Positions 1 through 64,000 of a stretch of 64,000 nt of DNA are shown in pieces. The position numbers and the translations under genes are program-made. The DNA lies in NCBI GenBank assembly GCA_013697955.1, contig JACCVV010000064.1, positions 3,076 through 67,075 of the forward strand. The letters are read 5' to 3'. The notes under the pieces were generated by a model. The model was given only the letters and a program-made list of their open reading frames with translations, was not told the origin of the DNA and did not search any database. This DNA comes from Tatlockia sp. (GTDB lineage: Bacteria > Pseudomonadota > Gammaproteobacteria > Legionellales > Legionellaceae). How positions within the stretch are numbered: the first letter of the stretch is position 1; each line of letters opens with the position of its first letter.

Positions 1-1
1 T

Positions 2-130
2 AGCATCACCAGCATTGAGACCGCCTTGTCCCAATATCAGGGTGGTCTAATCGTTATTTCTCACGATCAGGTTTTTCTTGAAAACATTGGTGTTACAAAA
101 GCAATAACCAGTCCTTTTGTAGTCAATTGA
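2..130 (+). CDS. 3' end of an ABC-type ATPase gene (partial, starts outside the window)
   Basis: Frame 2 reads ...SITSIETALSQYQGGLIVISHDQVFLENIGVTKAITSPFVVN* with stop at 128-130. The xxVISHDxxFL segment is the H-loop region typical of ABC/ABC-F ATPase C-termini. Confidence 0.5.
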   Translation, partial: SITSIETALSQYQGGLIVISHDQVFLENIGVTKAITSPFVVN

Positions 131-150
131 TTTTTTTGCAAAGGCAGGGA

Positions 151-1518
151 TTATGACGAAGGTTCCAGGTTCAAGATCAATTTCTGATTGATAAGCCTAA
201 ATCGCAAGGTCATTAATATTGCGCCTATTAAAAATGCGATTAAAAAACCCAGGTTCAAACCGACAACCCCATACCCCAATGTAAAGCCTAGAAAATAAGC
301 GCTTGGTAAGGCGAATAACCAAAGTAGAGCCATATTCATCCACATAGGCATCCACACATCATGAAGTCCGCGTAAGGCACCTATCCCCACATTGCGTATT
401 GCATCCACAATTTGGCTAAAGGCAGTAATTGATAAAACAATAGTTGCAAGCTCAATTATGCCCTGCTCAGAAAGTGAGTCAGTGAGATAAATGCCGATAA
501 TTTGTTTAGGAAGGAAAATATAAACTCCTGCAATAACTAGCATACACAAAGACACAAATAATAAACTTAAATAGAATATTGACTTAATTATTTCTCTTTC
601 ATTTCGTCCTACTGCCTGACCTATCAGCATAGCTGATGATTGGGCTCCACCCATAGGAAACATAAGGGCAAAAGTGCTACATTGAATAATAATTTGCTGA
701 ACACTTAAGGCCGAAACCCCTAACCATCCCACCATGAGGTTTAAAAAACTAAAAGCTAATAATTCGCCAGAAAATTGTAAGGTAATCGGTAGACTCAATT
801 TTAAAAGGTCAATCATCTGAGAAAGCTGTATTTTTTCTTTGAAATTGAATAAATTATATACTTTAAAATCCTTATGAAAGTATAAATAAAGAACTATCAA
901 TGTAAATACAACCCAATTTACAATGGATGTAGCATAAGACCATCCACCTATTCCCAAACGAGGGAAACCTACATAACCAAAGGTCAAGGCCGTACCTAAA
1001 CAAAGAATGAAAAGAAAAGTCATTAGGCCCCAAAAAATGACCAAATTTCCTTTTTTAATGGGAAAGAATAATTGGTTACAACTAGCTATTAAATATAAGG
1101 GCACCGTTCCCCATGCAGAACCATATAAATACTCCTTTACAAGCGGAATAATTTCATCAGGCTGCCCCAAATAAGACAAAGAATTTGCTACAAAAATCAA
1201 TGCACCAGCTGAAAGCAAACCCAAGCATAAACCCATTAACCAAGCTTGCCGTATGTAGTGTCCTATGGTATCGGTATTCCCTTGCCCAACTGAACGGCTA
1301 ACTACAATACCCACCATTAGTAATGGAGACATACCAATGACTGTGAAAGTCGTTGAAAGCGCAGTTGCCAAGGCACCAGCTGCTACAGCCTGATTACCCA
1401 ATTGAGCAATAAAAATCATTCCAATAATACCAATCACTGTATAGAGGAGTCGAACACTGACTATTTGTGTTGTTAACTGTGCTATGTCTTTGAATATCAT
1501 TGCTCTTTTGGAAGGCAT
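151..1518 (-). CDS. MATE family multidrug/toxic-compound efflux transporter (NorM-like)
   Basis: 455 aa, about 12 hydrophobic segments. The N-terminal pattern (IAQLTTQIVSVRLLYTVIGIIGMIFIAQLGNQAVAAGALATAL) and the internal duplication are typical of MATE proteins. Confidence 0.85.
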   Translation of the reverse strand: MPSKRAMIFKDIAQLTTQIVSVRLLYTVIGIIGMIFIAQLGNQAVAAGALATALSTTFTVIGMSPLLMVGIVVSRSVGQGNTDTIGHYIRQAWLMGLCLGLLSAGALIFVANSLSYLGQPDEIIPLVKEYLYGSAWGTVPLYLIASCNQLFFPIKKGNLVIFWGLMTFLFILCLGTALTFGYVGFPRLGIGGWSYATSIVNWVVFTLIVLYLYFHKDFKVYNLFNFKEKIQLSQMIDLLKLSLPITLQFSGELLAFSFLNLMVGWLGVSALSVQQIIIQCSTFALMFPMGGAQSSAMLIGQAVGRNEREIIKSIFYLSLLFVSLCMLVIAGVYIFLPKQIIGIYLTDSLSEQGIIELATIVLSITAFSQIVDAIRNVGIGALRGLHDVWMPMWMNMALLWLFALPSAYFLGFTLGYGVVGLNLGFLIAFLIGAILMTLRFRLINQKLILNLEPSS

Positions 1519-1574
1519 ATGCTAAAAGGTCCACCAATTTCTTAGGGTCGCAATATTAGCACGAGGTTTCGTTA

Positions 1575-2591
1575 ATGGATAACAAAAATAATAGTCCCCT
1601 TCAGACCATGTCTCAGTGGTTGTTCGGATTTCAAATCTCACAGGCGATTTATGTAGCAACAAAACTGTCTATTGCGGATTTACTGAAAGAAGGCCCTTTG
1701 AATTTTGAAGAGATTGCACGAATAATTAAATGCGACAGCGATGCTGTCTATCGATTATTACGAACCCTCGCTAGCATAAACATTTTCGAAGAACTTTCTG
1801 ATAAATATTTCGCTAACACAGACCTCTCAAGTTTACTGATGGAAACACATGAATCGTCCATCAAATCCAAAGTGCTTTTATATGGCGAAGAACCCTATCA
1901 AGTTTGGGGCAAGCTAATTGATTCTGTAAAATCTGGAGAAGAATCGTTTACCTCTTTATATAAAAATAGCTTTTACTCACACCTTTATCAAAACCCGGAA
2001 CGATTTGAAGTACTAAGTCATTATCTAAAACAAACTGCAGCCCCCAGAGTTCAGGCAATATTACAAAATTATGACTTCTCCAGCACTAAAACGCTTGTTG
2101 ACGTTGGCGGCGGAAGCGGATGTATGCTTGCAGAAATCATTCAAAAATACACACATATTAAAGGCGTCTTGCTAGATTGCGACCCTGTTATCGCAGATGC
2201 TAAACAGGAAGCAATCACAAAAGGCACTGTTACAAATATTGAATGGGTTTCTGGTAACTATCTCGAATCAGTCCCACCTAATGCGGATACCTATCTGTTA
2301 TCACATATTATTCATAGCTTAAACGACGAGCAGGCTCTTATAGTGTTAAACAATTGTCATAGGGCTATGTCAAAAGATGGTAAGTTGATTCTGATAGAAG
2401 CACTCGTTAATGATAAAAATAAATTTGATATCGCTAAATGGATGGATCTCAATATGTTGGTTACTACCAACGGGCGTGAACGCACAGAAAAAGAAACTCT
2501 TGAATTACTTGGCAAAGCGAACTTTCGATTTCTAAGCTGCGTACTTATTCAATCAGGCGTTTATTTAATTGAAGCTCAACCCCTATTTTAA
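1575..2591 (+). CDS. Class I SAM-dependent O-methyltransferase (COMT/Methyltransf_2-like, with N-terminal dimerisation/winged-helix part)
   Basis: 338 aa. SAM motif I is LVDVGGGSGCML. The later DAYLLSHIIHSLNDEQ and GKLILIE motifs match small-molecule O-MTs of natural-product pathways. Confidence 0.8.
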   Translation: MDNKNNSPLQTMSQWLFGFQISQAIYVATKLSIADLLKEGPLNFEEIARIIKCDSDAVYRLLRTLASINIFEELSDKYFANTDLSSLLMETHESSIKSKVLLYGEEPYQVWGKLIDSVKSGEESFTSLYKNSFYSHLYQNPERFEVLSHYLKQTAAPRVQAILQNYDFSSTKTLVDVGGGSGCMLAEIIQKYTHIKGVLLDCDPVIADAKQEAITKGTVTNIEWVSGNYLESVPPNADTYLLSHIIHSLNDEQALIVLNNCHRAMSKDGKLILIEALVNDKNKFDIAKWMDLNMLVTTNGRERTEKETLELLGKANFRFLSCVLIQSGVYLIEAQPLF

Positions 2592-2727
2592 GGCTCTTAA
2601 TTACACTTTAGACAGGTATGGCTTTCATCTTCAAAGTCATATCTTAGTACCTAGGCCTCTTTTTGCGCTAATTTTAAATCCATGCAGGCTAGAAGGATGA
2701 GAGACCTAGCTATTAGTGGGATGTCCT

Positions 2728-4443
2728 CTAAAACATTGTACAACTGCATCGCGAAGCGGAATTATCCTCATCTGCTAGTGAAGAGGAGAAAAAAGAAGGT
2801 GAATAGAGTCGTGCTTTTTCTTTGACATCTGAGCTTTTAAAGATCTCATCATTTTCACTAGCTGTGTTTGTTTGAGCTACTGTATCATCCTCGGCTAGAA
2901 GACTTTTTCTTACTAAACATAGACGTGCTTCATTGGATATTGCACCAGTTAAAATTCCAAATTGTCTTGCAATAAAAGGACCTAATATTCCCATACTAAG
3001 TGGACCAGGACCCAATAAATAACCCATGGAAATTCCAACTCCCAGCATAGATGAAATATTTATCAAAGTCGGCATAAGAAAATCTCCATGCCCTATTAAA
3101 GAACCATTGCTAACTAAACGCACACTATCGATAAGTTGACCAAGCAGATTATTAATTAAATAAATGTACAGTACCATTTTTAAAGTTGAATCATCTAAAT
3201 TTTCATTTTGCAATAACCATTGGGTAGCTGGGACATACGCTGCACATAAACTGCCAGCAAATAATCCTACGCCTGTTAAGCCGATTAAATTGCCCACACG
3301 AGCAATTAATTGTGCTTGTCCCAATCGCTCTTCCAAGGAAGTAAAAATTGCATTTTGAACAGGTGTAATAACTTTTCTAGATAATGCTAAACAGGATTGA
3401 CTAATTGCTATGAGAAAAGCACTTGAAAAATTTACATAAATTGCTGTTGCTTGCAGAATACTAAGGTGTATTTGTCGCTGGGATGGATCATCATTTTTTA
3501 AAGCTCCAATGAATCCAACCAAGGCAAACATTGATAAAGTCTCGGTAAACACTGAAATAAAAACAGGGCCACCTACTTTTAGCAATTCCAACATCCCTTT
3601 TAGTAAATTTTCCCCTCTAGCGCTAAAAAACTCATAGGGATCATTTAATCCGCAACGTAAAATCAAAAGACTAATAGTGAGCGTTGACAGGGATGCAAAC
3701 GAATTTGCATAGCCCAAATGTAATGCCGCTTCACTAGCTGTCAAATTACTATCAAGCGCCCATAAACTGCCTATCAAATTCGAAACCGCGCCTTGCGTTA
3801 ATGCAGGGATGATCAAAAGCCAGGGCTTTTGAACCGCTATAATTGATTGCTGTATTGTGTTGGCTAGAAAGATAAAAGGCAGCCCCGGCATGTACCCTTT
3901 ATAAAAAGATGCCGCAATTTGAGAGGCATTTACAGGAGAGTGCATCACCTTTTCAAATATACTTTCACTGAAATAAAAAGCGATTTCTCCTATCGGGGTA
4001 ATAATAAATAATCCTATTGCAGCCGATCGAAGTAAATTTTCACGCACTTCCTTATAATTTTTTTCAATCACCATGGGGATTGATTTGATATAATTCGAAG
4101 CAGTTACGGTGAATAAAGAGGTTAATAACATACCATTGAATGTATTAATAAGAGCACCCGCTGCAGCTGCATCACTAGAATTATGATAATCGTGGGTATT
4201 TAAAATGACTGAGTTACCATAACTATTTAATGTAGAGATAGTACGAGCAACTACCAGTGCTGATGACATGCTTAAAACATCCCTAAAAGCCGTAAAAAAA
4301 GTTAGCTTTGGTGATTCCTTAAGAGGTTCGTTTTCATTGTCGTCATTTACTATTAATGCTTTTGGATTGTAATCATGCTCGGTTGAATTTTCATCACTTT
4401 CAATAGTGACATAACTATCCTGTTTCGTATAACTCATAAACAC
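2728..4443 (-). CDS. Divergent MATE-like polytopic membrane protein with hydrophilic N- and C-terminal extensions; C-terminus ends in CTMF
   Basis: 571 aa. The core is multi-TM and resembles the neighbouring MATE protein (AAAAGALINTFNGMLLTS versus AVAAGALATALSTTF). It has a polar acidic head of about 50 aa and a polar tail of about 60 aa. Confidence 0.6.
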   Translation of the reverse strand: MFMSYTKQDSYVTIESDENSTEHDYNPKALIVNDDNENEPLKESPKLTFFTAFRDVLSMSSALVVARTISTLNSYGNSVILNTHDYHNSSDAAAAGALINTFNGMLLTSLFTVTASNYIKSIPMVIEKNYKEVRENLLRSAAIGLFIITPIGEIAFYFSESIFEKVMHSPVNASQIAASFYKGYMPGLPFIFLANTIQQSIIAVQKPWLLIIPALTQGAVSNLIGSLWALDSNLTASEAALHLGYANSFASLSTLTISLLILRCGLNDPYEFFSARGENLLKGMLELLKVGGPVFISVFTETLSMFALVGFIGALKNDDPSQRQIHLSILQATAIYVNFSSAFLIAISQSCLALSRKVITPVQNAIFTSLEERLGQAQLIARVGNLIGLTGVGLFAGSLCAAYVPATQWLLQNENLDDSTLKMVLYIYLINNLLGQLIDSVRLVSNGSLIGHGDFLMPTLINISSMLGVGISMGYLLGPGPLSMGILGPFIARQFGILTGAISNEARLCLVRKSLLAEDDTVAQTNTASENDEIFKSSDVKEKARLYSPSFFSSSLADEDNSASRCSCTMF

Positions 4444-4746
4444 ATCCTTAATTTTTTGGGCATTATATCTCTTTCGAACATGAAATACCCTGAAGATTTA
4501 AAAGTGCTAGTGAAAAAATTGACTAATTTCAAAGACTAGTTAGGATTTCTGCTAATTATCTTGATGAATTAATCGATTAAATAGTCAGGGTTAGCTTAGC
4601 AAGGACACCGATTGTCATGATTACAATTATCGCCTATCCAATTTTGAAGGGGTAAAGATTAGCGGTCATGCTCCAGGCTAGTAATTGAATATATTTAACG
4701 CATCATGTAAAGTATTGCCTCACCCATTAAAACGGTAGTTGAACAG

Positions 4747-6027
4747 ATGTCAAAAAGAAAGAGCGAAATCACCCCACTACTGCCCCTGGGTAATTTGAAT
4801 TTAGATACCGCAACTTTAATTACTGAACATTTGCATTTTGGTTCAATAGTCAATTTATCGAGTACTTCCAAGAACAACAACCTCTTTTTTAGACCCCTTT
4901 TAGAAGGAAGGGTTGCAACCTGTATGGTTCATGCAAAAAGCAGAGAGGTCTGTTATTTAGTAAAACATAACCCAGACTTGTTGTTTAAAAAAGAACAAAA
5001 AATCACCGACCCTCGTGGACGAACCTATTTTAATCTGTCGGTTTATCAGCTCATGATAATGCTTCGAGATAAAAAAATGACAGAATTAATCATGCCTCTA
5101 ATTCCGGCTAGGCTTCAATCATTACGCCAAGAACAATTTGAGGAGATTTCTTTTGGAGGGGCAGATTTGGTGAGGTTAAATTTCAACCCCTTAATAGCAA
5201 ATGACTTCAATCGTGTTAGAGAATTTAAAACACAAATAGAAACATCTCTGAATCCCGAAAATGTGACTTTTCCTTTGCTGGAAAACCTCGATGGGCTTCT
5301 TTATTATCAAGATGACAATGGAATAGAGCATTTTTATTATGCTAACTGCGAAAATAAATCAATTAGAGAACTAACCTCAAATTTAGAGCGTAAAAATCCG
5401 GATTTTATCCAATTTAAAAAAACGTTGGAAAATTTTGAACTTAATTCCTCTCGCCGATCAACCAATGATGAGCACCAATTTATAGAAAAAACCTTTGGTG
5501 TTTTGCTGAGGCGCAAGGGAATTCATTTCGAATACGAAGGCATAGGATATCAAGATAATTGTAGTGGTTTTCTACTCATTAACGCCCTTAGGACAAGTTA
5601 CAGACTAAGTGAAGCCGCGCTAAATAATGGCAATTATCTTATAGCTGATGCCTATTGGAAAAATACGGTAGGTAAGCGACAAGGGGATGTAATTTGGCTG
5701 CTTGAGGCGCTCTGTGAGCTTAAAAGACCGCAGAACAAAAACAACCCTACTCCACCCTTCACCATTAAAAGAAATGGTGTTGATGTTACAGTTTTTATAA
5801 ATGGGGAACTTAACAAAGATTTGGGCAGCCGATATGCCATATTTAATGGAGGGAATCAATTAAGATATTACGATGGACAACCCTGGGGCTTGGCAGGCTG
5901 TGCAGGCGTGAGGGGAAATGACTTGCTCTTTGTAAACAAACTTGTTGAAGAGGCCAAAAAAACAGTCATTGAGATGCAACAGCCTGAAAACAGATGTAGC
6001 TCTGAGTGTCAAAGTTTTAAAACTTGA
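4747..6027 (+). CDS. Hypothetical protein with F-box-like N-terminal motif; paralogue of 16512..17810
   Basis: 426 aa. LPLGNLNLDTATLITEHLHFGSIVNLSSTSKNNNLFFRPLL resembles the F-box consensus LPxE..I...L......L..VSK.W..L. It shares the blocks TDPRGRTYFNLSVYQ and LGSRYAIFNGG with the other copy. Confidence 0.55.
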   Translation: MSKRKSEITPLLPLGNLNLDTATLITEHLHFGSIVNLSSTSKNNNLFFRPLLEGRVATCMVHAKSREVCYLVKHNPDLLFKKEQKITDPRGRTYFNLSVYQLMIMLRDKKMTELIMPLIPARLQSLRQEQFEEISFGGADLVRLNFNPLIANDFNRVREFKTQIETSLNPENVTFPLLENLDGLLYYQDDNGIEHFYYANCENKSIRELTSNLERKNPDFIQFKKTLENFELNSSRRSTNDEHQFIEKTFGVLLRRKGIHFEYEGIGYQDNCSGFLLINALRTSYRLSEAALNNGNYLIADAYWKNTVGKRQGDVIWLLEALCELKRPQNKNNPTPPFTIKRNGVDVTVFINGELNKDLGSRYAIFNGGNQLRYYDGQPWGLAGCAGVRGNDLLFVNKLVEEAKKTVIEMQQPENRCSSECQSFKT

Positions 6028-6054
6028 TGCACTTAGCCTGGGGTCCTGCCCACC

Positions 6055-6969
6055 TTAAAAATCTACCATTAAATTTTTGAAATAATCCAAATCATCGTTT
6101 ACATCATCAATTGACTCTTCAAACTTTTGCCTATATTGCTTAAAGGCTTTGTAGGTACCGTCTGACCAAGGATTTTTATAATCTGTCTCTGCCTCAATTA
6201 GCCTTTGATGAACGTTCTCTTTGGTCAATTTCTCTTCCATTGAATTCAATTGAATTGTACGCAAAACTTCTAAAATAGCGGTTGAGCTTTCACGTGAATA
6301 AACATGTTTAGGCGGTTTGGCCAAAGCAACAATCCCCTGCTCAATATGACTCATCATATCTTCAGGTTCTGTCAACTTCTCATTTTTTGAAAATACTTTT
6401 ACAATTTGTCTAGATTCAACCTCTTGTTTACCACATTTGCCTGTGGAGTATATTTCTTTAATGTCATAAGGGGTTAGGCCACCCATGTTTTTAATAAGCA
6501 TGAAATGATGATTCGGTCCGTCGAAATTAAATTTAATAAATTCCAAAATTTTGTAGCGTAAACAATCAAAAATTTTTACTGCTAGTGAATGATCCAGTGT
6601 GATGAAATTATTAGTTGAAGTGCTTGTGTCATAAAGTAGAGCAATTTCTCCGGATTCTCTAAAGTTAAATACCGATTGTGTGATCTCTTCCGCAAAAACA
6701 GAGCTAAGTACAAAGTCTGTAATTGCATAACTGACAGCATCACCTCGAAAGCCATTTGAAACATTATTTCTGAGGATTTCTTGATTATCTACATGTCGCA
6801 AACCAAAGCCTGTATTGTTTTCTATCTGTCCCTTGATTAGATAGACAACAAAATTATATTTGTCTTCATCAGATAAAGAATTGGAGCCGAATAAGAAGTT
6901 ATAAAATGAAGTAATACCCAGCCATACCCAACTAAAAAACGATTTAATTATTTCAAACATAAGACTCAA
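6055..6969 (-). CDS. Hypothetical protein with N-terminal hydrophobic segment
   Basis: 304-aa ORF with no recognisable catalytic motif. N-terminal FFSWVWLGITSFYNFLF looks like a TM segment or signal anchor. Confidence 0.5.
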   Translation of the reverse strand: MSLMFEIIKSFFSWVWLGITSFYNFLFGSNSLSDEDKYNFVVYLIKGQIENNTGFGLRHVDNQEILRNNVSNGFRGDAVSYAITDFVLSSVFAEEITQSVFNFRESGEIALLYDTSTSTNNFITLDHSLAVKIFDCLRYKILEFIKFNFDGPNHHFMLIKNMGGLTPYDIKEIYSTGKCGKQEVESRQIVKVFSKNEKLTEPEDMMSHIEQGIVALAKPPKHVYSRESSTAILEVLRTIQLNSMEEKLTKENVHQRLIEAETDYKNPWSDGTYKAFKQYRQKFEESIDDVNDDLDYFKNLMVDF

Positions 6970-7153
6970 TGATTAAAAAACCAGCAATATAAAGCCCGGC
7001 CAAAATTTTGTCAAGTAGCGAACTTTTGGCCGCTAAATAGCAAGGCACTGCTTATCATTTAAATATTGTGACTTGCTTTGACTCAATTTAGACCTTGACA
7101 AATTCTGAACAAAACTTAAAATACCATCCATATAGAAGGCATACGGATGGATA

Positions 7154-7582
7154 ATGAATGTTATAGACTTAAAGTCCAAAGTTAATGAAAGCGAAAAAAT
7201 CACAATCAATCTCGGATTGATTGATCTAGGTCAAATCGATTTGCTAGTTCAAGAAGGCTTCTATTCCAACCGCAGCGACCTGATTCGAACAGCAATCCGA
7301 AATCATTTGAGCGGCCATGCCGATGTCGTCAAACAAACTGTGGCGCGAAAGAGTCTTGTGCTTGGCTTGCAAGCGTATTCTCGCGCTGAATTAGAAGCGG
7401 TACAGGCCGCCGGTCAAAAATTGCAAATTCAGGTGCTGGGCCTTGCAAGCATTGCTAGGGACGTCACGACTGAACTAGCGATGGCAACCATCGAATCCAT
7501 CACTGTGCTCGGCGCATTTCATGCAAGTGCGGAAGTCAAAGCTGCTCTCGCGGAGCGGATTACTAGTCATTTAAAGAAGTAA
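7154..7582 (+). CDS. Ribbon-helix-helix (CopG/Arc/MetJ-type) DNA-binding protein
   Basis: KITINLGLIDLGQIDLLVQEGFYSNRSDLIRTAIRNHL matches the beta-strand/helix/helix RHH pattern. The stop lies 4 nt before the next gene. Confidence 0.75.
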   Translation: MNVIDLKSKVNESEKITINLGLIDLGQIDLLVQEGFYSNRSDLIRTAIRNHLSGHADVVKQTVARKSLVLGLQAYSRAELEAVQAAGQKLQIQVLGLASIARDVTTELAMATIESITVLGAFHASAEVKAALAERITSHLKK

Positions 7583-7586
7583 TTTC

Positions 7587-8741
7587 ATGATTTTCAATAA
7601 ACATATACGTTCCCAAATAAATGAGGCTACCCAACGACTAATGTCGGGCGGCGCAGCCGCTGTGATCAAAAAAGCACTCAATGGGATACCTGCGGGCATG
7701 GGTAAACCCTCCAGTAGCCCTAAAATTCCTGAATTTGTGACTGACTTACTGGCGAGTTTGGGCTTACCTTCGTTGAATGATGTCGGGACGATGAACCAGT
7801 ATTTTTGGGACCAGGAACAAAGTGTACCGCCAGTCCCAGAAACCGAGGTTGAGGAAATAAGCGGTGGACTTTTCCTGACAAAATCGTATACGAATCAAGC
7901 TGGCACCCGTAATTACAAAGTTTATATCCCATCGAGCTATAATGGGGAGGCGATTCCGGTGATTGTAATGTTGCACGGCTGCACTCAGAATCCCGATGAT
8001 TTTGCCAAGGGCACGCGCATGAATGCCATCGCTGAAGAAATGAAATGCTTAGTCGTTTATCCTGCGCAATCGCAGTCCGCCAATTCAACGAAATGCTGGA
8101 ACTGGTTTAAAGCCATTAATCAACAGCGCGATCGGGGCGAACCCTCCATTATCGCCGGAATTACTGACCAGGTTATCAGTGACTACAAGCTCGACAGGAA
8201 GCGAGTGTATGTTGCCGGGCTTTCTTCAGGTGGTGCAATGGCAATAATCATGGGCAGGACCTATCCGGATCTCTATGCCGCGGTGGGTATTCACTCTGGC
8301 TTGCCCTTTGGCTGTGCACAGGATTTGCCATCTGCCTATGCTGCAATGCGTGGCGCGCAGCCTAAAGTGAGGAGAAAATTTCAAACATCCGATGCTGATT
8401 CCCAACGAAGATCGCTCCCAATCATTGTCTTTCACGGAGACAGCGATAGTACTGTTCATTTTAGCAATGCCGAGCAGTTAATAAACCAGAATGTTTCATC
8501 AGCGCAAGCGCGTGCGGACCGAAAGGATCCTCATATCATTGTGAAGAAGGGTAAAGTCCCCAATGGTCATGCCTTCACTCAAACTTTGCACCAAGATGAA
8601 AATGGACGCACAGTTGCCGAGCACTGGGTCATTCATGGAGCAGGCCATGCATGGGCAGGCGGTAGCAAAAGAGGGAGCTATACTGATGCGCAAGGTCCGG
8701 ATGCTAGTAAGGAGATGATGCGCTTTTTCTATAGCAATTAA
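7587..8741 (+). CDS. PHB-depolymerase-family esterase (alpha/beta hydrolase, LpqC/TIGR01840-like)
   Basis: 384 aa. Family-typical motifs are YKVYIPSSY...PVIVMLHGCTQ, CWNWF and the nucleophile elbow GLSSGGAM, followed later by FHGDSDSTV and HGAGHAW. Confidence 0.8.
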   Translation: MIFNKHIRSQINEATQRLMSGGAAAVIKKALNGIPAGMGKPSSSPKIPEFVTDLLASLGLPSLNDVGTMNQYFWDQEQSVPPVPETEVEEISGGLFLTKSYTNQAGTRNYKVYIPSSYNGEAIPVIVMLHGCTQNPDDFAKGTRMNAIAEEMKCLVVYPAQSQSANSTKCWNWFKAINQQRDRGEPSIIAGITDQVISDYKLDRKRVYVAGLSSGGAMAIIMGRTYPDLYAAVGIHSGLPFGCAQDLPSAYAAMRGAQPKVRRKFQTSDADSQRRSLPIIVFHGDSDSTVHFSNAEQLINQNVSSAQARADRKDPHIIVKKGKVPNGHAFTQTLHQDENGRTVAEHWVIHGAGHAWAGGSKRGSYTDAQGPDASKEMMRFFYSN

Positions 8742-8837
8742 ACCGTTGGTTCTAAAAAACAGGTCACTTTCATCTATAATTTAAATGAAGGAATTCCTTA
8801 TTTGTTGTAAATGATATTAGTTTAAAAGGGTAGAACC

Positions 8838-9476
8838 ATGGATAATTCGTCTCAACTTAAACAATTTTTTTTAAATTCGTATCACCCCCAAAGTACCTTA
8901 TATTCTTGTGGCCCTGCTGTGATTAAAATGGTAGCTAATTATTTTAGAAAAACCGAAAACATCTTTGGACCCATTGATGAATCAATTTTAACTGCAAATA
9001 ATGAATCATTTCTATCAGCCTTATTTAAAACCAATGAGAAAGAGGGGACGGATTTTACAATGATGACAACCATGCTAAATGAAATGGGATGTTTGATAGA
9101 TCATGGACAAATACATAATTCAATTAAAAAGGTAAAATCTTTTCCTCTGCATTTTAAAAAGCTGCTTAAAGAAGGTATTCCAATAGTAGTGAATTATACT
9201 TATCACTTAAAGAAAAAAGACCCGCTTACTCAAAGTAGTGAAGTCGGGCATTTCGGCGTTATTTATGGAGTGAATGATCTTGAAATTTTAATATATGATC
9301 CCGCAGAGCATTTTAAGTTAAATATTGCTAAAGAAAAAATGACAATAACCGAATTTTTAGGGGATTGGAAAAGTGGTAATGGGGAAATCGGTATTTATTT
9401 AATTTTATATCCCAATGAACATAGCTATGAAAGATTGAGTTATGAACTTCATTTAAACAAGTCGAAAAACAACTAA
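8838..9476 (+). CDS. Papain-fold cysteine peptidase, C39-like
   Basis: 212 aa. YSCGPAVIKMVANYF is a candidate catalytic Cys motif typical of Peptidase_C39-like domains. Downstream VGHFGVIYGVND...YDPA supplies candidate His/Asp residues. Confidence 0.6.
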   Translation: MDNSSQLKQFFLNSYHPQSTLYSCGPAVIKMVANYFRKTENIFGPIDESILTANNESFLSALFKTNEKEGTDFTMMTTMLNEMGCLIDHGQIHNSIKKVKSFPLHFKKLLKEGIPIVVNYTYHLKKKDPLTQSSEVGHFGVIYGVNDLEILIYDPAEHFKLNIAKEKMTITEFLGDWKSGNGEIGIYLILYPNEHSYERLSYELHLNKSKNN

Positions 9477-9674
9477 ACCCCTGCGAATTTAAATCATCTT
9501 ATCAAGCCGGAGCAATTTCCCTTTTCTTTTCTCAAAGAAATCCAATTTTTAGTAATTGTTTTATAAATGGCTAACCCTCCAAATAACTTTGTTTGGTTAG
9601 AAACAGGTCATTATTGGAATATAATATTACCTAATTGTATAATTAAATAACATGCATTCATTTAAGAGTGAGCT

Positions 9675-10556
9675 ATGCAATCAAAACTTGATGATAGTAA
9701 ATTGAAGATAAAATCGTTAAAACAGGAGCTTAAAGAAGCCTCTTTACAAAGCGAGCAACATCTTATCGGTGTTAAATATAATTTTTTAAAAGCAATAATT
9801 AATCCCACACCGGAAACTCAATCAGGCGCACTGGAATCGTTTAATAAATATAAAGACCTCTATCAAGAGACCAATAGTCAAAATTTATTAAAATTTTTTA
9901 TTGAAAACCAGATTTTTCTTTATTTTAAAGAATCATCATTGCCCTTCAATACAGGTAATAAAAGCGTAGGCGATTATATTTTGCATACGATGGGTTGTTA
10001 CACTAAAAAGACTATTGACTCTGGCGCTTTCGCTTTACTTCTGGGTCTTGCTGCTTCACCCCTTTTGGCAGCCGCGGCTATCATCTCGGGTATCAGTGAC
10101 TCAGAAACTAGAAAGCAGCTGGATTCTACCCAACTTATAAAGCTTTTTAATAATTTGGGGCAGGTCACCGGTCAACAGGAGAAGGAAAAATTGATAGAGA
10201 TAGTTTTTAATAAATATAACGAGCGTGGATGGTCTTTAGCGAGTGAGGACTCCCAACAACTTCTTAAATTTCTATCACCCGAATCGAGCCTATCAATTGA
10301 TGAAAAATGGGATAACCTTCTCTATTACATAACAAATACTGAAAGAAATAACGGTAAAGCGCTTTTTACAATTATTGATGAAACAGCCAGAAATCAATTT
10401 TTAGATACTAAAATGGGGTTTAAACAAATGCATTCATTTCAGAATAATGAACAGCTTCCCTCTGATGTAACCAATCTTATTAAAGAAAAGTTTTTACAAA
10501 TTAAACAAAATGAACAAGATAACGACATTCAACCCAGTGCTGGGCTAAAAAAATAA
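9675..10556 (+). CDS. Hypothetical protein (coiled-coil N-terminus, central hydrophobic hairpin)
   Basis: 293 aa. The N-terminus is a KLKIKSLKQELKEASLQ heptad-like stretch. The central segment GAFALLLGLAASPLLAAAAIISGI is hydrophobic. No catalytic motif recognised. Confidence 0.5.
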   Translation: MQSKLDDSKLKIKSLKQELKEASLQSEQHLIGVKYNFLKAIINPTPETQSGALESFNKYKDLYQETNSQNLLKFFIENQIFLYFKESSLPFNTGNKSVGDYILHTMGCYTKKTIDSGAFALLLGLAASPLLAAAAIISGISDSETRKQLDSTQLIKLFNNLGQVTGQQEKEKLIEIVFNKYNERGWSLASEDSQQLLKFLSPESSLSIDEKWDNLLYYITNTERNNGKALFTIIDETARNQFLDTKMGFKQMHSFQNNEQLPSDVTNLIKEKFLQIKQNEQDNDIQPSAGLKK

Positions 10557-10653
10557 CCCTGTTTTTTGGGGATCAAACTTTAGAGCATGTTTGGGATAAT
10601 ACCCTTTATTACGCAGACATATTGATAAAAGACATACACCTGTTTACAAATAT

Positions 10654-11991
10654 TTAATTTGAAATACTCTCATTGGTATTAAGAATAGAAGTATCAATAA
10701 CGTCCAAGTGCAATCTATTTTGATGATTTGGATGAGATTCCTTAAGCAGGAATAAAGAGATGAATAAACTCACCAAATAACAACAGGGCAAGATTAATAA
10801 TGCTTTATTGTAGCTTTGGACTGAATAAACCGGAGCGCCATTAATCATCATCCAATCACTACTTTTATAAAGTATCATACCCACAATCGGTTGAAAGATT
10901 GCGCCTCCTACTAACACGGCAAGATTATTGATGCCAGAGGCGGTACCTACAAGATCGGGGGGATTATTTTCTTTAACCACAGCGAAACTCACTGTTTGTC
11001 CTCCTGCCCCAATGCCGAATAAAAAAAGTACAAGGTACATCGAATAAAAAGGAAGCGGTAAATATAACACTGATAAGGTTGAAACTAGTCCCAACAAAGA
11101 GCTTATGCTTAAAGCTAAGCGCCTATTAGAACAATAATCACTAATCCAGCCTAATAAAGGGCTACCTACTCCAATACCAATCCAAATCATGCTACATAAC
11201 CCTGAAGCTGTAATAATATTAATCTGGTATTTTTGTTGGAGGTAAGGTATGCCCCAAAGCGCTGCAAAAATGGTAATCGGTGTCCAAATTGTAAAAGCGT
11301 ATGCCCCTATTACCCATGTGCATGAGCGACGACAAACACAAATCAAACGGGACCATTCTTCTTTGAATTTAGGTCTTTGAGTAACATGATTATTTGAAGA
11401 TGGATAATCTCTTATAACAATCCAAATCAAAGCTGCTAGTACTAAACCAATACAAGCCAAAATGAAACAAGCGTTTCGCCAACCTACTCCATCAATTAAC
11501 CGAGCAAGCGGAACCTGACCAAATACAGCGCCAACTGAACTCATCATTTGGGCTATCCCAGCTAAGAAAGCAAATTGATGCGGAGGAAACCAATGTGAGA
11601 TTAGCACCAAGATACCAATAAATGAAAAAGCGGACGCCATTCCGATAAGAAAACGGCCTAAAGCAGCGGTAATAAAACTATCGGTAGATGCAAAGAAAAA
11701 AGATCCGATAGCACAAAGAACTAGAGCCGAAGTCATTAATTTTCTAGGACCATAACGATCGAAAAGCAAGCCAGCAGGCAATTGCATGGGGGCATAAGCA
11801 TAAAAATAAAAGGCTGAAATGATACCAAATCCGGCTGCACTGACATGAAACGTCTTCATGATAGATTCAGCCATGACGCTTGGAGCCACTTGAAGTATAT
11901 ATTCGTATAAATAAAAAGTGGCTGATAATAAAAAAACTAAATATGCTTTTAATTGTCCGGATGAAGTAAAAGCTTTGAATTGATTATTCAA
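10654..11991 (-). CDS. MFS transporter
   Basis: 445 aa, about 12 TM segments. It carries an MFS loop 2-3 motif-like stretch (GLLFDRYGPRKLM). Confidence 0.85.
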   Translation of the reverse strand: MNNQFKAFTSSGQLKAYLVFLLSATFYLYEYILQVAPSVMAESIMKTFHVSAAGFGIISAFYFYAYAPMQLPAGLLFDRYGPRKLMTSALVLCAIGSFFFASTDSFITAALGRFLIGMASAFSFIGILVLISHWFPPHQFAFLAGIAQMMSSVGAVFGQVPLARLIDGVGWRNACFILACIGLVLAALIWIVIRDYPSSNNHVTQRPKFKEEWSRLICVCRRSCTWVIGAYAFTIWTPITIFAALWGIPYLQQKYQINIITASGLCSMIWIGIGVGSPLLGWISDYCSNRRLALSISSLLGLVSTLSVLYLPLPFYSMYLVLFLFGIGAGGQTVSFAVVKENNPPDLVGTASGINNLAVLVGGAIFQPIVGMILYKSSDWMMINGAPVYSVQSYNKALLILPCCYLVSLFISLFLLKESHPNHQNRLHLDVIDTSILNTNESISN

Positions 11992-12246
11992 AGAGCATCC
12001 TTGCTAGGAATCACCATAATTAAACCATACACTTAAGTTAATGATTAATTCAATCGTTACACGAAAGATAATTTTTTGTTGACCCCATAAAAAGTTTAAC
12101 ACGATGGTTATCTGTTTTGACAACAACATGATTAAAGAAGCTTTTTGATAACTCTGATTACCCGTTCGTCAATAATGTCAATAAATTTACATAATTTCAG
12201 TAAACTCTAAGGTTTAATTTTAACTCTTGTATAATGGTGAAATCCT

Positions 12247-12828
12247 ATGTTGCGTATTAATTTTACATTATGTATAATTGGTGACGCTACAGAAACGGCA
12301 ACTAAAATGTTACAAGCAAATAGCGCAATAATTGATTCGCCTGAAACTAATGACCCTAATCAGAGCCTTTTCACGCCTTCAACTTCAAAATTAGTGATAA
12401 TGTCTATCTGCACACTGGGTTTGTATAATATTTATTGGTTTTATAAAAACTGGTGCGTTTTTAAGAAAGCAGGAAAAAAATGCAATCCCTTCTTGCGTTC
12501 ATTATTTGCCCCATTATTTGCCTATTCCTGTTTTTACGAGATAAGGGATTTGCAGTTAAAAAATGGAATTAGGGTGGAAATTCCAATTTTCTTTCTTGCT
12601 ATCACCTATTTCATTTTAGACATAATGGTAAAGCTTCCCGATCCCTATTGGCTTCTCTCATTATTAAGCTTTTTGCCTATTGCTGCAGCTAATCAAGTAG
12701 CATTGCAGGTAAACCAAGCGCAATTTCCTGGATTTATTAGTAATCATAAATTCTCTAAATTGAATTGGTTAGGAATAATCATTGGCGGAACAATGTTTTT
12801 ACTATGTATTTTTGGAACCTTATTTTAG
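12247..12828 (+). CDS. Small membrane protein, DUF4234-like
   Basis: 193-aa ORF. CTLGLYNIYWFYKNW resembles the DUF4234 signature and there are 3-4 TM segments. The true start may be the internal Met at about 12307. Confidence 0.5.
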   Translation: MLRINFTLCIIGDATETATKMLQANSAIIDSPETNDPNQSLFTPSTSKLVIMSICTLGLYNIYWFYKNWCVFKKAGKKCNPFLRSLFAPLFAYSCFYEIRDLQLKNGIRVEIPIFFLAITYFILDIMVKLPDPYWLLSLLSFLPIAAANQVALQVNQAQFPGFISNHKFSKLNWLGIIIGGTMFLLCIFGTLF

Positions 12829-12919
12829 ATCGAAAGGTAATTTCGCTAAATCAAAAATATGTGAAAATGGTTCTCTAATCCGTTTCGGGATCAATAATCA
12901 TTACAATAGACCCATAAAT

Positions 12920-15900
12920 TTAAACACAATTATTTAAAATATTGTCTTCATGAAAATCATTCAAAATAGATAAATCTTGAGCCATCTGATCAAAATAATT
13001 GAACTCCTTCCAACTTGTTCTGTCCCCAATAACATAAAGCCTTCTTTTGGCTCTACTAATAGCTACATTTAGTAAATTAGAATTTTCTGAAGCCCATTTC
13101 TTTGCTCCTGAACTTTTGGGATTACCTCCTAAAACCAAAATTACAATATCCGCTTCCTTACCCTGAGTTGTATGAATAGTCCCAACTTGCAATTCTGGGT
13201 AGAAAGATTTGAAATGATACAAACCTTGAATTACCTGCTTAAAAGGTGAAATTATAAAAATATCTTTGGGGTGAAAATCGAATTGCATTATGTAGTCTAG
13301 TAATATTCGAAGCATTTTGGCTTCCTCATGGATAAAATGCCCCTCTGAGGTTTGACTTATTACGTTGATCCATCCTGACTCAAAAAGGGTTAGAGGAAAA
13401 CGTGTTGTAGTTCCATACACCATCAGGTCATCATAAGTAATTTTGTTAACCATAGAAAAGATTGGATGATCGCAACGACGATGTACTCGCAGAGGAGATC
13501 CTACCCAAAGCTTGTTATCCTTATAAGGCAAAAAAGTACCTACAGTGGTTGCTTTATCAGCAAGCATTTGTACGGAGGTCCATTTAGGGATCCAATCTTT
13601 ACTAACACTGAAACACTGGCTTATAGCCTGCTGTGCTGTTACAGGGAGCGTTACTATTGGCTCAAGTTGTAAGGGATCACCAACTACAACAACCTTTTTC
13701 GTACGCCATATGGCGCCAACCGCTGATTGAGGTGTAGCTTGCCCTGCCTCATCTATCAATAACCATCCAAGATCTTCATTTCCAAAGTGTTTAAATAGCC
13801 GATCAAAAGACGCAAAGGTTGTAGAAACTACTGGAATTACAAAAAACAGAGTTAACCAAGCTGCTTTAACTCCATCCAAAGGAGCACTTTCTGGAACACC
13901 TCCCCCCAAAATATCTATCATGGCCTGTAAGTTTTTTCTTATTACCTTTGAGTTAGTCCTAATAAATGCCTTATGTAAATTAATAGCTTCTAAAAATAGT
14001 ACTGTTCTTGCCTTATCCCATTTCACATCTGCCCAAGGAGATGATAATTCTATTTCTCTCCTGTTCCCATCCCAGAAATTTAAATCGGGTATGGATGGAT
14101 TTTCGAATCTAATTTTATTTAATTTTGCAAGTTCTTCATCAACTTCCTTCTGAATTACAACTAATTTTTCGTCTAATGACGCAACATAGCTTTGATGATA
14201 TCTAAAAGATTCTAAGAGATTTTTAAGATCTTTAATAAGTTTATCGATTGATTCTTCGGTGAATCGGATATTTTTTGTCAGAGAACTGTCTAAATCACTC
14301 CACTTTTTATAAGCCTTACCAAGAGTGAAAATTATGTCAATCAACCTGGGGCGAAATTGATGATGTTCTAAACGTTTCTGTTTAATTTTTTCCGCATCTA
14401 GCTGTGCAGATAGATAATTTTGTTCTTTTTCAGAACGGTTTCTTTCAATTTGTTGCAAATTTTCAAAAGCTTTATATTTTTCTGACTGCAAATCGGCTAA
14501 ATTTTGGTTAAGCAAATCGACCCTTACTACTAAATCGTACCATTTTGTCCTTTCCATTCTTAATTCTTCTTCAAGAGCCTGAGCCTCCTTAAAAGAATTT
14601 AATGCGTGTTGCCATTCCTCTGAAGTCGGTTCCTCTTCCTCATATTGCTTTAACAATTGCAGAAAAGAAGTTGATTTCTCATTTTGCGTATCGGTTTTTG
14701 AACCATACCAGAACTTATGAATGAAGGTATTTCTATTTGATTTATTTCCTAAACGCGCGGCAATTAATGCCCATGACGGTTTTCCTATAAGATCTGTTGA
14801 AATTAAACTGAAATAATCCGTGTATTCTCTCCACGAATCATCAATAGCCAGCTCTCCGGGAATTTCATAAGTTACATTTTCAACCGCACCATTATTAACT
14901 GATGAGACTACTATTGGAAATTCTTCAAATTCTTTAGGCCAAGGTGAAATAGTGCGTGCAAACCCTTCTGATTGCCATCCAATTGTTTGTCCTGACAGAA
15001 CCTGCACAGAATTCTCGTACTTTGCTAAACATTCAGCTCTCTGGACTACTATGTCAGCGATCAAATCTCTTAACAGCGTTGTTTTTCCTGTTCCTGGCGG
15101 GCCATTTACAGCAAACACTCCTTTTTTATTATTTAATTTTTTGAATAGAGAATTTATTGCAAATTGCTGACTGAGCACCAGCGGATAGTGACCTACGCTA
15201 GGCCAGCGTCCCTTGGGGAAAAATTTAGGTGCTAAAAGATGAAACACGTGGGCAATGTCTTTGCGAATATCTATTTTATTTCGGCCTGAATCATTCTCAT
15301 TAGATTTTAAATAATGTCGTAATGCTCCACCAATCTTGCTGGTATTAGCAAATTCACCAACCTTTTTTAGGTCTTTCACGAAAAAACTATTTAGAAAATC
15401 TTGACCATCAGATGTAAACGACTTGGATTCAGAGACATAAAGGCTTTTAACTCTGACCGTCACTACATCCCTCAAATTAAAATTTAATTGTTTCAAGATC
15501 CAATTGATAACATAAAATAAATTAGCGCCAGTTAAATGCTTCCCCGCGTTATATCCCTGTTTTTTTAACTCTGCACCCTGATTATCTTCTTCCTCAATCT
15601 TACAGTGAGTAGCCAACTCTAAAGAGAGTTTTTTTTCCTCATTATTAAAACCATCGAGCCAATTATGGTTAATTTTTTTAAGATTTGGTAACTGACTTAA
15701 AGCCCAAGCACTCATGGACAAAACAAAACTATCGAATAATGGTCTACCATCCTGAGTCAGAGTAAGTGCAAAAACAGAACATTCGCCGTCAATTCGAGCA
15801 TCAAAAGTCTCATTATCTTTGCCAAAAACGGATTCTAAAGATTCCTTCAAAAGACTGTGTGGATAGACAGCGCAATAAACTAGATGCTGATGTTTTTTTT

Positions 15901-16342
15901 TAGGTGGATGATTTCTACTCTGAAAGGGATGATTTGATTCCCAAGGAAATAAGAGAGGATTCTGATCTTGAGATATATCGAAAACTGGTTCTAGCCTCGA
16001 TGAAGGATCCGATTTAGGAATTTTTTGCGGAGAGAAAAATTCAATCGAACGCCAATACATTAAAATGCTGGCCTTAGCATTTAAAAAAGACTGTTTTTCT
16101 ATTTTTGCTATAGGTATTGGAATTTCGGAATAAGAAGTTAAGGCTTCGGGATCTAATTCATTTTGGTTCCCAGGATCATTTGGAAGCCACTTGCTGAAGG
16201 CTCCGATGTATGGAGGATCAAGTACATACCAAATTTTTTGTATATAATCCCATTTTGCTCCTAAAGCTTTGGCCTCATCTTTTTCTTCGTAGGGTACATT
16301 TAAATCCGTTCTTCTATTTTTTTTGACATCCAAGATCATCAT
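12920..16342 (-). CDS. Superfamily-1 helicase (Upf1/DNA2-like, AAA_11/AAA_12 type) with DUF5710-like N-terminus and a long coiled-coil insert
   Basis: 1140 aa.
- Walker A VNGPPGTGKTT (aa 412-422); motif Ia-like SSVNNGAVENV; motif II LLIDEAGQA; VVVGDPLQLEP; motif V/VI TIHTTQGKEADIVIL and LLNVAISRAKRRLYVIGD.
- The N-terminal segment LNVPYEEKDEAKALGAKWDYIQKIWYV is DUF5710-like.
- aa ~560-830 is heptad-rich. Confidence 0.85.
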   Translation of the reverse strand: MMILDVKKNRRTDLNVPYEEKDEAKALGAKWDYIQKIWYVLDPPYIGAFSKWLPNDPGNQNELDPEALTSYSEIPIPIAKIEKQSFLNAKASILMYWRSIEFFSPQKIPKSDPSSRLEPVFDISQDQNPLLFPWESNHPFQSRNHPPKKKHQHLVYCAVYPHSLLKESLESVFGKDNETFDARIDGECSVFALTLTQDGRPLFDSFVLSMSAWALSQLPNLKKINHNWLDGFNNEEKKLSLELATHCKIEEEDNQGAELKKQGYNAGKHLTGANLFYVINWILKQLNFNLRDVVTVRVKSLYVSESKSFTSDGQDFLNSFFVKDLKKVGEFANTSKIGGALRHYLKSNENDSGRNKIDIRKDIAHVFHLLAPKFFPKGRWPSVGHYPLVLSQQFAINSLFKKLNNKKGVFAVNGPPGTGKTTLLRDLIADIVVQRAECLAKYENSVQVLSGQTIGWQSEGFARTISPWPKEFEEFPIVVSSVNNGAVENVTYEIPGELAIDDSWREYTDYFSLISTDLIGKPSWALIAARLGNKSNRNTFIHKFWYGSKTDTQNEKSTSFLQLLKQYEEEEPTSEEWQHALNSFKEAQALEEELRMERTKWYDLVVRVDLLNQNLADLQSEKYKAFENLQQIERNRSEKEQNYLSAQLDAEKIKQKRLEHHQFRPRLIDIIFTLGKAYKKWSDLDSSLTKNIRFTEESIDKLIKDLKNLLESFRYHQSYVASLDEKLVVIQKEVDEELAKLNKIRFENPSIPDLNFWDGNRREIELSSPWADVKWDKARTVLFLEAINLHKAFIRTNSKVIRKNLQAMIDILGGGVPESAPLDGVKAAWLTLFFVIPVVSTTFASFDRLFKHFGNEDLGWLLIDEAGQATPQSAVGAIWRTKKVVVVGDPLQLEPIVTLPVTAQQAISQCFSVSKDWIPKWTSVQMLADKATTVGTFLPYKDNKLWVGSPLRVHRRCDHPIFSMVNKITYDDLMVYGTTTRFPLTLFESGWINVISQTSEGHFIHEEAKMLRILLDYIMQFDFHPKDIFIISPFKQVIQGLYHFKSFYPELQVGTIHTTQGKEADIVILVLGGNPKSSGAKKWASENSNLLNVAISRAKRRLYVIGDRTSWKEFNYFDQMAQDLSILNDFHEDNILNNCV

Positions 16343-16511
16343 TCCATATTAGACGCTATAAATTAAGGTACGTTTTATAACATTTTTACGTGCAGATATA
16401 AATTGTTAAAATTGATATAAAACGCTGTGCTTAAGAAATACAATGTCAATAAGTACTTATGAAAATCAGTATCTGGTTATTTTGATTTATTAATATACCT
16501 GCCTATTCGCG

Positions 16512-17810
16512 ATGATTCGTATCGCTTTTACAAAATCATTGTGTTCAATTATAATGCAGATATTATCAAGTAGGCTCACCCCAAACCAAGAAATTTCCAT
16601 GCTCATTACTAACGATACTTATATTCAGGCATTAAAAAAACTAAAACAAAGTTACTCCGATTTACCTTGGTATCAGCGGTGGTGGTTTACTCTGTGGTCT
16701 TATAGCCTGTCTAACGCACTCTCATCAATTGACTCTAAAAAACCAACCATTGCTCAAGTGGACCAATTATTCAAGGCATCTGACGAGGCTTGGTTTTTCA
16801 AATCCATTTTTGAACGCTTTTCAATTTTTAAGACTACTATCCAAGGAATGTCATTCTTTGTTAAAGAAGAGCTTTCCTATAGCGGACAACCCGAAGAATT
16901 AAAACAGCAAATAGGCAATTACTCGCCCTTGAAAGACTTGCAAGCGCTTGCCTGCACCTCAAAAACACATCACCAATTATTCAAACCGTTGCTTAATGTG
17001 CGTCGATTTTTAAGGGATGTCGTTCAGGGAGATTATGATCAAGTAGAAGCCAGATTAATGGACAACATTAATTATCTCACTACAACATGGCAAGTAACCG
17101 ACTGTTCTGGCCGTACTTTTTTTAACATTAGTGGTTTTCAGTATGCGCTCTGGGCTTTAGACAAACACATGTGGCTTAAGATGCTTAACTGCTTACCCCA
17201 TAAAGAAGAGGATACAAAGGTCAAGGCTCTATTATTGAAACAATATCAAGCGTTAAAGGAAAACGGTGTCACCTACAAACTAAAGGGTAAGATCATTACA
17301 GAAAGGCATTTCGATTTTGAAAACACCCTCATTAGAGCACTTCGAACTCAAGTCAATGATGCTAATAAAAGGATAAAGAGTTGGAGTAAAATTGACGAAC
17401 AATGGCGTGAGGACGTGGGTTCAGCCCAGAAATTACTGCCCATGCATGTTATTTATGAATACTGTAGTGAGGAACCTTTTCACCCGTTGCCCGCATTTAT
17501 TGAGCGACCACCTATGAATAGGCTGTATTGCAACAGGATAAAAAATAAGTGGAGGAATTGGTCTCATGCAGATTCAAGGCTAGGTGTTGATTTTGCAATT
17601 TTTAAGGGGGGGCAAAGGTGGGCGGAGGGACATGGCGGGAGGGTACGCGGGGGCTACCTCGACATGCTAGTGATCGCAACGCGTGATTTGAGGGCCATTG
17701 AGACCCTATATGATCTAAGAACCGCGGAATTTATTAGTCTAGAATTCCTGCTAAGGGATCCGCTGGAATTTAACAACCAATCGGGTGCTTATCACGATAT
17801 CTCAATTTAA
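16512..17810 (+). CDS. Hypothetical protein with F-box-like motif; paralogue of 4747..6027
   Basis: 432-aa ORF. SPLKDLQALACTSKTHHQLFKPLL is F-box-like. It shares the blocks TDCSGRTFFNISGFQ and LGVDFAIFKGG with the other copy. The start codon is uncertain (in-frame Met codons at 16512, 16554 and 16599). Confidence 0.55.
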   Translation: MIRIAFTKSLCSIIMQILSSRLTPNQEISMLITNDTYIQALKKLKQSYSDLPWYQRWWFTLWSYSLSNALSSIDSKKPTIAQVDQLFKASDEAWFFKSIFERFSIFKTTIQGMSFFVKEELSYSGQPEELKQQIGNYSPLKDLQALACTSKTHHQLFKPLLNVRRFLRDVVQGDYDQVEARLMDNINYLTTTWQVTDCSGRTFFNISGFQYALWALDKHMWLKMLNCLPHKEEDTKVKALLLKQYQALKENGVTYKLKGKIITERHFDFENTLIRALRTQVNDANKRIKSWSKIDEQWREDVGSAQKLLPMHVIYEYCSEEPFHPLPAFIERPPMNRLYCNRIKNKWRNWSHADSRLGVDFAIFKGGQRWAEGHGGRVRGGYLDMLVIATRDLRAIETLYDLRTAEFISLEFLLRDPLEFNNQSGAYHDISI

Positions 17811-17867
17811 TATTCATTGCAGAACATAGTGAGGATTAGGCAGATCAATCGATTTATGAAAAATTTT

Positions 17868-17920
17868 GAAAAAAAAAGAAAGGGTTCTTAGGAAATTTAC
17901 ACCTTCCTGAAAAGAACCCT
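17868..17920 (-). terminator. Rho-independent terminator candidate for 17978..18655
   Basis: Interrupted hairpin: agggttctt-aggaa / ttcct-(gaa)-aagaaccct at ~17881-17920. On the minus strand it is followed by a U-run (plus-strand gaaaaaaaaagaa at ~17868-17880). It lies between convergent genes. Confidence 0.55.
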
Positions 17921-17977
17921 CAATATTATCTAGGCCTAGGTTTTCGGTCTAGGGATTTTAAGCTATACCTAATTTGC

Positions 17978-18655
17978 TTACTGACTTAGGCTATACTCCG
18001 AACTGCTGCTACTTGCTGACGAATCATTTGTTGAATCTTCATCCTCTGATGATGAATCAGTATTCGATGAGGTGTTACTCTCCGATGAATGACTATTAAA
18101 AAATTGGCTCGCATTTGAGTTGATTGAATTTGTATGCTTGGATTTGGCATTTTCAGCCCACATTTTTTCTACTAATTCAATCAGGTCAATTGATTCGCTA
18201 CCTAAGTGTTTTCCCATTATCTTCAATACTTGAATCAGTTGATCACCATCTTTAATTAAATGTAGCATTTCTTTTATGATACTAGCCGCTGTACCTGCTA
18301 AATTTCGCTCGTCAGCTTCGCAAAGCTTTGATATCAAGTTTATAAACTCTTCATATTTAAACAGAGTATTGAATTGATTTTTGAAAATTTCAACACAAAA
18401 TTGTTTAATAAATGCTTCTTTATCCCAGCCATACCGATCTTCCATATCAATTTTTATCTTAAAGCATTTGGAAGAAGCAGCTAAGATAAGGTTTGTGATT
18501 TCTTCAACTGAGCTCATTTGTTTAATTCTATTTTTACGATCTTCAAAAAATTTTGGTAGAGAATTTTTATCAAAGGTAAGAATTTCGATAAGTTGAACAA
18601 GATTCTTGTCGGTGTAATTAGAAAACCCATTTTCATTTTTGCTATACATAATCAA
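17978..18655 (-). CDS. Hypothetical protein with Ser/Asp/Glu-rich low-complexity C-terminus
   Basis: 225 aa. The last ~45 residues are NSHSSESNTSSNTDSSSEDEDSTNDSSASSSSSEYSLSQ. Confidence 0.55.
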   Translation of the reverse strand: MIMYSKNENGFSNYTDKNLVQLIEILTFDKNSLPKFFEDRKNRIKQMSSVEEITNLILAASSKCFKIKIDMEDRYGWDKEAFIKQFCVEIFKNQFNTLFKYEEFINLISKLCEADERNLAGTAASIIKEMLHLIKDGDQLIQVLKIMGKHLGSESIDLIELVEKMWAENAKSKHTNSINSNASQFFNSHSSESNTSSNTDSSSEDEDSTNDSSASSSSSEYSLSQ

Positions 18656-19104
18656 TCCTCTATAAATTCTGAATTATTTTGTTTCATAATTGTAACATGT
18701 GTTGAAATTGTGATCAACTATTTTAACAACTTTGCGATTTGATATTAATAATATGATTACAACATCAATACAGAGACTGGTCGATTTACTAACCCACCAA
18801 TATTTAGACCAAAATTATTAGTGGCAATAAGGCATTAAATAATGATAAAAACAAATTTTTGAGACACTTGTTTTGATAATCCTGGATTAGAATAGGGAGA
18901 AGGCGGAATTTTTTTAGTGACTTTTGTTTTAAGTTCTTAGAGAAAGTTTAATAAAATGGATACCATGCTCCTAATATTGCGATGCTGTATCCGTATTTTT
19001 ATCCATAAATACGAAAAATAAATATTTGTGCTATTCAATACCCACAATTTTTTTCAGCTCTTAAAACCAAGGTGCCCTTAATTCATTTGTTCAGTGCAAA
19101 AGCA

Positions 19105-19141
19105 ACATTCATTGAGAAACTCAATATGACTCAATGAATGT
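19105..19141 (-). terminator. Perfect 12-bp inverted repeat directly downstream of the folD-like stop; possible end of the PKS operon
   Basis: acattcattgag (19105-19116) pairs with ctcaatgaatgt (19130-19141) around a 13-nt loop. Only a short U tract (tgcttttgc) follows on the minus strand, so terminator strength is uncertain. Confidence 0.4.
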
Positions 19142-19152
19142 GTATTTATAGC

Positions 19153-20229
19153 TTAAACCTGTTGGCCGTTGCGTTGCTCCGTAAAGGCCAGGTCTAATTC
19201 CTCATTGGAAAGTAAAGTGGTTTTCTTTTCTGTGGTAATTGGCTGAAAGAAAACCTGGTTGTTACTCTTCTCCTGAAGCCTTTCCCTGTCAATCAAGTGA
19301 TTATCAGAAGAAATATTCTCTAACTTTTTTACTATTTTTTTTTCTGCTGCATCGACTGTTTGTTGAATTAACATGGCAATAGTCATAGGGCCGACGCCAC
19401 CTGGTACGGGTGTATAAGCTAAACAACGAGTTTTGATTGTGTTTAATTCAATATCACCGGTTTTCAATTCGGGATGATATCCAGCATCAATAACTACCGC
19501 ACCATCCTTTATCCATTCGTCTTTAATAAAATTTGGTTTTCCAACTGCGCCAATAATTATATCCGCTTGAATAATAAAGTTTGACAACCCCTGAGTTTTT
19601 GAATGGCAGATGGTGGTCGTAGCATTTTTATTGAGTAACATCGCCGCCATTGGTTTACCTAAAATAGGACTTCGTCCAACTATGACAGCGTGCTTACCTT
19701 CAATCTCAATGCCATAATGGTGTAGTAAAGCCATAATTCCAGAAGGGGTCGCTGAGCCATAAGCAGGTTCGCCCATTGCTAATTTGCCATATCCGACGCT
19801 AGTCACTCCATCGACGTCCTTGCTTATATCAATAGCGTCAAAGCATTCTCGTTCATTTATATGAGATGGGAGTGGATGTTGTAATAAAATACCGTCAATT
19901 TTATCATCGTCATTAAGCTGTTTGATAACCTCGATAACCTTTTCCGTAGTCATGGTATCGCCATCAGGAAAGGAAAGTTTTTTTGATAGCATTCCAATAC
20001 GTTGACAGGCTTTTATTTTCATATTGACATAGGTTGTTGAAGCAGGGTCAACTCCTATTTGAACGGTTGCTAATAAAGGAAGTCGGTTTGTTTGTTGATA
20101 AAATTTTTGAACACGCTCAGATAGATTGGCTTCAATTTCAGCTACCAGAACCTTACTTGAAAGAACTTTTCCAAGTAAACGATTTTTTTCAACTGCCAGA
20201 GGTGTGCCTAAAAGAATTTTTTCTAACAT
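19153..20229 (-). CDS. folD: Bifunctional 5,10-methylene-tetrahydrofolate dehydrogenase/cyclohydrolase (FolD) with ~60-aa C-terminal extension
   Basis: Motifs are YVNMKIKAC, DGILLQHPLP, GRSPILGKPMAAML and PVPGGVGPMTIAML. It is 358 aa, whereas canonical FolD is about 285 aa. Confidence 0.9.
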   Translation of the reverse strand: MLEKILLGTPLAVEKNRLLGKVLSSKVLVAEIEANLSERVQKFYQQTNRLPLLATVQIGVDPASTTYVNMKIKACQRIGMLSKKLSFPDGDTMTTEKVIEVIKQLNDDDKIDGILLQHPLPSHINERECFDAIDISKDVDGVTSVGYGKLAMGEPAYGSATPSGIMALLHHYGIEIEGKHAVIVGRSPILGKPMAAMLLNKNATTTICHSKTQGLSNFIIQADIIIGAVGKPNFIKDEWIKDGAVVIDAGYHPELKTGDIELNTIKTRCLAYTPVPGGVGPMTIAMLIQQTVDAAEKKIVKKLENISSDNHLIDRERLQEKSNNQVFFQPITTEKKTTLLSNEELDLAFTEQRNGQQV

Positions 20230-20308
20230 AATGCTCTCCTATCTTCCACTTTATTGCAGAATGCAGCATATTATTACCTATCTTTCCTTGTTGCAACCGG
20301 ATTTCTGC

Positions 20309-21967
20309 TCATGGTTTTTTTCCTATACCCATAAATAGTTTTCGCATCATTATATGATCGCTATCTACTAACATAGTATTCCACTCCTTAACCAGCTCTG
20401 ATAATTGATTGCTTGATAAATAGCCCTGCTGCACAAGTTTCAGGGGGATCCCCATCCCTTCCGAGTCAAAAAATAACTGGTCACCGACAATTGCGTTGTG
20501 ACTTACCAACATGTCAAACTCAACCTCCTTAAAGCCTGCCTTACTAAGTAATGCGGGTAAAGAACGACCAATTGTAGGATGCCCTCCTTCCGCTTGCCGA
20601 CAATTTTTATAAGCATTATAAATCGCTTTTAATGCGCTAACCTTAGGGTATGTCCAGGTATGAAAATCAAAGTCATTATTGATTAAAACAACCGTCCCTC
20701 CCGGTTTTAACACTCGATAAATTTCAGCAAGTCCTAATGAGGGATCAGGTAAATGTTCTAATAATAACCTTGCAATGACAAAATCAAACTGATTTGATTC
20801 CAGTTGACTTGAAGTAATTGAATTTTGAACTAATGAGACCCTGTCCTGTAATTTTTTCTCATGTAAATTATGAGAAGCGTATTTTATCATTTCAGGATCC
20901 TGATCAAGGGCAGTAACTTTCACGGAATGGAAATGCTGGCAAAGCTTTGTAGTCAAGTAGGCCCAACCGCAACCGGCATCCAGAATTTTCATCCCGTCTT
21001 TTAAACCATAAGCCTGATACCGTTGCAATTCTTGTTTCCAGAAAAGATCGACTTGTGCTTGTAAACGTTTCAACTCATGACGTGCATTAATACTAATCGC
21101 TTCAAATTGATAGGATCCTGGTGCTGGTTTAGAATCTGTCTTTTCTTCAAGCCACACACGAATGACATCGGCTGCTTGCTGCCACTGATTTTCAAGCATC
21201 ATATCGTGAGCGCCAAAACTCAGAGTTTTCAATTCTCCTGAGTAAAAGCGTGCAGTATCCTTGGCTGCTTTTAAGCTTACAAACTTATCTCCCTTATCAG
21301 CAATCATTACTAAACAGGAAGACAACATCGCTGGTATCTGCTCAATTCCAAACAATTTAAACTCGGAAAAAACGCGTTTTGACTGTCTCTGAAACCGTTG
21401 CAAATAACCTTGCCTGGTTTCAGCTGTTAATTCTTTAGAAAAAAATAAAGCCTCTGGAACCTTGCCTTTCCCCTTATTAAATTTCATTAATTTGATAAAT
21501 TGCAATGGATGTCGCAGAGCTGAAAACACTGCAGCACGTGAGGCATTTCGAGGTTTTGGAGAGGCGAGCAAGATTATGTTTTTACATTGATTGTCTGTTC
21601 GTTGAAGATACTGTTGAACCACCACACCACCATATGAATGACCGATTAATACAGGAGGTTCTTCAAAGGTAGCTATTGTCGCTGCTACATCATCAACGTA
21701 ATGATTAAGGTTATATTCATCAAGTGCGTGATGACCCTCAGAGGCACCGTGACCTCGCAAACTCAAAGCATAAGCAGGATAACCGTGACTAGCCAAATAA
21801 GGCATAAAATGTTCTGCCCAACACCAGGCGGCATGAAAAGAACCATGAATAAATAATAAAGCCGGTTTATTCATTTTTTCCTGAGTCATACAGGATAGTA
21901 ATTCCAAATTAATAGCCCCAAATTGGGGGCAATTAACCACAACGGTGGATTGCTCAATAGTTTTCAT
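20309..21967 (-). CDS. Fusion protein: N-terminal alpha/beta hydrolase + C-terminal class I SAM methyltransferase
   Basis: 552 aa.
- Hydrolase part: LLFIHGSFH, nucleophile elbow GHSYGG, later IADKGD and GAHDMM.
- MT part: motif I ILDAGCGWAYL, then FDFVIARLLLEHL and LKPGGTVVL. Confidence 0.8.
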   Translation of the reverse strand: MKTIEQSTVVVNCPQFGAINLELLSCMTQEKMNKPALLFIHGSFHAAWCWAEHFMPYLASHGYPAYALSLRGHGASEGHHALDEYNLNHYVDDVAATIATFEEPPVLIGHSYGGVVVQQYLQRTDNQCKNIILLASPKPRNASRAAVFSALRHPLQFIKLMKFNKGKGKVPEALFFSKELTAETRQGYLQRFQRQSKRVFSEFKLFGIEQIPAMLSSCLVMIADKGDKFVSLKAAKDTARFYSGELKTLSFGAHDMMLENQWQQAADVIRVWLEEKTDSKPAPGSYQFEAISINARHELKRLQAQVDLFWKQELQRYQAYGLKDGMKILDAGCGWAYLTTKLCQHFHSVKVTALDQDPEMIKYASHNLHEKKLQDRVSLVQNSITSSQLESNQFDFVIARLLLEHLPDPSLGLAEIYRVLKPGGTVVLINNDFDFHTWTYPKVSALKAIYNAYKNCRQAEGGHPTIGRSLPALLSKAGFKEVEFDMLVSHNAIVGDQLFFDSEGMGIPLKLVQQGYLSSNQLSELVKEWNTMLVDSDHIMMRKLFMGIGKKP

Positions 21968-21983
21968 AAACGCTAATTCTCAT

Positions 21984-24900
21984 CTAAAAAGTAACAGCTG
22001 CTGATTGTTCAAGTAGTTGTCCCTGGTTGTTTATCATTGCCAAATTAAACAATGGCCTATTATTGGTTTGTATTTTTTGCATATACAAATAATGCTCTTC
22101 ATTATCATTAATTAATAAATTCCAATCGACATTAAATTGACTTTGCTGTAATTCAGGTTCTTCATGCCAAACCTCTTTTAGTAATTGAACATACATGGTG
22201 GTAACATTTGTTAGCGTTCTCGATTCACTATTAATGGTAGCCAAGGCTTCTTCATGATTGGTAACTATATTGACAAATAAATCCGGCCTTATTGGAAGAA
22301 TGGAAATTTGGCAGCGATCTTTTATCTGATTCACATTAATCAAAATGTTTTCATCTATTTTTTTTTCAAAATCAATATACCAATAACTATCTCTGGCAAA
22401 TGGGTAACCGGGTAATCGTAATCGAGAACAATTTTTCATAAATGATTGCCATTGAATAGAAAGGCCCTCTACCCAATGTTGGGCTATCTCTAGCAAAGTT
22501 ATCTCACTTAAAATTAGTGAATTATCTGGTTTTCTCACTTTATTTAAGAGTTCTGAATCAAGATTATGAACTACATTATCGACCGGCTCTAATCCGGTTT
22601 TAATCGCATTTAGTTTATTGATTAATTCCTCTTTTGTGCTCACTATCAAAGCAATCCGCCGTGGGAAATGCTCACGTCCGGTTTGCAGAGTAAAGGCAAG
22701 ATTGGCCATAAAATGCGCATCTTGCCGTTTTTCTTGTTGCAAATACTCAGATAACTGCCTCGTTGAGTCAATCAATTGCTCGGGATTTTTTGCACTGAGT
22801 ATCAATAAATAGGGGGGTAAGGCAGGCGCTTTATGTTCTATATTATTATTCTGGAACTCTTCAATAATAGCGTGCACATTAACCCCGCCAAATCCAAATG
22901 AACTGACACCGGCGCGCCTTGGGATAGGCTCATTAAAAGAAGACAATAACGGTTCCCAGATTTGGGTTTCCTGAACCGGATAGAATGGGGTCTCTGCTAA
23001 TTTTAGATAGGGATTTAATTCCTTGATATGTAAGGTTGCGGGTAAAATTTTATGTTGTAAGGCAAGGATTATCTTAATTAAACTTGCAATCCCTGCGGCT
23101 GACTCAAGATGACCCATATTGCTTTTTACAGATCCTAAGCCGCAATGCTTTGTCATGTTAGGCCCTTTTGAAAAGGCTTGGGTCAAACCTTCAATCTCGA
23201 CAGCATCTCCCAAGGTAGTGCCTGTGCCATGTAACTCTACATAGCTTATGGTACTTGAATCGACTTTTGCTTTTTCAAGTGCTGTTTTAATAACTGCGGC
23301 TTGTGAAGCAGGATTGGGTGCTGTCAAATGTTGGGCAAAACCACCATGATTCATAGCTATCCCTTTAATCACAGCATAAATGGGATCCTTATCAGCTATT
23401 GCAGCCTTAAGCGGTTTTAATAATACCAAACCTCCCCCTTCTCCCCTGACATACCCATTGGCATCCTTATCAAGAGATTTACATTTCCCATCGGGTGATA
23501 ACATCCCAGCCCGGCTAAAGGCTATGAAAGGAGTGGGTGATAAAATTACATTAATACCACCAGCCAAAGCCATTTTGCATTCTCCGTTTAATAAACTTTG
23601 AACAGCATGATAAACAGCCACCAGCGAACTCGAGCAGGCTGTATCAATGGTCTCACTCGGCCCATGCAAACCAAGTAGCCATGAAAGTCGATTGGGGATA
23701 ATGCAAGGAGAGATTCCTGTTAAAGCATGGCCGCCTGCATCTGCCATCGTTAATAATAATTGGGCATAATCATTAGTACTAACCCCTGCAAATACTCCCG
23801 TTTGTGTACCTGCGAGGCTGGAGGGTACTAAACCGGCATTTTCTATGCAATGGATAGCCAATTCCATAAACAAACGTTGCTGTGGGTCCATTAGGTTAGC
23901 TTCATGACGAGAGATTTTAAAATAATCCGCATCAAATTTGTCAATGTTTGATATAAATCCGCCTTTATTGGGTATCAGATCAGGATTTATGTCCCTGACC
24001 TTTTGATAAACCTCCTGCCAGTCGAAACGTTCGGGGGGAATTTCGACAACCATATCCGCGCCCGCTTCAAGATTTTTCCAAAATTTATTCAAATCCGATG
24101 ATTGTGGAAATAGGCCTGCCATGCCAATGATGGCAATCTCCGTATCACTGTTCTGCTGTATATTTTTTATATTTTCCTCAAGTTCAGAATTTTGAGTAAA
24201 ACTATTTGAGGGTTGGTGAAGATTTACCATTTTTTCTTGGTAATGTGCTAATAAATAGGTTATCAAATGGCCAAGTGAATTTTGGCCAAATAGCTCCGCC
24301 GGGCTTAAATCCAGATTATAAATTTCATTAATTTTAGTAGCAAAAACAGACAACGTAATAGAATCAAACCCATATTCGCTCATGGGCTGCTCAAGTGTGA
24401 TATCAGCCTCTGACAAATAAAGCATTTCGGATATTATATTTAGTAAATTTTTCTCTAATAATTGCGTTATTTCTGGCAAATAGTCAGCGCCATTTTTCAA
24501 AGGGCTCACAGATTCATTACTGGAGATTAAAGCTAATTGCTCCCTGAATTTTTCAGTTTGTCCTTGAAAATAAATCAGGTTAGGCGACTTGAATGCAAAA
24601 GCGTTGTTAAAAATCGCAATACCTTCTTCCCCGGAGAGTGGAGTGACCCAATCAAACTGTGGAAGTTGAAGTCCTTGTTCAGGTTTCATGCCGAAAGGTT
24701 GCCAGAGCGGCCAATTCATGGATAAAGTGATTCCTTTTCGCTCTCCCTTCAAAACTTGTTCTGCCCTAAAATTCGCAAATCCATCCAGAAAACCATTAGC
24801 CGCTGCATAATCTGCCTGTCCAGCCGATCCGGCAATACTTGCTAATGAAGAACAGATAAAGAAAAAATCCAGGGGTTCTGACGCGGTTATGTCGTCAAGA

Positions 24901-27900
24901 ACGAGGGTTCCTGTTATTTTTGCTTGGATTAGATGGTAAAAACTGAACCATGTTTTTTGTGTAAGTACGCGGTCATCAATCTGACCTGCTGCATGAATAA
25001 CTCCATCTATGAGGCCATACCTTAAATGAATATCTTCTTTAACAGCCAACATTGAAGCCAAATCACAGACATCTGTACTGTAATATTTTATCTTTGTTCC
25101 CAAGGATTCTATCTTAGCTATTTGTGCAAGCAGTTTATCATTGAGTTTTGAACGTCCTATCCAAATTAATGTTGCCTGATAATTACGCGCTAAAAATGTC
25201 GATAGTTCATAGCCAATGTAGCCACCACCTCCAGTTATCAAATAAATACCATTTTTCTTGAAAGGCTGGCTTGAAAAATCATTTGAGGCAATATCAGGCT
25301 TACTCTCAACAAACTGTTTAATCCATCGTTCTGTCAGATTCCTTTTTATTTCTTCTATTTTAAATGGTTCAATTAACAATTCATCAAGAGCAAGTGAAAG
25401 CACGTTTGAAGGCGTTACCTCTTGATTAAAATTTACTGTTTTCATTTGAATATGATGGTTTTCACGCCATATTGAACGGGAAAAAGCAGCCACTGCGGAA
25501 TTAAATGAGTTTAGTATTGATGAGTCTTGCAAGATGTGAACAATGCGAATATTTTTTGGTAAATTTAACTGCATTAAGGCCTTAGCGAGGAAAAATAATG
25601 GTCTGAGTATTTGCTCATATCCACCTGCTTTTACTGCGTGGTCCAGATCATCAGAAAAAAATAAGATCTCACCCGATTTCAGAAAAATTTCAGGTAAAAA
25701 TTTATGATAATCCTCTTCCTCCATGGCATTTATTTCATAGGTTGATGTATTTATATTCCGGCATTGTTCCCCTAACAGAACATGAATGAATTCAACCGAA
25801 TTGTTAACTTGCCGCCTATCTTGCAGACATAGCATGCTTCGACTGAAAATTAAAACAACCTTTGGTTGATCAAAGGGTTTATGAACACCAAGATTCGAAG
25901 CAGTCCATTGAGGCTGAAAAAAATCGCCAGATAAATTCACCAAAACAGGGTTTTGAAGAGTTTTTATCGCTTGAATTTTTCGTAAAGACAATTCATTTAT
26001 TTTTAATACAACCTTCCCTTCTTCATTAAAAATAACAACATCATAGGCAAGGTTAGCGTTTCTTTTCTCCAGTATTTTACAGTAAGCATAAAGGCGTGAT
26101 GAAAAGGAAGCGTATTGAATTACCTCTTTAATAGAAAAAGGTATCCATTTATCAGTTATTTTTTGGTTGATTCCGATAGCAGTAATCGTTTGGATAGCCG
26201 CATCAACAATAGAAGGATGTAAGGATTCTGAAGGATAGAGTCGCCAAAGATCCTGTTCTATATTAATCAAACTTAGCGATTCTTGCTCGTTATTCCACCA
26301 TTGCTCAATGGCTTGTAAACTTTCTCCGTACTCATATCCCATCAATTGTAATGTCTTATAAATTTCTGCCTTGGAGGAGGTTTGACCGCAGCGCGTTTTT
26401 ATTTCAGCTAACTCAAGATCATTAATGCCTTCACTAAAATCTTCTTCAATTTGACAGGTGGCATGTTCAGTGATGGCGTCTCCATTTACAGTCACAAGAC
26501 TTGCTTGAAATTGATTGCCAATGGGTAGCACCCTTAGCTCAATTTTGGTGAGGTCTTCCACAACAATTGGGCGTAACCAAATCAATTGTCTGAACTTGAT
26601 AAATTTGCCCTTTAGATCGGAAACGAATGACATTGCGACTCTAACCATTTCAATTTGCGCAACTGCTGGTAATAAAAATTGCCCGCCAATTTTATGATCA
26701 GATATTATTTTATCGGCTTTTGAAAAAACTTTGCCGTAGATATACTTATCGCCTTCACGATAATACCCGTCAAGCAACGGATGATTGATAACTTTGTGAT
26801 AATTTTCACACTTGATTGGGCTATATTGCTTTCGATTGAAGGGATAACCGGGTAAATGTAATCGAAGCCTCCGGTTAGCCGCATAAATGCTTTGGAAATT
26901 AATTGTGCCCCCTGCGAGATAATATTCAGAAAGCTTTCTCAATACTTCATCATAGGTTTTAGAATCAGATTCACAGGATAGTAAGCGGGTTATTAGCTGG
27001 TCCTCGGATGCAGGACTCAAAGTTAATTTGCAAGAATTGTCGCTTATCACATTGGTCGAACCAGAGACTTGTAAAAGAGCGTTCATTAACTCTACTTTAG
27101 TGGTAACAACCCAGGACATTCTCTTTGAAAAATGGGTACGACAGAGATTCAAACTAAAACTTAAATCCTCCAGATTGCAATCCTTGCCTTCATTCTGCAG
27201 CCAATGGTGTAAATTAGCGGCCATTTTTACAAGTTCAGTGTTTCGTTTTGCTGATAAGTTAATTAAACAGGGTTTAGCAATAAATTTATTGCCTGGCTTA
27301 TCCCCAAGGTTTGTGAACTCTTCAAGAACCATGTGGCAATTCGTACCACTAAATCCAAATGAACTAAGAGCTGCTCTGCGTGGTTGATTTGTAATTTGCT
27401 TCCAATCAATCAATTTATCAACAACAAAAAAAGGACTATTAGCAAGATCGATGTTTTGATTAGTATTCTTGTAATGAATGCTTGCCGGCAACTTCTTATG
27501 CTTCATTGCCAAAATTAACTTAATTAATCCAGCACTTCCTGCGGCCGCCAGCGTATGACCTATATTGCTTTTTGATGAACCTATCCCGCAAAATTGTTTC
27601 GCATCTGTAAAATGCAAAAACGCAGATTTAATGCCCTCAACCTCGATAGGATCCCCTAATTTTGTACCTGTTCCATGCATCTCGACATAAGATAGCGTTT
27701 GAGGGTTGATATTGATTTTTTCATAAAGGGATCGTATCAAGTTCGTTTGGGATAATGCATTCGGAGCAGTGAGCCCATTGCTTTTTCCATCCTGATTTAT
27801 GGCCGATCCTTTAATTACTGCATAAATACTATTTCCATCAGCAATGGCGTCTTTCAATGGCTTTAATATAATCATACCCACACCTTCTGCAGGTACAAAA

Positions 27901-30900
27901 CCATCGGCTGCATCATCGAACACTTGACACCGGCCTACCTTTGAATACATACCCGTATCATTCAAAAATTCAAAAGGTTCCTGACGAAATAAAGTGCAAG
28001 AAACACCACCAGCAATACTAATCTTGGCTTCTTTCCTAATCAAACTTTGGCAAGCATGATGGATAGCAACCAAGGAGGAAGAACAGGCCGTATCAATGGT
28101 TACCGCAGCTCCCTGTAAATCGAGGAAATAAGCTAGACGAGCAGGTAAAATTGCATTGGAATTTCCCATAACACCCATGGTGTTATGGGGAGAGGACTGA
28201 TAATAAGATGAAGAAACACCAATATAAATACTACAGGATTTATCTAGCGATTCCATTGAATACCCGGCATCTTCGATAGCATGCCAACTGGTTTCGAGAA
28301 ATAATCGCTGTTGGGGATCCATCGCCTCTGCTTCTTTGGGTGATAAATTAAAAAACAAAGGATCAAAACATTGATAATCTTTTATAAATCCGCCAACAAA
28401 TTGGCTGTTTTTTAATTGATGTTCTCTACCCGAAAGCGCATCCAGTCGCTCGTTAGGAAAACAGGTTATAGCGTCTTGGCCATTTTCTAATAATTTCCAA
28501 TATTCATTGGCATTTTCAGCACCTGGAAATCGACAGGCGATACCGATAATAGCGATTTCGGTTTCTTGAGGATCAAGTATTTCTTTCTTTCCCTCTAACT
28601 CTATCTCAGGTCTCTTTTCTGTGAGAAATACATACAATCGTTCGAGATCTGGATAGTTATATAAATCGGTAGCGGTCAGCATTAAGTCAAGTTTTTGATT
28701 AAGCACTTTGACTAATTGACTGGCAATAATGGAGTCTACCCCTAATTCAAAAAATGGCCGAGCCAGCGAAATGTCATCAGCTAACTCCAATTCCTCGCGT
28801 ATTACCGATTCAATCTGTGCTCGTGTAAGCGCTTTTGTTGTCGCTTTGCTATTGAGGGACAGCTCCAACGTTTTTTGGGACTTAATTGGCTGTTGAATCC
28901 GCAAGTCCAGGTCGGTAAACCAATAATTGTCCCGCAAAAAGTCATAGCCAGGTAAAGAAATGCGACTTAACGATTGCTGTTCATAGAGTTTTTCCCAATC
29001 AATGTGGCAACCACTTATCCATAACCGCGACAGTTCATGATTATCTTTATTAGCCAATGCTACCTTGATCGATCGTTGTGTTACATCATCATCAACAAAC
29101 CTTGATTGAGAATGCCCAATGTTGATATCTGAGCTACTCTGATTGTTCAGGTAGAGCTTTAATTTAGCAGTCAAATCCTCTATGTCTGTAGCAATCATTG
29201 CAACACGTAGGTCCATTGCCACGCGGCCCACCTGCAGTGTATAAGCCAGTTCGCTTAATGAAATGAATTTATTTTGTAAAAACAAGATTAATTTCTGAAC
29301 TTTTTGCTCTAATACAGATTGTTTTTTTGCTGAAAGAACAATGAGAAGAGGAGATTTTGTAGAAGGACTTTGTTCCTGGTCTCTTTGACCTACATGCTCT
29401 TCAACTATCATATGAACATTGAGTCCCCCGGCTCCGAATGAGCTAATTCCCGAGCATTTTTTATACGACGTTTGCACTAAATTAGTTAGGGTTTGTTGTA
29501 GATAAAAAGGCGAGTCTGCAAAATTTATCTCTGCATTTATTTGAGTTGCATTGATAGATGGAACTAATACGCCATGCCGCATTTGGAGAAGCACTTTAAT
29601 TAAACTTGCAATACCGGAAGCTCCCTCTAAATGCCCAATATTGCCTTTAAGGGATCCGATAGCACAGGATTGATTTTTTAGTGAAAATTGACGAAACGCT
29701 TTGGTTAATCCATTAATTTCTATAGGATCACCTAAAGGAGTCCCTGTACCATGAGCTTCGATGTAGTGAATAGTTTTTGGATCGGTACCAGTAGATTCTA
29801 TAACTCCAGTAATTAATGCTGCTTGCTGTTGCATGTTGGGTACTGTAAATCCATGACTTTTTCCACCATGATTTATGCCGTGACCACGAATCACTGCATA
29901 AATATTATCATTGTCTTTTATAGCTTGATCTAAGGGTTTAAGTAGGATCGCTCCAACCCCCTCCCCGGGAATGATACCTTCTGCGTCGGCTGAAAAAGGG
30001 CAACATTGGCCATTATCTGCAAGCATTTGTGCACGTTCAAGCCATAAATAATGTTCCGGCGTTAAAATCAGGTTAACACCACCTGCGATTGCTGCAGAAC
30101 ATTCACCCCGACGGATAGAGTCACATGCCATCGCAACGCTGGTGAGTGAAGAAGAACAAGCGGTATCAATGGCTAAGCTCGGTCCTTTAAAATCAAGACT
30201 ATGCGATACACGATTCGCAATTGACCATTGAGCGGAGTGTGCCTCAACAAAAGTCCCATCAAAAGAATGCTTGGCACCTAAACATTGATATTCGCCGTAC
30301 ATTACACCAACAAATACACCGACACCTTGTTTATGATTCGTTTGCAAACGCTCAGGGGTATAACCCGCATCCTCAATAGCTAGCCAGCTAGTTTCCAGAA
30401 AAATTCGTTCCTGAGGATCCATCAACCGTGCTTCGATTGGCGAGATATTAAAAAACAGAGGATCAAAACAAGCTAAATCATCAATAAATCCACCGGAATA
30501 GTTTTTGTTAAACCCCAATTTTTTGCGAAGAGCAGGCAAGGAACTAGTACAATCAACACCTGCTTTCAAATTTTCCCAAAACTCATCTTTGTTTTTTGCC
30601 TTGGGAAATCGGCAGGCTATTCCAATTACTGCAATCGGAGCTGTTGAACTGGCTGAATACTCAGGATTTAGCTGCTTTGTGGTGGATGATTGAACAGGAG
30701 AACCCAATAGGGATTGCAGTTTTTCCCGATGATTTTGAATAAAATATTGAATAAGGGATTGAATATTATCATGCTCAAACAATAAGGTTTTAGATAATTT
30801 CCCAAAATCCTTTTCTAACATTTCAATCACGGTGATAGCAACTAAAGAATCTATCCCATAATTTGCAAATTTATTATTGGTTCTAATCAATTCCCGGTCT

Positions 30901-33900
30901 ATTTTAAGCACCGTGGAAAAGGCATTAATAAAATATTTTTGTGACTTTTCACTGATTTCAGAATCCTGTTCAACATTCGTTGCCTTTGAAAAATCATCAT
31001 CAACGGAGACGGGACTTTGTCTAGGATCCGCGGTTTTTCTTTCAACTTCTTTGGAATGAAGATCCGGGCTTAAGGCTTTTTTTGCAAAATATTTACTCTC
31101 ATCCTTTGCAGTAAAATCACTATAATACTCACCGTTGCTTGCACAGACGATGACATGCTGCTTGTCATCGGAATAGACTTTTGCATCAGGGCCACCAAAG
31201 ACTTCAATGTTAGTCCAGCCCGTTTCATTCAGCACCCTTTTCCATTGTTGTACACTCAATAGAGGACCTACTCCGGAACGATTGTCTGCATCCTGAAAAT
31301 CCCACCAACCTTTGGTCAAACCAAAAGTCATCGTTGCAAAATAGACTTCGCTTGTGCCTTCATTCAAGATCAAAATAGCATTGCGTTTTGCCATTTTTTT
31401 AACACGATCCATAGTCTCAGTAATGTACGGTGTTGCATGTAAGACATTTGCAGCAATAATTAAATCATAATATCCATATTCATAGCCTTGCTGCTCAATA
31501 TCCTGGTTAATATCAAGTACTTTAAATTGCAGAAATGGAAATGAGTCACCCCATGTTTTTTTGCCATGTTGGGTAAATGCGCGCGAGATATCGGTGTAAT
31601 GATATTCAATCTTATCGCCCCACTGCATAAGCATGTTAATCAGAGGAGCGGTTGTGCCACCCGTACCAGCGCCTATCTCCAATATACGTATTTTTGTTTG
31701 TGAAACGAATGTAGGGATAAACCGGGTACTAATAATTTCCTTAACTGATTCGGTGACAATTTGATTAAAATAGTCAACTTGCGGATTATTTTTATATATT
31801 TTTTCAACCAAACTCATGGAAGAGCCAGGAAATAACACATCACTTGCTTTTCGCTCACCACTTAATACTTGAGGATAGGCATCAATACAACAATCCAGCA
31901 GGGTCAAATGGGGTTCATATTCAGGATAGCGCTTTATTAAACCTAACCTCTTATCGCTTAACTGCGAGGCAGTCAGAGGATGCCTGGTTTTAGTTAACTG
32001 CGCCCCCTTATTGATTAGCGAAATAAATCCTTCTTTTTCTAAAATGGTAAATAATACTTGCCACAATTGCTGATATTCCGGCAAAATTTTGACTTGTTTT
32101 AATACACCCAATTCAGAAATTTCATTGTCAATTAGCATTCCATATAATTTTTCACAAGCCCAAGCCTCAATTTCTTCAAAACCTACCAATACCGGTGACA
32201 ATTTTCCTTGCCAGGATTGAATCATTTGCTGAAGAACAGGTATAACAGGCTGTATAGCCAAACTACTAGTACTGGCGATTAGGGAAATTTTCTTATCAAA
32301 ATTGACTCCTGCATTGGACAATAACGTTTTACTCGCCTTGATAGGCATCACTTGGACAATCGAATGCTCCAATGACCGTTCAAAGGCCCTGATACCCTCA
32401 TCGCAATTGATGGATTCTACGCCGAGTTTTTGCATTTTTTTTAAGTAATAGGGTGTAGCGACCACGCCCACGTTACCCCAATAACCCCAATTAATCACTT
32501 TGACATTCCAATGAAAATGATCAATTAGATAACGTGCATAAACATCCTGGAAGCAACATCCTGCAACATAATTACTTTGTCCTGAATTACAGGTTAAAGA
32601 ATTACCTGATGAGAAAAAAACCAGCCAATCTAAAGTTTCATGCCTGAATGCTTGAGCCAAAGCCATGGCTCCTAAAGCTTTAACAGAAAATGCCTTCTTA
32701 AAACTTTCTTTAGTCAAACGCAAAATAGAACTGTCTTCAAGGGTGAGTGCAGAAAAAATAACTCCATTGACCTTACCCCACCGCTTTTTAACAATCCTCA
32801 ATGCCTTGGTCATTTCCTCTGGTGAGGTAACATCACACTGGATATAAAAAGCCCGCTCACCAAATCGATTCAATTGCTGAATAAATTGCTCCTTTTCAGG
32901 ATCCAGAGCGCTACGTCCTAAAAGCACAACACGAGCATTCTTGCTGACTAAATGCGAACTCATCACACGACCAAGCCCCCCTGCCCCTCCAACGATGAAG
33001 TAAACACCGTCCTCCCTGATACCTTCTGTACTCGTTTCCTGTTGTTGCAAATCGATAATACTAAGCTGTTGCTGATAACATCTAGCATGACGATAAGCCA
33101 GCAGTTTATTTTCTCCATTCGGTTTGTATTGAATAAGAAAGGATAATAATTTTTCCTGATGATTCAGAAGATCAGTACTGGCAATATCAATCGCAGCTAT
33201 AGAATGCTTTTGAAGCTCTCGGGCCGCTACGCGTGCTAATCCTTGTATTGCTGCACCATAGGGATTACAAGGTTCACCTTGAAATACTTGCTGCGTATCA
33301 TTAGTAATGACTTTCAGAATTAAATTAGAGCTAATGTGAATCATGGCTTGTAGCAAATAAAGTAAGGAGATGGAGGTTCTATTAACTATCTCCTCAGCAT
33401 TCGCCAGATCATCTTCATGGTAAAAGGGTTGTATTGCAGCTGTAAAATAGAGTTTGTTAATGCCCTCACTGGCATTTAGCACCTTTCTATAATCGCCTGG
33501 ATCACGACAATCAATTTCAAAATGATTCTCGGAGATAACCCGATATTTGTTTCCCAATAACACCCTCACAAAGGATCCATTAATCCTTTTACAGAGATTT
33601 AATGAGAGATCCAGATCGAGGAAAGAATAAAATAAAATAGCACTATCATCCGCCTCTACAGGGTCATAGAGAAAGTCTGTCAAGGGTAGCCATTCTGGTT
33701 TACAGTAAATAACTTGTTGATCAACCCTCTCTTCTTTATTATTTTGAAATTGGTAATTTGATTTTCTTGCGCAAACATTTTTACAAACGCCGAGCAAGTT
33801 CCCTTTTTCATCCGTAATCATCAGGGTAAATTTGATAGAATCGTCGGTGTAATGCAGAGTAGATTTTTTTATTATCACATACACTTCATTGGGTAATTTC

Positions 33901-36368
33901 TTATAAAGTGTTAATTCCTCTATTGAAAAAGGCAGTAATTTAATTTGTTCATCGCTTCTTGCTATCCCAATGCTAGCCAGTTGTAATGCCCCATCAACTA
34001 ACCTGGTGTCCAGCTTGAAATCCTCATCATCCTCCAGGATGGACAGCTTGCCAAGGATACCCTCTTCGCTTATCCATACTTGCTGCAAAACATCAATAGA
34101 TGGCCCGTAATATAAACCCCTACTCTGCATTATTTGATAAATATCAGTTTTATCATGAACAACACTTGCTTGTTGTTTGTTCTCTCTAATCCATTCACTA
34201 AAGGTTTGCCTTTCTTGAAAAACAACGTCAAAAGTTAATTTTCCCTGAGCGACTAAAGACGCATCCTCATGAAAAAGTTGATAGTTGAATTGTTGTTGAT
34301 TGTCATTGTCAAGTTTTAACTGGCCAGTGAGTTTAATCTTATCCTTTACACATTGAATAGGTTTTAACCAAAGGATTTCATTGAGCTGACAGCCACTAAT
34401 CTTTTCTGCTCTATTTTTAGCAAGCGCATCGACCATCATTTCCAACACATAGGCGCCGGGTAAAGTGGGAACATTCAAGATTTTATGATCTTTGAACATC
34501 CAGGCATCTTCTGACAACTCTTTTTCAAAACTAAAGCCACCGGGATTGGTTTCACCTGATTCATGCCTGGCAGGTCCGAGAAAATAATTGGTTGTTTGGA
34601 ATGGATAGGCAGGCAAAGACATACGCAAGCATGGCTGTGTTTTATAAAAAATAGTCCAGTTTAAATTTTTTCCGGATAAATAAGCATTGGCTATTATTTT
34701 TAAATACTGAAGAAACAAGGCAGGACTATCCTGAGTCTGCCACAGTTTTGCAGCAATTTTGCCTACAGAATCAGCATCCATTTCGCTGATTTGTCTAGCA
34801 GTCACATTAAAAACTTTAATTATCTTTTCAAGTTCTTCTTGCAAATTTAACCAGCTATCCACAATCAGTGCACTTCGATAATTATAATGACCTCGCCCAA
34901 CGGCTAAGGTATACGCAACATCAAGGAGTGAGCTGTCATTGGGCTGATTTTTGCAATACTCTAATAAGTCTAGACACTTCTTTTTCAGTGAAAAAGGGCT
35001 TTTAGCAGATAAGATGATTAGAAAAAAAGGTACCTTGGCTCTATTCTGCAGCGAAAGTCTTTCCGCTCCTTCTTGAACGACCACATGGGCATTAGTACCG
35101 CTCCAGCCAAAGGAATTGATTACAGCTAACCGGCCTTTATTATTGCGTCCAGTCCACTCTTGCAGCCTTGTGTTCACATAAAAGGGTGTGGAGGCAAAAT
35201 CAATATGTGGGTTTGGTCTTAAAAAGTGAAGAGAAGGTACCAGTTGTTTATGCTCCATGCAAAGCAGTACTTTTATAAGACCTGCAATACCAGCAGAAAA
35301 AGCGCCGTGACCTATGTTGGTTTTAACAGAACCAATAGCACAGAATGATTTTTCATAGGTATATGAATCAAAGGTCTTGGTTAACGCTTCAATTTCGATA
35401 GGATCACCCAGTTGTGTGCCTGTCCCATGCGCCTCTACATAACTAATATCCGCAGGATTAATACCTGTCTTTTGATAAACCTCCGATTGTAGGGCTGTCT
35501 GTGATTTGGTAGAAGGGGCCGTAATACCGTTTGTTCTTCCATCCTGATTGATACCCGAGCCAACAATGACTCCATAAATGTGATCGTTATCGCGAATGGC
35601 AGAGCTTAATTTCTTTAGAAAAACGACACTGACTCCCTCACTTAATACAAAGCCATTTGCATCCTCATCAAAGGCTTTACAGAGTCCATCAGGTGACAAC
35701 ATCTTTGCACTGGAGCACATAGCGAAACCAAGTGCTGTGGTTGATAAAAATACACCACCCGCCAAGGCCAATTCGCTCTCACCATTATTTAAACTTTGAC
35801 AGGCTAAGTGGAGGGCTACCAGAGAGGAAGAACAGGCGGTATCGAGCGTTACACAGGGACCATGAAAATCCAGATAATAGGCAATTCTTGCTGATAGCAA
35901 AGAAGCAGTATTGCCTACTGAAGTATGCGCATCTAATGCAAGGCCAGCTGCTCTAAGCTTGTCAAAATAATCACCTGCATTTGCACCGGCAAAAACACCT
36001 ATCTTTCGTCCTGATAATTCTTCCGGATTATAGCCAGCACGCTCAATTGCTCGCCAACATTCCTGCAGAAAGAGTCGTTGTTGCGGGTCAGCTCGTTCTG
36101 CTTCATGACCTGTCAAATTAAAAAATGAAGGGTCAAATGCATAAATATCATCAAGAAAACCCCCTTTGTTGGTAGACATATTATAGGGTTTGGTACTTTC
36201 CCAACGCGCAGTTGGAAAATCAGTTATTGAACATTGACCCTCTGCCAGATTTTTCCAGAATTGTTCACAATCCTTAGCGCCAGGAAAGATGCCTGAAAAA
36301 CCAATTACAGCAATTTTCTCATGGCTTTGATTCGGTAATTCTGTTTTTTTTGTTTCAAATTCACTCAC
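21984..36368 (-). CDS. Trans-AT type I polyketide synthase PKS-D: KS-DH-KR-cMT-ACP-KS-ACP-KS-DH-KR-ACP-KS-(unassigned ~130-aa tail)
   Basis: 4794 aa with an apparent GTG start. There are four KS domains with the full Cys/His/His set (C179/H314/H354, C2071/H2206/H2246, C2762/H2898/H2938, C4245/H4380/H4420). No AT-like segment lies between any KS and its downstream domains. Confidence 0.95.
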   Translation of the reverse strand: MSEFETKKTELPNQSHEKIAVIGFSGIFPGAKDCEQFWKNLAEGQCSITDFPTARWESTKPYNMSTNKGGFLDDIYAFDPSFFNLTGHEAERADPQQRLFLQECWRAIERAGYNPEELSGRKIGVFAGANAGDYFDKLRAAGLALDAHTSVGNTASLLSARIAYYLDFHGPCVTLDTACSSSLVALHLACQSLNNGESELALAGGVFLSTTALGFAMCSSAKMLSPDGLCKAFDEDANGFVLSEGVSVVFLKKLSSAIRDNDHIYGVIVGSGINQDGRTNGITAPSTKSQTALQSEVYQKTGINPADISYVEAHGTGTQLGDPIEIEALTKTFDSYTYEKSFCAIGSVKTNIGHGAFSAGIAGLIKVLLCMEHKQLVPSLHFLRPNPHIDFASTPFYVNTRLQEWTGRNNKGRLAVINSFGWSGTNAHVVVQEGAERLSLQNRAKVPFFLIILSAKSPFSLKKKCLDLLEYCKNQPNDSSLLDVAYTLAVGRGHYNYRSALIVDSWLNLQEELEKIIKVFNVTARQISEMDADSVGKIAAKLWQTQDSPALFLQYLKIIANAYLSGKNLNWTIFYKTQPCLRMSLPAYPFQTTNYFLGPARHESGETNPGGFSFEKELSEDAWMFKDHKILNVPTLPGAYVLEMMVDALAKNRAEKISGCQLNEILWLKPIQCVKDKIKLTGQLKLDNDNQQQFNYQLFHEDASLVAQGKLTFDVVFQERQTFSEWIRENKQQASVVHDKTDIYQIMQSRGLYYGPSIDVLQQVWISEEGILGKLSILEDDEDFKLDTRLVDGALQLASIGIARSDEQIKLLPFSIEELTLYKKLPNEVYVIIKKSTLHYTDDSIKFTLMITDEKGNLLGVCKNVCARKSNYQFQNNKEERVDQQVIYCKPEWLPLTDFLYDPVEADDSAILFYSFLDLDLSLNLCKRINGSFVRVLLGNKYRVISENHFEIDCRDPGDYRKVLNASEGINKLYFTAAIQPFYHEDDLANAEEIVNRTSISLLYLLQAMIHISSNLILKVITNDTQQVFQGEPCNPYGAAIQGLARVAARELQKHSIAAIDIASTDLLNHQEKLLSFLIQYKPNGENKLLAYRHARCYQQQLSIIDLQQQETSTEGIREDGVYFIVGGAGGLGRVMSSHLVSKNARVVLLGRSALDPEKEQFIQQLNRFGERAFYIQCDVTSPEEMTKALRIVKKRWGKVNGVIFSALTLEDSSILRLTKESFKKAFSVKALGAMALAQAFRHETLDWLVFFSSGNSLTCNSGQSNYVAGCCFQDVYARYLIDHFHWNVKVINWGYWGNVGVVATPYYLKKMQKLGVESINCDEGIRAFERSLEHSIVQVMPIKASKTLLSNAGVNFDKKISLIASTSSLAIQPVIPVLQQMIQSWQGKLSPVLVGFEEIEAWACEKLYGMLIDNEISELGVLKQVKILPEYQQLWQVLFTILEKEGFISLINKGAQLTKTRHPLTASQLSDKRLGLIKRYPEYEPHLTLLDCCIDAYPQVLSGERKASDVLFPGSSMSLVEKIYKNNPQVDYFNQIVTESVKEIISTRFIPTFVSQTKIRILEIGAGTGGTTAPLINMLMQWGDKIEYHYTDISRAFTQHGKKTWGDSFPFLQFKVLDINQDIEQQGYEYGYYDLIIAANVLHATPYITETMDRVKKMAKRNAILILNEGTSEVYFATMTFGLTKGWWDFQDADNRSGVGPLLSVQQWKRVLNETGWTNIEVFGGPDAKVYSDDKQHVIVCASNGEYYSDFTAKDESKYFAKKALSPDLHSKEVERKTADPRQSPVSVDDDFSKATNVEQDSEISEKSQKYFINAFSTVLKIDRELIRTNNKFANYGIDSLVAITVIEMLEKDFGKLSKTLLFEHDNIQSLIQYFIQNHREKLQSLLGSPVQSSTTKQLNPEYSASSTAPIAVIGIACRFPKAKNKDEFWENLKAGVDCTSSLPALRKKLGFNKNYSGGFIDDLACFDPLFFNISPIEARLMDPQERIFLETSWLAIEDAGYTPERLQTNHKQGVGVFVGVMYGEYQCLGAKHSFDGTFVEAHSAQWSIANRVSHSLDFKGPSLAIDTACSSSLTSVAMACDSIRRGECSAAIAGGVNLILTPEHYLWLERAQMLADNGQCCPFSADAEGIIPGEGVGAILLKPLDQAIKDNDNIYAVIRGHGINHGGKSHGFTVPNMQQQAALITGVIESTGTDPKTIHYIEAHGTGTPLGDPIEINGLTKAFRQFSLKNQSCAIGSLKGNIGHLEGASGIASLIKVLLQMRHGVLVPSINATQINAEINFADSPFYLQQTLTNLVQTSYKKCSGISSFGAGGLNVHMIVEEHVGQRDQEQSPSTKSPLLIVLSAKKQSVLEQKVQKLILFLQNKFISLSELAYTLQVGRVAMDLRVAMIATDIEDLTAKLKLYLNNQSSSDINIGHSQSRFVDDDVTQRSIKVALANKDNHELSRLWISGCHIDWEKLYEQQSLSRISLPGYDFLRDNYWFTDLDLRIQQPIKSQKTLELSLNSKATTKALTRAQIESVIREELELADDISLARPFFELGVDSIIASQLVKVLNQKLDLMLTATDLYNYPDLERLYVFLTEKRPEIELEGKKEILDPQETEIAIIGIACRFPGAENANEYWKLLENGQDAITCFPNERLDALSGREHQLKNSQFVGGFIKDYQCFDPLFFNLSPKEAEAMDPQQRLFLETSWHAIEDAGYSMESLDKSCSIYIGVSSSYYQSSPHNTMGVMGNSNAILPARLAYFLDLQGAAVTIDTACSSSLVAIHHACQSLIRKEAKISIAGGVSCTLFRQEPFEFLNDTGMYSKVGRCQVFDDAADGFVPAEGVGMIILKPLKDAIADGNSIYAVIKGSAINQDGKSNGLTAPNALSQTNLIRSLYEKININPQTLSYVEMHGTGTKLGDPIEVEGIKSAFLHFTDAKQFCGIGSSKSNIGHTLAAAGSAGLIKLILAMKHKKLPASIHYKNTNQNIDLANSPFFVVDKLIDWKQITNQPRRAALSSFGFSGTNCHMVLEEFTNLGDKPGNKFIAKPCLINLSAKRNTELVKMAANLHHWLQNEGKDCNLEDLSFSLNLCRTHFSKRMSWVVTTKVELMNALLQVSGSTNVISDNSCKLTLSPASEDQLITRLLSCESDSKTYDEVLRKLSEYYLAGGTINFQSIYAANRRLRLHLPGYPFNRKQYSPIKCENYHKVINHPLLDGYYREGDKYIYGKVFSKADKIISDHKIGGQFLLPAVAQIEMVRVAMSFVSDLKGKFIKFRQLIWLRPIVVEDLTKIELRVLPIGNQFQASLVTVNGDAITEHATCQIEEDFSEGINDLELAEIKTRCGQTSSKAEIYKTLQLMGYEYGESLQAIEQWWNNEQESLSLINIEQDLWRLYPSESLHPSIVDAAIQTITAIGINQKITDKWIPFSIKEVIQYASFSSRLYAYCKILEKRNANLAYDVVIFNEEGKVVLKINELSLRKIQAIKTLQNPVLVNLSGDFFQPQWTASNLGVHKPFDQPKVVLIFSRSMLCLQDRRQVNNSVEFIHVLLGEQCRNINTSTYEINAMEEEDYHKFLPEIFLKSGEILFFSDDLDHAVKAGGYEQILRPLFFLAKALMQLNLPKNIRIVHILQDSSILNSFNSAVAAFSRSIWRENHHIQMKTVNFNQEVTPSNVLSLALDELLIEPFKIEEIKRNLTERWIKQFVESKPDIASNDFSSQPFKKNGIYLITGGGGYIGYELSTFLARNYQATLIWIGRSKLNDKLLAQIAKIESLGTKIKYYSTDVCDLASMLAVKEDIHLRYGLIDGVIHAAGQIDDRVLTQKTWFSFYHLIQAKITGTLVLDDITASEPLDFFFICSSLASIAGSAGQADYAAANGFLDGFANFRAEQVLKGERKGITLSMNWPLWQPFGMKPEQGLQLPQFDWVTPLSGEEGIAIFNNAFAFKSPNLIYFQGQTEKFREQLALISSNESVSPLKNGADYLPEITQLLEKNLLNIISEMLYLSEADITLEQPMSEYGFDSITLSVFATKINEIYNLDLSPAELFGQNSLGHLITYLLAHYQEKMVNLHQPSNSFTQNSELEENIKNIQQNSDTEIAIIGMAGLFPQSSDLNKFWKNLEAGADMVVEIPPERFDWQEVYQKVRDINPDLIPNKGGFISNIDKFDADYFKISRHEANLMDPQQRLFMELAIHCIENAGLVPSSLAGTQTGVFAGVSTNDYAQLLLTMADAGGHALTGISPCIIPNRLSWLLGLHGPSETIDTACSSSLVAVYHAVQSLLNGECKMALAGGINVILSPTPFIAFSRAGMLSPDGKCKSLDKDANGYVRGEGGGLVLLKPLKAAIADKDPIYAVIKGIAMNHGGFAQHLTAPNPASQAAVIKTALEKAKVDSSTISYVELHGTGTTLGDAVEIEGLTQAFSKGPNMTKHCGLGSVKSNMGHLESAAGIASLIKIILALQHKILPATLHIKELNPYLKLAETPFYPVQETQIWEPLLSSFNEPIPRRAGVSSFGFGGVNVHAIIEEFQNNNIEHKAPALPPYLLILSAKNPEQLIDSTRQLSEYLQQEKRQDAHFMANLAFTLQTGREHFPRRIALIVSTKEELINKLNAIKTGLEPVDNVVHNLDSELLNKVRKPDNSLILSEITLLEIAQHWVEGLSIQWQSFMKNCSRLRLPGYPFARDSYWYIDFEKKIDENILINVNQIKDRCQISILPIRPDLFVNIVTNHEEALATINSESRTLTNVTTMYVQLLKEVWHEEPELQQSQFNVDWNLLINDNEEHYLYMQKIQTNNRPLFNLAMINNQGQLLEQSAAVTF
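21987..22376 (-). other. PKS-D C-terminal ~130-aa region of unknown function
   Basis: aa ~4665-4794, after the KS flanking subdomain (..LPGYPFARDSYWY). No PKS motif recognised. Confidence 0.4.
22860..24143 (-). other. PKS-D KS4 (C-terminal KS with no ACP on the same protein)
   Basis: aa ~4076-4503; DTACSSS (Cys codon at 23634-23636 checked on the DNA), ELHGTGT, NMGHLE. Confidence 0.9.
24240..24476 (-). other. PKS-D ACP3
   Basis: aa ~3965-4043; YGFDSI with Ser4003. Confidence 0.85.
24699..25271 (-). other. PKS-D KR2 (B-type IDD motif)
   Basis: aa ~3700-3890; motifs TGGGGYIG, GQIDDR, GQADYAAAN. Confidence 0.85.
25974..26801 (-). other. PKS-D DH2
   Basis: aa ~3190-3465; starts HPLLDG, canonical H3225 in HKIGGQFLLP, D3389 in VDAAIQ. 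Confidence 0.85.
27318..28562 (-). other. PKS-D KS3
   Basis: aa ~2603-3017; motifs DTACSSS, EMHGTGT, NIGHT. Confidence 0.9.
28614..28835 (-). other. PKS-D ACP2 (module KS2-ACP has no reductive domains)
   Basis: aa ~2512-2585; LGVDSI with Ser2546. Confidence 0.85.
29394..30641 (-). other. PKS-D KS2
   Basis: aa ~1910-2325; motifs DTACSSS, EAHGTGT, NIGHLE. Confidence 0.9.
30729..30956 (-). other. PKS-D ACP1
   Basis: aa ~1805-1880; YGIDSL with Ser1841. Confidence 0.85.
31134..32186 (-). other. PKS-D C-methyltransferase domain
   Basis: aa ~1395-1745; motifs ILEIGAGTGGT, ANVLHAT, LTKGWWDF..D.R...GPLL. Confidence 0.85.
32469..33026 (-). other. PKS-D KR1 (B-type LED motif)
   Basis: aa ~1115-1300; Rossmann motif VGGAGGLG, LTLEDSS, Tyr1267 in SGQSNYVAGC. 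Confidence 0.8.
33759..34556 (-). other. PKS-D DH1
   Basis: aa ~605-870; H628 in HKILNVPTLP (HxxxxxxxxP), and D792 in VDGALQ. Confidence 0.8.
35073..36320 (-). other. PKS-D KS1
   Basis: aa ~17-432; motifs DTACSSS, EAHGTGT, NIGHG. Confidence 0.9.
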
Positions 36369-36429
36369 TTTTTTCTCAGCTTATTAGGATGTGTTTACAT
36401 ATCAACCACTATTGGAAAGGTAAACAGAA

Positions 36430-39400
36430 CTACTTAATTAATTCTAAAATGGCTTCATCAATTTCTAATGAACCCATTTCAACCTTATGCAACATATTTT
36501 CGATCATCTCTTCAGTATGAAAGAAAGAATCTTCTTCACTAGATGGCAATAAACTATCTTGCTGATCGTTTTTTATCAGCGGCTCTTGTGTGTTTTTGAG
36601 AAGATATTGCGTCAAATCGTTGATGGAAGGATTATCAAAAATAACGCTCGGACGCATGTTTAATCCCAATTTATTATTTAATCGTTTAAGGAAATCCAGA
36701 GCTACAATAGAGTCTACGCCTAATTCAGAGAAGACTATCTGATGCTTGATCTTGTCTGTTGGAAGTCCAAGACTTTCACTTAAACTTAATGCGATGGCTT
36801 CTTTCAATCCCTTCGCCTCAGGCGCTTGGGATTCATTTTTAGATGGGGAATTGAGCGCGGAATTAGTCTTGTGCAAATAAAAATCCTTTATCTCCACGAG
36901 GACAACTCCTTCCGAGTCAACCATATTAATAGAAAAGATGAAGCCTTGCTTAGTTTGAAGGCTCGTTAATACCTTGATGTAACAATCACCCATAGGTTTT
37001 GTGAATAAAGTGATGGAACCAATTGAGAATGGCTGGAATGATAAGCTATCCATTGAAATTTTCTTTTCAAACAATGCCACTTGTAAGACAGCATCAAATA
37101 ATCCGGGATGAATGAAGCACTGCGGGTATTTTTCATGGATTAAGCCATTTATTTTTCCAACCGGGGTATCATTCAGATAGAAAATTTCATCTAAAACTTG
37201 ATACTCTTCTCCATAAAAAATTCCTCGTTGTTCAAAATCCATATAAATAGCTTGTTTAGTTAGTAATCTATTTCGATGATTTCGATAATCCTCAGAACTT
37301 AAGAGCGGAACCTCAGGCAAAATTTCGCTCAAATTACCCCGCATATGCAAAATCGGCTCAACCTCAGACCCGCCTTTTAGCTCAAAATACTGTTTTTTTC
37401 TATCAAATAGAGTGTTAGTTTCAATTCCTTCTTCATTTGCAAATAGTGGTTTTAAAAACTCAACATCTTGTAAAACAAGGCAATTGACTGTCTTCTCCAG
37501 TTGAAGAATTGCTTCTATAGCCAGGCTTAAGCTTAGTGAAAATGACAGGGCATTTTTACCCTTTAATTGATGGCCATTCAGAAAAGGATCCATCTTATGG
37601 AAATGTTTTCTCAATACTCGCTTTTGGGGCAGTATCTGTATTGAATCGATTAAGAGATGAGCTTCTCCATTCTGGGCAATCGGACCAAAGGGTAAATGAT
37701 ATATTGTGTTGGCAAAAGGATAGCCGGGAAGCGCTATTTTTTTTGCTCCCGCTGCGTCATACATTGGCTGCCAATCAATGAAAGCCCCTTGTAAAAAACA
37801 GCTTTCTAACTGCTTCAATATGTCATGATAGAGAAAACTTGTTTTATCGCTGATAGCAATTAACTGGTTCATTATCGTTTCAGCTGCTGAAAGGTTCTGT
37901 AATTTTTGCACTGTCTGCTCTCTCAACTTATAGGAATTCAGTTTGTCGTATAATTCTGCAGTTGATGCAGCGATAAATGTTGCCCGGTAAGGAAATTGTT
38001 CTCGCCCTATAGCGAGGGTATAGGCTAGATCGGATAAGGCAATGCGATTGTCATTTTGGGATAGCCAGAGCTTGAATTGCACTATTTTTTCAGCTAATGC
38101 CTGCGCGGTCTTTGTTGAAAAAATGAAAAGCTGAGGCGCCAAAGGAGCCGATTCCCTGATACATTTTGGAGATTCTTCAAGCAAAACATGGGCATTGGTT
38201 CCACTCCAGCCAAATGAACTTAGAGCGGCTCGCCGCGGCGTAGATGTTGACCAAGGACGTAATTCTTTAGAGATATAAAATGGGCTTGCTGACAAATTTA
38301 TATGAGGATTTAATTTATCATAGTGAATAAGTGGCGGTATTTTTTCATGCTTTAATGCCAGCAGTGCTTTAATCAAACCGGCAATACCAGCGGCTGCTGC
38401 GGTATGTCCAATATTAGCTTTCACAGAACCTAAGGCACAAAACTCTTTTTTCCTGGTCAATTGACCAAAAGCATCAACCAGTGCATTCACTTCAATCGGA
38501 TCGCCTAAACTGGTACCTGTTCCATGTGCTTCAATATATCCAATCGATTCAGGGGATATTTTGGCCTTTTGACAGGTTTCGACTACTAAAGCTGTTTGTG
38601 AATATTTAGAGGGTGCGGTCATGCCATTCGTCCGGCCATCCTGATTAATATGAGATGCTTTGATAACTCCATAAATGTGATCATTGTCCGCTAGCGCTTT
38701 CTTTAAGGGCTTTATCAAAACCACTCCAATACCCTCACCAATGACAATTCCATCTGCTTTTTCATCAAAGGGCTTACAAACATTTTGCGGTGATAACATC
38801 CCTAATGCCCTGAGTGAGCTAAACAATTGAGCATCAAAATTTAAACTAACTCCTCCAACTAAAGCCATCTCTAACATTCCCTGCCGTATTTGTTGGCAAG
38901 CAAGATCTAAAGCCACCAGCGATGAAGAACAAGCGGTATCGATACACATTGCAGCACCTTTCAAATCAAGGAAATAAGCAATGCGTGAAGCAAGTATGGA
39001 CGTGGAATGACCTAGCAAATGTTGTGCGCTATTTAAGCCATTACAGGTTGCCATATTTTTTGACATACCTGAGTTATCCACCACACCAATAAAAACGCCT
39101 GTTTCTGAGCCTTTCAATGACTTAGCCGCATACCCAGCATCCTCAAACACATCCCAACAATGCTGTAATAAAATACGTTGCTGCGGGGCCATATTCCTTG
39201 CTTCATTCGGTGATATGTTGAAAAATTCGGCATCAAAAACCAAGGGATTATCGATAAACCCGCCCTTGTAATTATCCTTCAACAAGGATTCACTCCAACG
39301 CCCACCTGGCAAATCGCTGATGGATGAAACACCATCACAAATATTTTGCCAATATTCACGCCAATTATTAGCGCCGGGGAATCGACAGGAAATCCCTATG

Positions 39401-42400
39401 ACAGCAATATCTTCTACTGATTCAATTGGGATTGAATTTGCTTCTTCTAACTCAGGGTCAGCAAAATACAGCTTCAGCAAAGATGAATAATTGCTAATCA
39501 AATATTCACAAAATTCATTAATATTGGCATGATCAAATAAAACATCCATCGCAAGCTTTATTTGAAATTTAGAATTAATCTTTTCTATTAAAAATAAACT
39601 TCGTAGTGAATCAACTCCATAATCCGAAAATTGCATTGAATCATTAATTTCAGCAGGATCCATCTCCAAAACTGAGGCGACTACTTGCTTAACTGCAACA
39701 GGTATTTTTTGCATTAAATTAAGATCAATGCCTGACTTGGAAGATTGTTTTTCTGATAGATTTTGCTGATTGCTTTGGCCAGGAATATTCTCCCCAAGAA
39801 ACCAATTCAGATAAGTTTTTGATTTTGGTGAATCTTTGTATAAATGGTGATCTATAAAACTCTGTTGATTATCTTTTAATAGCCTTTCTTCAGAGTGTGA
39901 AGAGTCCATTTTTTGTATTGTAATTAAATAATATCCAATGTATTTAGCTCTTAAAGCATGGCCATAATTCTGCCAGGCCTGATGAGCTTCATAAACAACC
40001 TTTTCTGTTGCCGATAAATTAAGCGCCGATAATTTCCTGTTTTGGTGCGGTTGTTGTAGAAAATTAGCTATCTCTTCACTAACAGCGATTAGGCTTGTTA
40101 TTTTTAATTTATTTTTAGCAAGGTAATGACAATAATTTCTGACCGTTGGGGTATACGATCCAACCCGTTCATGAGTAATGTCTTCTTGAGTATGGGCAAT
40201 TGTCTCCGCAAATACGGCTAACCCATCCACCCTTAAATGATCGGCTATATTTTTATATAACTCTTCTTTTTCTTTGATGTGATGACACACTTCAATGCCA
40301 AAAATCAAATCATAAATGTTTGTAAAGCGGTCTAAGGCACTATTTTTTAAATGGACTGAGACTTGGTGAGCCACTTGATATTCGTTAATACGCTTTGTCG
40401 CAATTGCATACTGTTCACTCGCTATCGTGTAACCATCCCCTTTAATTAATGGATAATTTTTGGCAATTTCAATTAGATCCGTGCCTAAACCACAACCGAT
40501 ATCCATGAAATAATTCACTTTTTTAAAATCGACCTTATGAAATAACAGAGCTCGCATTTCTTTCTGCTGTTGAGTAACCAACGCCAAATGCATAGGATTT
40601 TTCTCAGGTGCGGCAAATACGTCTAACCAGAAAAAATCGTTATAAACCATCGTTAATGGCGCTAAAGTCAAATACGTTAAGTAACCTTGTTCGGCACTAA
40701 AGAGCTGCGTTGCCTGATTATAATAATTTGAAACGACTGAACTAGCTTGGCTTTCAACAGGTAAGAGACGATGACAGGTTTCATCAAAAGAATAAGTCGG
40801 CAAAGACACAAGTTTAGCGGAGGGAAACGCTAACCGAATAACCTCACCTTTGCAAAAAGCGTCTGCCCTTTGATTAAGGTTTAGATCTTCGGATAGGCGA
40901 TAGGGAGAAGGGTTAACAGTGGCTATGCCTTTATAAACGTCTTTAGGGACTGAATCGGTGGTGACAAAGGAGCTTAATTTTTCCAAAAGCATCTCTTTAT
41001 TTATCACCACTAAAGCAAGCCTGTGCGAGAGATGTTCTCGACCCTTAAACAAGGTATAGGCGATATCCGCTAGATCAGGTTTTTTAGAACCACAGTAATA
41101 TTGTTCGTTTTCCAGGTAAGCAATTAATTTTTGAGCTTGCCTTTTTAAAGCCTCTTCTGTTCTGCCAGAAAGTATAATTAATTGTTGGGTTTCAACCTTT
41201 CCAGTGGAAGCCAGAAGCTTATCCTCTTGGTATTCACCTATTACAGCGAAGCCATAAAAGGTCCCCGCGCCAAGTGTGCTTAAGCCCGCATAATAAGGAG
41301 CAGGTTGATCCTCTGAACTATCCAGGTTTTCAAGGCTTTGCCAATAGAAGGGTGTATTGGATAAATTGATATCCGGGTTTATCTTTTTTGGTAATAGAGT
41401 TGGAGCCAGTTTCCGATACTTAAACTGCAGTAATATTTTAATCAGTTTTGCAATATCTGCTGCGGCTTCAGCATGCCCGATGTTTGCCTTGATAGATCCT
41501 ATGCTGCATGAAGAAGTATTGGATGCGGAAAATACTGAAGTCAACGCTTCAATTTCCGAGACATCCGCCAAAGGATGACCTACGGCTTGTACTTCAATCG
41601 ATTTCACTAGATGCAAAGACAATTTCGCTTTTTGTAATGCCTCTGTAGCAACCCTTTCTAAAAGTTCTGGTGCAGGCACCATATAACCATTTGTTTTTCC
41701 AGCCGTTGCTATTGCAGTGCTCTTAATTACGCCGTAAATATGATCGCCTGCTTTTATCGCAGCAGATAAGGGTTTTATCAGGATGGATGCCACCGTTTCG
41801 CCCGGAATAAAACCATCACTGTCTTCTGAAAAACTGTGATCTTCTGCACGTGCCGATCTTAAACGCTGTTGTTTTAATAATTGAAATCGATAGGAGTGAG
41901 AATATAGATTTACACCACCCACGATGGCCGCCCCGCACTCCCCATTTTTTATAGCTTTGCAAGCATAATGTAATGCGGATAAAGAAGAAGCGCATGCATT
42001 ATCTATCGGTAAACAAGGCCCTTTAAAATCAAAAAAATAAGAAACGCGACCAGGAACGGACCAGTATGAGGAAGCTGGCAAATTGTCAAGCTGTCGATTG
42101 TTTAGAAAGGATTCTAGCCCGGCAAGTTGATAAGTAGCTGATGTAAGCCCTACAAACACCCCGACACCTGCTCCTGAATCTTGATTCAAACGCTCTTTTG
42201 TATAACCAGCATCCTCAAGAGTGGACCAGACTGTTTGCAAAAATAAACGTTCTTGAGGATCCATGGAACGCGCTTCAGCAGGAGAAATATTAAATAACAG
42301 AGAATCAAAATGATCATAATTTTCAATGTAAGCCCCAAACTCCGAATTTAAATGACTCTCGGAAAAGGCGCGCTCAGTCTCACTTTTCCAGCGATGTTCC

Positions 42401-45400
42401 GGTACATTCCTTATAGAGACCTTGCCAGTACATAAATTCTCCCAATATTGGTATATATCCTTTGCATCAGGAAAAGAGCCTGCCATACCAATGATAGCGA
42501 TATCATCTTCCTCCCGGACTGACATCTGAGCAACGGGAAGCGAAGGTTTTGTTTCTATAATCCTGGAAACAGCCGGCAAAGATAACAGGGCGGACAAACT
42601 TGGAAAACAAAACTCAAGTAAATAATCAGCCAGTTTTGAAATGTTTGTGTATTGTAAGAATAAACTTTTAGGTAAGGCCCCAAATCGCTTTTCAAAAGCG
42701 GTATTCATCTGCTTCATCAACAGGGAGTCGAGCCCATAATGTTCCAGATCCTTATCAGGCGATAGTTCGGATTCAGGGATTTGCAAGACCTCAGATATTA
42801 ATTGACTAAGGTAATTTATCACCGGTTTTTTATACAAGGAAACCATCCTTGATTCATGCTCAAGACTAACGTCTCTTCCTCTGGCGTTTAATTCCTGGGT
42901 TTGAGTATCTAATAACGAATCTTCAAATTTCTTTGCATCACCGTGGCACACCACAAGGGATTTTATATTGGATTGAAGTAACTCTCTTATCAACTTAAGA
43001 CCAACAGCCGTATCCATAGGAACGATACCCTTTTCCTGATGCAAATTGCCGAGTTGCTCTGCATTCAGCTGAGTGCCACCTTCTAGCCATAAAGGCCAAT
43101 TGATGGACTTAAAATAATGAGGTCGTGGATGACTATTGGGTAGATCATAGGCCAGAGTATAGCAATCCAGAAAATGATTGGCATAGCCATGGTCTGATTG
43201 ACCTTCATTGCCAGACACGGCTGAGACAGAAGAAAACATTAGGAAAAAATCAAGCGGATCATTTTTGCAAAGTGAATCCAGTATTTTGGTCCCAGTTACT
43301 TTGGGAGCAAGAACTGTTTTAAAATCATTGACAGATTTAGATAAGATTAATGAATCGGATAAAAGGCCAGCGGCATGGAATATTCCATTAATTCCACCGA
43401 ATTTTTGGTGGACTAGATTGATCAAACCCGTCATTTCTTCGAGGTTGGTCACATCTGCTTGCTGATAAATGATCTCCCCTTTTTGTGGCAAGGGTAGGTT
43501 TTTTTCAGCGGATCGCCCAAATAATATAACTCGTGCCTCTCTATTATTTGCCAGATCATAGGCTAAGATTTTACCTAAAGCGCCAAGACCTCCACTAATG
43601 AGATAGACACCGCGGTATCGGAATGGCGATTTACCATCATCTGTCAGATTTATAGTTTGGTAATTAGCAGTCCATCGCTTTTCCAAGGTATAGAGAACAT
43701 GGGTCACTGGAGCATTTATTTCACTTATAATCGCGTGAATTTCTCTTTCCGTATTAGCTAAGTGCTGATGAATTCCAACTAGCTTTACATGAATATTAGG
43801 TGCTTCGATCCTTAAGGTTTTCAAATATCCGGCAATCGCTGCTTCTGTGGGTGGTAAATGATCAGAAGAAAACTGATAGTGATAGACAAGGGAAAGATTG
43901 CCAGTATTTTTTTCAGCGATAAGGGCTTGGGTCAGTAAAAAGAGCGCGTATAGGCCATTAGTTAATTGCTGATTCAGGGTGGTTAATTTATCTTCGATGC
44001 CAGAGCGCTTATGAATGTCTTGCTGCCAATTGAATATAATAGCCTGTACATCAGAATGAGCGGTTGACTTTATTAAGCGCTGATAATCAGCTGCTTTATC
44101 TATGGTCAGTGCATATCGGCTTGATGAAATTTGTTCATACTCTATTCCCGGATGAACCCAGATGCAGGAACAATGATAAAGACTAAGGTATTCCTTAATA
44201 CGATTTGCCCGATTCTCATCAACATCAAAAACAAGTACTGTCCCTCGTGTTGTGGGTATGAAGGGTTTTAAGTTGGCAATATCCTGCCAAATAGGTCTAT
44301 ACAGACTCAGCGTAGAATTTTTTACTTTGTTCCGTTTAATCCAAAAATGAGTTTTGGCAAATCGATAAGAAGGCAAGGACAATCGTTGATAGTTCCTGGA
44401 CCGATACAATTTTTCCCAGGGTATAGTGACACCGCAATCATAAGCTTTTTTTAATTGAGCAAGAGAACCTTCTGCTATAAGTTGTTCAATATCGCAAGCG
44501 CTGTAAGTATCTACCTTCTCCGCGGGAAAAGTGAAATTTTCCAAATAATTCTTTATTTGACTAATTAATTCACTTACAGAGTTCACAAGAAAAGCGACTC
44601 GATAATCAAAATGGCATCGGCCAACGGATAAGGTATAGCAGAGGCTTGCAATTGAATCAGAAGCGCCCTGTTCGGCTAAGTACGCCAACATGTTGCTTAA
44701 TGATTGTTGAAAGCTTTCAATTGTTTTAGCCGAAAAACAGGCAAGATACGTGGATCTGTCATTTATCCTGATATCAGGTAAATGGGTGGGGGCTTCAGCG
44801 ACAATAACATGAGCGTTTGTGCCACTTATACCAAACGAACTCACTGCAGCAAAACGTTGTTTGTTCTCTTTTAATGGCCAGTCCGTGAGTTTATCAATGA
44901 CAAAAAAAGGACTATCTGCGAAGTTGATTGCGGTATTTGGTTTATCAAAATTTATAGTTGGAGGAAGTTGTTTAAATTTGAGGCTTAACATTAGCTTTAT
45001 AAAACTCACTAGGCCTGCCGCAAAAATAGTGTGCCCAACGTTCGGTTTTACAGATCCTATGCCGCAATATTGCTTTTTCTCAGTAAATTTTCTATAGGCT
45101 TTTGCTAATGAATGAACTTCTACCGGATCACCAAGCTTTGTTCCGGTACCATGGGCTTCAACATAATCTATATCACCAGCATTCACACCAGCACGTTGCA
45201 AAACCTCGGTAATTAGTGCTGTTTGCGCTAAACCATTAGGAGCTGTGATTGCATTAGTTTTACCATCCTGGTTTATCCCTGTTGCTTTAACAATACCGTA
45301 GAGATGATCGCCATCCGCAAGCGCTTTTGATAATGGCTTAAGCAAGACGGCAGCAACTGCTTCCCCTGGGATAAACCCATCTGCCCGGTCATCAAACGCT

Positions 45401-47472
45401 TTACATTTACCATCATGAGCCAGCATGCCAGCATTTCGCCAGGCTAGGGCGTAATCTCTGGTCAAATTTAAAAAACAACCGCCAACTATTGCAGCATCTG
45501 CCTCACCTGATTTCAGACTTTGACAAGCAAGATGAATAGCTACCAGAGCAGATGAACAAGAGGTATCAATTGTCATTACCGGCCCTTTGGTATTTAAAAA
45601 ATAGGCGGCTCGTGATGCTAGAATGGATGCTTCAGTGCCCGTGAATCCATAAGGTTCACTATAGGCGCCTTCCTCTTTTACCTGTTGACGATAATCATTG
45701 CTTGTCCCAGCTACAAATATGGCAAGCTTGGAATCTGAAAAATGATGAGGATTATAGCCAGCATCTTCGATAGTTCGCCAACACTCCTCAAGAAATATTC
45801 GTTGTTGGGGGTCGGTTTTTTCAGCTTCCACACCTGACATTTTAAAGAAAGAGGCATCAAAGTCTGCAATGTTATTTATAAAACCGCCATGATCCCAATT
45901 GGGGTAAGCTTCATCATCCAAAGGCTTATCCGAGGCAGACCATCTTTGTAAGGGCACTTTACCAATGCTGCAATCACCGGCCTTGAGATTTTGCCAAAAT
46001 TGGCCAATATCATCGGCTCCAGGAAAACGACCAGAAATACCAATGACAGCAATGTCCTCGCTTAATTCGCCCGGAGAAAAGAGTTGTTGCTTTTCTTCAT
46101 ATACATTTTTAGCAGTAATTATTGCTTGTGAAAAAACTGCATCGGTACAATAAGGTTGCTTGGAAACATTTTCGACATCTTGCCAGTGATTCTTTTTAAA
46201 AAGCGATATCCAGGAATCGTCTTTTAATAGAGGACCGTTAGCAATTCGTAATTCGCTATCCTCACATCCCCACCAGCCTTCCGTTAATCCAAAAATAATC
46301 GTAATAAAATCGGTAGACTTATCTAACTCGCTTATCACTAAATGACCGTTTAAGCGCAGCATTTGCTTAATATTTTCAAGTGTTATTTTAATATTCTTTG
46401 TAGCGTGCAAAACATTAGAGGCTATAACAATATCAAATGATTCCCGCTCATATCCTTGTAAGAGCGGATTTTGCATGACATCAAATTCTTTAAATTGCAC
46501 AAATGAGTATTTGTTTTTAAACCTTTGCTCACCATAGTTTAGAAAAAATTTGGAAAGGTCTGTGTAATAATAGTCAATTGGCAAATTCAAAGGCTCCAAG
46601 CCTGCCAATATTGATTGAGTCGCACCACCTATGCCTGCACCTATTTCAAGGATTCGCAGCGCAGAACTACGCGGAATTTGCTGCCGAGAATCTTTTGCAA
46701 ATTGAACAATAGATTTAGAGAGCTTTTCATTATAAAAATCAGCAACTGGATTGCCAGCGTAGACTTTAGCCAAGCATTCCAAACCGCCATCCAGAAATAA
46801 AACATCCACTGCTGATGTTTGTCCTGAAATAACTTGTAAAAGATGATTAAAAGCGTTTTGCAACAGTTGTAGATAGGGAGCTATTTCAGGGTGTCTTTGG
46901 TTTATGTGCTGGTAACTAGTTTCCAGGTTGTCCAGTCTGACAGTTAACAGTTTATCGTTGAGAGCTGGTAGCGTGAGAATTTTGTCATCAATAATACGAA
47001 GCCATCCTTGATTGGCTAAAATATAGATCAGTGCCTGACAATAGTCGTAATATTTATTTTGTACATTGAATAAACGATAGATATCAGAAAAATGATATAG
47101 GCTATCAGGCTCTGTAAATACGCCTTGCGTCTGAAATAGTTTCAATAAAAAATAACGGGAATAGTCTTCTACTTGCATCAAAGGATCTGCAGCAGAAGTT
47201 GAGTAAATTTTATTATCTATTTCTTTTGCATAGTGATTGTTCAGGAAGTCGATGAATGCCGGAATTTCACTATACTCAAACATGACCTCAATCCCAAGGC
47301 TGATACCTAGTGATGCATTTAATATTGCAATAAAATCAAGCGCATTTAATGAGGTAATTCCTATTTCAAGGAATGTATCACCACGAGACCAATCATCCTT
47401 ATAAACATCAAAATCTTCTTGAAAAATTCGTTTAATTTCATTACTGATCAATAGCTTTCTTTGTGTAGTCAA
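36430..47472 (-). CDS. Trans-AT type I polyketide synthase PKS-C: ACP-cMT-KS-KR(Tyr>His)-ACP-KS0-OMT-ACP-KS-DH-ACP
   Basis: 3680 aa. The apparent TTG start overlaps the TGA stop of the upstream AT gene (TTGA). Domain motifs are listed in the sub-features. Confidence 0.95.
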   Translation of the reverse strand: MTTQRKLLISNEIKRIFQEDFDVYKDDWSRGDTFLEIGITSLNALDFIAILNASLGISLGIEVMFEYSEIPAFIDFLNNHYAKEIDNKIYSTSAADPLMQVEDYSRYFLLKLFQTQGVFTEPDSLYHFSDIYRLFNVQNKYYDYCQALIYILANQGWLRIIDDKILTLPALNDKLLTVRLDNLETSYQHINQRHPEIAPYLQLLQNAFNHLLQVISGQTSAVDVLFLDGGLECLAKVYAGNPVADFYNEKLSKSIVQFAKDSRQQIPRSSALRILEIGAGIGGATQSILAGLEPLNLPIDYYYTDLSKFFLNYGEQRFKNKYSFVQFKEFDVMQNPLLQGYERESFDIVIASNVLHATKNIKITLENIKQMLRLNGHLVISELDKSTDFITIIFGLTEGWWGCEDSELRIANGPLLKDDSWISLFKKNHWQDVENVSKQPYCTDAVFSQAIITAKNVYEEKQQLFSPGELSEDIAVIGISGRFPGADDIGQFWQNLKAGDCSIGKVPLQRWSASDKPLDDEAYPNWDHGGFINNIADFDASFFKMSGVEAEKTDPQQRIFLEECWRTIEDAGYNPHHFSDSKLAIFVAGTSNDYRQQVKEEGAYSEPYGFTGTEASILASRAAYFLNTKGPVMTIDTSCSSALVAIHLACQSLKSGEADAAIVGGCFLNLTRDYALAWRNAGMLAHDGKCKAFDDRADGFIPGEAVAAVLLKPLSKALADGDHLYGIVKATGINQDGKTNAITAPNGLAQTALITEVLQRAGVNAGDIDYVEAHGTGTKLGDPVEVHSLAKAYRKFTEKKQYCGIGSVKPNVGHTIFAAGLVSFIKLMLSLKFKQLPPTINFDKPNTAINFADSPFFVIDKLTDWPLKENKQRFAAVSSFGISGTNAHVIVAEAPTHLPDIRINDRSTYLACFSAKTIESFQQSLSNMLAYLAEQGASDSIASLCYTLSVGRCHFDYRVAFLVNSVSELISQIKNYLENFTFPAEKVDTYSACDIEQLIAEGSLAQLKKAYDCGVTIPWEKLYRSRNYQRLSLPSYRFAKTHFWIKRNKVKNSTLSLYRPIWQDIANLKPFIPTTRGTVLVFDVDENRANRIKEYLSLYHCSCIWVHPGIEYEQISSSRYALTIDKAADYQRLIKSTAHSDVQAIIFNWQQDIHKRSGIEDKLTTLNQQLTNGLYALFLLTQALIAEKNTGNLSLVYHYQFSSDHLPPTEAAIAGYLKTLRIEAPNIHVKLVGIHQHLANTEREIHAIISEINAPVTHVLYTLEKRWTANYQTINLTDDGKSPFRYRGVYLISGGLGALGKILAYDLANNREARVILFGRSAEKNLPLPQKGEIIYQQADVTNLEEMTGLINLVHQKFGGINGIFHAAGLLSDSLILSKSVNDFKTVLAPKVTGTKILDSLCKNDPLDFFLMFSSVSAVSGNEGQSDHGYANHFLDCYTLAYDLPNSHPRPHYFKSINWPLWLEGGTQLNAEQLGNLHQEKGIVPMDTAVGLKLIRELLQSNIKSLVVCHGDAKKFEDSLLDTQTQELNARGRDVSLEHESRMVSLYKKPVINYLSQLISEVLQIPESELSPDKDLEHYGLDSLLMKQMNTAFEKRFGALPKSLFLQYTNISKLADYLLEFCFPSLSALLSLPAVSRIIETKPSLPVAQMSVREEDDIAIIGMAGSFPDAKDIYQYWENLCTGKVSIRNVPEHRWKSETERAFSESHLNSEFGAYIENYDHFDSLLFNISPAEARSMDPQERLFLQTVWSTLEDAGYTKERLNQDSGAGVGVFVGLTSATYQLAGLESFLNNRQLDNLPASSYWSVPGRVSYFFDFKGPCLPIDNACASSLSALHYACKAIKNGECGAAIVGGVNLYSHSYRFQLLKQQRLRSARAEDHSFSEDSDGFIPGETVASILIKPLSAAIKAGDHIYGVIKSTAIATAGKTNGYMVPAPELLERVATEALQKAKLSLHLVKSIEVQAVGHPLADVSEIEALTSVFSASNTSSCSIGSIKANIGHAEAAADIAKLIKILLQFKYRKLAPTLLPKKINPDINLSNTPFYWQSLENLDSSEDQPAPYYAGLSTLGAGTFYGFAVIGEYQEDKLLASTGKVETQQLIILSGRTEEALKRQAQKLIAYLENEQYYCGSKKPDLADIAYTLFKGREHLSHRLALVVINKEMLLEKLSSFVTTDSVPKDVYKGIATVNPSPYRLSEDLNLNQRADAFCKGEVIRLAFPSAKLVSLPTYSFDETCHRLLPVESQASSVVSNYYNQATQLFSAEQGYLTYLTLAPLTMVYNDFFWLDVFAAPEKNPMHLALVTQQQKEMRALLFHKVDFKKVNYFMDIGCGLGTDLIEIAKNYPLIKGDGYTIASEQYAIATKRINEYQVAHQVSVHLKNSALDRFTNIYDLIFGIEVCHHIKEKEELYKNIADHLRVDGLAVFAETIAHTQEDITHERVGSYTPTVRNYCHYLAKNKLKITSLIAVSEEIANFLQQPHQNRKLSALNLSATEKVVYEAHQAWQNYGHALRAKYIGYYLITIQKMDSSHSEERLLKDNQQSFIDHHLYKDSPKSKTYLNWFLGENIPGQSNQQNLSEKQSSKSGIDLNLMQKIPVAVKQVVASVLEMDPAEINDSMQFSDYGVDSLRSLFLIEKINSKFQIKLAMDVLFDHANINEFCEYLISNYSSLLKLYFADPELEEANSIPIESVEDIAVIGISCRFPGANNWREYWQNICDGVSSISDLPGGRWSESLLKDNYKGGFIDNPLVFDAEFFNISPNEARNMAPQQRILLQHCWDVFEDAGYAAKSLKGSETGVFIGVVDNSGMSKNMATCNGLNSAQHLLGHSTSILASRIAYFLDLKGAAMCIDTACSSSLVALDLACQQIRQGMLEMALVGGVSLNFDAQLFSSLRALGMLSPQNVCKPFDEKADGIVIGEGIGVVLIKPLKKALADNDHIYGVIKASHINQDGRTNGMTAPSKYSQTALVVETCQKAKISPESIGYIEAHGTGTSLGDPIEVNALVDAFGQLTRKKEFCALGSVKANIGHTAAAAGIAGLIKALLALKHEKIPPLIHYDKLNPHINLSASPFYISKELRPWSTSTPRRAALSSFGWSGTNAHVLLEESPKCIRESAPLAPQLFIFSTKTAQALAEKIVQFKLWLSQNDNRIALSDLAYTLAIGREQFPYRATFIAASTAELYDKLNSYKLREQTVQKLQNLSAAETIMNQLIAISDKTSFLYHDILKQLESCFLQGAFIDWQPMYDAAGAKKIALPGYPFANTIYHLPFGPIAQNGEAHLLIDSIQILPQKRVLRKHFHKMDPFLNGHQLKGKNALSFSLSLSLAIEAILQLEKTVNCLVLQDVEFLKPLFANEEGIETNTLFDRKKQYFELKGGSEVEPILHMRGNLSEILPEVPLLSSEDYRNHRNRLLTKQAIYMDFEQRGIFYGEEYQVLDEIFYLNDTPVGKINGLIHEKYPQCFIHPGLFDAVLQVALFEKKISMDSLSFQPFSIGSITLFTKPMGDCYIKVLTSLQTKQGFIFSINMVDSEGVVLVEIKDFYLHKTNSALNSPSKNESQAPEAKGLKEAIALSLSESLGLPTDKIKHQIVFSELGVDSIVALDFLKRLNNKLGLNMRPSVIFDNPSINDLTQYLLKNTQEPLIKNDQQDSLLPSSEEDSFFHTEEMIENMLHKVEMGSLEIDEAILELIK
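36589..36816 (-). other. PKS-C ACP4 followed by a ~50-aa helical tail
   Basis: aa ~3553-3628; LGVDSI with Ser3588. The tail TEEMIENMLHKVEMGSLEIDEAILELIK looks docking-like. Confidence 0.85.
36868..37671 (-). other. PKS-C DH (in a module without KR)
   Basis: aa ~3268-3535; H3301 in HQLKGKNALS, and HPGLFDAVLQ with D3460. Confidence 0.75.
38173..39417 (-). other. PKS-C KS3
   Basis: aa ~2686-3100; DTACSSS (C2848), EAHGTGT (H2983), NIGHT (H3023). Confidence 0.9.
39487..39711 (-). other. PKS-C ACP3
   Basis: aa ~2588-2662; YGVDSL with Ser2622. Confidence 0.85.
39913..40665 (-). other. PKS-C second methyltransferase domain, different family from the three cMTs (CMAS/O-MT-like)
   Basis: aa ~2270-2520; motifs FMDIGCGLG, GYTIASEQYAIATKR, DLIFGIEVCHHI. 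It sits in a KS0-MT-ACP context. Confidence 0.7.
41203..42510 (-). other. PKS-C KS0 (non-elongating KS)
   Basis: aa ~1655-2090. Cys is kept (DNACASS, C1827). EAHGTGT is replaced by EVQAVGH, so the first catalytic His becomes Gln1962 (codon 41587-41589 checked on the DNA). The second His is kept (NIGHAE). Confidence 0.8.
42607..42840 (-). other. PKS-C ACP2
   Basis: aa ~1545-1622; YGLDSL with Ser1583. Confidence 0.85.
43063..43626 (-). other. PKS-C KR with catalytic Tyr position occupied by His
   Basis: aa ~1283-1470; SGGLGALG, LLSD. GQSDHGYANHFLD aligns without gaps to GQCDYAAANGFLD of the PKS-A KR. His1428 codon at 43189-43191 checked on the DNA. Confidence 0.75.
44794..46059 (-). other. 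PKS-C KS1
   Basis: aa ~472-893; DTSCSSA (C639), EAHGTGT (H774), NVGHT (H814). Confidence 0.9.
46108..47175 (-). other. PKS-C C-methyltransferase domain
   Basis: aa ~100-455; motifs ILEIGAGIGGA, SNVLHAT, LTEGWWGCEDSELRIANGPLL. Confidence 0.85.
47227..47460 (-). other. PKS-C N-terminal carrier-protein (ACP) domain
   Basis: aa ~5-82; FLEIGITSLNALDFIAILN...FEYSEIPAFIDFL. Ser41 sits in GITSL, where Thr replaces the usual Asp. Confidence 0.7.
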
Positions 47473-48440
47473 CTTTGTAATCTCACATTGTAAAGTTCAT
47501 TTAACTTGCCTACATTCCCACCGTGCATAGACATTGCAGGTAATATTACTGACTCTGTTTCTACATTTTTTAATAAATATTGAAGAAAATTAGCCAACAT
47601 GCCATTTGGACTTAAATCCAGATATAAACAAGGCCCTTGTCTTTCTAATAATTGAATTGTCTCTTCGAAACGAACTGGTAGAGAGGCCACGTTCCAAAAA
47701 AAATCGGGATCGACCCTTGATACTTCGTTCACATAAGTTGATGAGATAATTGAACAACCCGGAGTAAAAAAACGAACAGAATCCATAAAGCCCTGATAAT
47801 TTTCTTTGATATCAGCTATCAGAGGTGAGTGAAAAGGGTAATGTATCGGAAGAATTTGCGATGTGATGGATAAGGGTATCAATTGAGATCGCAAATTATT
47901 AATTGCTTCTATTGTGCCTGAAACCACAAAATGACCTGGGAAGTTTATAGTGGCCAGAAAGCAATCTTCGAATAATTGAGGATAGTCATCCATCATCGCT
48001 ACTGAAGAAAGAATAACTAACATACCTCCGGTTTGACATTTTTGCTTAACAACTGACGCCTGAAAAGCCACTATAGTTGCTGCGTCTTCAACCGTCAGGG
48101 CGCCGGCTAAAGTAGAGGTAACCAACTCCCCTAAACTGTAGCCAAGTAAGCAGGCCGGATAAAGCCCTTTATCGATAAGGAGTGTAGCCAGACAATATTG
48201 CGTCAGGAAAATAGCGGGATGAGTATAACTAATATCTGAAAACTCAGCATAACAATCGATAGGAGAACGATAGAGAACAGCAGCTAAAGATTCGCCCATT
48301 ATTCGTTTAAAAATCTGATCATAGTAGTCGATTAATTGTTTAAATTTAGGCACATTTTGATAAAGTTCATGAAGCATGCCCGGGTATTGACAACCTTGTC
48401 CGCCTGCTAAAAAAACCAGCTTGTAATCGTTGATATTCAT
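47469..48440 (-). CDS. Free acyltransferase-like protein (FabD/PKS-AT fold) with atypical active-site motifs
   Basis: 323 aa. Motifs are FLAGGQGCQYPGM, GYSLGE (instead of GHSxGE) and YPFHS. Gln127 occupies the position 25 residues after the nucleophile Ser, where FabD and the PKS-A AT have Arg. ATGA overlaps at both ends. Confidence 0.85.
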   Translation of the reverse strand: MNINDYKLVFLAGGQGCQYPGMLHELYQNVPKFKQLIDYYDQIFKRIMGESLAAVLYRSPIDCYAEFSDISYTHPAIFLTQYCLATLLIDKGLYPACLLGYSLGELVTSTLAGALTVEDAATIVAFQASVVKQKCQTGGMLVILSSVAMMDDYPQLFEDCFLATINFPGHFVVSGTIEAINNLRSQLIPLSITSQILPIHYPFHSPLIADIKENYQGFMDSVRFFTPGCSIISSTYVNEVSRVDPDFFWNVASLPVRFEETIQLLERQGPCLYLDLSPNGMLANFLQYLLKNVETESVILPAMSMHGGNVGKLNELYNVRLQS

Positions 48441-51400
48441 ATTGTTTCTAATTCATCCATTGATAATTTTATCTGCTCGATAACCTGGCCAAAATCGCTA
48501 TCTAATAATAAAGAAAAATGATCGCTTTCTTGCTCAATAATTTCTATTTCTGGTAAGAATAATTCTTGCCAGCGCTTGCCATGATCTGACGCAGACAGCT
48601 GAATTTTTGGTAAATTCAAGGGATTGTCACTCCCTATCAAACCTTTATTTGCAGAAACCAATATTATTTTTACAGAAGGATTCAGATAAGGTTTGGCCTG
48701 ATAATTTTGTTCAGCTATAAGATGAGTATTGAGAATATATTCCATCTTGCTCAAGAGCGCTTCCAATTCATTATTTGATAAAGAAGTATATTGTAATAAG
48801 TGTTGAGTGACTATTTTTAGTGCTTTGTGCGGCGAAAATGTTAATAAATCATCTGAGGTTAAAAAGGATTCTCCATGCCAAAGCGTAGTTAATGCATTAG
48901 CTGTGATTAGCATGCGCAAGTTATAATTCGTTGCTTGATACGCTTCTTTTAGAATTTGAGATCCAGGGGCATAAGAATCCAGTAAAACAATATGTGAAAC
49001 CAGTTGCCCTTGTTCAAATAATTGTTGTGCGATTTCAAATGCGATGGTTCCACCAAATGAATATCCCCCCAAAATATAGGGTCCCTCAGGCTGAATATGG
49101 CGAATTTCCTCAATAAGCGTGTGAGCCATTTGCGGCACATTATTGATTGGTTCTTCATTTTTTTCCAAACCACGGGCTCTAAGACCATAGATAGGATAAT
49201 CCTCCCCAAAGCACTGAGCTAATCGATTCAGCCACGAGATGTTACCCGTAGAACCATGAATCCAAAAGCTTGCTTGTTGTAGCCCTGAGCGACGAAAAGG
49301 GACCAACAAGGATTGAGAAGCACTTTCAGTTGCCTGTGCTAAAGGAGCGCTTAGGGAGCGATTAAGAAGGAATCGGTCATGAAGAAACACAGCAAGTTCA
49401 TGTGCATTGGCATGTCTAAAAAAGAGTATGGGTTCCACACTAATTTGATAGTCAGTATCCAATTTTTTAGAGATAGTCGATGCATCAAGCGAATTTAATC
49501 CAAAGGCAAGAAAACTATCCGATAAATTAACTCGGTTTGTAGGTATGCGTAGAGTAGATTCAAAAACACGGCAAATAGCTTGTTGTAAATTCTCTATAGA
49601 CTTTATTATCAAACCGCCCTTTTCGGTTAAAGGTCTGAGGTACTTAGTCGAGGGTACTTCAGATTGTGATGTCGTAAGTAATTTATCAATTGCAAATAAT
49701 TTTTTCAGTTTTTCAAGATCGCCATAAAGCACTCCAACTGCGTGATATCCGGTAGAGAGTAAGCGTTGGAGTTGCTTAAAAGCCAGATTACCCTCTAGGA
49801 AATCAAATCCTAATTCACTAAGCTGAGCAGCTTTTGCTGGGGAGAGGTGATTGTCTTCAAACCACTGCGACCATAAAATACTATAACACTTACCTGATCG
49901 TTGCCCTTTTGAACTGAATTCATTTCGCCAATTGGCAAAACTATTTTGAAACGCGCAAGAAAATGCATAATCTGCACCTCCGCCTAATCCTGTGATCGAT
50001 GCAATCGAGGAGAATAGTAGAAAGAAATCTAGAGAGTCACTTTTTGTTAATTGATCTAAATGCCAGGTTCCCAATAATTTTGGTTCTATAACCCGGGAAA
50101 GAGACTGTATTGATTTTGTTTGGAGTAGGCCGTCTTCTACAACAGTAGCCATCTGAATAATGCCATGAACAGTCTTGATAGTCTTACGCATATCCGCCCA
50201 TTTTCTTGCCAGACTTCCATAGTGATTAATATCAGCGGAAATATAATGGATGCCTTTGCAATCTATACCAATGATTTCTGCCAACTCAGACTTAGATAAT
50301 TGACGTCGACCTATTAAAATAATAGTTGCATCGTAATCCTGAATTAAAATGCGAATTAATTGTTGACCTACTGAGCCTAATCCACCAGCTAACACATAGG
50401 TCCCTTTTTTTCTAAAACCAGGCGCTTGGGTTTCTTCTTTCCCCATTCCTGACTTAAGGGAATAAACCCCTTTAATCCTACGTTGGTTATTTTTATAAAG
50501 GACCTCACAATTTTCAAAGACATTGTCACGGCAGGTTGTTTCCTGTCTAATTATTCTGGCAACTTGCTCTACTGTTTCTCCCCCAGGACTAATACACAAG
50601 CTGCGACCAATAAATTGAGGATTTTCTTGCATATAGGATTTTAAGAATGCTCCTATCGCATGGTGATGCGCAGTGGATAAGCAATTGGCTTTTGGAGCAG
50701 AGGAAAACACATAAAATAGCATCAAAGATTCACCAGCTAATGCAGTAGCTTTTTGCAATAGCAATGTTAATGAATAAAGTCCTCGATTGAGCAACTGTTG
50801 CCAATCATCCTTGCACTTTAACTCTTTGCCTTCCTGAGGATTTAAGTAATGCAACAAATGAATAATCATTCTGATGGGTTGATTATAGGATGCCAACTGA
50901 CTCATTAAATCATCATAGTGATTCTCTTGTGCATCATTAAGCTCAATGAAATGTTCTGTCCGAATAGCAAATTGTTGTCCTGGGGTGATACAAACAAACT
51001 TACAGAGATTAAACGGGGTAGTCTGCTTAAGCTTGTCGATAAAACTTGTTGTATAAGCATCATCTTGTCCAATAATTAGGACTAAACCTGGCAAAATCCC
51101 AGCTTCCTGTGAAAAATCTTCTCTTGAATCGACCCAGTCATTATAAATTAATAAAGGTTCACCTGAAGGTTTGGCTTCTATTTGTGACGAATCAGAAGTA
51201 GTACTAATCCAATAGCGTTCCCTCGCAAAAGCGTAGGTTGGTAATGAAATAAAGCTCCCCGAATTGTCCCACTTGACTTTGCTACCTCTGGTCCATAGAT
51301 AGGCTATAAAATTATCGGGAACAGGAAGATCAGGAGCAGAATTAGGATCATAAAAAAAGCAACCCTCATTAAGATCTTCAACCGGGTTTTCGCAAAATTG

Positions 51401-53071
51401 CAACAACTTGGTGACTAATTCCTGTTTATCACTCACAACCAGTGCTAATCGTACATCCATTTCTTCGCGACCCTGTTGTAAAGTATAAGCAATATCATTC
51501 AAATTCAGTTCTTCAGCCGAATTTCCCTTTATAAAAACAGCTAATCGACGCGCATTTTCTTGTAATTGGGACAGGGTTTTTGCAGACAAAGGGATAGTCA
51601 AGGGTGCAACCCTTAAGGTATACGAATCAGGAATTTTATTTTTTGATAGATATTCTTCAATAATAATGAACGCATTGGAGCCGCCTGCGCCAAAGCCACT
51701 TAGACCCGCTCTTAATGGTTCAACCTCATTGCCTAACCTTAAAGGCTTCCAATCGGCAAAAGTTTGTTGAACTGTGAAGGGTAAATTAGTGAAGTCAAGA
51801 TCAGGATTTAAAGTATTTGAGTGTAAAGAGGGCACCAATTTTCGATGCTTGAGTTGTAATAACACTTTAGCCATAGCAGCAGTTCCTGCCGCAGCCTCGA
51901 GATGACCAATATTTGACTTCACGGAACCGAGAGAACAATGGTAATTAATAGCACCCATATCTGAGGCTTTAAAAACCTTCGCTAAACCTGCTAATTCAAT
52001 AGCATCACCTAATGGAGTGCCTGAGCCATGGGCTTCAATATAAGAGATGGATGACAAAGGTACTTTAGACTTTTTAAGAACAGAAGAGATTAAAGCCGCC
52101 TGAGCATCCGGGTTTGGCACTGTAAAGGCTTGAGCACGTCCGCCATGATTGAGGCCTGTTCCTTTGATAATACCATGAATTTGGTTACCGTCTTCTTTAG
52201 CTGCTTGTAATGATTTCAAGATGAAGACACCAACTCCTTCACCTGGCACATAGCCATCTCCGCCCTTGCCAAAACTACGGCAGCGACCATCGCTAGAAGC
52301 AAAATGAAATTGGCTAAGGGTAAGATATTTGTGGACATCCAAGGCTAAATTAACCCCTCCCACTACTGCAATTTCTGAGGAGCCCGATCGTATACTCTCA
52401 CAGGCTAAATGAAAGGCCGTTAACGTAGAAGAACACATAGTATCTAAAGCAAGTGAAGGCCCTGAAAAACCAAAAAACCAAGAAACCCGATTAGCAATAG
52501 AGGCAAAGGATGGATCGGGTAAAATAATTCTGTCCGCCGTGTTTTGCTGATATTCCAACAGATGATATTCACTCGACATAACACCAACAAATACGCCAGC
52601 TGGAATGCCAACACTATTTTGATATCTTTCGATAAGCTGGGAACGTGTGATCCCTGCATCTTCGAAGGCTTCCCATACAACCTCTAAAAACAAACGTTCT
52701 TGAGGATCCATGAAAAGCGCATTTCCAGGGGAAATATTAAAAAAAATGGGGTCAAATTGGTCAACTTCCGCTAAAAATCCGCCCCATTTTGCATAAGTTT
52801 TTCCAAGGGTATCTTGTTTTTTATCAAAATATTGCCTTAGATCCCAGCGCTCTTTGGGAATCTCAGTGATGCAATCCTTCGCGTTCTTTAAATTTTGCCA
52901 AAATTCCTCAAGATTTTCCGCCATGGGATATCGCCCCGCCATCCCAACTATTGCAATTTCTTCAACCTGACTTTCCTGTTTTACTTTTTGAGTCAAAAGA
53001 TCTAAAAGAAGTAACTTCTTTTCATGCAGACTCATTTTACTCAGATTCATTTTAAAACCCTTATCTGGCAC
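48437..53071 (-). CDS. Trans-AT type I polyketide synthase PKS-B, terminal module: KS-KR-ACP-TE
   Basis: 1544 aa. The apparent GTG start overlaps the PKS-A stop by 1 nt; an alternative ATG lies at codon 8. Motifs are listed in the sub-features. Confidence 0.95.
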   Translation of the reverse strand: MPDKGFKMNLSKMSLHEKKLLLLDLLTQKVKQESQVEEIAIVGMAGRYPMAENLEEFWQNLKNAKDCITEIPKERWDLRQYFDKKQDTLGKTYAKWGGFLAEVDQFDPIFFNISPGNALFMDPQERLFLEVVWEAFEDAGITRSQLIERYQNSVGIPAGVFVGVMSSEYHLLEYQQNTADRIILPDPSFASIANRVSWFFGFSGPSLALDTMCSSTLTAFHLACESIRSGSSEIAVVGGVNLALDVHKYLTLSQFHFASSDGRCRSFGKGGDGYVPGEGVGVFILKSLQAAKEDGNQIHGIIKGTGLNHGGRAQAFTVPNPDAQAALISSVLKKSKVPLSSISYIEAHGSGTPLGDAIELAGLAKVFKASDMGAINYHCSLGSVKSNIGHLEAAAGTAAMAKVLLQLKHRKLVPSLHSNTLNPDLDFTNLPFTVQQTFADWKPLRLGNEVEPLRAGLSGFGAGGSNAFIIIEEYLSKNKIPDSYTLRVAPLTIPLSAKTLSQLQENARRLAVFIKGNSAEELNLNDIAYTLQQGREEMDVRLALVVSDKQELVTKLLQFCENPVEDLNEGCFFYDPNSAPDLPVPDNFIAYLWTRGSKVKWDNSGSFISLPTYAFARERYWISTTSDSSQIEAKPSGEPLLIYNDWVDSREDFSQEAGILPGLVLIIGQDDAYTTSFIDKLKQTTPFNLCKFVCITPGQQFAIRTEHFIELNDAQENHYDDLMSQLASYNQPIRMIIHLLHYLNPQEGKELKCKDDWQQLLNRGLYSLTLLLQKATALAGESLMLFYVFSSAPKANCLSTAHHHAIGAFLKSYMQENPQFIGRSLCISPGGETVEQVARIIRQETTCRDNVFENCEVLYKNNQRRIKGVYSLKSGMGKEETQAPGFRKKGTYVLAGGLGSVGQQLIRILIQDYDATIILIGRRQLSKSELAEIIGIDCKGIHYISADINHYGSLARKWADMRKTIKTVHGIIQMATVVEDGLLQTKSIQSLSRVIEPKLLGTWHLDQLTKSDSLDFFLLFSSIASITGLGGGADYAFSCAFQNSFANWRNEFSSKGQRSGKCYSILWSQWFEDNHLSPAKAAQLSELGFDFLEGNLAFKQLQRLLSTGYHAVGVLYGDLEKLKKLFAIDKLLTTSQSEVPSTKYLRPLTEKGGLIIKSIENLQQAICRVFESTLRIPTNRVNLSDSFLAFGLNSLDASTISKKLDTDYQISVEPILFFRHANAHELAVFLHDRFLLNRSLSAPLAQATESASQSLLVPFRRSGLQQASFWIHGSTGNISWLNRLAQCFGEDYPIYGLRARGLEKNEEPINNVPQMAHTLIEEIRHIQPEGPYILGGYSFGGTIAFEIAQQLFEQGQLVSHIVLLDSYAPGSQILKEAYQATNYNLRMLITANALTTLWHGESFLTSDDLLTFSPHKALKIVTQHLLQYTSLSNNELEALLSKMEYILNTHLIAEQNYQAKPYLNPSVKIILVSANKGLIGSDNPLNLPKIQLSASDHGKRWQELFLPEIEIIEQESDHFSLLLDSDFGQVIEQIKLSMDELETI
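48452..49288 (-). other. PKS-B thioesterase domain
   Basis: aa ~1262-1540; GGYSFGG (Ser1338), LLDSY, ESDHFSLL (His1518). Confidence 0.85.
49367..49609 (-). other. PKS-B ACP
   Basis: aa ~1155-1235; FGLNSL with Ser1194. Confidence 0.8.
49847..50419 (-). other. PKS-B KR (B-type VED motif)
   Basis: aa ~885-1075; AGGLGSVG, VVEDG, GGADYAFSC (Tyr1035 present; the usual Asn is Cys). Confidence 0.75.
51677..52963 (-). other. PKS-B KS
   Basis: aa ~37-465; DTMCSST (C213), EAHGSGT (H348), NIGHLE (H400). Confidence 0.9.
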
Positions 53072-56000
53072 TAATCGGATAGCATCTCAATCAACCCATC
53101 AATCATCTCTTCTGATAAACTTTCGATTTGCTGACTAACTGGTAATTTTTTTACTAAATCAGATTCTTTTATTGTCATATCAACTGGTTGATTAAATTGA
53201 TTAACCGCTGGCGCATGGTTTTGCTGGAGGTAATTAGCTACTTTCCCAAGAGTATTGTGTTCGAATAATAGTGTTTTTGGTAAAGGACCCCAATTTTTTT
53301 GCAATTTTTCAACGAAGGAGAGGGCCAATACTGAATCTAGTCCAAATTTTTCCATAGGATCTGATAAGGATATTCTGTCTGCCGAAAGTTTAATCAAATC
53401 AGCTAAGGTAGATACTAAATAATTTTCCAGAACTTCTTCATGCTTATTTAACAAAATACCCTCTTCATTCTTCTCAGAATTCACCAATGAAGGCGCGGAA
53501 TAGATTTTTGTTTCATTCCCCATTAACCAGTTGCCCATGGGTTGTAAATCATTTGTGTAAACCACTACCGCCTGGGAATAGGGCTGCATCATTAAGGTTA
53601 ACAATGCTTTAAGGCCCTGCTCATCAGGTAATATATCCAGCCCGGCTTGCTGCATGTCGACTTGCAACTGCTTACTAAGAAGCATTTGACCCTCTTGCCA
53701 ATAAGGCCAATTAATCGCAATAGTATGGCCCTTTCTTTTTTTAGCCTGAACAAGTTCTGTTCTAATCCCTGCAAACTCATCAAGAAAACCATTTGCTGCT
53801 GCATAATCACACTGTCCCGGTATAGCTGCGATGGATGCCAGTGAGGAAAATAAAATAAAAAAATCAAGTGGCTCATCAGCCGTGGCCCGATCGATGTTTA
53901 GCGTACCCTTTATTTTAGGTGCCAAAACAGAATGAAAATCCTTTTGCGATTTATAGAGAAAGAAATTGTCAGCTAGTACTCCAGCCAGTTGGATAACTCC
54001 ATTTAAGGGTCCAAATCGTTTTTTAATTTCTATTATTGTTTTATGAAGTACCACACAATCATTAATATCCACACTAATGTAGTAAACTCGACCGCCGCCT
54101 TGCTCAATAGACAGAATAGACTCATACAATGAATGATTCATGGGAGTCCGGCCTAATATGATCAGGGTCGCTTGATATTCTTTTGATAAATAAGCAGAAA
54201 TTTTCTGCCCTATGCCACCTAAACCACCGGCTAGTAAATAAATTCCTTTTTTACGAAATGAGATGCTGTGTAATTGTTCTGTCGGCTGTTCAATAAGCCT
54301 ATATTGGCGTTGAAGTCGCTCGTTGCTTTCTGAATAATAAACTGCACCAGGCGGAGACTCTATAGCCATTTCTTTTTCTACTGTTCTTAGCAAGTCCCTG
54401 GATTGCTCGAGAAGAGTTGATGAAATCATAATCAACTTGCTTTTTAATTCAGGATGTTCAACAGTTAATACTTTTAGAAAACTGTTGGTTGATGAAGCGA
54501 TTAGCCTTCCCACATAGCTGTTATAAGGAGCTATAATCGCCAATTTGCAGCTCGCACGCCAAGTTGTTTTTAAAAAACTTTTTACTAATAAAAAAAGCTT
54601 TTCCATCTCAGCCATAATAGGTGAAGAGGCCTGCTCACTAAAAAATAGTTCCTGTTGTTGAAAGTCTCTGGACAATTGCCAATTATAGATAAGTGACTTA
54701 AGCGTCACCTTTTCCTTGAGCAAAGCATCGAACAATAAATCATAATCAGACTGGCACAACGGATTAATTGTAAATTGGCGGGGCCCAAATTGTGAGAATT
54801 TTTCGCCGGGTTCAACCACAATACCCTGTTGATAAGCGGGTTCTAGGTGATTAACAAAAAAGAGAGTGGCCTCATAATCAAGGCTTGTCATCTTCTGCTT
54901 ATTTTCAACTTCTGCTGAGTCCCACTGTGGCACAAAATAATATAGATGAGGGTTTTGAGTTACCGGGAAATGAAGAGCCTTTGCTATACCTTTGAAACTA
55001 ACACCATATAAAGAGGCATATAGATCGCCATTTTGGCCTAATATAAATAAATTCAATGTTATGAATTGGGTAGCTGCTGACTCTTTCTCGATTCTTCCAT
55101 AAATCTTATGTTCATCATCGAGCTTTTTATGCACAACCAGTTTTTCAATAGAAAATGGTAAATAATGGGTATCCTTAGTCTCACTTAGCAAGCAAGCAAC
55201 CAATTGAAATGCTCCTTCAATTAATTGACAGGGTAAGGTCGTATTTAATGAAAAAGGTAATCGGTTTATTTTAATATCAGAAATTATTTCATTGCGATTA
55301 TAGGAAATATTATCTAATACCTGAAACATCTTTCCCAATACTACTTTGTGCTGCTTTAACTGTTGATAAAATAGCTTCTGCGATAATTTTTTGTCACAGC
55401 GTTCTGAAATGGCCTGCACCGATTCTGTTAAATAATTAGCTGGGACGTTTTTTTGTTTGATAAAAACTGCCCGCGCATGCTGCTCAGCTTGTTGTGAGAA
55501 AAGTGTTATGACTATTGATTCTTGCTGTTGTGCCCGAGTCATTTGCAGGCGGCATGGCTCGGTATCGACTAAAAAGCTGCTTGCCAAGACAAACTCACTT
55601 AACTGCCAATGCTCTGCTTGCATTCCGCTAAAAGCGATTTGATAACTCATATCCAGTAAATAACTTCCAGGCAGTAATTTTTGATCATTAATGCTGTGCC
55701 CTAGCAAGATTGGATCATCAGGCTGATAATTTTTCCAAAAGGTTTCCAGACTATTTTCTATATTCTTCTGATCATAGAATTGAACTTGCTGCTGCTCTAC
55801 TTTATTGACCTGACCTGTATTTGCAGCCCTGTGCCAATGAGTCTCCTTAGCAAAAGAATAATGAGGAAGCGGTATGATTTTACCGCCTTGTCGGGAAAAT
55901 AATTCTTTAAAAGAGATATCCTTCCCGAGAAGATAATCATTGAGTATCTCTCTTGCTGCTGGTGAACCCGATGTTAACGCCGGTTGGGGGAGATCTCCGT

Positions 56001-59000
56001 TTTTAATAAAGTAATCAAGCTTTACCACTACATCAGAGACAGATAAAGCATAAAATCCAAGGCGCTTGTTAAAATGATTTTTACCAACTGCCAGTGTATA
56101 AGCAAGATCCGGCAGAGAGAGGCTTCTCAATTTTGACTGACAAAAATCCAGTATTTTTTTGCAATAATTAGACAAAGCAACTGTGGTTTTTGCAGATATT
56201 ACTATCAAGTACTCTTCTTGGTGAGGATAAACTGGCTGCTCAATGATAGGTGGCTCTTCCAATACAACATGAACATTTGTCCCACTTGCACCAAAAGAAT
56301 TGATAGCAGCACGGCGGGGACTGGGGCCAGCCTGTTTCCATTCCGTCGTGGCTGTTTCTACGTAAAATGGAGTCTGCTGTAAATTTAAATACTGATTTTC
56401 TTGTTGATAATGCAATGAGGCAAATAATTTTTTTTCTTTGAATGCGCATAGTATTTTAAGCAAACCACAAATACCTGATGCTGTCATTGTATGGCCGATA
56501 TTGGTTTTTACCGAACCAATTGCACAAACCTGGTTTTTGCTGACTGATTTTCTAAAGGTATTGGTTAAGGACTGTATTTCAATAGGATCACCTAATTTCG
56601 TCCCTGTACCATGGGCTTCGATATAGCTGATTGTTGCAGGATCAATAGCATATTGCTCATATACTTTTCTTTGAACTGCTGTTTGTGCAGCAGTCATAGG
56701 TGCTGCTATGCCATTGCTTTTCCCATCATGATTGATTGCACTGCCAAGCACGACTCCATAAATATGATTTTTATCACGTATGGCATCTTGTAAGGGTTTT
56801 AATACTACGCAACCTACAGCTTCACCCATGGCAATACCATCAGCATTATTGTCAAATGCTTTGCACTGACTGGGGGATAGCATTTTTGCCGCATCCAAAA
56901 CCAAATGTGATTTTGGTCCATAGAGTAGATAGATTCCTGCAGCGATTGCAGATTGACATTCTTTGCGCAAAATACTCTGACATGCCAGATGAAATGCTGT
57001 TAAGGAGGAGGAACACTCTGTATCCACTACCAGACTTGGTCCTCGCAAATTAAAACAATGCGAAATCCTGGCAGCTAACATCCCTGCCGCATTACCGGTT
57101 AAAAAGAAAGTCCCTGCCTCTTCCCTGTTAACCTGCAGAGGATCCAGATAATTACCGGCTTTAGCTCCAATGAAAACTCCAATTTCCTGAGTCTCAGATT
57201 GCGAGACTGTATACCCGGCATCTTCAAAAGCTTTCCAGGCCTCTTGCAACAAAAGTCTTTGTTGAGGATCCATATATTGAGCTTCAAGCGGCGACATATT
57301 AAAAAATTCAGCATCGAATTGGTCAATGTCATTGAGAAACCCACCCTCATAGGAGCGTTCTAGTTGCCAGTAATTCGGCCAGTCTTGTAGTGCTTGACGT
57401 TCAGGAGAAAGCGGTCTTATTGAGTCAACTTTGTTTAAAAGATTGTCACAAAATTTTTCTATATTTTCAGCGTCAGGAAATTGCCCGGAAATACCTACAA
57501 TTGCTATGTGATTAGACCTATCCACTCCGTTTTCTGGGTCTATACTCTGGTGACTTACAACAGATCTTTGCAATTGTTTGGGCACTGAAAAAATCGCTCG
57601 TATATCTTGTAAGCAAGTGTCCTCAGTTCCAACAATAACTTTTTTTTCCTGCCTAGGTTCGGGAGAAACAATAACCGGAATTTCTTTTTGAATCGTTTTT
57701 TTGCAAATAAATTCTGCTAAATCAGCTATTGTTTCGTATTCAAATAAATCCATTGGCTGTAGCTGAATCTTCAATTGAACATTAAGTTTATTGACCATCT
57801 CAATCAATGATATTGAATCAATCCCGAGTTCAGAAAATGCTTGAGCCTCATTAAGGTCTGAAATATCAACATATAATATAGATGCTACACAGGCGCTTAT
57901 AGTCCTTAACACCTCGGGTTTTGATAGGGATTCCGGAAAGAGTTTTTTGGAATCTACAGCATTTTTTTTCCCGACAATCACAGCTTGTGAGACACTATTT
58001 TCACTGTGGTCATAGGGGACGCCATGCAAGTTTGAAACCGTTAAATGGGCATCATCGAGTAATTTTTTCCAGTACAAACTATCAAATAAAGGAGAATGCT
58101 CGATTCTATCTTCTGGGTTGGTAAATTCCCACCAACCATCTAATAAACCAAAAGTCAAAGTCAAATAAAAACTGACAGCAGTAGCTTCATTGATAATAAG
58201 TTTAGAATTTGGCTCCAAAATATTATCAATAAATTTTAAGGTTTTTTTGATATCTTTTGCGACGTGTAAAACGTTGGTAGCCAAGATGGCATGAAAATAT
58301 TGTGGCAAAAAACCCTGCTCTTCAAAACAATTATTAATATCCAGTTTTTTAAACAGGATAAAAGGATATTGTTGAGTTAATCGTTGTCGACCATGATTTA
58401 AAAAGGCCTGTGAAACATCGGTGTAATAATATTCAACAAGACCTTTATGCATTGCTATTCGCGGCAATAGAGCGATTGAACTGGCCCCTGTTCCCGCACC
58501 CAATTCCAGGATACGGGTAACCACTCCTTTCTGGCTGTTTTCAAGCAGTATTTCATCTAATTCTTCAATCATCACTTGGTTTAGATAATGGGCAATCGGC
58601 GATTGTCCATATATTTTTTCCATAAAAGAAAAGGAATCGCCTTCAAAAAATAACTGGACGATTTCAATATCCCCTCTTAGTACCCCCAGGTATTGAGCAA
58701 ATATTTTTTGAATTAAAATGATGTGATTATCCAGATTTGGAAATTCTCTTTTAATTTTCCGAGTTAGATCGGTAATTAATTGGTCAAGCTCGTATGATGT
58801 TTGCTGAATAAATTTAGATGTTGGCTTAATTAGCGTCTCGTTAGAAAGCCATCCATTTTTAACCAGTAGAAAAATAACCGCAGAGAAATGTTTTTGGTAT
58901 TTATCCTTAATATTTAATTTTTCAGAGAGGACTTCAAGGCTATAGTTTTTATTAAAATCTTCCTCATCGAAGATATAGCGAATAAGCAATAGCTCTGCGA

Positions 59001-60186
59001 GTTGATTCAAATATTGCTGACTATCAATAGCCGCTTGCTTGTCCAGCACCTGGGGTGCTGATTTCTTTGACAAGAGATTCTGATTAAGTAGCGAAGGACT
59101 CTGATAAATAACTGTGCTGTCGATTGGACAATTAAGTGCCTCAATTTCTGACAGAGCCTCTTTAAGCAAATCAGTTTCCGAAATCTGCTCAAACCAGGAT
59201 GCACCAGTACGAATTATCTTTAAGTCGGGCCGAAGCGATGAAGATATTTTGCAGGTGTAGCCTGATAAAGTTTGACCAGGTCCTACTTCAACACAAATCC
59301 TAAGGTCATTCATGGAGCAAATAGTATTGATTCCAGCTTCAAATTGCACTGGTTTACAAAGATGTTCGCCCCAATACTCAGGAGCACTTAGTTGCTCTGC
59401 GGTTATCCACCTGCCGGTAATATTAGAAATATAAGGAATTGCTGGCGGACAAATAGGGATATTTCTTGCACTATCGACTAAATTCTTTGCAGCAGGTCGT
59501 AATAATTCCGAATGAAAAGGATGCGTTGTCCTTAACCGCTGACAAACTATTCCCTCACGCTCTAGCCTGGATCGTAAACGTTCAACAGATTCATGGGTAC
59601 CTGAAACAACAGTAAGATATTTTTCATTTACAGCAGATACCCAGATATCCTCGCCAAGCGAGCCAAGTTCATGGACATTTAAAGGTATGGCTAACATTGA
59701 ACCTGAAGGGAGTTTATCAATCGCAGCAGCCCTTACAGACACTAATTTTACAGCATCCTGAAATGATAAAACTCCAGACAAGCAGGCAGCAACATACTCA
59801 CCAATACTGTGACCAAGCATTGCATCCGGTCTAATGCCAAAGCTCATAAGTTGACGCGCGAGTGCATACTCAATGGCAAAACAGGCAGGCTGAGCTATCG
59901 TTGTGGCTTGGGCATTTAAGTCAGCCTGATTAGTGGTTCTTCCTAATAAAGCAAGCAAATCAACCGTTTCCCCGGTTTTTGAATCTACCTTATTTTTAGG
60001 AAGTTCTTCGGGGTACAAAAACTCAATCAAATCAATATTCAGATGCTTTTTAAAGGCCAAATTCGCACGACAGATCTCTTCCCAAAAAACACCATGCTGC
60101 TCATATAGTGTCCTAAAACTGCCTGGGTATTGATCTCCAACCCCGGGAAAAAGAAAAACGATTCCCGGTTTGCTCATCGGCAGCAT
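53071..60186 (-). CDS. Trans-AT type I polyketide synthase PKS-A: AT-cMT-ACP-KS-DH-KR-ACP
   Basis: 2371 aa with an ATG start at 60184-60186. It overlaps the upstream ACP gene by 13 nt. Motifs are listed in the sub-features. Confidence 0.95.
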   Translation of the reverse strand: MLPMSKPGIVFLFPGVGDQYPGSFRTLYEQHGVFWEEICRANLAFKKHLNIDLIEFLYPEELPKNKVDSKTGETVDLLALLGRTTNQADLNAQATTIAQPACFAIEYALARQLMSFGIRPDAMLGHSIGEYVAACLSGVLSFQDAVKLVSVRAAAIDKLPSGSMLAIPLNVHELGSLGEDIWVSAVNEKYLTVVSGTHESVERLRSRLEREGIVCQRLRTTHPFHSELLRPAAKNLVDSARNIPICPPAIPYISNITGRWITAEQLSAPEYWGEHLCKPVQFEAGINTICSMNDLRICVEVGPGQTLSGYTCKISSSLRPDLKIIRTGASWFEQISETDLLKEALSEIEALNCPIDSTVIYQSPSLLNQNLLSKKSAPQVLDKQAAIDSQQYLNQLAELLLIRYIFDEEDFNKNYSLEVLSEKLNIKDKYQKHFSAVIFLLVKNGWLSNETLIKPTSKFIQQTSYELDQLITDLTRKIKREFPNLDNHIILIQKIFAQYLGVLRGDIEIVQLFFEGDSFSFMEKIYGQSPIAHYLNQVMIEELDEILLENSQKGVVTRILELGAGTGASSIALLPRIAMHKGLVEYYYTDVSQAFLNHGRQRLTQQYPFILFKKLDINNCFEEQGFLPQYFHAILATNVLHVAKDIKKTLKFIDNILEPNSKLIINEATAVSFYLTLTFGLLDGWWEFTNPEDRIEHSPLFDSLYWKKLLDDAHLTVSNLHGVPYDHSENSVSQAVIVGKKNAVDSKKLFPESLSKPEVLRTISACVASILYVDISDLNEAQAFSELGIDSISLIEMVNKLNVQLKIQLQPMDLFEYETIADLAEFICKKTIQKEIPVIVSPEPRQEKKVIVGTEDTCLQDIRAIFSVPKQLQRSVVSHQSIDPENGVDRSNHIAIVGISGQFPDAENIEKFCDNLLNKVDSIRPLSPERQALQDWPNYWQLERSYEGGFLNDIDQFDAEFFNMSPLEAQYMDPQQRLLLQEAWKAFEDAGYTVSQSETQEIGVFIGAKAGNYLDPLQVNREEAGTFFLTGNAAGMLAARISHCFNLRGPSLVVDTECSSSLTAFHLACQSILRKECQSAIAAGIYLLYGPKSHLVLDAAKMLSPSQCKAFDNNADGIAMGEAVGCVVLKPLQDAIRDKNHIYGVVLGSAINHDGKSNGIAAPMTAAQTAVQRKVYEQYAIDPATISYIEAHGTGTKLGDPIEIQSLTNTFRKSVSKNQVCAIGSVKTNIGHTMTASGICGLLKILCAFKEKKLFASLHYQQENQYLNLQQTPFYVETATTEWKQAGPSPRRAAINSFGASGTNVHVVLEEPPIIEQPVYPHQEEYLIVISAKTTVALSNYCKKILDFCQSKLRSLSLPDLAYTLAVGKNHFNKRLGFYALSVSDVVVKLDYFIKNGDLPQPALTSGSPAAREILNDYLLGKDISFKELFSRQGGKIIPLPHYSFAKETHWHRAANTGQVNKVEQQQVQFYDQKNIENSLETFWKNYQPDDPILLGHSINDQKLLPGSYLLDMSYQIAFSGMQAEHWQLSEFVLASSFLVDTEPCRLQMTRAQQQESIVITLFSQQAEQHARAVFIKQKNVPANYLTESVQAISERCDKKLSQKLFYQQLKQHKVVLGKMFQVLDNISYNRNEIISDIKINRLPFSLNTTLPCQLIEGAFQLVACLLSETKDTHYLPFSIEKLVVHKKLDDEHKIYGRIEKESAATQFITLNLFILGQNGDLYASLYGVSFKGIAKALHFPVTQNPHLYYFVPQWDSAEVENKQKMTSLDYEATLFFVNHLEPAYQQGIVVEPGEKFSQFGPRQFTINPLCQSDYDLLFDALLKEKVTLKSLIYNWQLSRDFQQQELFFSEQASSPIMAEMEKLFLLVKSFLKTTWRASCKLAIIAPYNSYVGRLIASSTNSFLKVLTVEHPELKSKLIMISSTLLEQSRDLLRTVEKEMAIESPPGAVYYSESNERLQRQYRLIEQPTEQLHSISFRKKGIYLLAGGLGGIGQKISAYLSKEYQATLIILGRTPMNHSLYESILSIEQGGGRVYYISVDINDCVVLHKTIIEIKKRFGPLNGVIQLAGVLADNFFLYKSQKDFHSVLAPKIKGTLNIDRATADEPLDFFILFSSLASIAAIPGQCDYAAANGFLDEFAGIRTELVQAKKRKGHTIAINWPYWQEGQMLLSKQLQVDMQQAGLDILPDEQGLKALLTLMMQPYSQAVVVYTNDLQPMGNWLMGNETKIYSAPSLVNSEKNEEGILLNKHEEVLENYLVSTLADLIKLSADRISLSDPMEKFGLDSVLALSFVEKLQKNWGPLPKTLLFEHNTLGKVANYLQQNHAPAVNQFNQPVDMTIKESDLVKKLPVSQQIESLSEEMIDGLIEMLSD
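53212..53445 (-). other. PKS-A ACP2 followed by a helical tail
   Basis: aa ~2248-2325; FGLDSV with Ser2285. The tail is SLSEEMIDGLIEMLSD. Confidence 0.85.
53692..54264 (-). other. PKS-A KR (B-type LAD motif)
   Basis: aa ~1975-2165; motifs AGGLGGIG, VLADN, GQCDYAAAN. Confidence 0.85.
54967..55749 (-). other. PKS-A DH (variant second motif)
   Basis: aa ~1480-1740; H1497 in HSINDQKLLP. The DxxxQ position reads IEGAFQ, with Glu1657 instead of Asp. Confidence 0.7.
56251..57510 (-). other. PKS-A KS
   Basis: aa ~893-1312; DTECSSS (C1058), EAHGTGT (H1192), NIGHT (H1232). Confidence 0.9.
57697..57924 (-). other. PKS-A ACP1
   Basis: aa ~755-830; LGIDSI with Ser791. Confidence 0.85.
57967..59034 (-). 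other. PKS-A C-methyltransferase domain
   Basis: aa ~385-740; motifs ILELGAGTGAS, TNVLHVA, LLDGWWEFTNPEDRIEHSPLF. Confidence 0.85.
59227..60168 (-). other. PKS-A N-terminal acyltransferase domain (canonical)
   Basis: aa ~7-320; FLFPGVGDQYPG, GHSIGE (Ser127), Arg152 at the FabD Arg117-equivalent position, HPFHS. Confidence 0.85.
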
Positions 60187-60443
60187 TCCTCAGACTGGGC
60201 CATAGTGTATTCAGTTTTTTTAGCAAGAAAGGCACAGATATTGTGGATCGTATTAAAATTGCTGACTTTTAAATCTTCGTTTTCAAATCTAATGCTAAAC
60301 TGTTTCTCAAGAAAATTTACAATTTGAAGTGCAAAAAGTGAGTTTACAAAGCCGAGCTGAAATATATCACTCTGAGCATCAAGATATTCTACATTGAGAT
60401 GCTTGCACAAAAAATTACGAACCGGTTCTTCGATATGCTTCAT
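60174..60443 (-). CDS. Discrete acyl carrier protein (FkbJ/ZmaD-like position)
   Basis: 89 aa. LGFVNSLFALQIVNFLE carries the candidate phosphopantetheinyl Ser. It sits between the FkbH-like gene and PKS-A with overlapping ends. Confidence 0.8.
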   Translation of the reverse strand: MKHIEEPVRNFLCKHLNVEYLDAQSDIFQLGFVNSLFALQIVNFLEKQFSIRFENEDLKVSNFNTIHNICAFLAKKTEYTMAQSEECCR

Positions 60444-61474
60444 AAAAGGGTACTCTTAATCTTAATATAAGCAGGAATATTCAAAGGATTCTCCATGTTA
60501 CACTCCAAAAGAAAGTTAATATTGTCCGAATGAATTTCTTCAAATCCATTGAATTTATAGGTGATATACATCTGACGATTAACATCGTTTGAAATAAATT
60601 TAGCTTGCAACTTAAGAGAGGCTTTAGAGGCAAGTTGATGTATAAATGCGATTAAGGTGTTCACAATATTGCGCGACATGACTCGACAAGACACCAGCAA
60701 TAAATTTATCACCCAGGCTTCAGCAGTTTTCTCAATCAAAGTTAAACCAATGGTACCGTAAGACCCATATTTATCCTCTAAAGAGCAAGATAGGACCTCG
60801 TGTTTTTCAGAATGCATATAATGATGTAACTCATCATAGGTGTAAGTAATTCCCGTTGTATTTAATTGATTTGTGCGAATAGTTAGTTCCTCAGCACGTT
60901 TTAAGTCATCTTCTGAAATGCGATTGATTGACAGTTGTAAATTCAACTCTTTAAGAAAATCAATATTAGACCCAAAGGATTGCTCAGCCTGCTTCCGTAC
61001 TTCATCAATTTGATAATATTTTCTTCTTTGCGCTGATTCCGCAGTAATAAATCGGGGAATACAGGCTTGGTTGTTAGGGAATTCTAAAGCCTCTTCGGGG
61101 GTAAAAGTCATGACGGTAGGATGTTTTGATTTTACTTCATCCAATTCGAATATTTGATCATCTACAAAAGCGATGGAATCCACAGCAATATTGATATTTC
61201 TAGCAATATTCTCAATAGAAATTGATTTATCATTCCAGTTAATTTCGGGATAAATAAAATAGTCCCATAACCCCAGTTCAATTAGTTTTTTTTCAGCTAA
61301 AACATAATCATTCCTACTTGCAATAGAATGAAGAATTCCGCGATTATCCAGTGTTTTTATGACCTGAACGAGATTTAGATTGAGATAAACAGGCGTATTT
61401 TCCAGAAGCACCCCATCCCAAATAGTATTATCCAAATCCCATATAATACATTTGATTTTATTAATCTTGTCCAT
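60440..61474 (-). CDS. FkbH-like HAD-superfamily phosphatase / glyceryl-ACP-forming enzyme
   Basis: 344 aa. It has HAD motif I (IWDLDNTIWDG) and a C-terminal LLLVSCRVMSRN, which matches the conserved SCRV Cys motif of FkbH/OzmB-type enzymes. Confidence 0.85.
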   Translation of the reverse strand: MDKINKIKCIIWDLDNTIWDGVLLENTPVYLNLNLVQVIKTLDNRGILHSIASRNDYVLAEKKLIELGLWDYFIYPEINWNDKSISIENIARNINIAVDSIAFVDDQIFELDEVKSKHPTVMTFTPEEALEFPNNQACIPRFITAESAQRRKYYQIDEVRKQAEQSFGSNIDFLKELNLQLSINRISEDDLKRAEELTIRTNQLNTTGITYTYDELHHYMHSEKHEVLSCSLEDKYGSYGTIGLTLIEKTAEAWVINLLLVSCRVMSRNIVNTLIAFIHQLASKASLKLQAKFISNDVNRQMYITYKFNGFEEIHSDNINFLLECNMENPLNIPAYIKIKSTLL

Positions 61475-62622
61475 TATTCATAATTTCCTAAAAAACTTTT
61501 CCCGATAAGAAGACGCATAATTTCATTAGAGCCTTCAATTAACTCACATACTTTTGCATCGTGTATAAAACGTCTTATCGGAGAATTTTCGTGATAGCCT
61601 TCTGCACCATAAATTTGTAGGGTGTCGTTGGCTGTTTGAGAGGCAAGTCTTGCACTGACATACTTTGCAATCATCACATCCTCTAGGGCATCTAGAAAAT
61701 TTTGTTCCATTTTAGTGCCTGCATTTTTACAGAGCAAACTGACAATCTTTCGATTCGCGAGCATATCTGAAATCATTGCGCTAATTAATTGAAAATCAAT
61801 GAGCCTGGATCCATCCGGACGGCTTCGCTGTACTTTTTTTTGAACAAGAGAAATGCAGGCATCAATAATGCCCAAGCAGCCACAGGAAACACTATAGCGA
61901 CCTAAGGTTAACGAACGTGTTGCAACAAAACTGAGGCCAATACCGGGCGAACCAATAAATTGTTCTTCTTTAACCAAAACGTCATCAAAACATATTTCTG
62001 CAAGCATTGAAGCCGATTTTCCCAATGCATTTTGAATGGGTTTGATACTGATATTTGGCGAATCCGTTGGCACCAGAATAGCAACAGGATGTTCACCGTT
62101 TAACTTTGCAAAAACTAACAATACATCAGCAACTTGTCCAAAAGACACCCATACTTTGTTGCCTCTCAAATAATAGTCAGATTTTTTTATCAGAATAGTT
62201 TGAATTTTATCAATACTAGAACCCAGATCAGGCTCTGTTAATGCAAATGCAGCAATAATTTTGCCCGCGGCCAACTGTGGCAACCAGGCTCGTTTTTGAC
62301 TTTCATTACCAAAGCCCTGGATCGCCTCAGCAACCATGTCATGAACTGTCAACAAGGATCGTATAGAAGAACAAGCCTTCCCTACCATCCTGGTTAATTT
62401 TCCATAACTCGTATAACTTAGACCCAAACCTCCATACTCCTTATTGATCAACGTCCCAAGCATGTCCTGAGAGGCTATTTTTATAATCAAGTCCAATGGG
62501 AGTTTAGCTTCCAGGGCAAACTGGTTTGCAAAAGGTGCTATTTGTTCTTGAACAAATCTATGCGAGGCTCTAAGAAAGCTGGATTCATCTACTGTTTGAT
62601 CAATTTCATCACATCCTCTCAT
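61474..62622 (-). CDS. Acyl-CoA/acyl-ACP dehydrogenase (FkbI/ZmaE-like position)
   Basis: 382 aa. The ACAD fold is recognisable (AFALTEPDLGSS, YGAEGYHENSPIRRFIHDAKVCELIEGSNEI). Confidence 0.85.
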   Translation of the reverse strand: MRGCDEIDQTVDESSFLRASHRFVQEQIAPFANQFALEAKLPLDLIIKIASQDMLGTLINKEYGGLGLSYTSYGKLTRMVGKACSSIRSLLTVHDMVAEAIQGFGNESQKRAWLPQLAAGKIIAAFALTEPDLGSSIDKIQTILIKKSDYYLRGNKVWVSFGQVADVLLVFAKLNGEHPVAILVPTDSPNISIKPIQNALGKSASMLAEICFDDVLVKEEQFIGSPGIGLSFVATRSLTLGRYSVSCGCLGIIDACISLVQKKVQRSRPDGSRLIDFQLISAMISDMLANRKIVSLLCKNAGTKMEQNFLDALEDVMIAKYVSARLASQTANDTLQIYGAEGYHENSPIRRFIHDAKVCELIEGSNEIMRLLIGKSFLGNYE

Positions 62623-63460
62623 ATTGGTATAATCCTATTCCTGTTTTGCGACCAAACTGACCTTGTTCAACTAAATCGACCAATAATTTAGCTGGCATAT
62701 ACATTTCTTGTTGAAATTCGGAATAAAGTACATTGAGAGAATGAAGAACCGTATCTAAGCCAATCAAATCAGCAGTCATTAAAGGCCCCATTTTATGACC
62801 TAAACATTTAACAAATAATTCATCAATGTGAGCGGCCGTTTGACATAGATTCTCCTCAAAAACCTTGATCGCTTCATTGAGGGTAACCATAAAAACTCTA
62901 TTAATAACAAAACCAGTTTTATCCTCGACTATAACTCCGGACTTTCCCAGTGAAGATAACATTTCACGAGCTCTATCCAAGGTTTCTTGAGAGGTCAAAT
63001 TGGTTCTGATTATTTCGACAAAAGATTTGATGGGGGCAGGGTTCATAAAATGAATCCCTAACATTCGATGAGGGTAATCTATAAAAGGAGTTAAGGATTT
63101 AATTGAAATACAAGATGTATTGATTACAACCAGACAATCGGGCTTGATAATTATTTTTAATTGGCTAAGTAGAGAGCTTTTTAATTCGAAAGATTCGGTC
63201 GTATTGTCAATGAGATAATCACAGCACGCTAACTCACTAATGTCCTGGCTCTTGTGAATAAGTTTTTTTAATTCATCAAGCTTCTTTTTGGGATTGCCAA
63301 AAAAACATTGCGTTTTATAGCTTTGCTCGAGTAATTCGTCAACTTTATTCAATACACTTTGCTGATTATCAATCAATATTACATTATAGTTATGTTCTGC
63401 AAAAACATAGGCAACGCCAATACCCATTGTACCCGCACCAAAAATTCCCACCGTTTTCAA
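62609..63460 (-). CDS. 3-hydroxyacyl-CoA/ACP dehydrogenase, NAD-binding (FkbK/ZmaG-like position)
   Basis: 283 aa. N-terminal Rossmann motif VGIFGAGTMGIGVA, with the 3HCDH-type core (GIHFMNPAP, GFVINR). Confidence 0.85.
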   Translation of the reverse strand: MKTVGIFGAGTMGIGVAYVFAEHNYNVILIDNQQSVLNKVDELLEQSYKTQCFFGNPKKKLDELKKLIHKSQDISELACCDYLIDNTTESFELKSSLLSQLKIIIKPDCLVVINTSCISIKSLTPFIDYPHRMLGIHFMNPAPIKSFVEIIRTNLTSQETLDRAREMLSSLGKSGVIVEDKTGFVINRVFMVTLNEAIKVFEENLCQTAAHIDELFVKCLGHKMGPLMTADLIGLDTVLHSLNVLYSEFQQEMYMPAKLLVDLVEQGQFGRKTGIGLYQYERM

Positions 63461-63504
63461 AATCTTTTATCCTTATATCAACCATTACGAATTTATTAAA
63501 AAAA

Positions 63505-64000
63505 TCAGGAACAAATTATACTTTTATTCAACCAATCTGCGGTTGCATACATCAATTTCTCGGCTATCTTATCGACATGACGGTTGCGCCAATTCTCCAG
63601 GGAAGAGCCCTTAACCCACTGATTGAAAGCTCCGAGCGCTGGTCCTGTATGGATTTGATAATTAACTCGTTGCTGTTTATCCCCTTTCAAAGCTAAGCGC
63701 ATTGAGTGAATAAAATACCATCTGAAAACAAGCGCCATTTTTTGTTTATCATTTTTTTCTGCTCTCTCTATTTCCTGAGGAGAGCTCTGTAGGTAGTAAT
63801 TTTTAGTTTCTGAATAAACCTCTTCGAAGCTTCGTCCAAAATAGGTTGTTTCTATCTGCTGGCGAAGTGTTTCATCGATATCTTCCCATCGGCTATAGTT
63901 GCGCCATAATTCATATAATTTATTAGCACGTGTTGGAAAAAAAACTCCTTTTTTCATAACTTGAACTTTTGCACCTATTTCAAACATATCACCAGCAGGT
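63505..64000 (-). CDS. PfaD-family trans-acting enoylreductase (C-terminal part; gene continues beyond the window)
   Basis: The frame stays open to the edge (..PAGDMFEIGAKVQVMKKGVFFPTRANKLYELW...MALVFRWYF...GPALGAFNQWVKGS). This matches the conserved C-terminal half of PfaD/PksE-type FMN oxidoreductases. Confidence 0.85.
   Translation of the reverse strand, partial: PAGDMFEIGAKVQVMKKGVFFPTRANKLYELWRNYSRWEDIDETLRQQIETTYFGRSFEEVYSETKNYYLQSSPQEIERAEKNDKQKMALVFRWYFIHSMRLALKGDKQQRVNYQIHTGPALGAFNQWVKGSSLENWRNRHVDKIAEKLMYATADWLNKSIICS

Follow-up and report, generated by a model that had tools for sequence, protein, structure and literature searches.

A minus-strand trans-AT-type polyketide synthase operon with a FolD paralogue in a Tatlockia sp. 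metagenome-assembled genome

Genes and domains of the locus

The window analysed here is a stretch of 64,000 nucleotides from a contig of a Tatlockia sp. (Legionellaceae) metagenome-assembled genome, an uncultured relative of Legionella. It carries a minus-strand operon that runs from 19.1 kb to beyond 64.0 kb and holds a 45-kb polyketide assembly line. Domains were called with Pfam and with phmmer, the latter using domain seeds from the window itself; the source of each call is given in brackets.

19096..19141, minus strand: terminator-like hairpin with 12-bp arms ACATTCATTGAG / CTCAATGAATGT, a 13-nt loop and a TGCTTTTGC tail (direct reading)
19153..20229, minus strand: FolD paralogue of 358 aa; unique extensions at both the N- and the C-terminus (Pfam, NCBIfam)
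20155..20160, minus strand: Ser24-Ser25 codons of the FolD paralogue, at the positions of E. coli D7-G8 (alignments)
20309..21967, minus strand: alpha/beta-hydrolase (aa ~30-275) fused to a class I SAM methyltransferase (aa ~283-551) (Pfam)
21984..36368, minus strand: PKS-D, 4794 aa, KS-DH-KR-cMT-ACP, KS-ACP, KS-DH-KR-ACP, KS plus an ACP-less 115-aa tail (Pfam, phmmer)
36430..47472, minus strand: PKS-C, 3680 aa, ACP(L)-cMT-KS-KR-ACP, KS0-OMT-ACP, KS-DH-ACP (Pfam, phmmer)
47233..47445, minus strand: putative loading ACP at the PKS-C N-terminus, motif GITS (fourth PP-binding stretch of PKS-C)
47469..48440, minus strand: PksD/PedC-type acyl hydrolase, proofreading, 323 aa (PDB 8avz PksD; motifs GYSLG, YPFH)
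48437..53071, minus strand: PKS-B, 1544 aa, KS-KR-ACP-TE (Pfam, phmmer)
53071..60186, minus strand: PKS-A, 2371 aa, AT-cMT-ACP, KS-DH-KR-ACP (Pfam, phmmer)
60174..60443, minus strand: free-standing 89-aa ACP, FkbJ-like carrier, motif GFVNSL (Pfam PP-binding, E 1.1e-5)
60440..61474, minus strand: FkbH-type phosphatase/acyltransferase, glyceryl loading onto the free ACP (TIGR01686 FkbH, HAD-IIIC)
61474..62622, minus strand: acyl-CoA/acyl-ACP dehydrogenase, FkbI-like step (Pfam Acyl-CoA_dh N, M, C; NCBI name, MBA2710965.1 [Tatlockia sp.])
62609..63460, minus strand: 3-hydroxyacyl-CoA dehydrogenase family protein, candidate for the FkbK-like step (Pfam 3HCDH_N and 3HCDH)
63505..64000, minus strand: PfaD-type trans-acting enoyl reductase, C-terminal part; the gene leaves the window rightward (Pfam FabD_helical_ins)

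The four giant ORFs hold nine KS, five KR, four DH, three C-MT, one further MT, one TE and ten in-line ACPs, the tenth being that at the PKS-C N-terminus, and two AT folds were counted (the PKS-A N-terminus and the free 323-aa protein). An earlier note on this DNA had given the same ORF lengths and domain counts, and Pfam and phmmer reproduce them; its estimate of about eight elongations also agrees with the KS domains, eight of which keep Cys-His-His intact. The second KS of PKS-C is designated KS0 and taken as non-elongating because EVQAVGH replaces EAHGTGT. The "LDD" regions of the five KRs were read, identically to the note's B-type motifs, as LAD, VED, LSD, LED and IDD; in the KR of PKS-C the catalytic Tyr column holds His (GQSDHGYANHFLD). 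The second-family MT of PKS-C is an O-MT (133 and 130 bits against StiD and StiE), and the MT of PKS-A, the one of the three C-MTs compared with solved structures, is a C-MT (DisA 167 bits, CurJ 134 bits), in line with the three C-methylations and one O-methylation proposed before. GYSFG, Asp and His are all present in the PKS-B TE, and the C-terminal 115-aa tail of PKS-D resembled nothing else in the cluster. Condensation, AMP-binding, HMG-CoA synthase and ECH families were found in no ORF of at least 150 aa, which bears out the reported absence of NRPS and beta-branching parts. At the right edge, where the cluster had been described as incomplete and as bearing a PfaD-type ER, the PfaD gene does leave the window; with a 739-nt extension (L001) the protein reaches 410 aa and matches TIGR02814 pfaD_fam with 620 bits, covering profile positions 38-443 of 444.

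The core of the trans-AT reading stands, in that no KS has an integrated AT; the accompanying statement that extension modules are without ATs is questionable, since the N-terminal AT-cMT-ACP of PKS-A can be aligned with KS-AT-MT-ACP modules along 92% of its length. This AT carries GHSIG, a retained Arg117 and HPFH, motifs common to ordinary Legionella cis-AT modules, and shares 64% identity with the ATs of Legionella sp. cis-AT modules; by its sequence it is a cis-type malonyl AT. Most likely, the AT-cMT-ACP unit supplies the missing part for the last KS of PKS-D, which lacks an ACP, so that the two form a split module 6. No AT with the signature for ACP-tethered extenders was found in the window.

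Precursor supply, proofreading and proposed priming

The genes at 60174-63460 make up a complete hydroxymalonyl-ACP cassette (FkbH, ACP, acyl-CoA dehydrogenase and 3-hydroxyacyl-CoA dehydrogenase), which the earlier note overlooked, as it did the hydrolase-methyltransferase fusion and the FolD paralogue, the latter within its own coordinates. The FkbH-type protein scores 252.7 bits against a TIGR01686 cut-off of 146.65 (NCBIfam). For the product of 62609..63460 the top NCBIfam match is 3-hydroxybutyryl-CoA dehydrogenase, under the cut-off, and the context of the cassette suggests an FkbK-like role.

The free 323-aa protein, previously called an AT, is one of the PksD-type acyl hydrolases. Among solved structures PksD matches it best (PDB 8avz, 194.3 bits; next match 115), and both proteins have Gln in place of the carboxylate-binding FabD Arg117; on these two grounds we rejected its identity as a loading AT.

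The fusion protein has the catalytic motifs GHSYG, His254 and ILDAGCG; its MT half matches UbiE and BioC and its hydrolase half BioH, all under the family cut-offs and, for BioC and BioH, far under them. Homologues of the MT half (40-47% identity) occur as N-terminal MT-ACP units of PKS/NRPS proteins, or fused to an AT. In the aurantinin trans-AT PKS, Art28 (a UbiE/BioC-like malonyl-ACP O-MT) and Art9 (a BioH-like esterase) have an N-terminal ACP as substrate, and the N-terminal ACP of Art10 is analogous to that of PKS-C (PMC8302727). By this analogy the fusion would fit an Art9/Art28-like scheme that masks a malonyl starter as its methyl ester, and we propose the N-terminal ACP of PKS-C as the likely carrier of that starter.

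Proposed assembly order and predicted chain

Since the TE lies in the second gene, the proteins do not work in the order of their genes. Among the four PKS proteins, an N-terminal ACP is peculiar to PKS-C, a final KS lacking an ACP to PKS-D and a TE to PKS-B; the order PKS-C, PKS-D, PKS-A, PKS-B is thus likely, and it keeps the two pairs of neighbouring genes consecutive. Two groups of KS domains emerge, {B, D2, D4, C-KS0} and {A, C1, C3, D1, D3} (bootstrap 113/200), which under this order correspond exactly to those fed by KR modules versus those fed by the starter or by unreduced or O-methylated modules.

Along this path, malonyl would be placed on the N-terminal ACP of PKS-C and its free carboxyl methyl-esterified by the MT half of the fusion. 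Module 1 (KS-KR-ACP and KS0-OMT-ACP) would then give a beta-methoxy group and module 2 (KS-DH-ACP), also on PKS-C, would retain the keto group. On PKS-D, module 3 (KS-DH-KR-cMT-ACP) is predicted to yield an alpha-methyl enoyl, followed by module 4 (KS-ACP) and module 5 (KS-DH-KR-ACP), on which the PfaD-type ER could act in trans. Module 6, the last KS of PKS-D with the AT-cMT-ACP of PKS-A, would add an alpha-methyl, module 7 (KS-DH-KR-ACP, PKS-A) would leave an enoyl, and module 8 (KS-KR-ACP-TE, PKS-B) would form a beta-hydroxy and release the chain. The cassette may supply hydroxymalonyl-ACP for one alpha-hydroxylated extension, whose site is likewise a prediction, and the PksD-like hydrolase would clear stalled ACPs; once the chain is free, the hydrolase part of the fusion may strip the methyl ester and expose a terminal carboxylate.

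Colinear prediction gives a C19 chain that matches carolacton in register at most positions. The carolacton structure used was checked only against its formula, the 33 heavy atoms that follow from the atom labelling in the paper and the published statements on C9 and C17. Carolacton has five C-methyl groups, whereas only three C-MTs are present here, and a KR is absent at the positions equivalent to C9-OH and C13-H2.

The FolD paralogue and the proposed target

We regard the FolD paralogue as the most informative gene in the locus. It follows the hydrolase-methyltransferase gene after a gap of 80 nt, in which no promoter-like site was found, and has its own RBS; 12 nt past its stop begins the hairpin, whose A+T content is too high for the scanner and which is likely the 3' end of the operon. 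A second organism (L003) retains the linkage of the two genes, with 89.7% nucleotide identity, but has a different downstream flank, and synteny stops at 19132; the terminal extensions of the protein are conserved. In a related MAG the housekeeping-type FolD has 281 aa and lies in an icd-clpS-clpA-folD context, whereas the window copy stands at the operon end.

The paralogue shares 70-73% identity with the ordinary FolDs of the clade, and Ser24-Ser25 stand where Asp-Gly occurs in E. coli (D7-G8; numbering confirmed against PDB 1b0a). Of 120 aligned FolD sequences, the 103 that carry Asp7 have Asp-Gly at this site, and Gly8 is found in 117 of the 118 closest homologues, the remaining one being truncated, with no residue at position 8. 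Ser8 occurs only in the two copies linked to the gene cluster (the window and L003), and position 8 is the sole core site at which both depart from a residue conserved to at least 99%; every other catalytic or binding residue (Y50, K54, Q98, G261) is kept. In E. coli, FolD G8S arose in two of five carolacton-resistant mutants and leaves 21% dehydrogenase and ~1% cyclohydrolase activity with a raised IC50 (PMC5688156).

We propose that the paralogue is a self-resistance copy of the target of the product. If its G8S substitution shields the producer, that target would be FolD, and since the operon ends with its own, apparently drug-resistant FolD copy, the product is probably a carolacton-like FolD inhibitor. 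Our best overall explanation, which we hold with moderate confidence, is a single operon that combines a trans-AT-type modular PKS with genes for precursor supply, proofreading, tailoring and self-protection, and that makes an approximately C19, tri-C-methyl, mono-O-methyl, partly reduced acid or macrolactone resembling carolacton. Trans-AT PKSs are an already known kind; what is new is this cluster, for which the target can be put as a specific, testable hypothesis. The analysis found no characterised counterpart, and to that extent its earlier designation as a candidate for an undescribed metabolite holds.

The FolD could also lack any role in resistance, being an ordinary FolD beside the operon or a one-carbon/SAM helper for the five or six methylations. 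It keeps its active-site residues save Gly8, its identity to clade FolDs is within the orthologue range, a second, housekeeping folD elsewhere in the Tatlockia sp. genome is not demonstrated, and the pathway uses many SAM-dependent MTs. We nonetheless consider this rather unlikely: the context is unlike that in the related MAG, the terminal extensions are both unique and conserved, the linkage to the hydrolase-MT gene persists while the flank changes, and Ser8, given the activity losses in E. coli, would be a strange substitution for a helper, or for the only housekeeping FolD, to carry.

The product would not be carolacton-like if the proteins worked in another order, with PKS-A loading and D, C and B following, or as two lines (A+B and C+D). 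The AT-cMT-ACP of PKS-A does resemble a loading module, on their own A+B would make up a complete, if small, PKS with a terminal TE, and the docking-like C-terminal tails of PKS-A and PKS-C are alike and so do not discriminate between partners. Still, under A-D-C-B neither pair of neighbouring genes stays together, one C-MT comes to lie downstream of its ACP and two KS domains fall into the wrong group of the KS split. Neither PKS-C nor PKS-D carries a release domain, the KS at the end of PKS-D requires an ACP partner, and the PKS-C N-terminal ACP with the Art28-like MT fits initiation at PKS-C, all of which makes such orders unlikely in our judgement. The chance is slimmer yet that the first KR is dead, as its His in the Tyr column (GQSDHGYANHFLD) might suggest, and that KS0-OMT methylates an enol beside a retained C1 methyl ester. 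With a plausible methyl-ester starter, this would give a beta-methoxyacrylate-type head, as in respiratory-chain inhibitors, instead of the carolacton-type 3-methoxy acid. StiD and StiE, the nearest relatives of the O-MT, methylate beta-hydroxyl groups, however, and KS0 clusters with KS domains that follow reducing modules; the fusion of a hydrolase to the MT argues for removal of the ester, and the resistance-like gene encodes a FolD rather than a cytochrome b or Rieske protein.

The gene adjoining the cluster at 16512-17810 is an F-box protein by its NCBI name, in agreement with the F-box-like neighbour noted before.

Domain organisation of the assembly line

From 64000 down to 19153 the window (G+C ~38%) holds an unbroken run of minus-strand genes, most of which overlap or abut. 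Four of these encode the megasynthases PKS-A, PKS-B, PKS-C and PKS-D (2371, 1544, 3680 and 4794 aa), whose domains were mapped with Pfam, with phmmer using seeds cut from the window itself, and by inspection of the gaps.

Megasynthases and free AT-fold protein of the cluster (KS0, non-elongating ketosynthase)
53071-60186, minus strand: PKS-A, AT-cMT-ACP-KS-DH-KR-ACP
48437-53071, minus strand: PKS-B, KS-KR-ACP-TE
47469-48440, minus strand: AT-fold protein of 323 aa (AT323)
36430-47472, minus strand: PKS-C, ACP-cMT-KS-KR-ACP-KS0-OMT-ACP-KS-DH-ACP
21984-36368, minus strand: PKS-D, KS-DH-KR-cMT-ACP-KS-ACP-KS-DH-KR-ACP-KS, then a 115-aa tail

This map returns the totals that the earlier note had counted from the sequence alone (9 KS, 10 ACP, 5 KR, 4 DH, 3 cMT, one other MT and one TE), and much of its detail holds as well: eight KS have the Cys-His-His set, the second KS of PKS-C lacking the HGTGT histidine (KS0); the 'LDD' regions of the KRs read LAD, VED, LSD, LED and IDD; and Pfam finds no NRPS or beta-branching families in any ORF of 150 aa or more. 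The second methyltransferase family, for which an O-methylation had been thought probable, proved to be an O-MT of the StiD/StiE type. The phosphopantetheine serine is kept in all ten ACPs, the catalytic His and Asp or Glu in all four DHs, and GxSxG, Asp and His in the TE of PKS-B. Comparison with solved structures, made for the C-MT of PKS-A alone among the three, places that domain in the DisA/CurJ type. None of the nine KS is followed by an AT, and each leads instead into a linker and an LPxYxFxxxxYW-type motif, as is the rule in trans-AT systems. The accessories of such systems are all present, namely a KS0, in-line MTs, a PfaD-type ER, an acyl hydrolase, and a protein (PKS-D) that ends in a KS without an ACP. 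A profile match supports the assignment of the ER at the window edge to the PfaD family; extension of the right edge with a 15.8-kb contig of GCA_020063875.1 gained 739 nt, and even then ~37 N-terminal residues of the ER are missing.

Several domains depart from the usual pattern. The KR of PKS-C (43075-44244, aa ~1077-1466), which should provide the O-MT module with its beta-hydroxyl, has the sequence GQSDHGYANHFLD: His occupies the catalytic Tyr column, and a Tyr follows two positions on. In two other KRs, that of PKS-B and the first one of PKS-D, YxxxC stands in place of YxxxN. The DH of PKS-C (36862-37632) seems intact (catalytic His and DxxxQ Asp) in a KS-DH-ACP module that has no KR. The 115 aa that follow the last KS-linker of PKS-D (21987-22331; aa 4680-4794) have no Pfam match and no detectable similarity to the rest of the cluster, and may serve as a docking element for PKS-A. 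The 64-kb window contains no tRNA and no Rfam family.

Since the TE sits in the second gene, the gene order must differ from the working order. PKS-C alone has an ACP at its N-terminus, PKS-D alone closes with a KS that no ACP follows, PKS-A alone opens with AT-cMT-ACP (a stretch that aligns over 92% of its length with cyanobacterial KS-AT-MT-ACP modules), and PKS-B alone ends in a TE. We infer the order PKS-C, PKS-D, PKS-A, PKS-B because it accommodates all four termini and keeps the adjacent pairs C-D and A-B consecutive. KS sequence in trans-AT systems is said, after Nguyen et al. in 2008, to follow the substrate. By neighbour-joining (bootstrap 113/200), the KS domains, numbered within each protein, split into one group with an NHGG-type motif (B, D2, D4 and the KS0 of C) and another with an NQDG/NHDG-type motif (A, C1, C3, D1 and D3). 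Under C-D-A-B, the first group comprises exactly those KS that are fed by KR-containing modules, and the second those fed by starter, unreduced or O-methylated intermediates; under A-D-C-B, two KS domains are mis-sorted. A different protein order, or two separate lines, is possible, and we proceed with C-D-A-B as the working order.

Acyltransferases, extender unit and chain initiation

According to the earlier note, AT folds occur only at the N-terminus of PKS-A and in the free protein AT323. These locations stand, but the free protein is not an AT: it is predicted to be an acyl hydrolase of the PksD type, and the N-terminal domain of PKS-A, the only competent AT in the window, classifies by its motifs as a cis-type AT. 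Like the acyl hydrolases PksD (bacillaene) and PedC (pederin), AT323 combines an AT fold with Gln at the carboxylate-binding Arg (Arg117 in FabD), and PksD is clearly its best solved relative (194 bits, against 115 for the next); around the nucleophile, AT323 has GYSLG where PksD has GSSLG. ATs for ACP-tethered extenders have GYSxG and hydrophobic RXR positions (PMC4207774), and as GYSLG also occurs in ZmaF we considered AT323 for this role; the idea was dropped, Arg117 being missing and PksD being by far the closest structure.

The AT of PKS-A has GHSIG, Arg117 and HPFH, and is 64% identical to ATs in KS-AT-sulfotransferase-ACP proteins of Legionella sp., including the motif VCQxLRTTHPFHSELL. 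Its top PDB match is the hydroxymalonyl-ACP AT ZmaA (166.7 vs 160 bits), a lead of ~6 bits that is not diagnostic. Specificity for hydroxymalonyl, suggested by this match and the 'VCQ' motif, was dropped as unproven because these motifs are also found in the Legionella cis-AT modules with 64% identity. The KS-AT-sulfotransferase-ACP proteins that are its nearest relatives (P0001-P0005, ~1400 aa, from Legionella sp. and metagenomes) resemble CurM/OLS-like terminal-olefin modules, and suggest that the AT was recruited from another Legionellaceae PKS.

What the earlier note had overlooked is a contiguous block at 60174-63460, directly upstream of PKS-A, which matches at family level a hydroxymalonyl-ACP cassette. 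It consists of an FkbH protein, recognised by TIGR01686 at 252.7 bits (cut-off 146.65), an ACP of 89 aa (PP-binding), and proteins of the acyl-CoA-dehydrogenase type (FkbI-like, with Acyl-CoA_dh domains) and the 3-hydroxyacyl-CoA-dehydrogenase type (FkbK-like, with 3HCDH domains). The same enzyme set leads to hydroxymalonyl-ACP in the FK520 and zwittermicin pathways (PMC4207774), and the likeness to FkbGHIJK and ZmaN/D/G/E extends to the dedicated ACP and to the placement of FkbH and both dehydrogenase types as one block directly upstream of a PKS. In contrast to the FK520-type methoxymalonyl pathway, Pfam finds no FkbG-type O-MT in 19153-64000; a class-2 O-MT at 1575-2591 lies 17 kb off, outside the conserved block. 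The expected extender is therefore hydroxymalonyl-ACP rather than methoxymalonyl-ACP, as predicted from the gene content. Unlike in zwittermicin, no AT of the ZmaA/ZmaF type for ACP-tethered extenders was identified within the window. Asn replaces the Asp before the phosphopantetheine Ser in two carriers, the ACP of PKS-B (49391-49582, GLNS) and the free ACP (60174-60443, VNS), and this common Asn may hint that the carrier of hydroxymalonyl is matched to the ACP of the last module.

Initiation can be approached through the gene at 20309-21967 (minus strand), which encodes a 552-aa fusion of an alpha/beta-hydrolase (GHSYG, His254) and a class I MT (ILDAGCG). The MT half scores 59.8 bits with UbiE and 57.1 bits with BioC and the hydrolase half, weakly, 28.5 bits with BioH, all under the cut-offs. 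An exhaustive HMMER search found relatives of the MT half at 40-47% identity, of which those examined by Pfam are MT-ACP didomains, alone or N-terminal on PKS/NRPS proteins, one of them fused to an AT; a metagenome search with the whole fusion returned relatives of the hydrolase half only (26-64% identity, most 35-40%), on high-GC contigs. In aurantinin biosynthesis, the UbiE/BioC-like MT Art28 methyl-esterifies malonyl on the N-terminal ACP of Art10, and the ester is removed in the final step by the BioH-like esterase Art9, a strategy reported mostly from trans-AT PKSs (PMC8302727). The cluster resembles that system in being a trans-AT PKS whose first protein opens with an ACP (aa 10-80 of PKS-C, motif GITS), in containing an alpha/beta-hydrolase and a putative UbiE/BioC-like MT that would not be required for the methyl groups of the product, and, in the expected outcome, in a carboxyl terminus reached through a methyl-ester protecting group. 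It differs in that esterase and MT are here fused in one 552-aa protein, likened to their counterparts at family level with sub-threshold scores. [quoted passage not shown] If this reading is right, the locus extends the Art28/Art9 logic of protecting-group initiation to a fused enzyme.

The FolD paralogue and the predicted product

The last gene of the run (19153-20229, minus strand) encodes a 358-aa FolD with both Pfam domains (NF010788, 413 bits, under the equivalog cut-off of 475). An 80-nt gap with no promoter-like site separates it from the hydrolase-MT gene, which precedes it on the same strand; it has its own AGGAG, and a 12-bp hairpin with a T-rich tail comes after its stop codon. On a 3.2-kb contig of ERR11523670, the junction of the two genes is conserved and the DNA past the FolD stop is unrelated to that of the window; FolD is encoded inside the cluster and is co-inherited with it. 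In a related Legionella-like MAG, a 281-aa FolD with 70% identity stands in an icd-clpS-clpA-folD context. The window FolD has a 60-aa K/E/Q-rich extension at its C-terminus (19153-19330) and one of 20 aa at its N-terminus (20170-20229); both are kept in its 87% identical counterpart from ERR11523670 (P0246), and nearly all of the other 118 homologues lack them.

Both cluster-linked FolDs have Ser at E. coli position 8, where 117 of the 118 closest homologues have Gly (the remaining sequence is truncated there), and in this alignment it is the only core site at which both copies leave a residue that is at least 99% conserved; Y50, K54, Q98 and G261 are kept in the window copy. With 287 of 288 residues equal to those of PDB 1b0a, the E. 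coli sequence used gives a sound numbering. Five spontaneous carolacton-resistant E. coli mutants carried four different changes, among them G8S, which arose twice; the G8S enzyme retains 21% of its dehydrogenase activity and is inhibited only by far more carolacton, the structural explanation being that at this position a side chain of any kind pushes helix alpha-11 against the carolacton carboxylate (PMC5688156). By analogy only, the cluster copy would carry a substitution known to lower inhibitor binding, and we read it as a putative resistant copy of the target of the product. It could also be a helper in one-carbon supply, or the only FolD of the cell; when another folD was sought for this organism, the four candidates obtained (P0257, P0265, P0281 and P0275) all came from other assemblies or samples. 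Against both of these explanations stand the crippling effect of G8S in E. coli, the special gene context and the terminal extensions. A paper on PKS clusters with self-resistance genes makes no mention of FolD or Legionella. An in-cluster resistance gene, as we read this FolD, turns an anonymous PKS into a target-specific hypothesis.

With the working order, the eight proposed elongation modules (M1-M8) allow the following prediction.

Predicted contribution of each module
Starter: loading ACP; malonyl, C1-C3, with C1 finally a carboxylate
M1: KR and KS0-OMT; C3-OMe, the N-terminal cMT methylating C2 or C4
M2: no KR; C5 keto
M3: DH-KR-cMT; C7=C8 with C8-Me
M4: KS-ACP; C9 keto
M5: DH-KR with trans-ER; saturated C11-C12
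M6: cMT; C14-Me and C13 keto
M7: DH-KR; C15=C16
M8: KR and TE; C17-OH, and C18-OH if hydroxymalonyl is used here; release at C19

Should the KR of M1 be inactive, as the His in its catalytic Tyr column might imply, an enol ether of the beta-methoxyacrylate type would arise beside the methyl ester.

Carolacton, from Sorangium cellulosum, has a C1 acid, C3-OMe, C4-Me, a C5 ketone, C6-Me, C7=C8(Me), a C9-O-lactone, C10-Me, C14-Me, C15=C16, C17-OH, C18-OH and a C19 lactone carbonyl. This structure fits C25H40O8 and the 33 heavy atoms implied by the published atom label O33, as well as literature mentions of a C9 ester oxygen, a C17 allylic alcohol and a 12-membered ring. The predicted backbone likewise has 19 carbons (malonyl starter and eight extensions) and matches in register at the terminal carboxylate, C3-OMe, C5 keto, C7=C8 with C8-Me, saturated C11-C12, C14-Me, C15=C16, C17-OH and TE release, two or three methyls and both carboxyl termini agreeing in all; the alpha-OH beside the ester carbonyl could come from hydroxymalonyl. 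To these structural likenesses is added the carolacton-resistance substitution G8S in the cluster FolD (PMC5688156). There are differences, however: three C-MTs stand against five C-methyl groups, with C6-Me and C10-Me unmatched; no KR is available for C9 or C13, so that reduction states differ; and the host is a gammaproteobacterium, not a myxobacterium. The mismatches at C6, C10, C9 and C13 therefore argue, at the level of predicted chemistry, that the product is probably not carolacton but a congener of it, unless minimal modules make use of domains in adjacent ones.

That the cluster makes carolacton or a close congener, and is the first carolacton-type gene cluster visible in public data, is a tentative proposal, which we hold to be rather unlikely on balance; in the literature searched we found neither a carolacton gene cluster nor a link between carolacton and trans-AT PKSs. 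If it were true, the producer would not be a myxobacterium but a member of the Legionellaceae associated with amoebae, the cluster would bring a FolD (Ser8) in which carolacton resistance evolved naturally, a fused esterase/O-methyltransferase would build and remove a methyl-ester protecting group on the pharmacophoric carboxylate, and M2, M4 and M6, which lack a KR or cMT of their own, would borrow these activities from neighbouring modules. To our knowledge, carolacton is the only natural product known to inhibit FolD/MTHFD, a target that is under-used against bacteria and cancer. If our reading is right, the cluster offers a way to find new FolD inhibitors, a marker for heterologous expression that is already at hand in the resistant FolD, a test in nature of how G8S confers resistance, and a hint of antifolate chemistry used by Legionella relatives against competitors or hosts.

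Occurrence, relatives and flanking genes

Exact look-ups identify the proteins as MBA2710948-MBA2710965, named 'MAG: ... [Tatlockia sp.]', on a 74,199-nt contig. The locus also occurs on a 60,297-nt contig of the Logan assembly of SRR11719877 and, at 99.9% identity, in GCA_020063875.1, where PKS-A is frameshifted; the 3.2-kb contig of ERR11523670 is a diverged relative (89.7% nucleotide identity). In GCA_020063875.1 (contig L001/L042, 4563-11677, corresponding to 53071-60186 of the window), PKS-A, which is intact in the window, falls into two parts of 1385 and 985 aa, either by an assembly error or as a pseudogene in that population. In G+C and GC3 the cluster genes do not differ from the flanks, and hence the cluster is not recently imported.

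The trans-AT PKS, the hydroxymalonyl cassette, the acyl hydrolase, the methyl-ester priming and the target duplication are each of a type already known. Neither the literature nor the homologue searches revealed a characterised cluster of the same architecture, the latter being blind to megasynthases: searches with PKS fragments listed proteins of less than ~1600 aa only, not even the window's own megasynthases, so the absence of matches to megasynthases of Sorangium or others carries no meaning. A contig search with the 3-hydroxyacyl-CoA-dehydrogenase-type protein gave a single, unrelated match (31%). The polyketides known from Legionella, namely legioliulin, legionellol and a further product that is uncharacterised, are made by other clusters (PMC5126622, PMC5640695). 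The legioliulin PKS of Legionella dumoffii / L. parisiensis shares with the present one the trans-AT organisation, the family Legionellaceae and the 'AT-poor' style typical of the genus, but uses a cinnamate starter and yields an aromatic isocoumarin (PMC5126622, PMC5640695); no FkbH cassette, FolD or hydrolase-MT is reported from its pathway, and its architecture is unrelated.

Just outside the cluster boundary, the F-box-like neighbour remarked on in the earlier note (16512-17810) is indeed named F-box protein by NCBI, and its product has the Pfam domain CBUA0006_C, of Coxiella type; adjoining it is a 225-aa ORF of no family (17978-18655), and the products of both look like effectors. Next comes an SF1-type helicase (12920-16342, AAA_11/AAA_12, 1140 aa) with an N-terminal DUF5710 and a weak DotZ-like stretch. 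A small island at 151-4443, 15 kb from the PKS, encodes two proteins of the MATE kind, one a MATE transporter and the other MATE-like, and a class-2 O-methyltransferase that has a dimerisation domain; since the ERR11523670 contig does not match the window beyond FolD, the island is probably not part of the cluster. A PHB-depolymerase-family esterase at 7587-8741 has a G+C of 0.485 and a GC3 of 0.478, compared with ~0.37 and ~0.31 in all its neighbours, and looks like a recent horizontal acquisition.

Follow-up and report, generated by a model that had tools for sequence, protein, structure and literature searches.

Known pathways for ACP-linked extender units

The fkbG-K (FK520) and asm13-17 (ansamitocin) gene sets, both of which provide methoxymalonyl-ACP to cis-AT PKSs, contain FkbH, FkbI, FkbJ and FkbK or their equivalents, together with an FkbG/Asm17-type O-methyltransferase. 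Zwittermicin A biosynthesis uses the same four enzyme types (ZmaN, ZmaE, ZmaD and ZmaG) without an O-methyltransferase, and there the ACP-bound unit is recognised by an in-line AT, ZmaA-AT, which is specific for hydroxymalonyl-ACP. In this cis-AT/NRPS hybrid, ZmaA reportedly forms a contiguous KS-AT-KR-ACP module. In the oxazolomycin system (OzmB/D/E/F/G plus OzmC) a glycolate-type, ACP-linked extender is fed into an AT-less line, which needs its own AT; OzmC is free-standing, and OzmF is the O-methyltransferase for the unit. OzmC, KirCII and ZmaF are the few confirmed non-malonyl trans-ATs (review PMC6164871).

We analysed a stretch of 64,000 nucleotides from Tatlockia sp. (the window), in which equivalents of FkbH, FkbI, FkbJ and FkbK are all present and the FkbG/Asm17-type O-methyltransferase is absent. 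The locus resembles the oxazolomycin system, as judged from descriptions of the Ozm proteins, in its glycolate-type ACP-linked extender, its AT-less line and the need for a dedicated AT, but differs in having its AT fused in cis, without an OzmF-like methyltransferase alongside. This kind of cassette is already known, and it is its wiring into the assembly line that is unusual. We think it likely that the cassette makes hydroxymalonyl-ACP, that the AT of the adjacent PKS1 transfers this unit, and that a module split over two proteins incorporates it with a free 2-hydroxy group.

The cassette is of the FkbH/I/J/K type

The following features make up the cassette and its upstream neighbour:

62609-63460, minus strand: FkbK/ZmaG-like 3-hydroxyacyl-CoA-dehydrogenase homologue (283 aa; PF02737 (3HCDH_N) 1.2e-42 and PF00725 (3HCDH) 3.4e-25)
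61474-62622, minus strand: FkbI/ZmaE-like acyl-CoA-dehydrogenase (ACAD) homologue (382 aa; three ACAD Pfam domains, 4e-27, 3.5e-24 and 2.8e-17)
60440-61474, minus strand: FkbH/ZmaN/OzmB-family HAD enzyme (344 aa; TIGR01686, 252.7 bits, curated cutoff 146.65)
60174-60443, minus strand: discrete carrier protein, FkbJ/ZmaD-like (89 aa, Ser35; PF00550 1.1e-5)
63505-64000, minus strand: PfaD-family trans-acting enoyl reductase, 3' part (TIGR02814 4.5e-75, model positions 284-443; cut by the window end)

Four co-directional ORFs occupy 60174-63460 on the minus strand and overlap by 14, 1 and 4 nt, in order from 62609-63460 to 60174-60443; the 89-aa ACP gene in turn overlaps the start of PKS1 by 13 nt, and the PfaD-family gene lies 44 nt upstream of the cassette. 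The same four products were obtained from an independent gene call on contig L001 (99.9% identical). An earlier note on this DNA had described a four-gene FkbH/I/J/K-type set, and the family matches, the catalytic motifs and the identical coordinates and overlaps bear this out. In the FkbH-family enzyme, for which 4151 homologues were found that several sources name FkbH-like, the DxDxT motif is D13-L-D15-N-T17 and the SCRV motif is S262-C263-R264-V265; D13, D15, T17, S53, K83, D105, D106 and C263, as well as the SCRV motif, are at least 97% conserved (120 homologues). FkbI itself (1R2J) is the second-best PDB match of the ACAD homologue (9.6e-49), and Ser35 of the ACP lies within a G-x-V-N-S-L(-F-A) motif that recurs in the cassette ACPs at 10 other loci.

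The Pfam families of the two dehydrogenases are also those of beta-oxidation enzymes, so that they might be ordinary fatty-acid beta-oxidation enzymes lying beside a HAD phosphatase by chance. We regard this as highly improbable. None of the 53 matched NCBIfam models reached its curated cutoff: the beta-oxidation equivalogs all fell below it for the FkbK-like protein (best 235.5 bits versus 408), and the equivalogs for the ACAD homologue all fell far under it. The dehydrogenase genes are linked by overlaps with the FkbH, ACP and PKS genes, and thiolase and crotonase are absent from the window. The four-gene set also recurs in unrelated taxa: FkbK-like homologues (35-65% identity) occur in eight of ten independent FkbH loci, the ACAD homologue and FkbH are found together in eight loci, and homologues of all four products occur together in L003, L005-L010 and L012, with identities that rise and fall in parallel. 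These results support assignment of the cassette to the FkbH/I/J/K (ZmaN/E/D/G) type rather than to beta-oxidation, in agreement with the earlier note.

All five parts, i.e. the four cassette products and the PKS1 AT, have their closest relatives in small, uncharacterised clusters of Legionella-like bacteria and Trinickia that combine K-I-H-J with FAAL-ACP and KS-AT-ACP-sulfotransferase. In L007-L009 the identities are 55-65% for K, 61-67% for I, 60-64% for H, 50-55% for J and 49-58% for the AT, and the K-I-H-J gene order, which differs from that of zwittermicin A, is shared. These clusters are built around a single cis-AT module and include sulfate-activation genes, whereas in Tatlockia a nine-KS trans-AT line is combined with the cassette and the AT only, not with the KS.

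The AT of PKS1 is the candidate transferase

Two AT-like sequences have to be considered:

47469-48440, minus strand: free AT-like protein, predicted acyl hydrolase (proofreading) type (323 aa; best PDB match PksD 8AVZ, 2.7e-56)
59167-60186, minus strand: N-terminal AT domain of PKS1, aa 1-340 (PF00698 9.5e-36), proposed dedicated hydroxymalonyl-ACP:ACP transacylase

The earlier note had put forward the atypical free AT for this unit. That protein has GYSLG and carries Gln at the equivalent of FabD Arg117 (VAFQASV), i.e. the malonate/carboxylate-binding Arg is lost, and replacement of this Arg by Gln is diagnostic of acyl hydrolases (PMC11775670). Its best match to PksD and the Arg-to-Gln change rule it out as a candidate extender-unit transferase and are the features that it shares with the PksD/PedC acyl hydrolases, although the PksD logo reads G(A/S/V)SL where this protein has GYSLG. 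On its sequence it is a predicted PksD/PedC-type acyl hydrolase, which would act in proofreading. What had been overlooked is the AT of PKS1, the only AT-family match within the PKS proteins in a Pfam scan of the window and its sole true in-line AT.

In the PDB, the PKS1 AT matches ZmaA-AT best (4QBU, 2.5e-48), ahead of CoA-dependent ATs in the same list by only ~8 bits. The domain has GHSIGE, keeps the Arg (VSVRAAA), and has HPFH at the YASH position and V-C-Q, without positive charge, at the RXR position; the RXR and YASH criteria were taken from PMC4207774, which names the AT and KR2 domain of ZmaA. According to the same paper, RXR is a site of carrier recognition, and positive residues are missing from it in ZmaA-AT and ZmaF. 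The RXR site thus lacks positive residues in both ZmaA-AT and the PKS1 AT, and we propose that the latter likewise recognises an ACP-bound unit. The acyl-pocket motifs are malonyl-like, with GHSIGE rather than GYSxG (GYSFG in ZmaA) and HPFH rather than the GAAH of ZmaA; the Phe in xFHS reportedly keeps alpha-substituted units out (PMC11775670). However, ZmaF reads GPFH and takes aminomalonyl-ACP (PMC4207774).

All five of the closest homologues of the PKS1 AT (P0121-P0125, 48-60% identity) have GHSIGE and HPFHS. Genomic contexts were read for all but P0124, and all four are ATs of single-module KS-AT-ACP-sulfotransferase PKSs; three adjoin the same cassette, and the contig of the fourth (L011, 64% identity in the comparison of loci) is cut upstream of the PKS. 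In four other loci the ATs beside homologous cassettes are 44-58% identical to the PKS1 AT (49-58% in L007-L009, 44% in L012), the 44% relative being from Trinickia, whereas the cassette is absent from the locus of a malonyl-type control AT (HAFH, IECR; Tolypothrix). The KS domains of the sulfotransferase loci are ~40% identical to the last KS of PKS4, no closer than to other KSs, so only the AT shares its history with the cassette. Judged by these relatives, the PKS1 AT is a member of a clade that travels with the cassette, and it is most likely the dedicated AT for the cassette's unit.

Its malonyl-like motifs (GHSIGE, the conserved Arg and HPFH) could instead mean that the PKS1 AT is the malonyl-CoA AT of the cluster and supplies all modules, with the cassette product handled by an AT outside the window or not used by the PKS at all. 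Such a role would also fit the lack of any other functional AT in the window, where the free AT-like protein is of the hydrolase type. We nevertheless consider it improbable, because the cassette co-occurs with the AT clade in all four other loci with readable context and not with the malonyl-type control, and because the RXR carrier site has no positive charge. There is also a trans-ER gene upstream, and an N-terminal malonyl AT on it would lie beyond the window; PksE/DisD-type proteins have a malonyl AT at the N-terminus of the ER (PMC11775670). In L001 the PfaD-family gene reaches 410 aa and is still only an ER. If the PKS1 AT is dedicated to the cassette, the remaining modules, which are AT-less, would presumably draw on a trans-acting AT encoded outside the window.

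A proposed module split between PKS4 and PKS1

The proposed split module involves two further domains:

57706-57903, minus strand: first ACP of PKS1, Ser791, GIDS motif (PF00550 3.1e-17), proposed acceptor of the hydroxymalonyl unit
23025-24143, minus strand: last KS of PKS4, aa 4076-4448 (Pfam KS_N and KS_C, then just linker families up to the protein end)

The line has nine KSs, and all modules other than that containing the PKS1 AT are AT-less. In PKS3 the first KS is preceded by an ACP and an MT, PKS2 carries a terminal TE, and we infer the subunit order PKS3, PKS4, PKS1, PKS2(TE). The earlier note placed the cassette at the head of the PKS genes; this holds for the gene map, but in biosynthesis the neighbouring PKS1 probably comes third among the four subunits. 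The architecture of PKS1 is AT-cMT-ACP-KS-DH-KR-ACP. The last KS of PKS4 has a complete set of Cys4244, His4380 and His4420 but no ACP after it; because it would be served by the first ACP of PKS1, the module would be split over two proteins as KS | AT-cMT-ACP. Unlike in ZmaA, the AT stands at a protein N-terminus, apart from its KS and followed by a C-MT, in an otherwise AT-less line.

In the pathway that we propose, the steps on the 89-aa ACP are drawn from homology and the AT step from association and motifs. The FkbH-family enzyme would take a glyceryl group from 1,3-bisphosphoglycerate, dephosphorylate it and load it onto the Ser35-phosphopantetheine of the 89-aa ACP; the 3-hydroxyacyl-CoA-dehydrogenase homologue would oxidise C3 of glyceryl-ACP to the aldehyde, and the FAD-dependent ACAD homologue would oxidise the aldehyde to the carboxylate, giving hydroxymalonyl-ACP. 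The PKS1 AT would then move the hydroxymalonyl group from the 89-aa ACP to the first PKS1 ACP (Ser791), which would work for the last KS of PKS4.

Glycerate-derived starters are loaded by modules of the phormidolide, oocydin and bryostatin type. Oocydin is reportedly a trans-AT system that uses an FkbH domain for its starter (PMC4552970). FkbH domains thus serve starters in trans-AT systems, and since PKS3 opens with ACP-MT and has no visible loading enzyme in the window, FkbH and the ACP might here deliver a glycerate-derived starter to the N-terminal ACP of PKS3, with the PKS1 AT unrelated to the cassette. We give this little credence. Such systems need only FkbH and an ACP, whereas here both oxidising enzymes are present, with overlapping genes, and are kept as a set in eight loci. 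As the 89-aa ACP is discrete, a transferase is needed, and the sole candidate is the AT fused to the neighbouring PKS, a member of the cassette-linked clade. Furthermore, the closest relatives are single-extension systems in which the starter comes from FAAL, so that the cassette there can only supply an extender.

Methyltransferases and the state of the unit

Three methyltransferases bear on the final state of the unit:

57994-59049, minus strand: C-methyltransferase domain of PKS1, aa ~380-731 (PDB matches DisA C-MT 6CCA 5.4e-48, CurJ C-MT 7.6e-38 and AprA MT2 8.9e-37)
1575-2591, plus strand: COMT-type O-MT between two MatE genes (PF00891 1.2e-42)
20309-21967: class-I MT in fusion with an alpha/beta hydrolase; the gene immediately follows PKS4 and belongs to its operon

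A Pfam scan of the window gave no FkbG-type (PF01596) match in any of the 24 ORFs of at least 150 aa, which upholds the earlier note's statement that no FkbG-type O-MT is in view; PF05050 was likewise without a match in the window. Because no FkbG-type methyltransferase accompanies the cassette, hydroxymalonyl-ACP is its most likely product, as had been suggested. Methylation of the unit by an in-line MT, also suggested, is unlikely. No O-MT structure was among the PDB matches of the PKS1 domain, which is a C-MT with an NVLH...NE His/Glu pair (spacing 26 residues), and the single O-MT-type in-line domain (StiD/StiE-like) is in PKS3 behind KS0, five KS-ACP modules before the AT-cMT-ACP module in the inferred order. 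With no FkbG-type O-MT and an adjacent MT that is a C-MT, the unit is most likely incorporated with its 2-hydroxy group left free, i.e. as hydroxymalonyl rather than methoxymalonyl. It is possibly C-methylated to a 2-hydroxy-2-methyl-3-oxo unit, the least certain step of the scheme; we know of no PKS C-MT that methylates a 2-hydroxy-3-oxoacyl intermediate, and none was found in the literature searched.

The unit could still become methoxymalonyl if the fusion MT, the COMT-type enzyme or an FkbG homologue just outside the window O-methylated either the ACP-bound unit or the finished polyketide. The search covered the window, and a further ~10 kb of the source contig could hold an FkbG homologue or another AT. 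Cyanobacterial homologues of the AT are fused to FkbM-type MTs, with FkbH homologues apparently on the same contigs, and so solutions other than FkbG may exist. We consider methoxymalonyl unlikely, however, since PF01596 and PF05050 are absent from the window and five related loci have no FkbG-type MT in their gene tables. The COMT-type gene lies on the opposite strand, 58 kb from the cassette, outside the operon and beyond housekeeping-like genes, and the MT half of the fusion matched nothing but generic UbiE/BioC-like models, with every score far short of the cutoff. These two enzymes could, however, carry out a later O-methylation.

A probable hydroxymalonyl-ACP gene cassette

In the earlier note, four co-directional, overlapping genes were described at 60174-63460; we found the genes at exactly these coordinates, on the minus strand, and all four of the family assignments made there were supported.

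Genes of the cassette, in gene order (K, I, H and J denote FkbK-, FkbI-, FkbH- and FkbJ-like genes)
62609-63460, minus strand: 3-hydroxyacyl-CoA-dehydrogenase homologue (K), 283 aa, matching PF02737 (1.2e-42) and PF00725 (3.4e-25)
61474-62622, minus strand: acyl-CoA-dehydrogenase homologue (I), 382 aa, with three ACAD domains
60440-61474, minus strand: FkbH-family HAD enzyme (H), 344 aa, matching TIGR01686 over residues 7-312 (252.7 bits; curated cutoff 146.65)
60174-60443, minus strand: carrier protein (J), 89 aa, matching PF00550 (1.1e-5)

Within the cassette the successive overlaps measure 14, 1 and 4 nt; a further one, of 13 nt, lies between the ACP gene and the next gene, that of the polyketide synthase PKS1. 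All four products are also called independently on a 99.9%-identical sister contig (L001).

Membership of the FkbH family is indicated by the whole-protein TIGR01686 score of 252.7 bits, which exceeds the cutoff of 146.65. The motifs reported for this protein in the earlier note are real, with DxDxT corresponding to D13/D15/T17 and SCRV to S262-C263-R264-V265, and these residues, together with S53, K83 and D105/D106, are each at least 97% conserved among 120 homologues. In work on OzmB, the Cys of this conserved S-C-R motif, near the C-terminus, was reportedly the acyl-enzyme residue. The homologue is placed by the curated FkbH model, the conserved residues and the gene context, and is predicted to be a glyceryl-ACP-forming HAD enzyme of the ZmaN/OzmB/FkbH family, which would use 1,3-bisphosphoglycerate to load a carrier protein. 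Ser35 of the cassette ACP lies within a G-x-V-N-S-L-F-A motif that ten other loci have in their cassette ACPs as well. The locus combines, in four overlapping ORFs, the FkbH homologue, discrete ACP and 3-hydroxyacyl- and acyl-CoA-dehydrogenase homologues that define a hydroxymalonyl-ACP cassette, and this cassette is a new example of the established ZmaN/D/G/E and FkbH/I/J/K type.

Both dehydrogenase homologues belong to superfamilies that also serve beta-oxidation, but neither reached any NCBIfam beta-oxidation equivalog: the best score was 235.5 bits for the 3-hydroxyacyl-CoA-dehydrogenase homologue (cutoff 408) and 195.1 bits for the acyl-CoA-dehydrogenase homologue (cutoff 640), and we rejected this identity for both. 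The second-best PDB match of the latter is FkbI (1R2J, 9.6e-49). Homologues of all four proteins occur together in eight independent loci (L003, L005-L010 and L012), from Cyanosarcina, Xanthomonas pisi, Chitinophaga, the Bacillus cereus group, Trinickia and three metagenomic contigs, and their identities rise and fall together. Two gene orders were seen, K-I-H-J in the window and its closest relatives and K-J-I-H elsewhere. The Bacillus cereus-group homologue (L010) lies in an NRPS locus, not identified as the zwittermicin cluster, with the layout K-ACP-I-H plus a discrete AT. Among the nearest relatives of the FkbH homologue is a 73% match from a 3-kb contig binned as Bacteroidetes.

The surrounding trans-AT assembly line

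All genes from a trans-acting enoyl reductase (trans-ER) gene, cut by the window end, down to position 20309 lie on the minus strand with overlaps or gaps of at most 79 nt. Domain orders of the synthases were read from Pfam scans of overlapping 520-aa pieces.

Genes around the cassette
63505-64000, minus strand: trans-ER gene of the PfaD family, cut by the window end
53071-60186, minus strand: PKS1, AT-MT-ACP-KS-DH-KR-ACP
48437-53071, minus strand: PKS2, KS-KR-ACP-TE
47469-48440, minus strand: free AT-like protein
36430-47472, minus strand: PKS3, ACP-MT-KS-KR-ACP-KS-MT-ACP-KS-DH-ACP
21984-36368, minus strand: PKS4, KS-DH-KR-MT-ACP-KS-ACP-KS-DH-KR-ACP-KS-linker-end
20309-21967, minus strand: fusion of an alpha/beta hydrolase and a class-I methyltransferase (MT), directly after PKS4
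19153-20229, minus strand: FolD gene, after the hydrolase::MT fusion

Except for the KS that precedes the PKS1 AT, each KS has behind it nothing but the kind of linker remnant that is typically seen in AT-less (trans-AT) synthases. PKS2 is placed last in the line because of its terminal TE; PKS1, which is translationally coupled to it, ends in an ACP. PKS3 terminates in an ACP and PKS4 opens with a KS. The last KS of PKS4 has Cys4244, His4380 and His4420 and is followed by no ACP, and in PKS1 alone do tailoring domains plus an ACP come first, with no KS. On this domain logic the assembly line would run PKS3 to PKS4 to PKS1 to PKS2, and the PKS4-PKS1 junction would fall within a split module, KS | AT-cMT-ACP (cMT, C-methyltransferase).

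At the N-terminus of PKS3 (46063-47472, minus strand), an ACP and a C-MT-type domain (PDB matches DisA, 1e-60, and AprA MT2, 2.4e-52) stand ahead of the first KS, and no loading enzyme is visible for that ACP. The 15.8-kb sister contig (JAITZF010000564.1, assembly GCA_020063875.1; 99.9% identical, 3 SNPs over 13.5 kb) reaches 739 nt past the window end, and the added sequence is all trans-ER. At the position of window 56092 it contains 10 consecutive N, which break its PKS1 gene into two products (1385 and 985 aa); this split is an artefact of the N stretch and not a real frameshift. On the other side of the operon, a 1140-aa protein (12920-16342, minus strand) with DUF5710 at its N-terminus and a superfamily-1 helicase (AAA_11/AAA_12) at its C-terminus is bordered by ORFs without family matches, and likely marks where the biosynthetic region ends. 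In a related locus (L008) the cassette adjoins genes for SAM synthetase and AdoHcy hydrolase, and these clusters may include genes that supply C1 units and SAM. The G+C content of about 38% is compatible with Legionellales and proves nothing.

The acyltransferase that would take the unit

The earlier note had suspected the free AT-like protein (47469-48440) of being a dedicated extender AT. In the PDB it is matched best by the acyl hydrolase PksD (8AVZ, 2.7e-56), and it has the motif GYSLG and, at the position of FabD Arg117, a Gln that aligns with PksD Gln124. According to the PksD paper (PMC11775670), lack of Arg at this position, usually in favour of Gln or His, is a diagnostic feature of acyl hydrolases. 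The protein is thus a predicted PksD/PedC-type acyl hydrolase and not the transferase for the cassette unit, a reassignment that matters to anyone predicting the product.

The N-terminal AT of PKS1, by comparison, retains the Arg (VSVRAAA) and should therefore bind a carboxyacyl unit. ZmaA-AT (4QBU, 2.5e-48) heads its PDB matches, by a small margin over CoA-dependent ATs. ZmaA-AT is the hydroxymalonyl-ACP-specific domain of the zwittermicin synthase. The carrier-recognition site of ATs, RXR, lies five residues before YASH; this position reads M-C-M in ZmaA and I-A-I in ZmaF, and carries Arg/Lys in CoA-dependent ATs (PMC4207774). The PKS1 AT has V-C-Q there, which is uncharged, as expected for ATs of ACP-linked units. 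It lacks the GYSxG of ZmaA-AT and ZmaF and has GHSIGE instead; GYSxG is not universal, and for the FK520 methoxymalonyl ATs the description names just the residue that follows the Ser (PMC4207774). Its acyl-pocket motifs, HPFH and GHSIG, look malonyl-like. The Phe of the xFHS motif is said to exclude alpha-substituents (PMC11775670), and ZmaF, which uses aminomalonyl-ACP, has GPFH (PMC4207774).

The strongest evidence for assigning the unit to this AT is comparative. In a search of 5.8 billion proteins, the five closest homologues (P0121-P0125) were 48-60% identical to it and all had GHSIGE and HPFHS. Genomic context was read for four of the five, and all four sit in single-module KS-AT-ACP-sulfotransferase synthases: three (L007-L009) adjoin a K-I-H-J cassette and a FAAL-ACP, and the fourth (60%), from a Legionella sp. 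MAG, is on a contig that breaks off upstream of the PKS. In these single-extension relatives the cassette can only feed their AT. It is also present beside a 44% relative from Trinickia, and absent around a malonyl-type control AT from Tolypothrix (39%; HAFH, I-E-C-R). The KS domains of the related loci are about 40% identical to the last KS of PKS4, the same as to any other KS, so that joint recruitment of this KS with the AT was rejected; the AT, but not the KS, shares a history with the cassette. On the basis of the fusion, the clade-level co-occurrence and the uncharged RXR site, the PKS1 AT is our candidate for taking the unit from the carrier protein. Among the proteins returned, none had the AT-cMT-ACP N-terminus with a full-length identity above 29%.

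Hydroxymalonyl or methoxymalonyl

The methoxymalonyl five-gene set (fkbGHIJK / asm13-17) includes an FkbG-type O-MT, related to caffeoyl-CoA OMTs (PF01596), which was not found within the window. As the earlier note had observed, FkbG is absent: none of the 24 ORFs of at least 150 aa in the 64-kb window of this 74,199 bp contig matched PF01596, and none of the window's ORFs of this size matched PF05050 (FkbM type). PF01596 is also absent from five related loci with gene tables.

The MT beside the PKS1 AT matches the C-MTs of DisA (5.4e-48), CurJ (7.6e-38), AprA MT2 and PksCT, none of them an O-MT. It has an NVLH...NE pair with the His and Glu 26 residues apart, and the corresponding dyad in the CurJ C-MT is His280/Glu306. 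The domain is assigned to the C-methyltransferases of the DisA/CurJ type. The only O-MT-type domain lies in PKS3 (6HP1, 1.2e-40; StiD/StiE, about 2e-37), where it and an ACP follow the second KS (region about 39673-42500, minus strand). This KS has EVQAVGH for EAHGTGT and so lacks the first catalytic His; together the three domains are a non-elongating module that O-methylates the beta-hydroxyl made just before, and it precedes the AT-cMT-ACP module by five KS-ACP modules. The earlier note was right about the cassette and the missing FkbG; its idea of in-line O-methylation is wrong or unlikely, as is its choice of AT.

Because neither FkbG nor FkbM types were found in the window, PF01596 is missing from the related loci, the adjacent MT is C-type and the sole in-line O-MT-type domain is far upstream, hydroxymalonyl is the best call for the extender unit. 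The C-MT may go on to methylate the 2-hydroxy-3-oxo intermediate. Late O-methylation is possible, by the hydrolase::MT fusion, by a COMT-type enzyme (1575-2591, plus strand) or by a product of the roughly 10 kb of the contig outside the window. The UbiE/BioC-like matches of the fusion are weak and all below cutoff. The COMT-type enzyme (PF00891, 1.2e-42, plus a dimerisation domain) is encoded between two MatE transporter genes, outside the operon and 58 kb from the cassette.

Among the homologues, a Nostoc AT (P0230) is fused as AT-ACP-FkbM-type MT, and an FkbH homologue (P0065) is likewise on a 457,339 bp contig, a pairing that may point to methoxymalonyl units being O-methylated by a fused enzyme. 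A 472-aa AT-only homologue from Chloroflexota (P0206) is similarly paired with P0076, each on a 93,440 bp contig.

Relation to known systems

Glycolate-type extender units place an oxygen on the polyketide alpha carbon and are wanted for engineering. The wiring of the present locus is less ordinary than its cassette: only one AT is in-line in an otherwise AT-less line, and this AT, linked to the cassette, opens a protein and belongs to a split module that carries a C-MT. A possible, if rather doubtful, history is that a hydroxymalonyl-ACP-specific AT domain left a single-module cis-AT synthase together with its K-I-H-J cassette and became fused to the N-terminus of a trans-AT subunit, where the split KS | AT-cMT-ACP module would install a C-methylated glycolate unit, that is, a tertiary 2-hydroxy-2-methyl-3-oxo centre. 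To our knowledge, no polyketide assembly line has been described that has both a grafted hydroxymalonyl-ACP AT and a split module for a C-methylated glycolate unit. In the literature searched, whose coverage is incomplete, we found no described case of a trans-AT line with an in-line glycolate-specific AT, nor of C-methylation of a hydroxymalonyl-derived unit.

Among trans-AT systems, the only AT listed for a glycolate-type unit is OzmC, which acts on methoxymalonyl (review PMC6164871); OzmC is free-standing, whereas the PKS1 AT is in-line at a protein N-terminus. The locus would give trans-AT lines a second solution, in which four portable cassette genes and one AT domain serve a single module. 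The closely related ATs (44-64% identity) would allow carrier-protein recognition, rather than the acyl pocket, to be studied as the determinant of specificity. Glycerate-derived hydroxymalonate has already been speculated on for legionellol in Legionella (PMC5640695).

The small KS-AT-ACP-sulfotransferase clusters, which appear to be an uncharacterised type, recur in five loci (L007, L008, L009, L011 and L012) from Legionella-like metagenomic contigs and Trinickia, with K-I-H-J and FAAL-ACP genes; some also contain sulfate-activation (PAPS) genes, an Asn synthase, an amidohydrolase and a GST. They are predicted to extend a fatty acyl chain a single time, with hydroxymalonate, and may also sulfate it.
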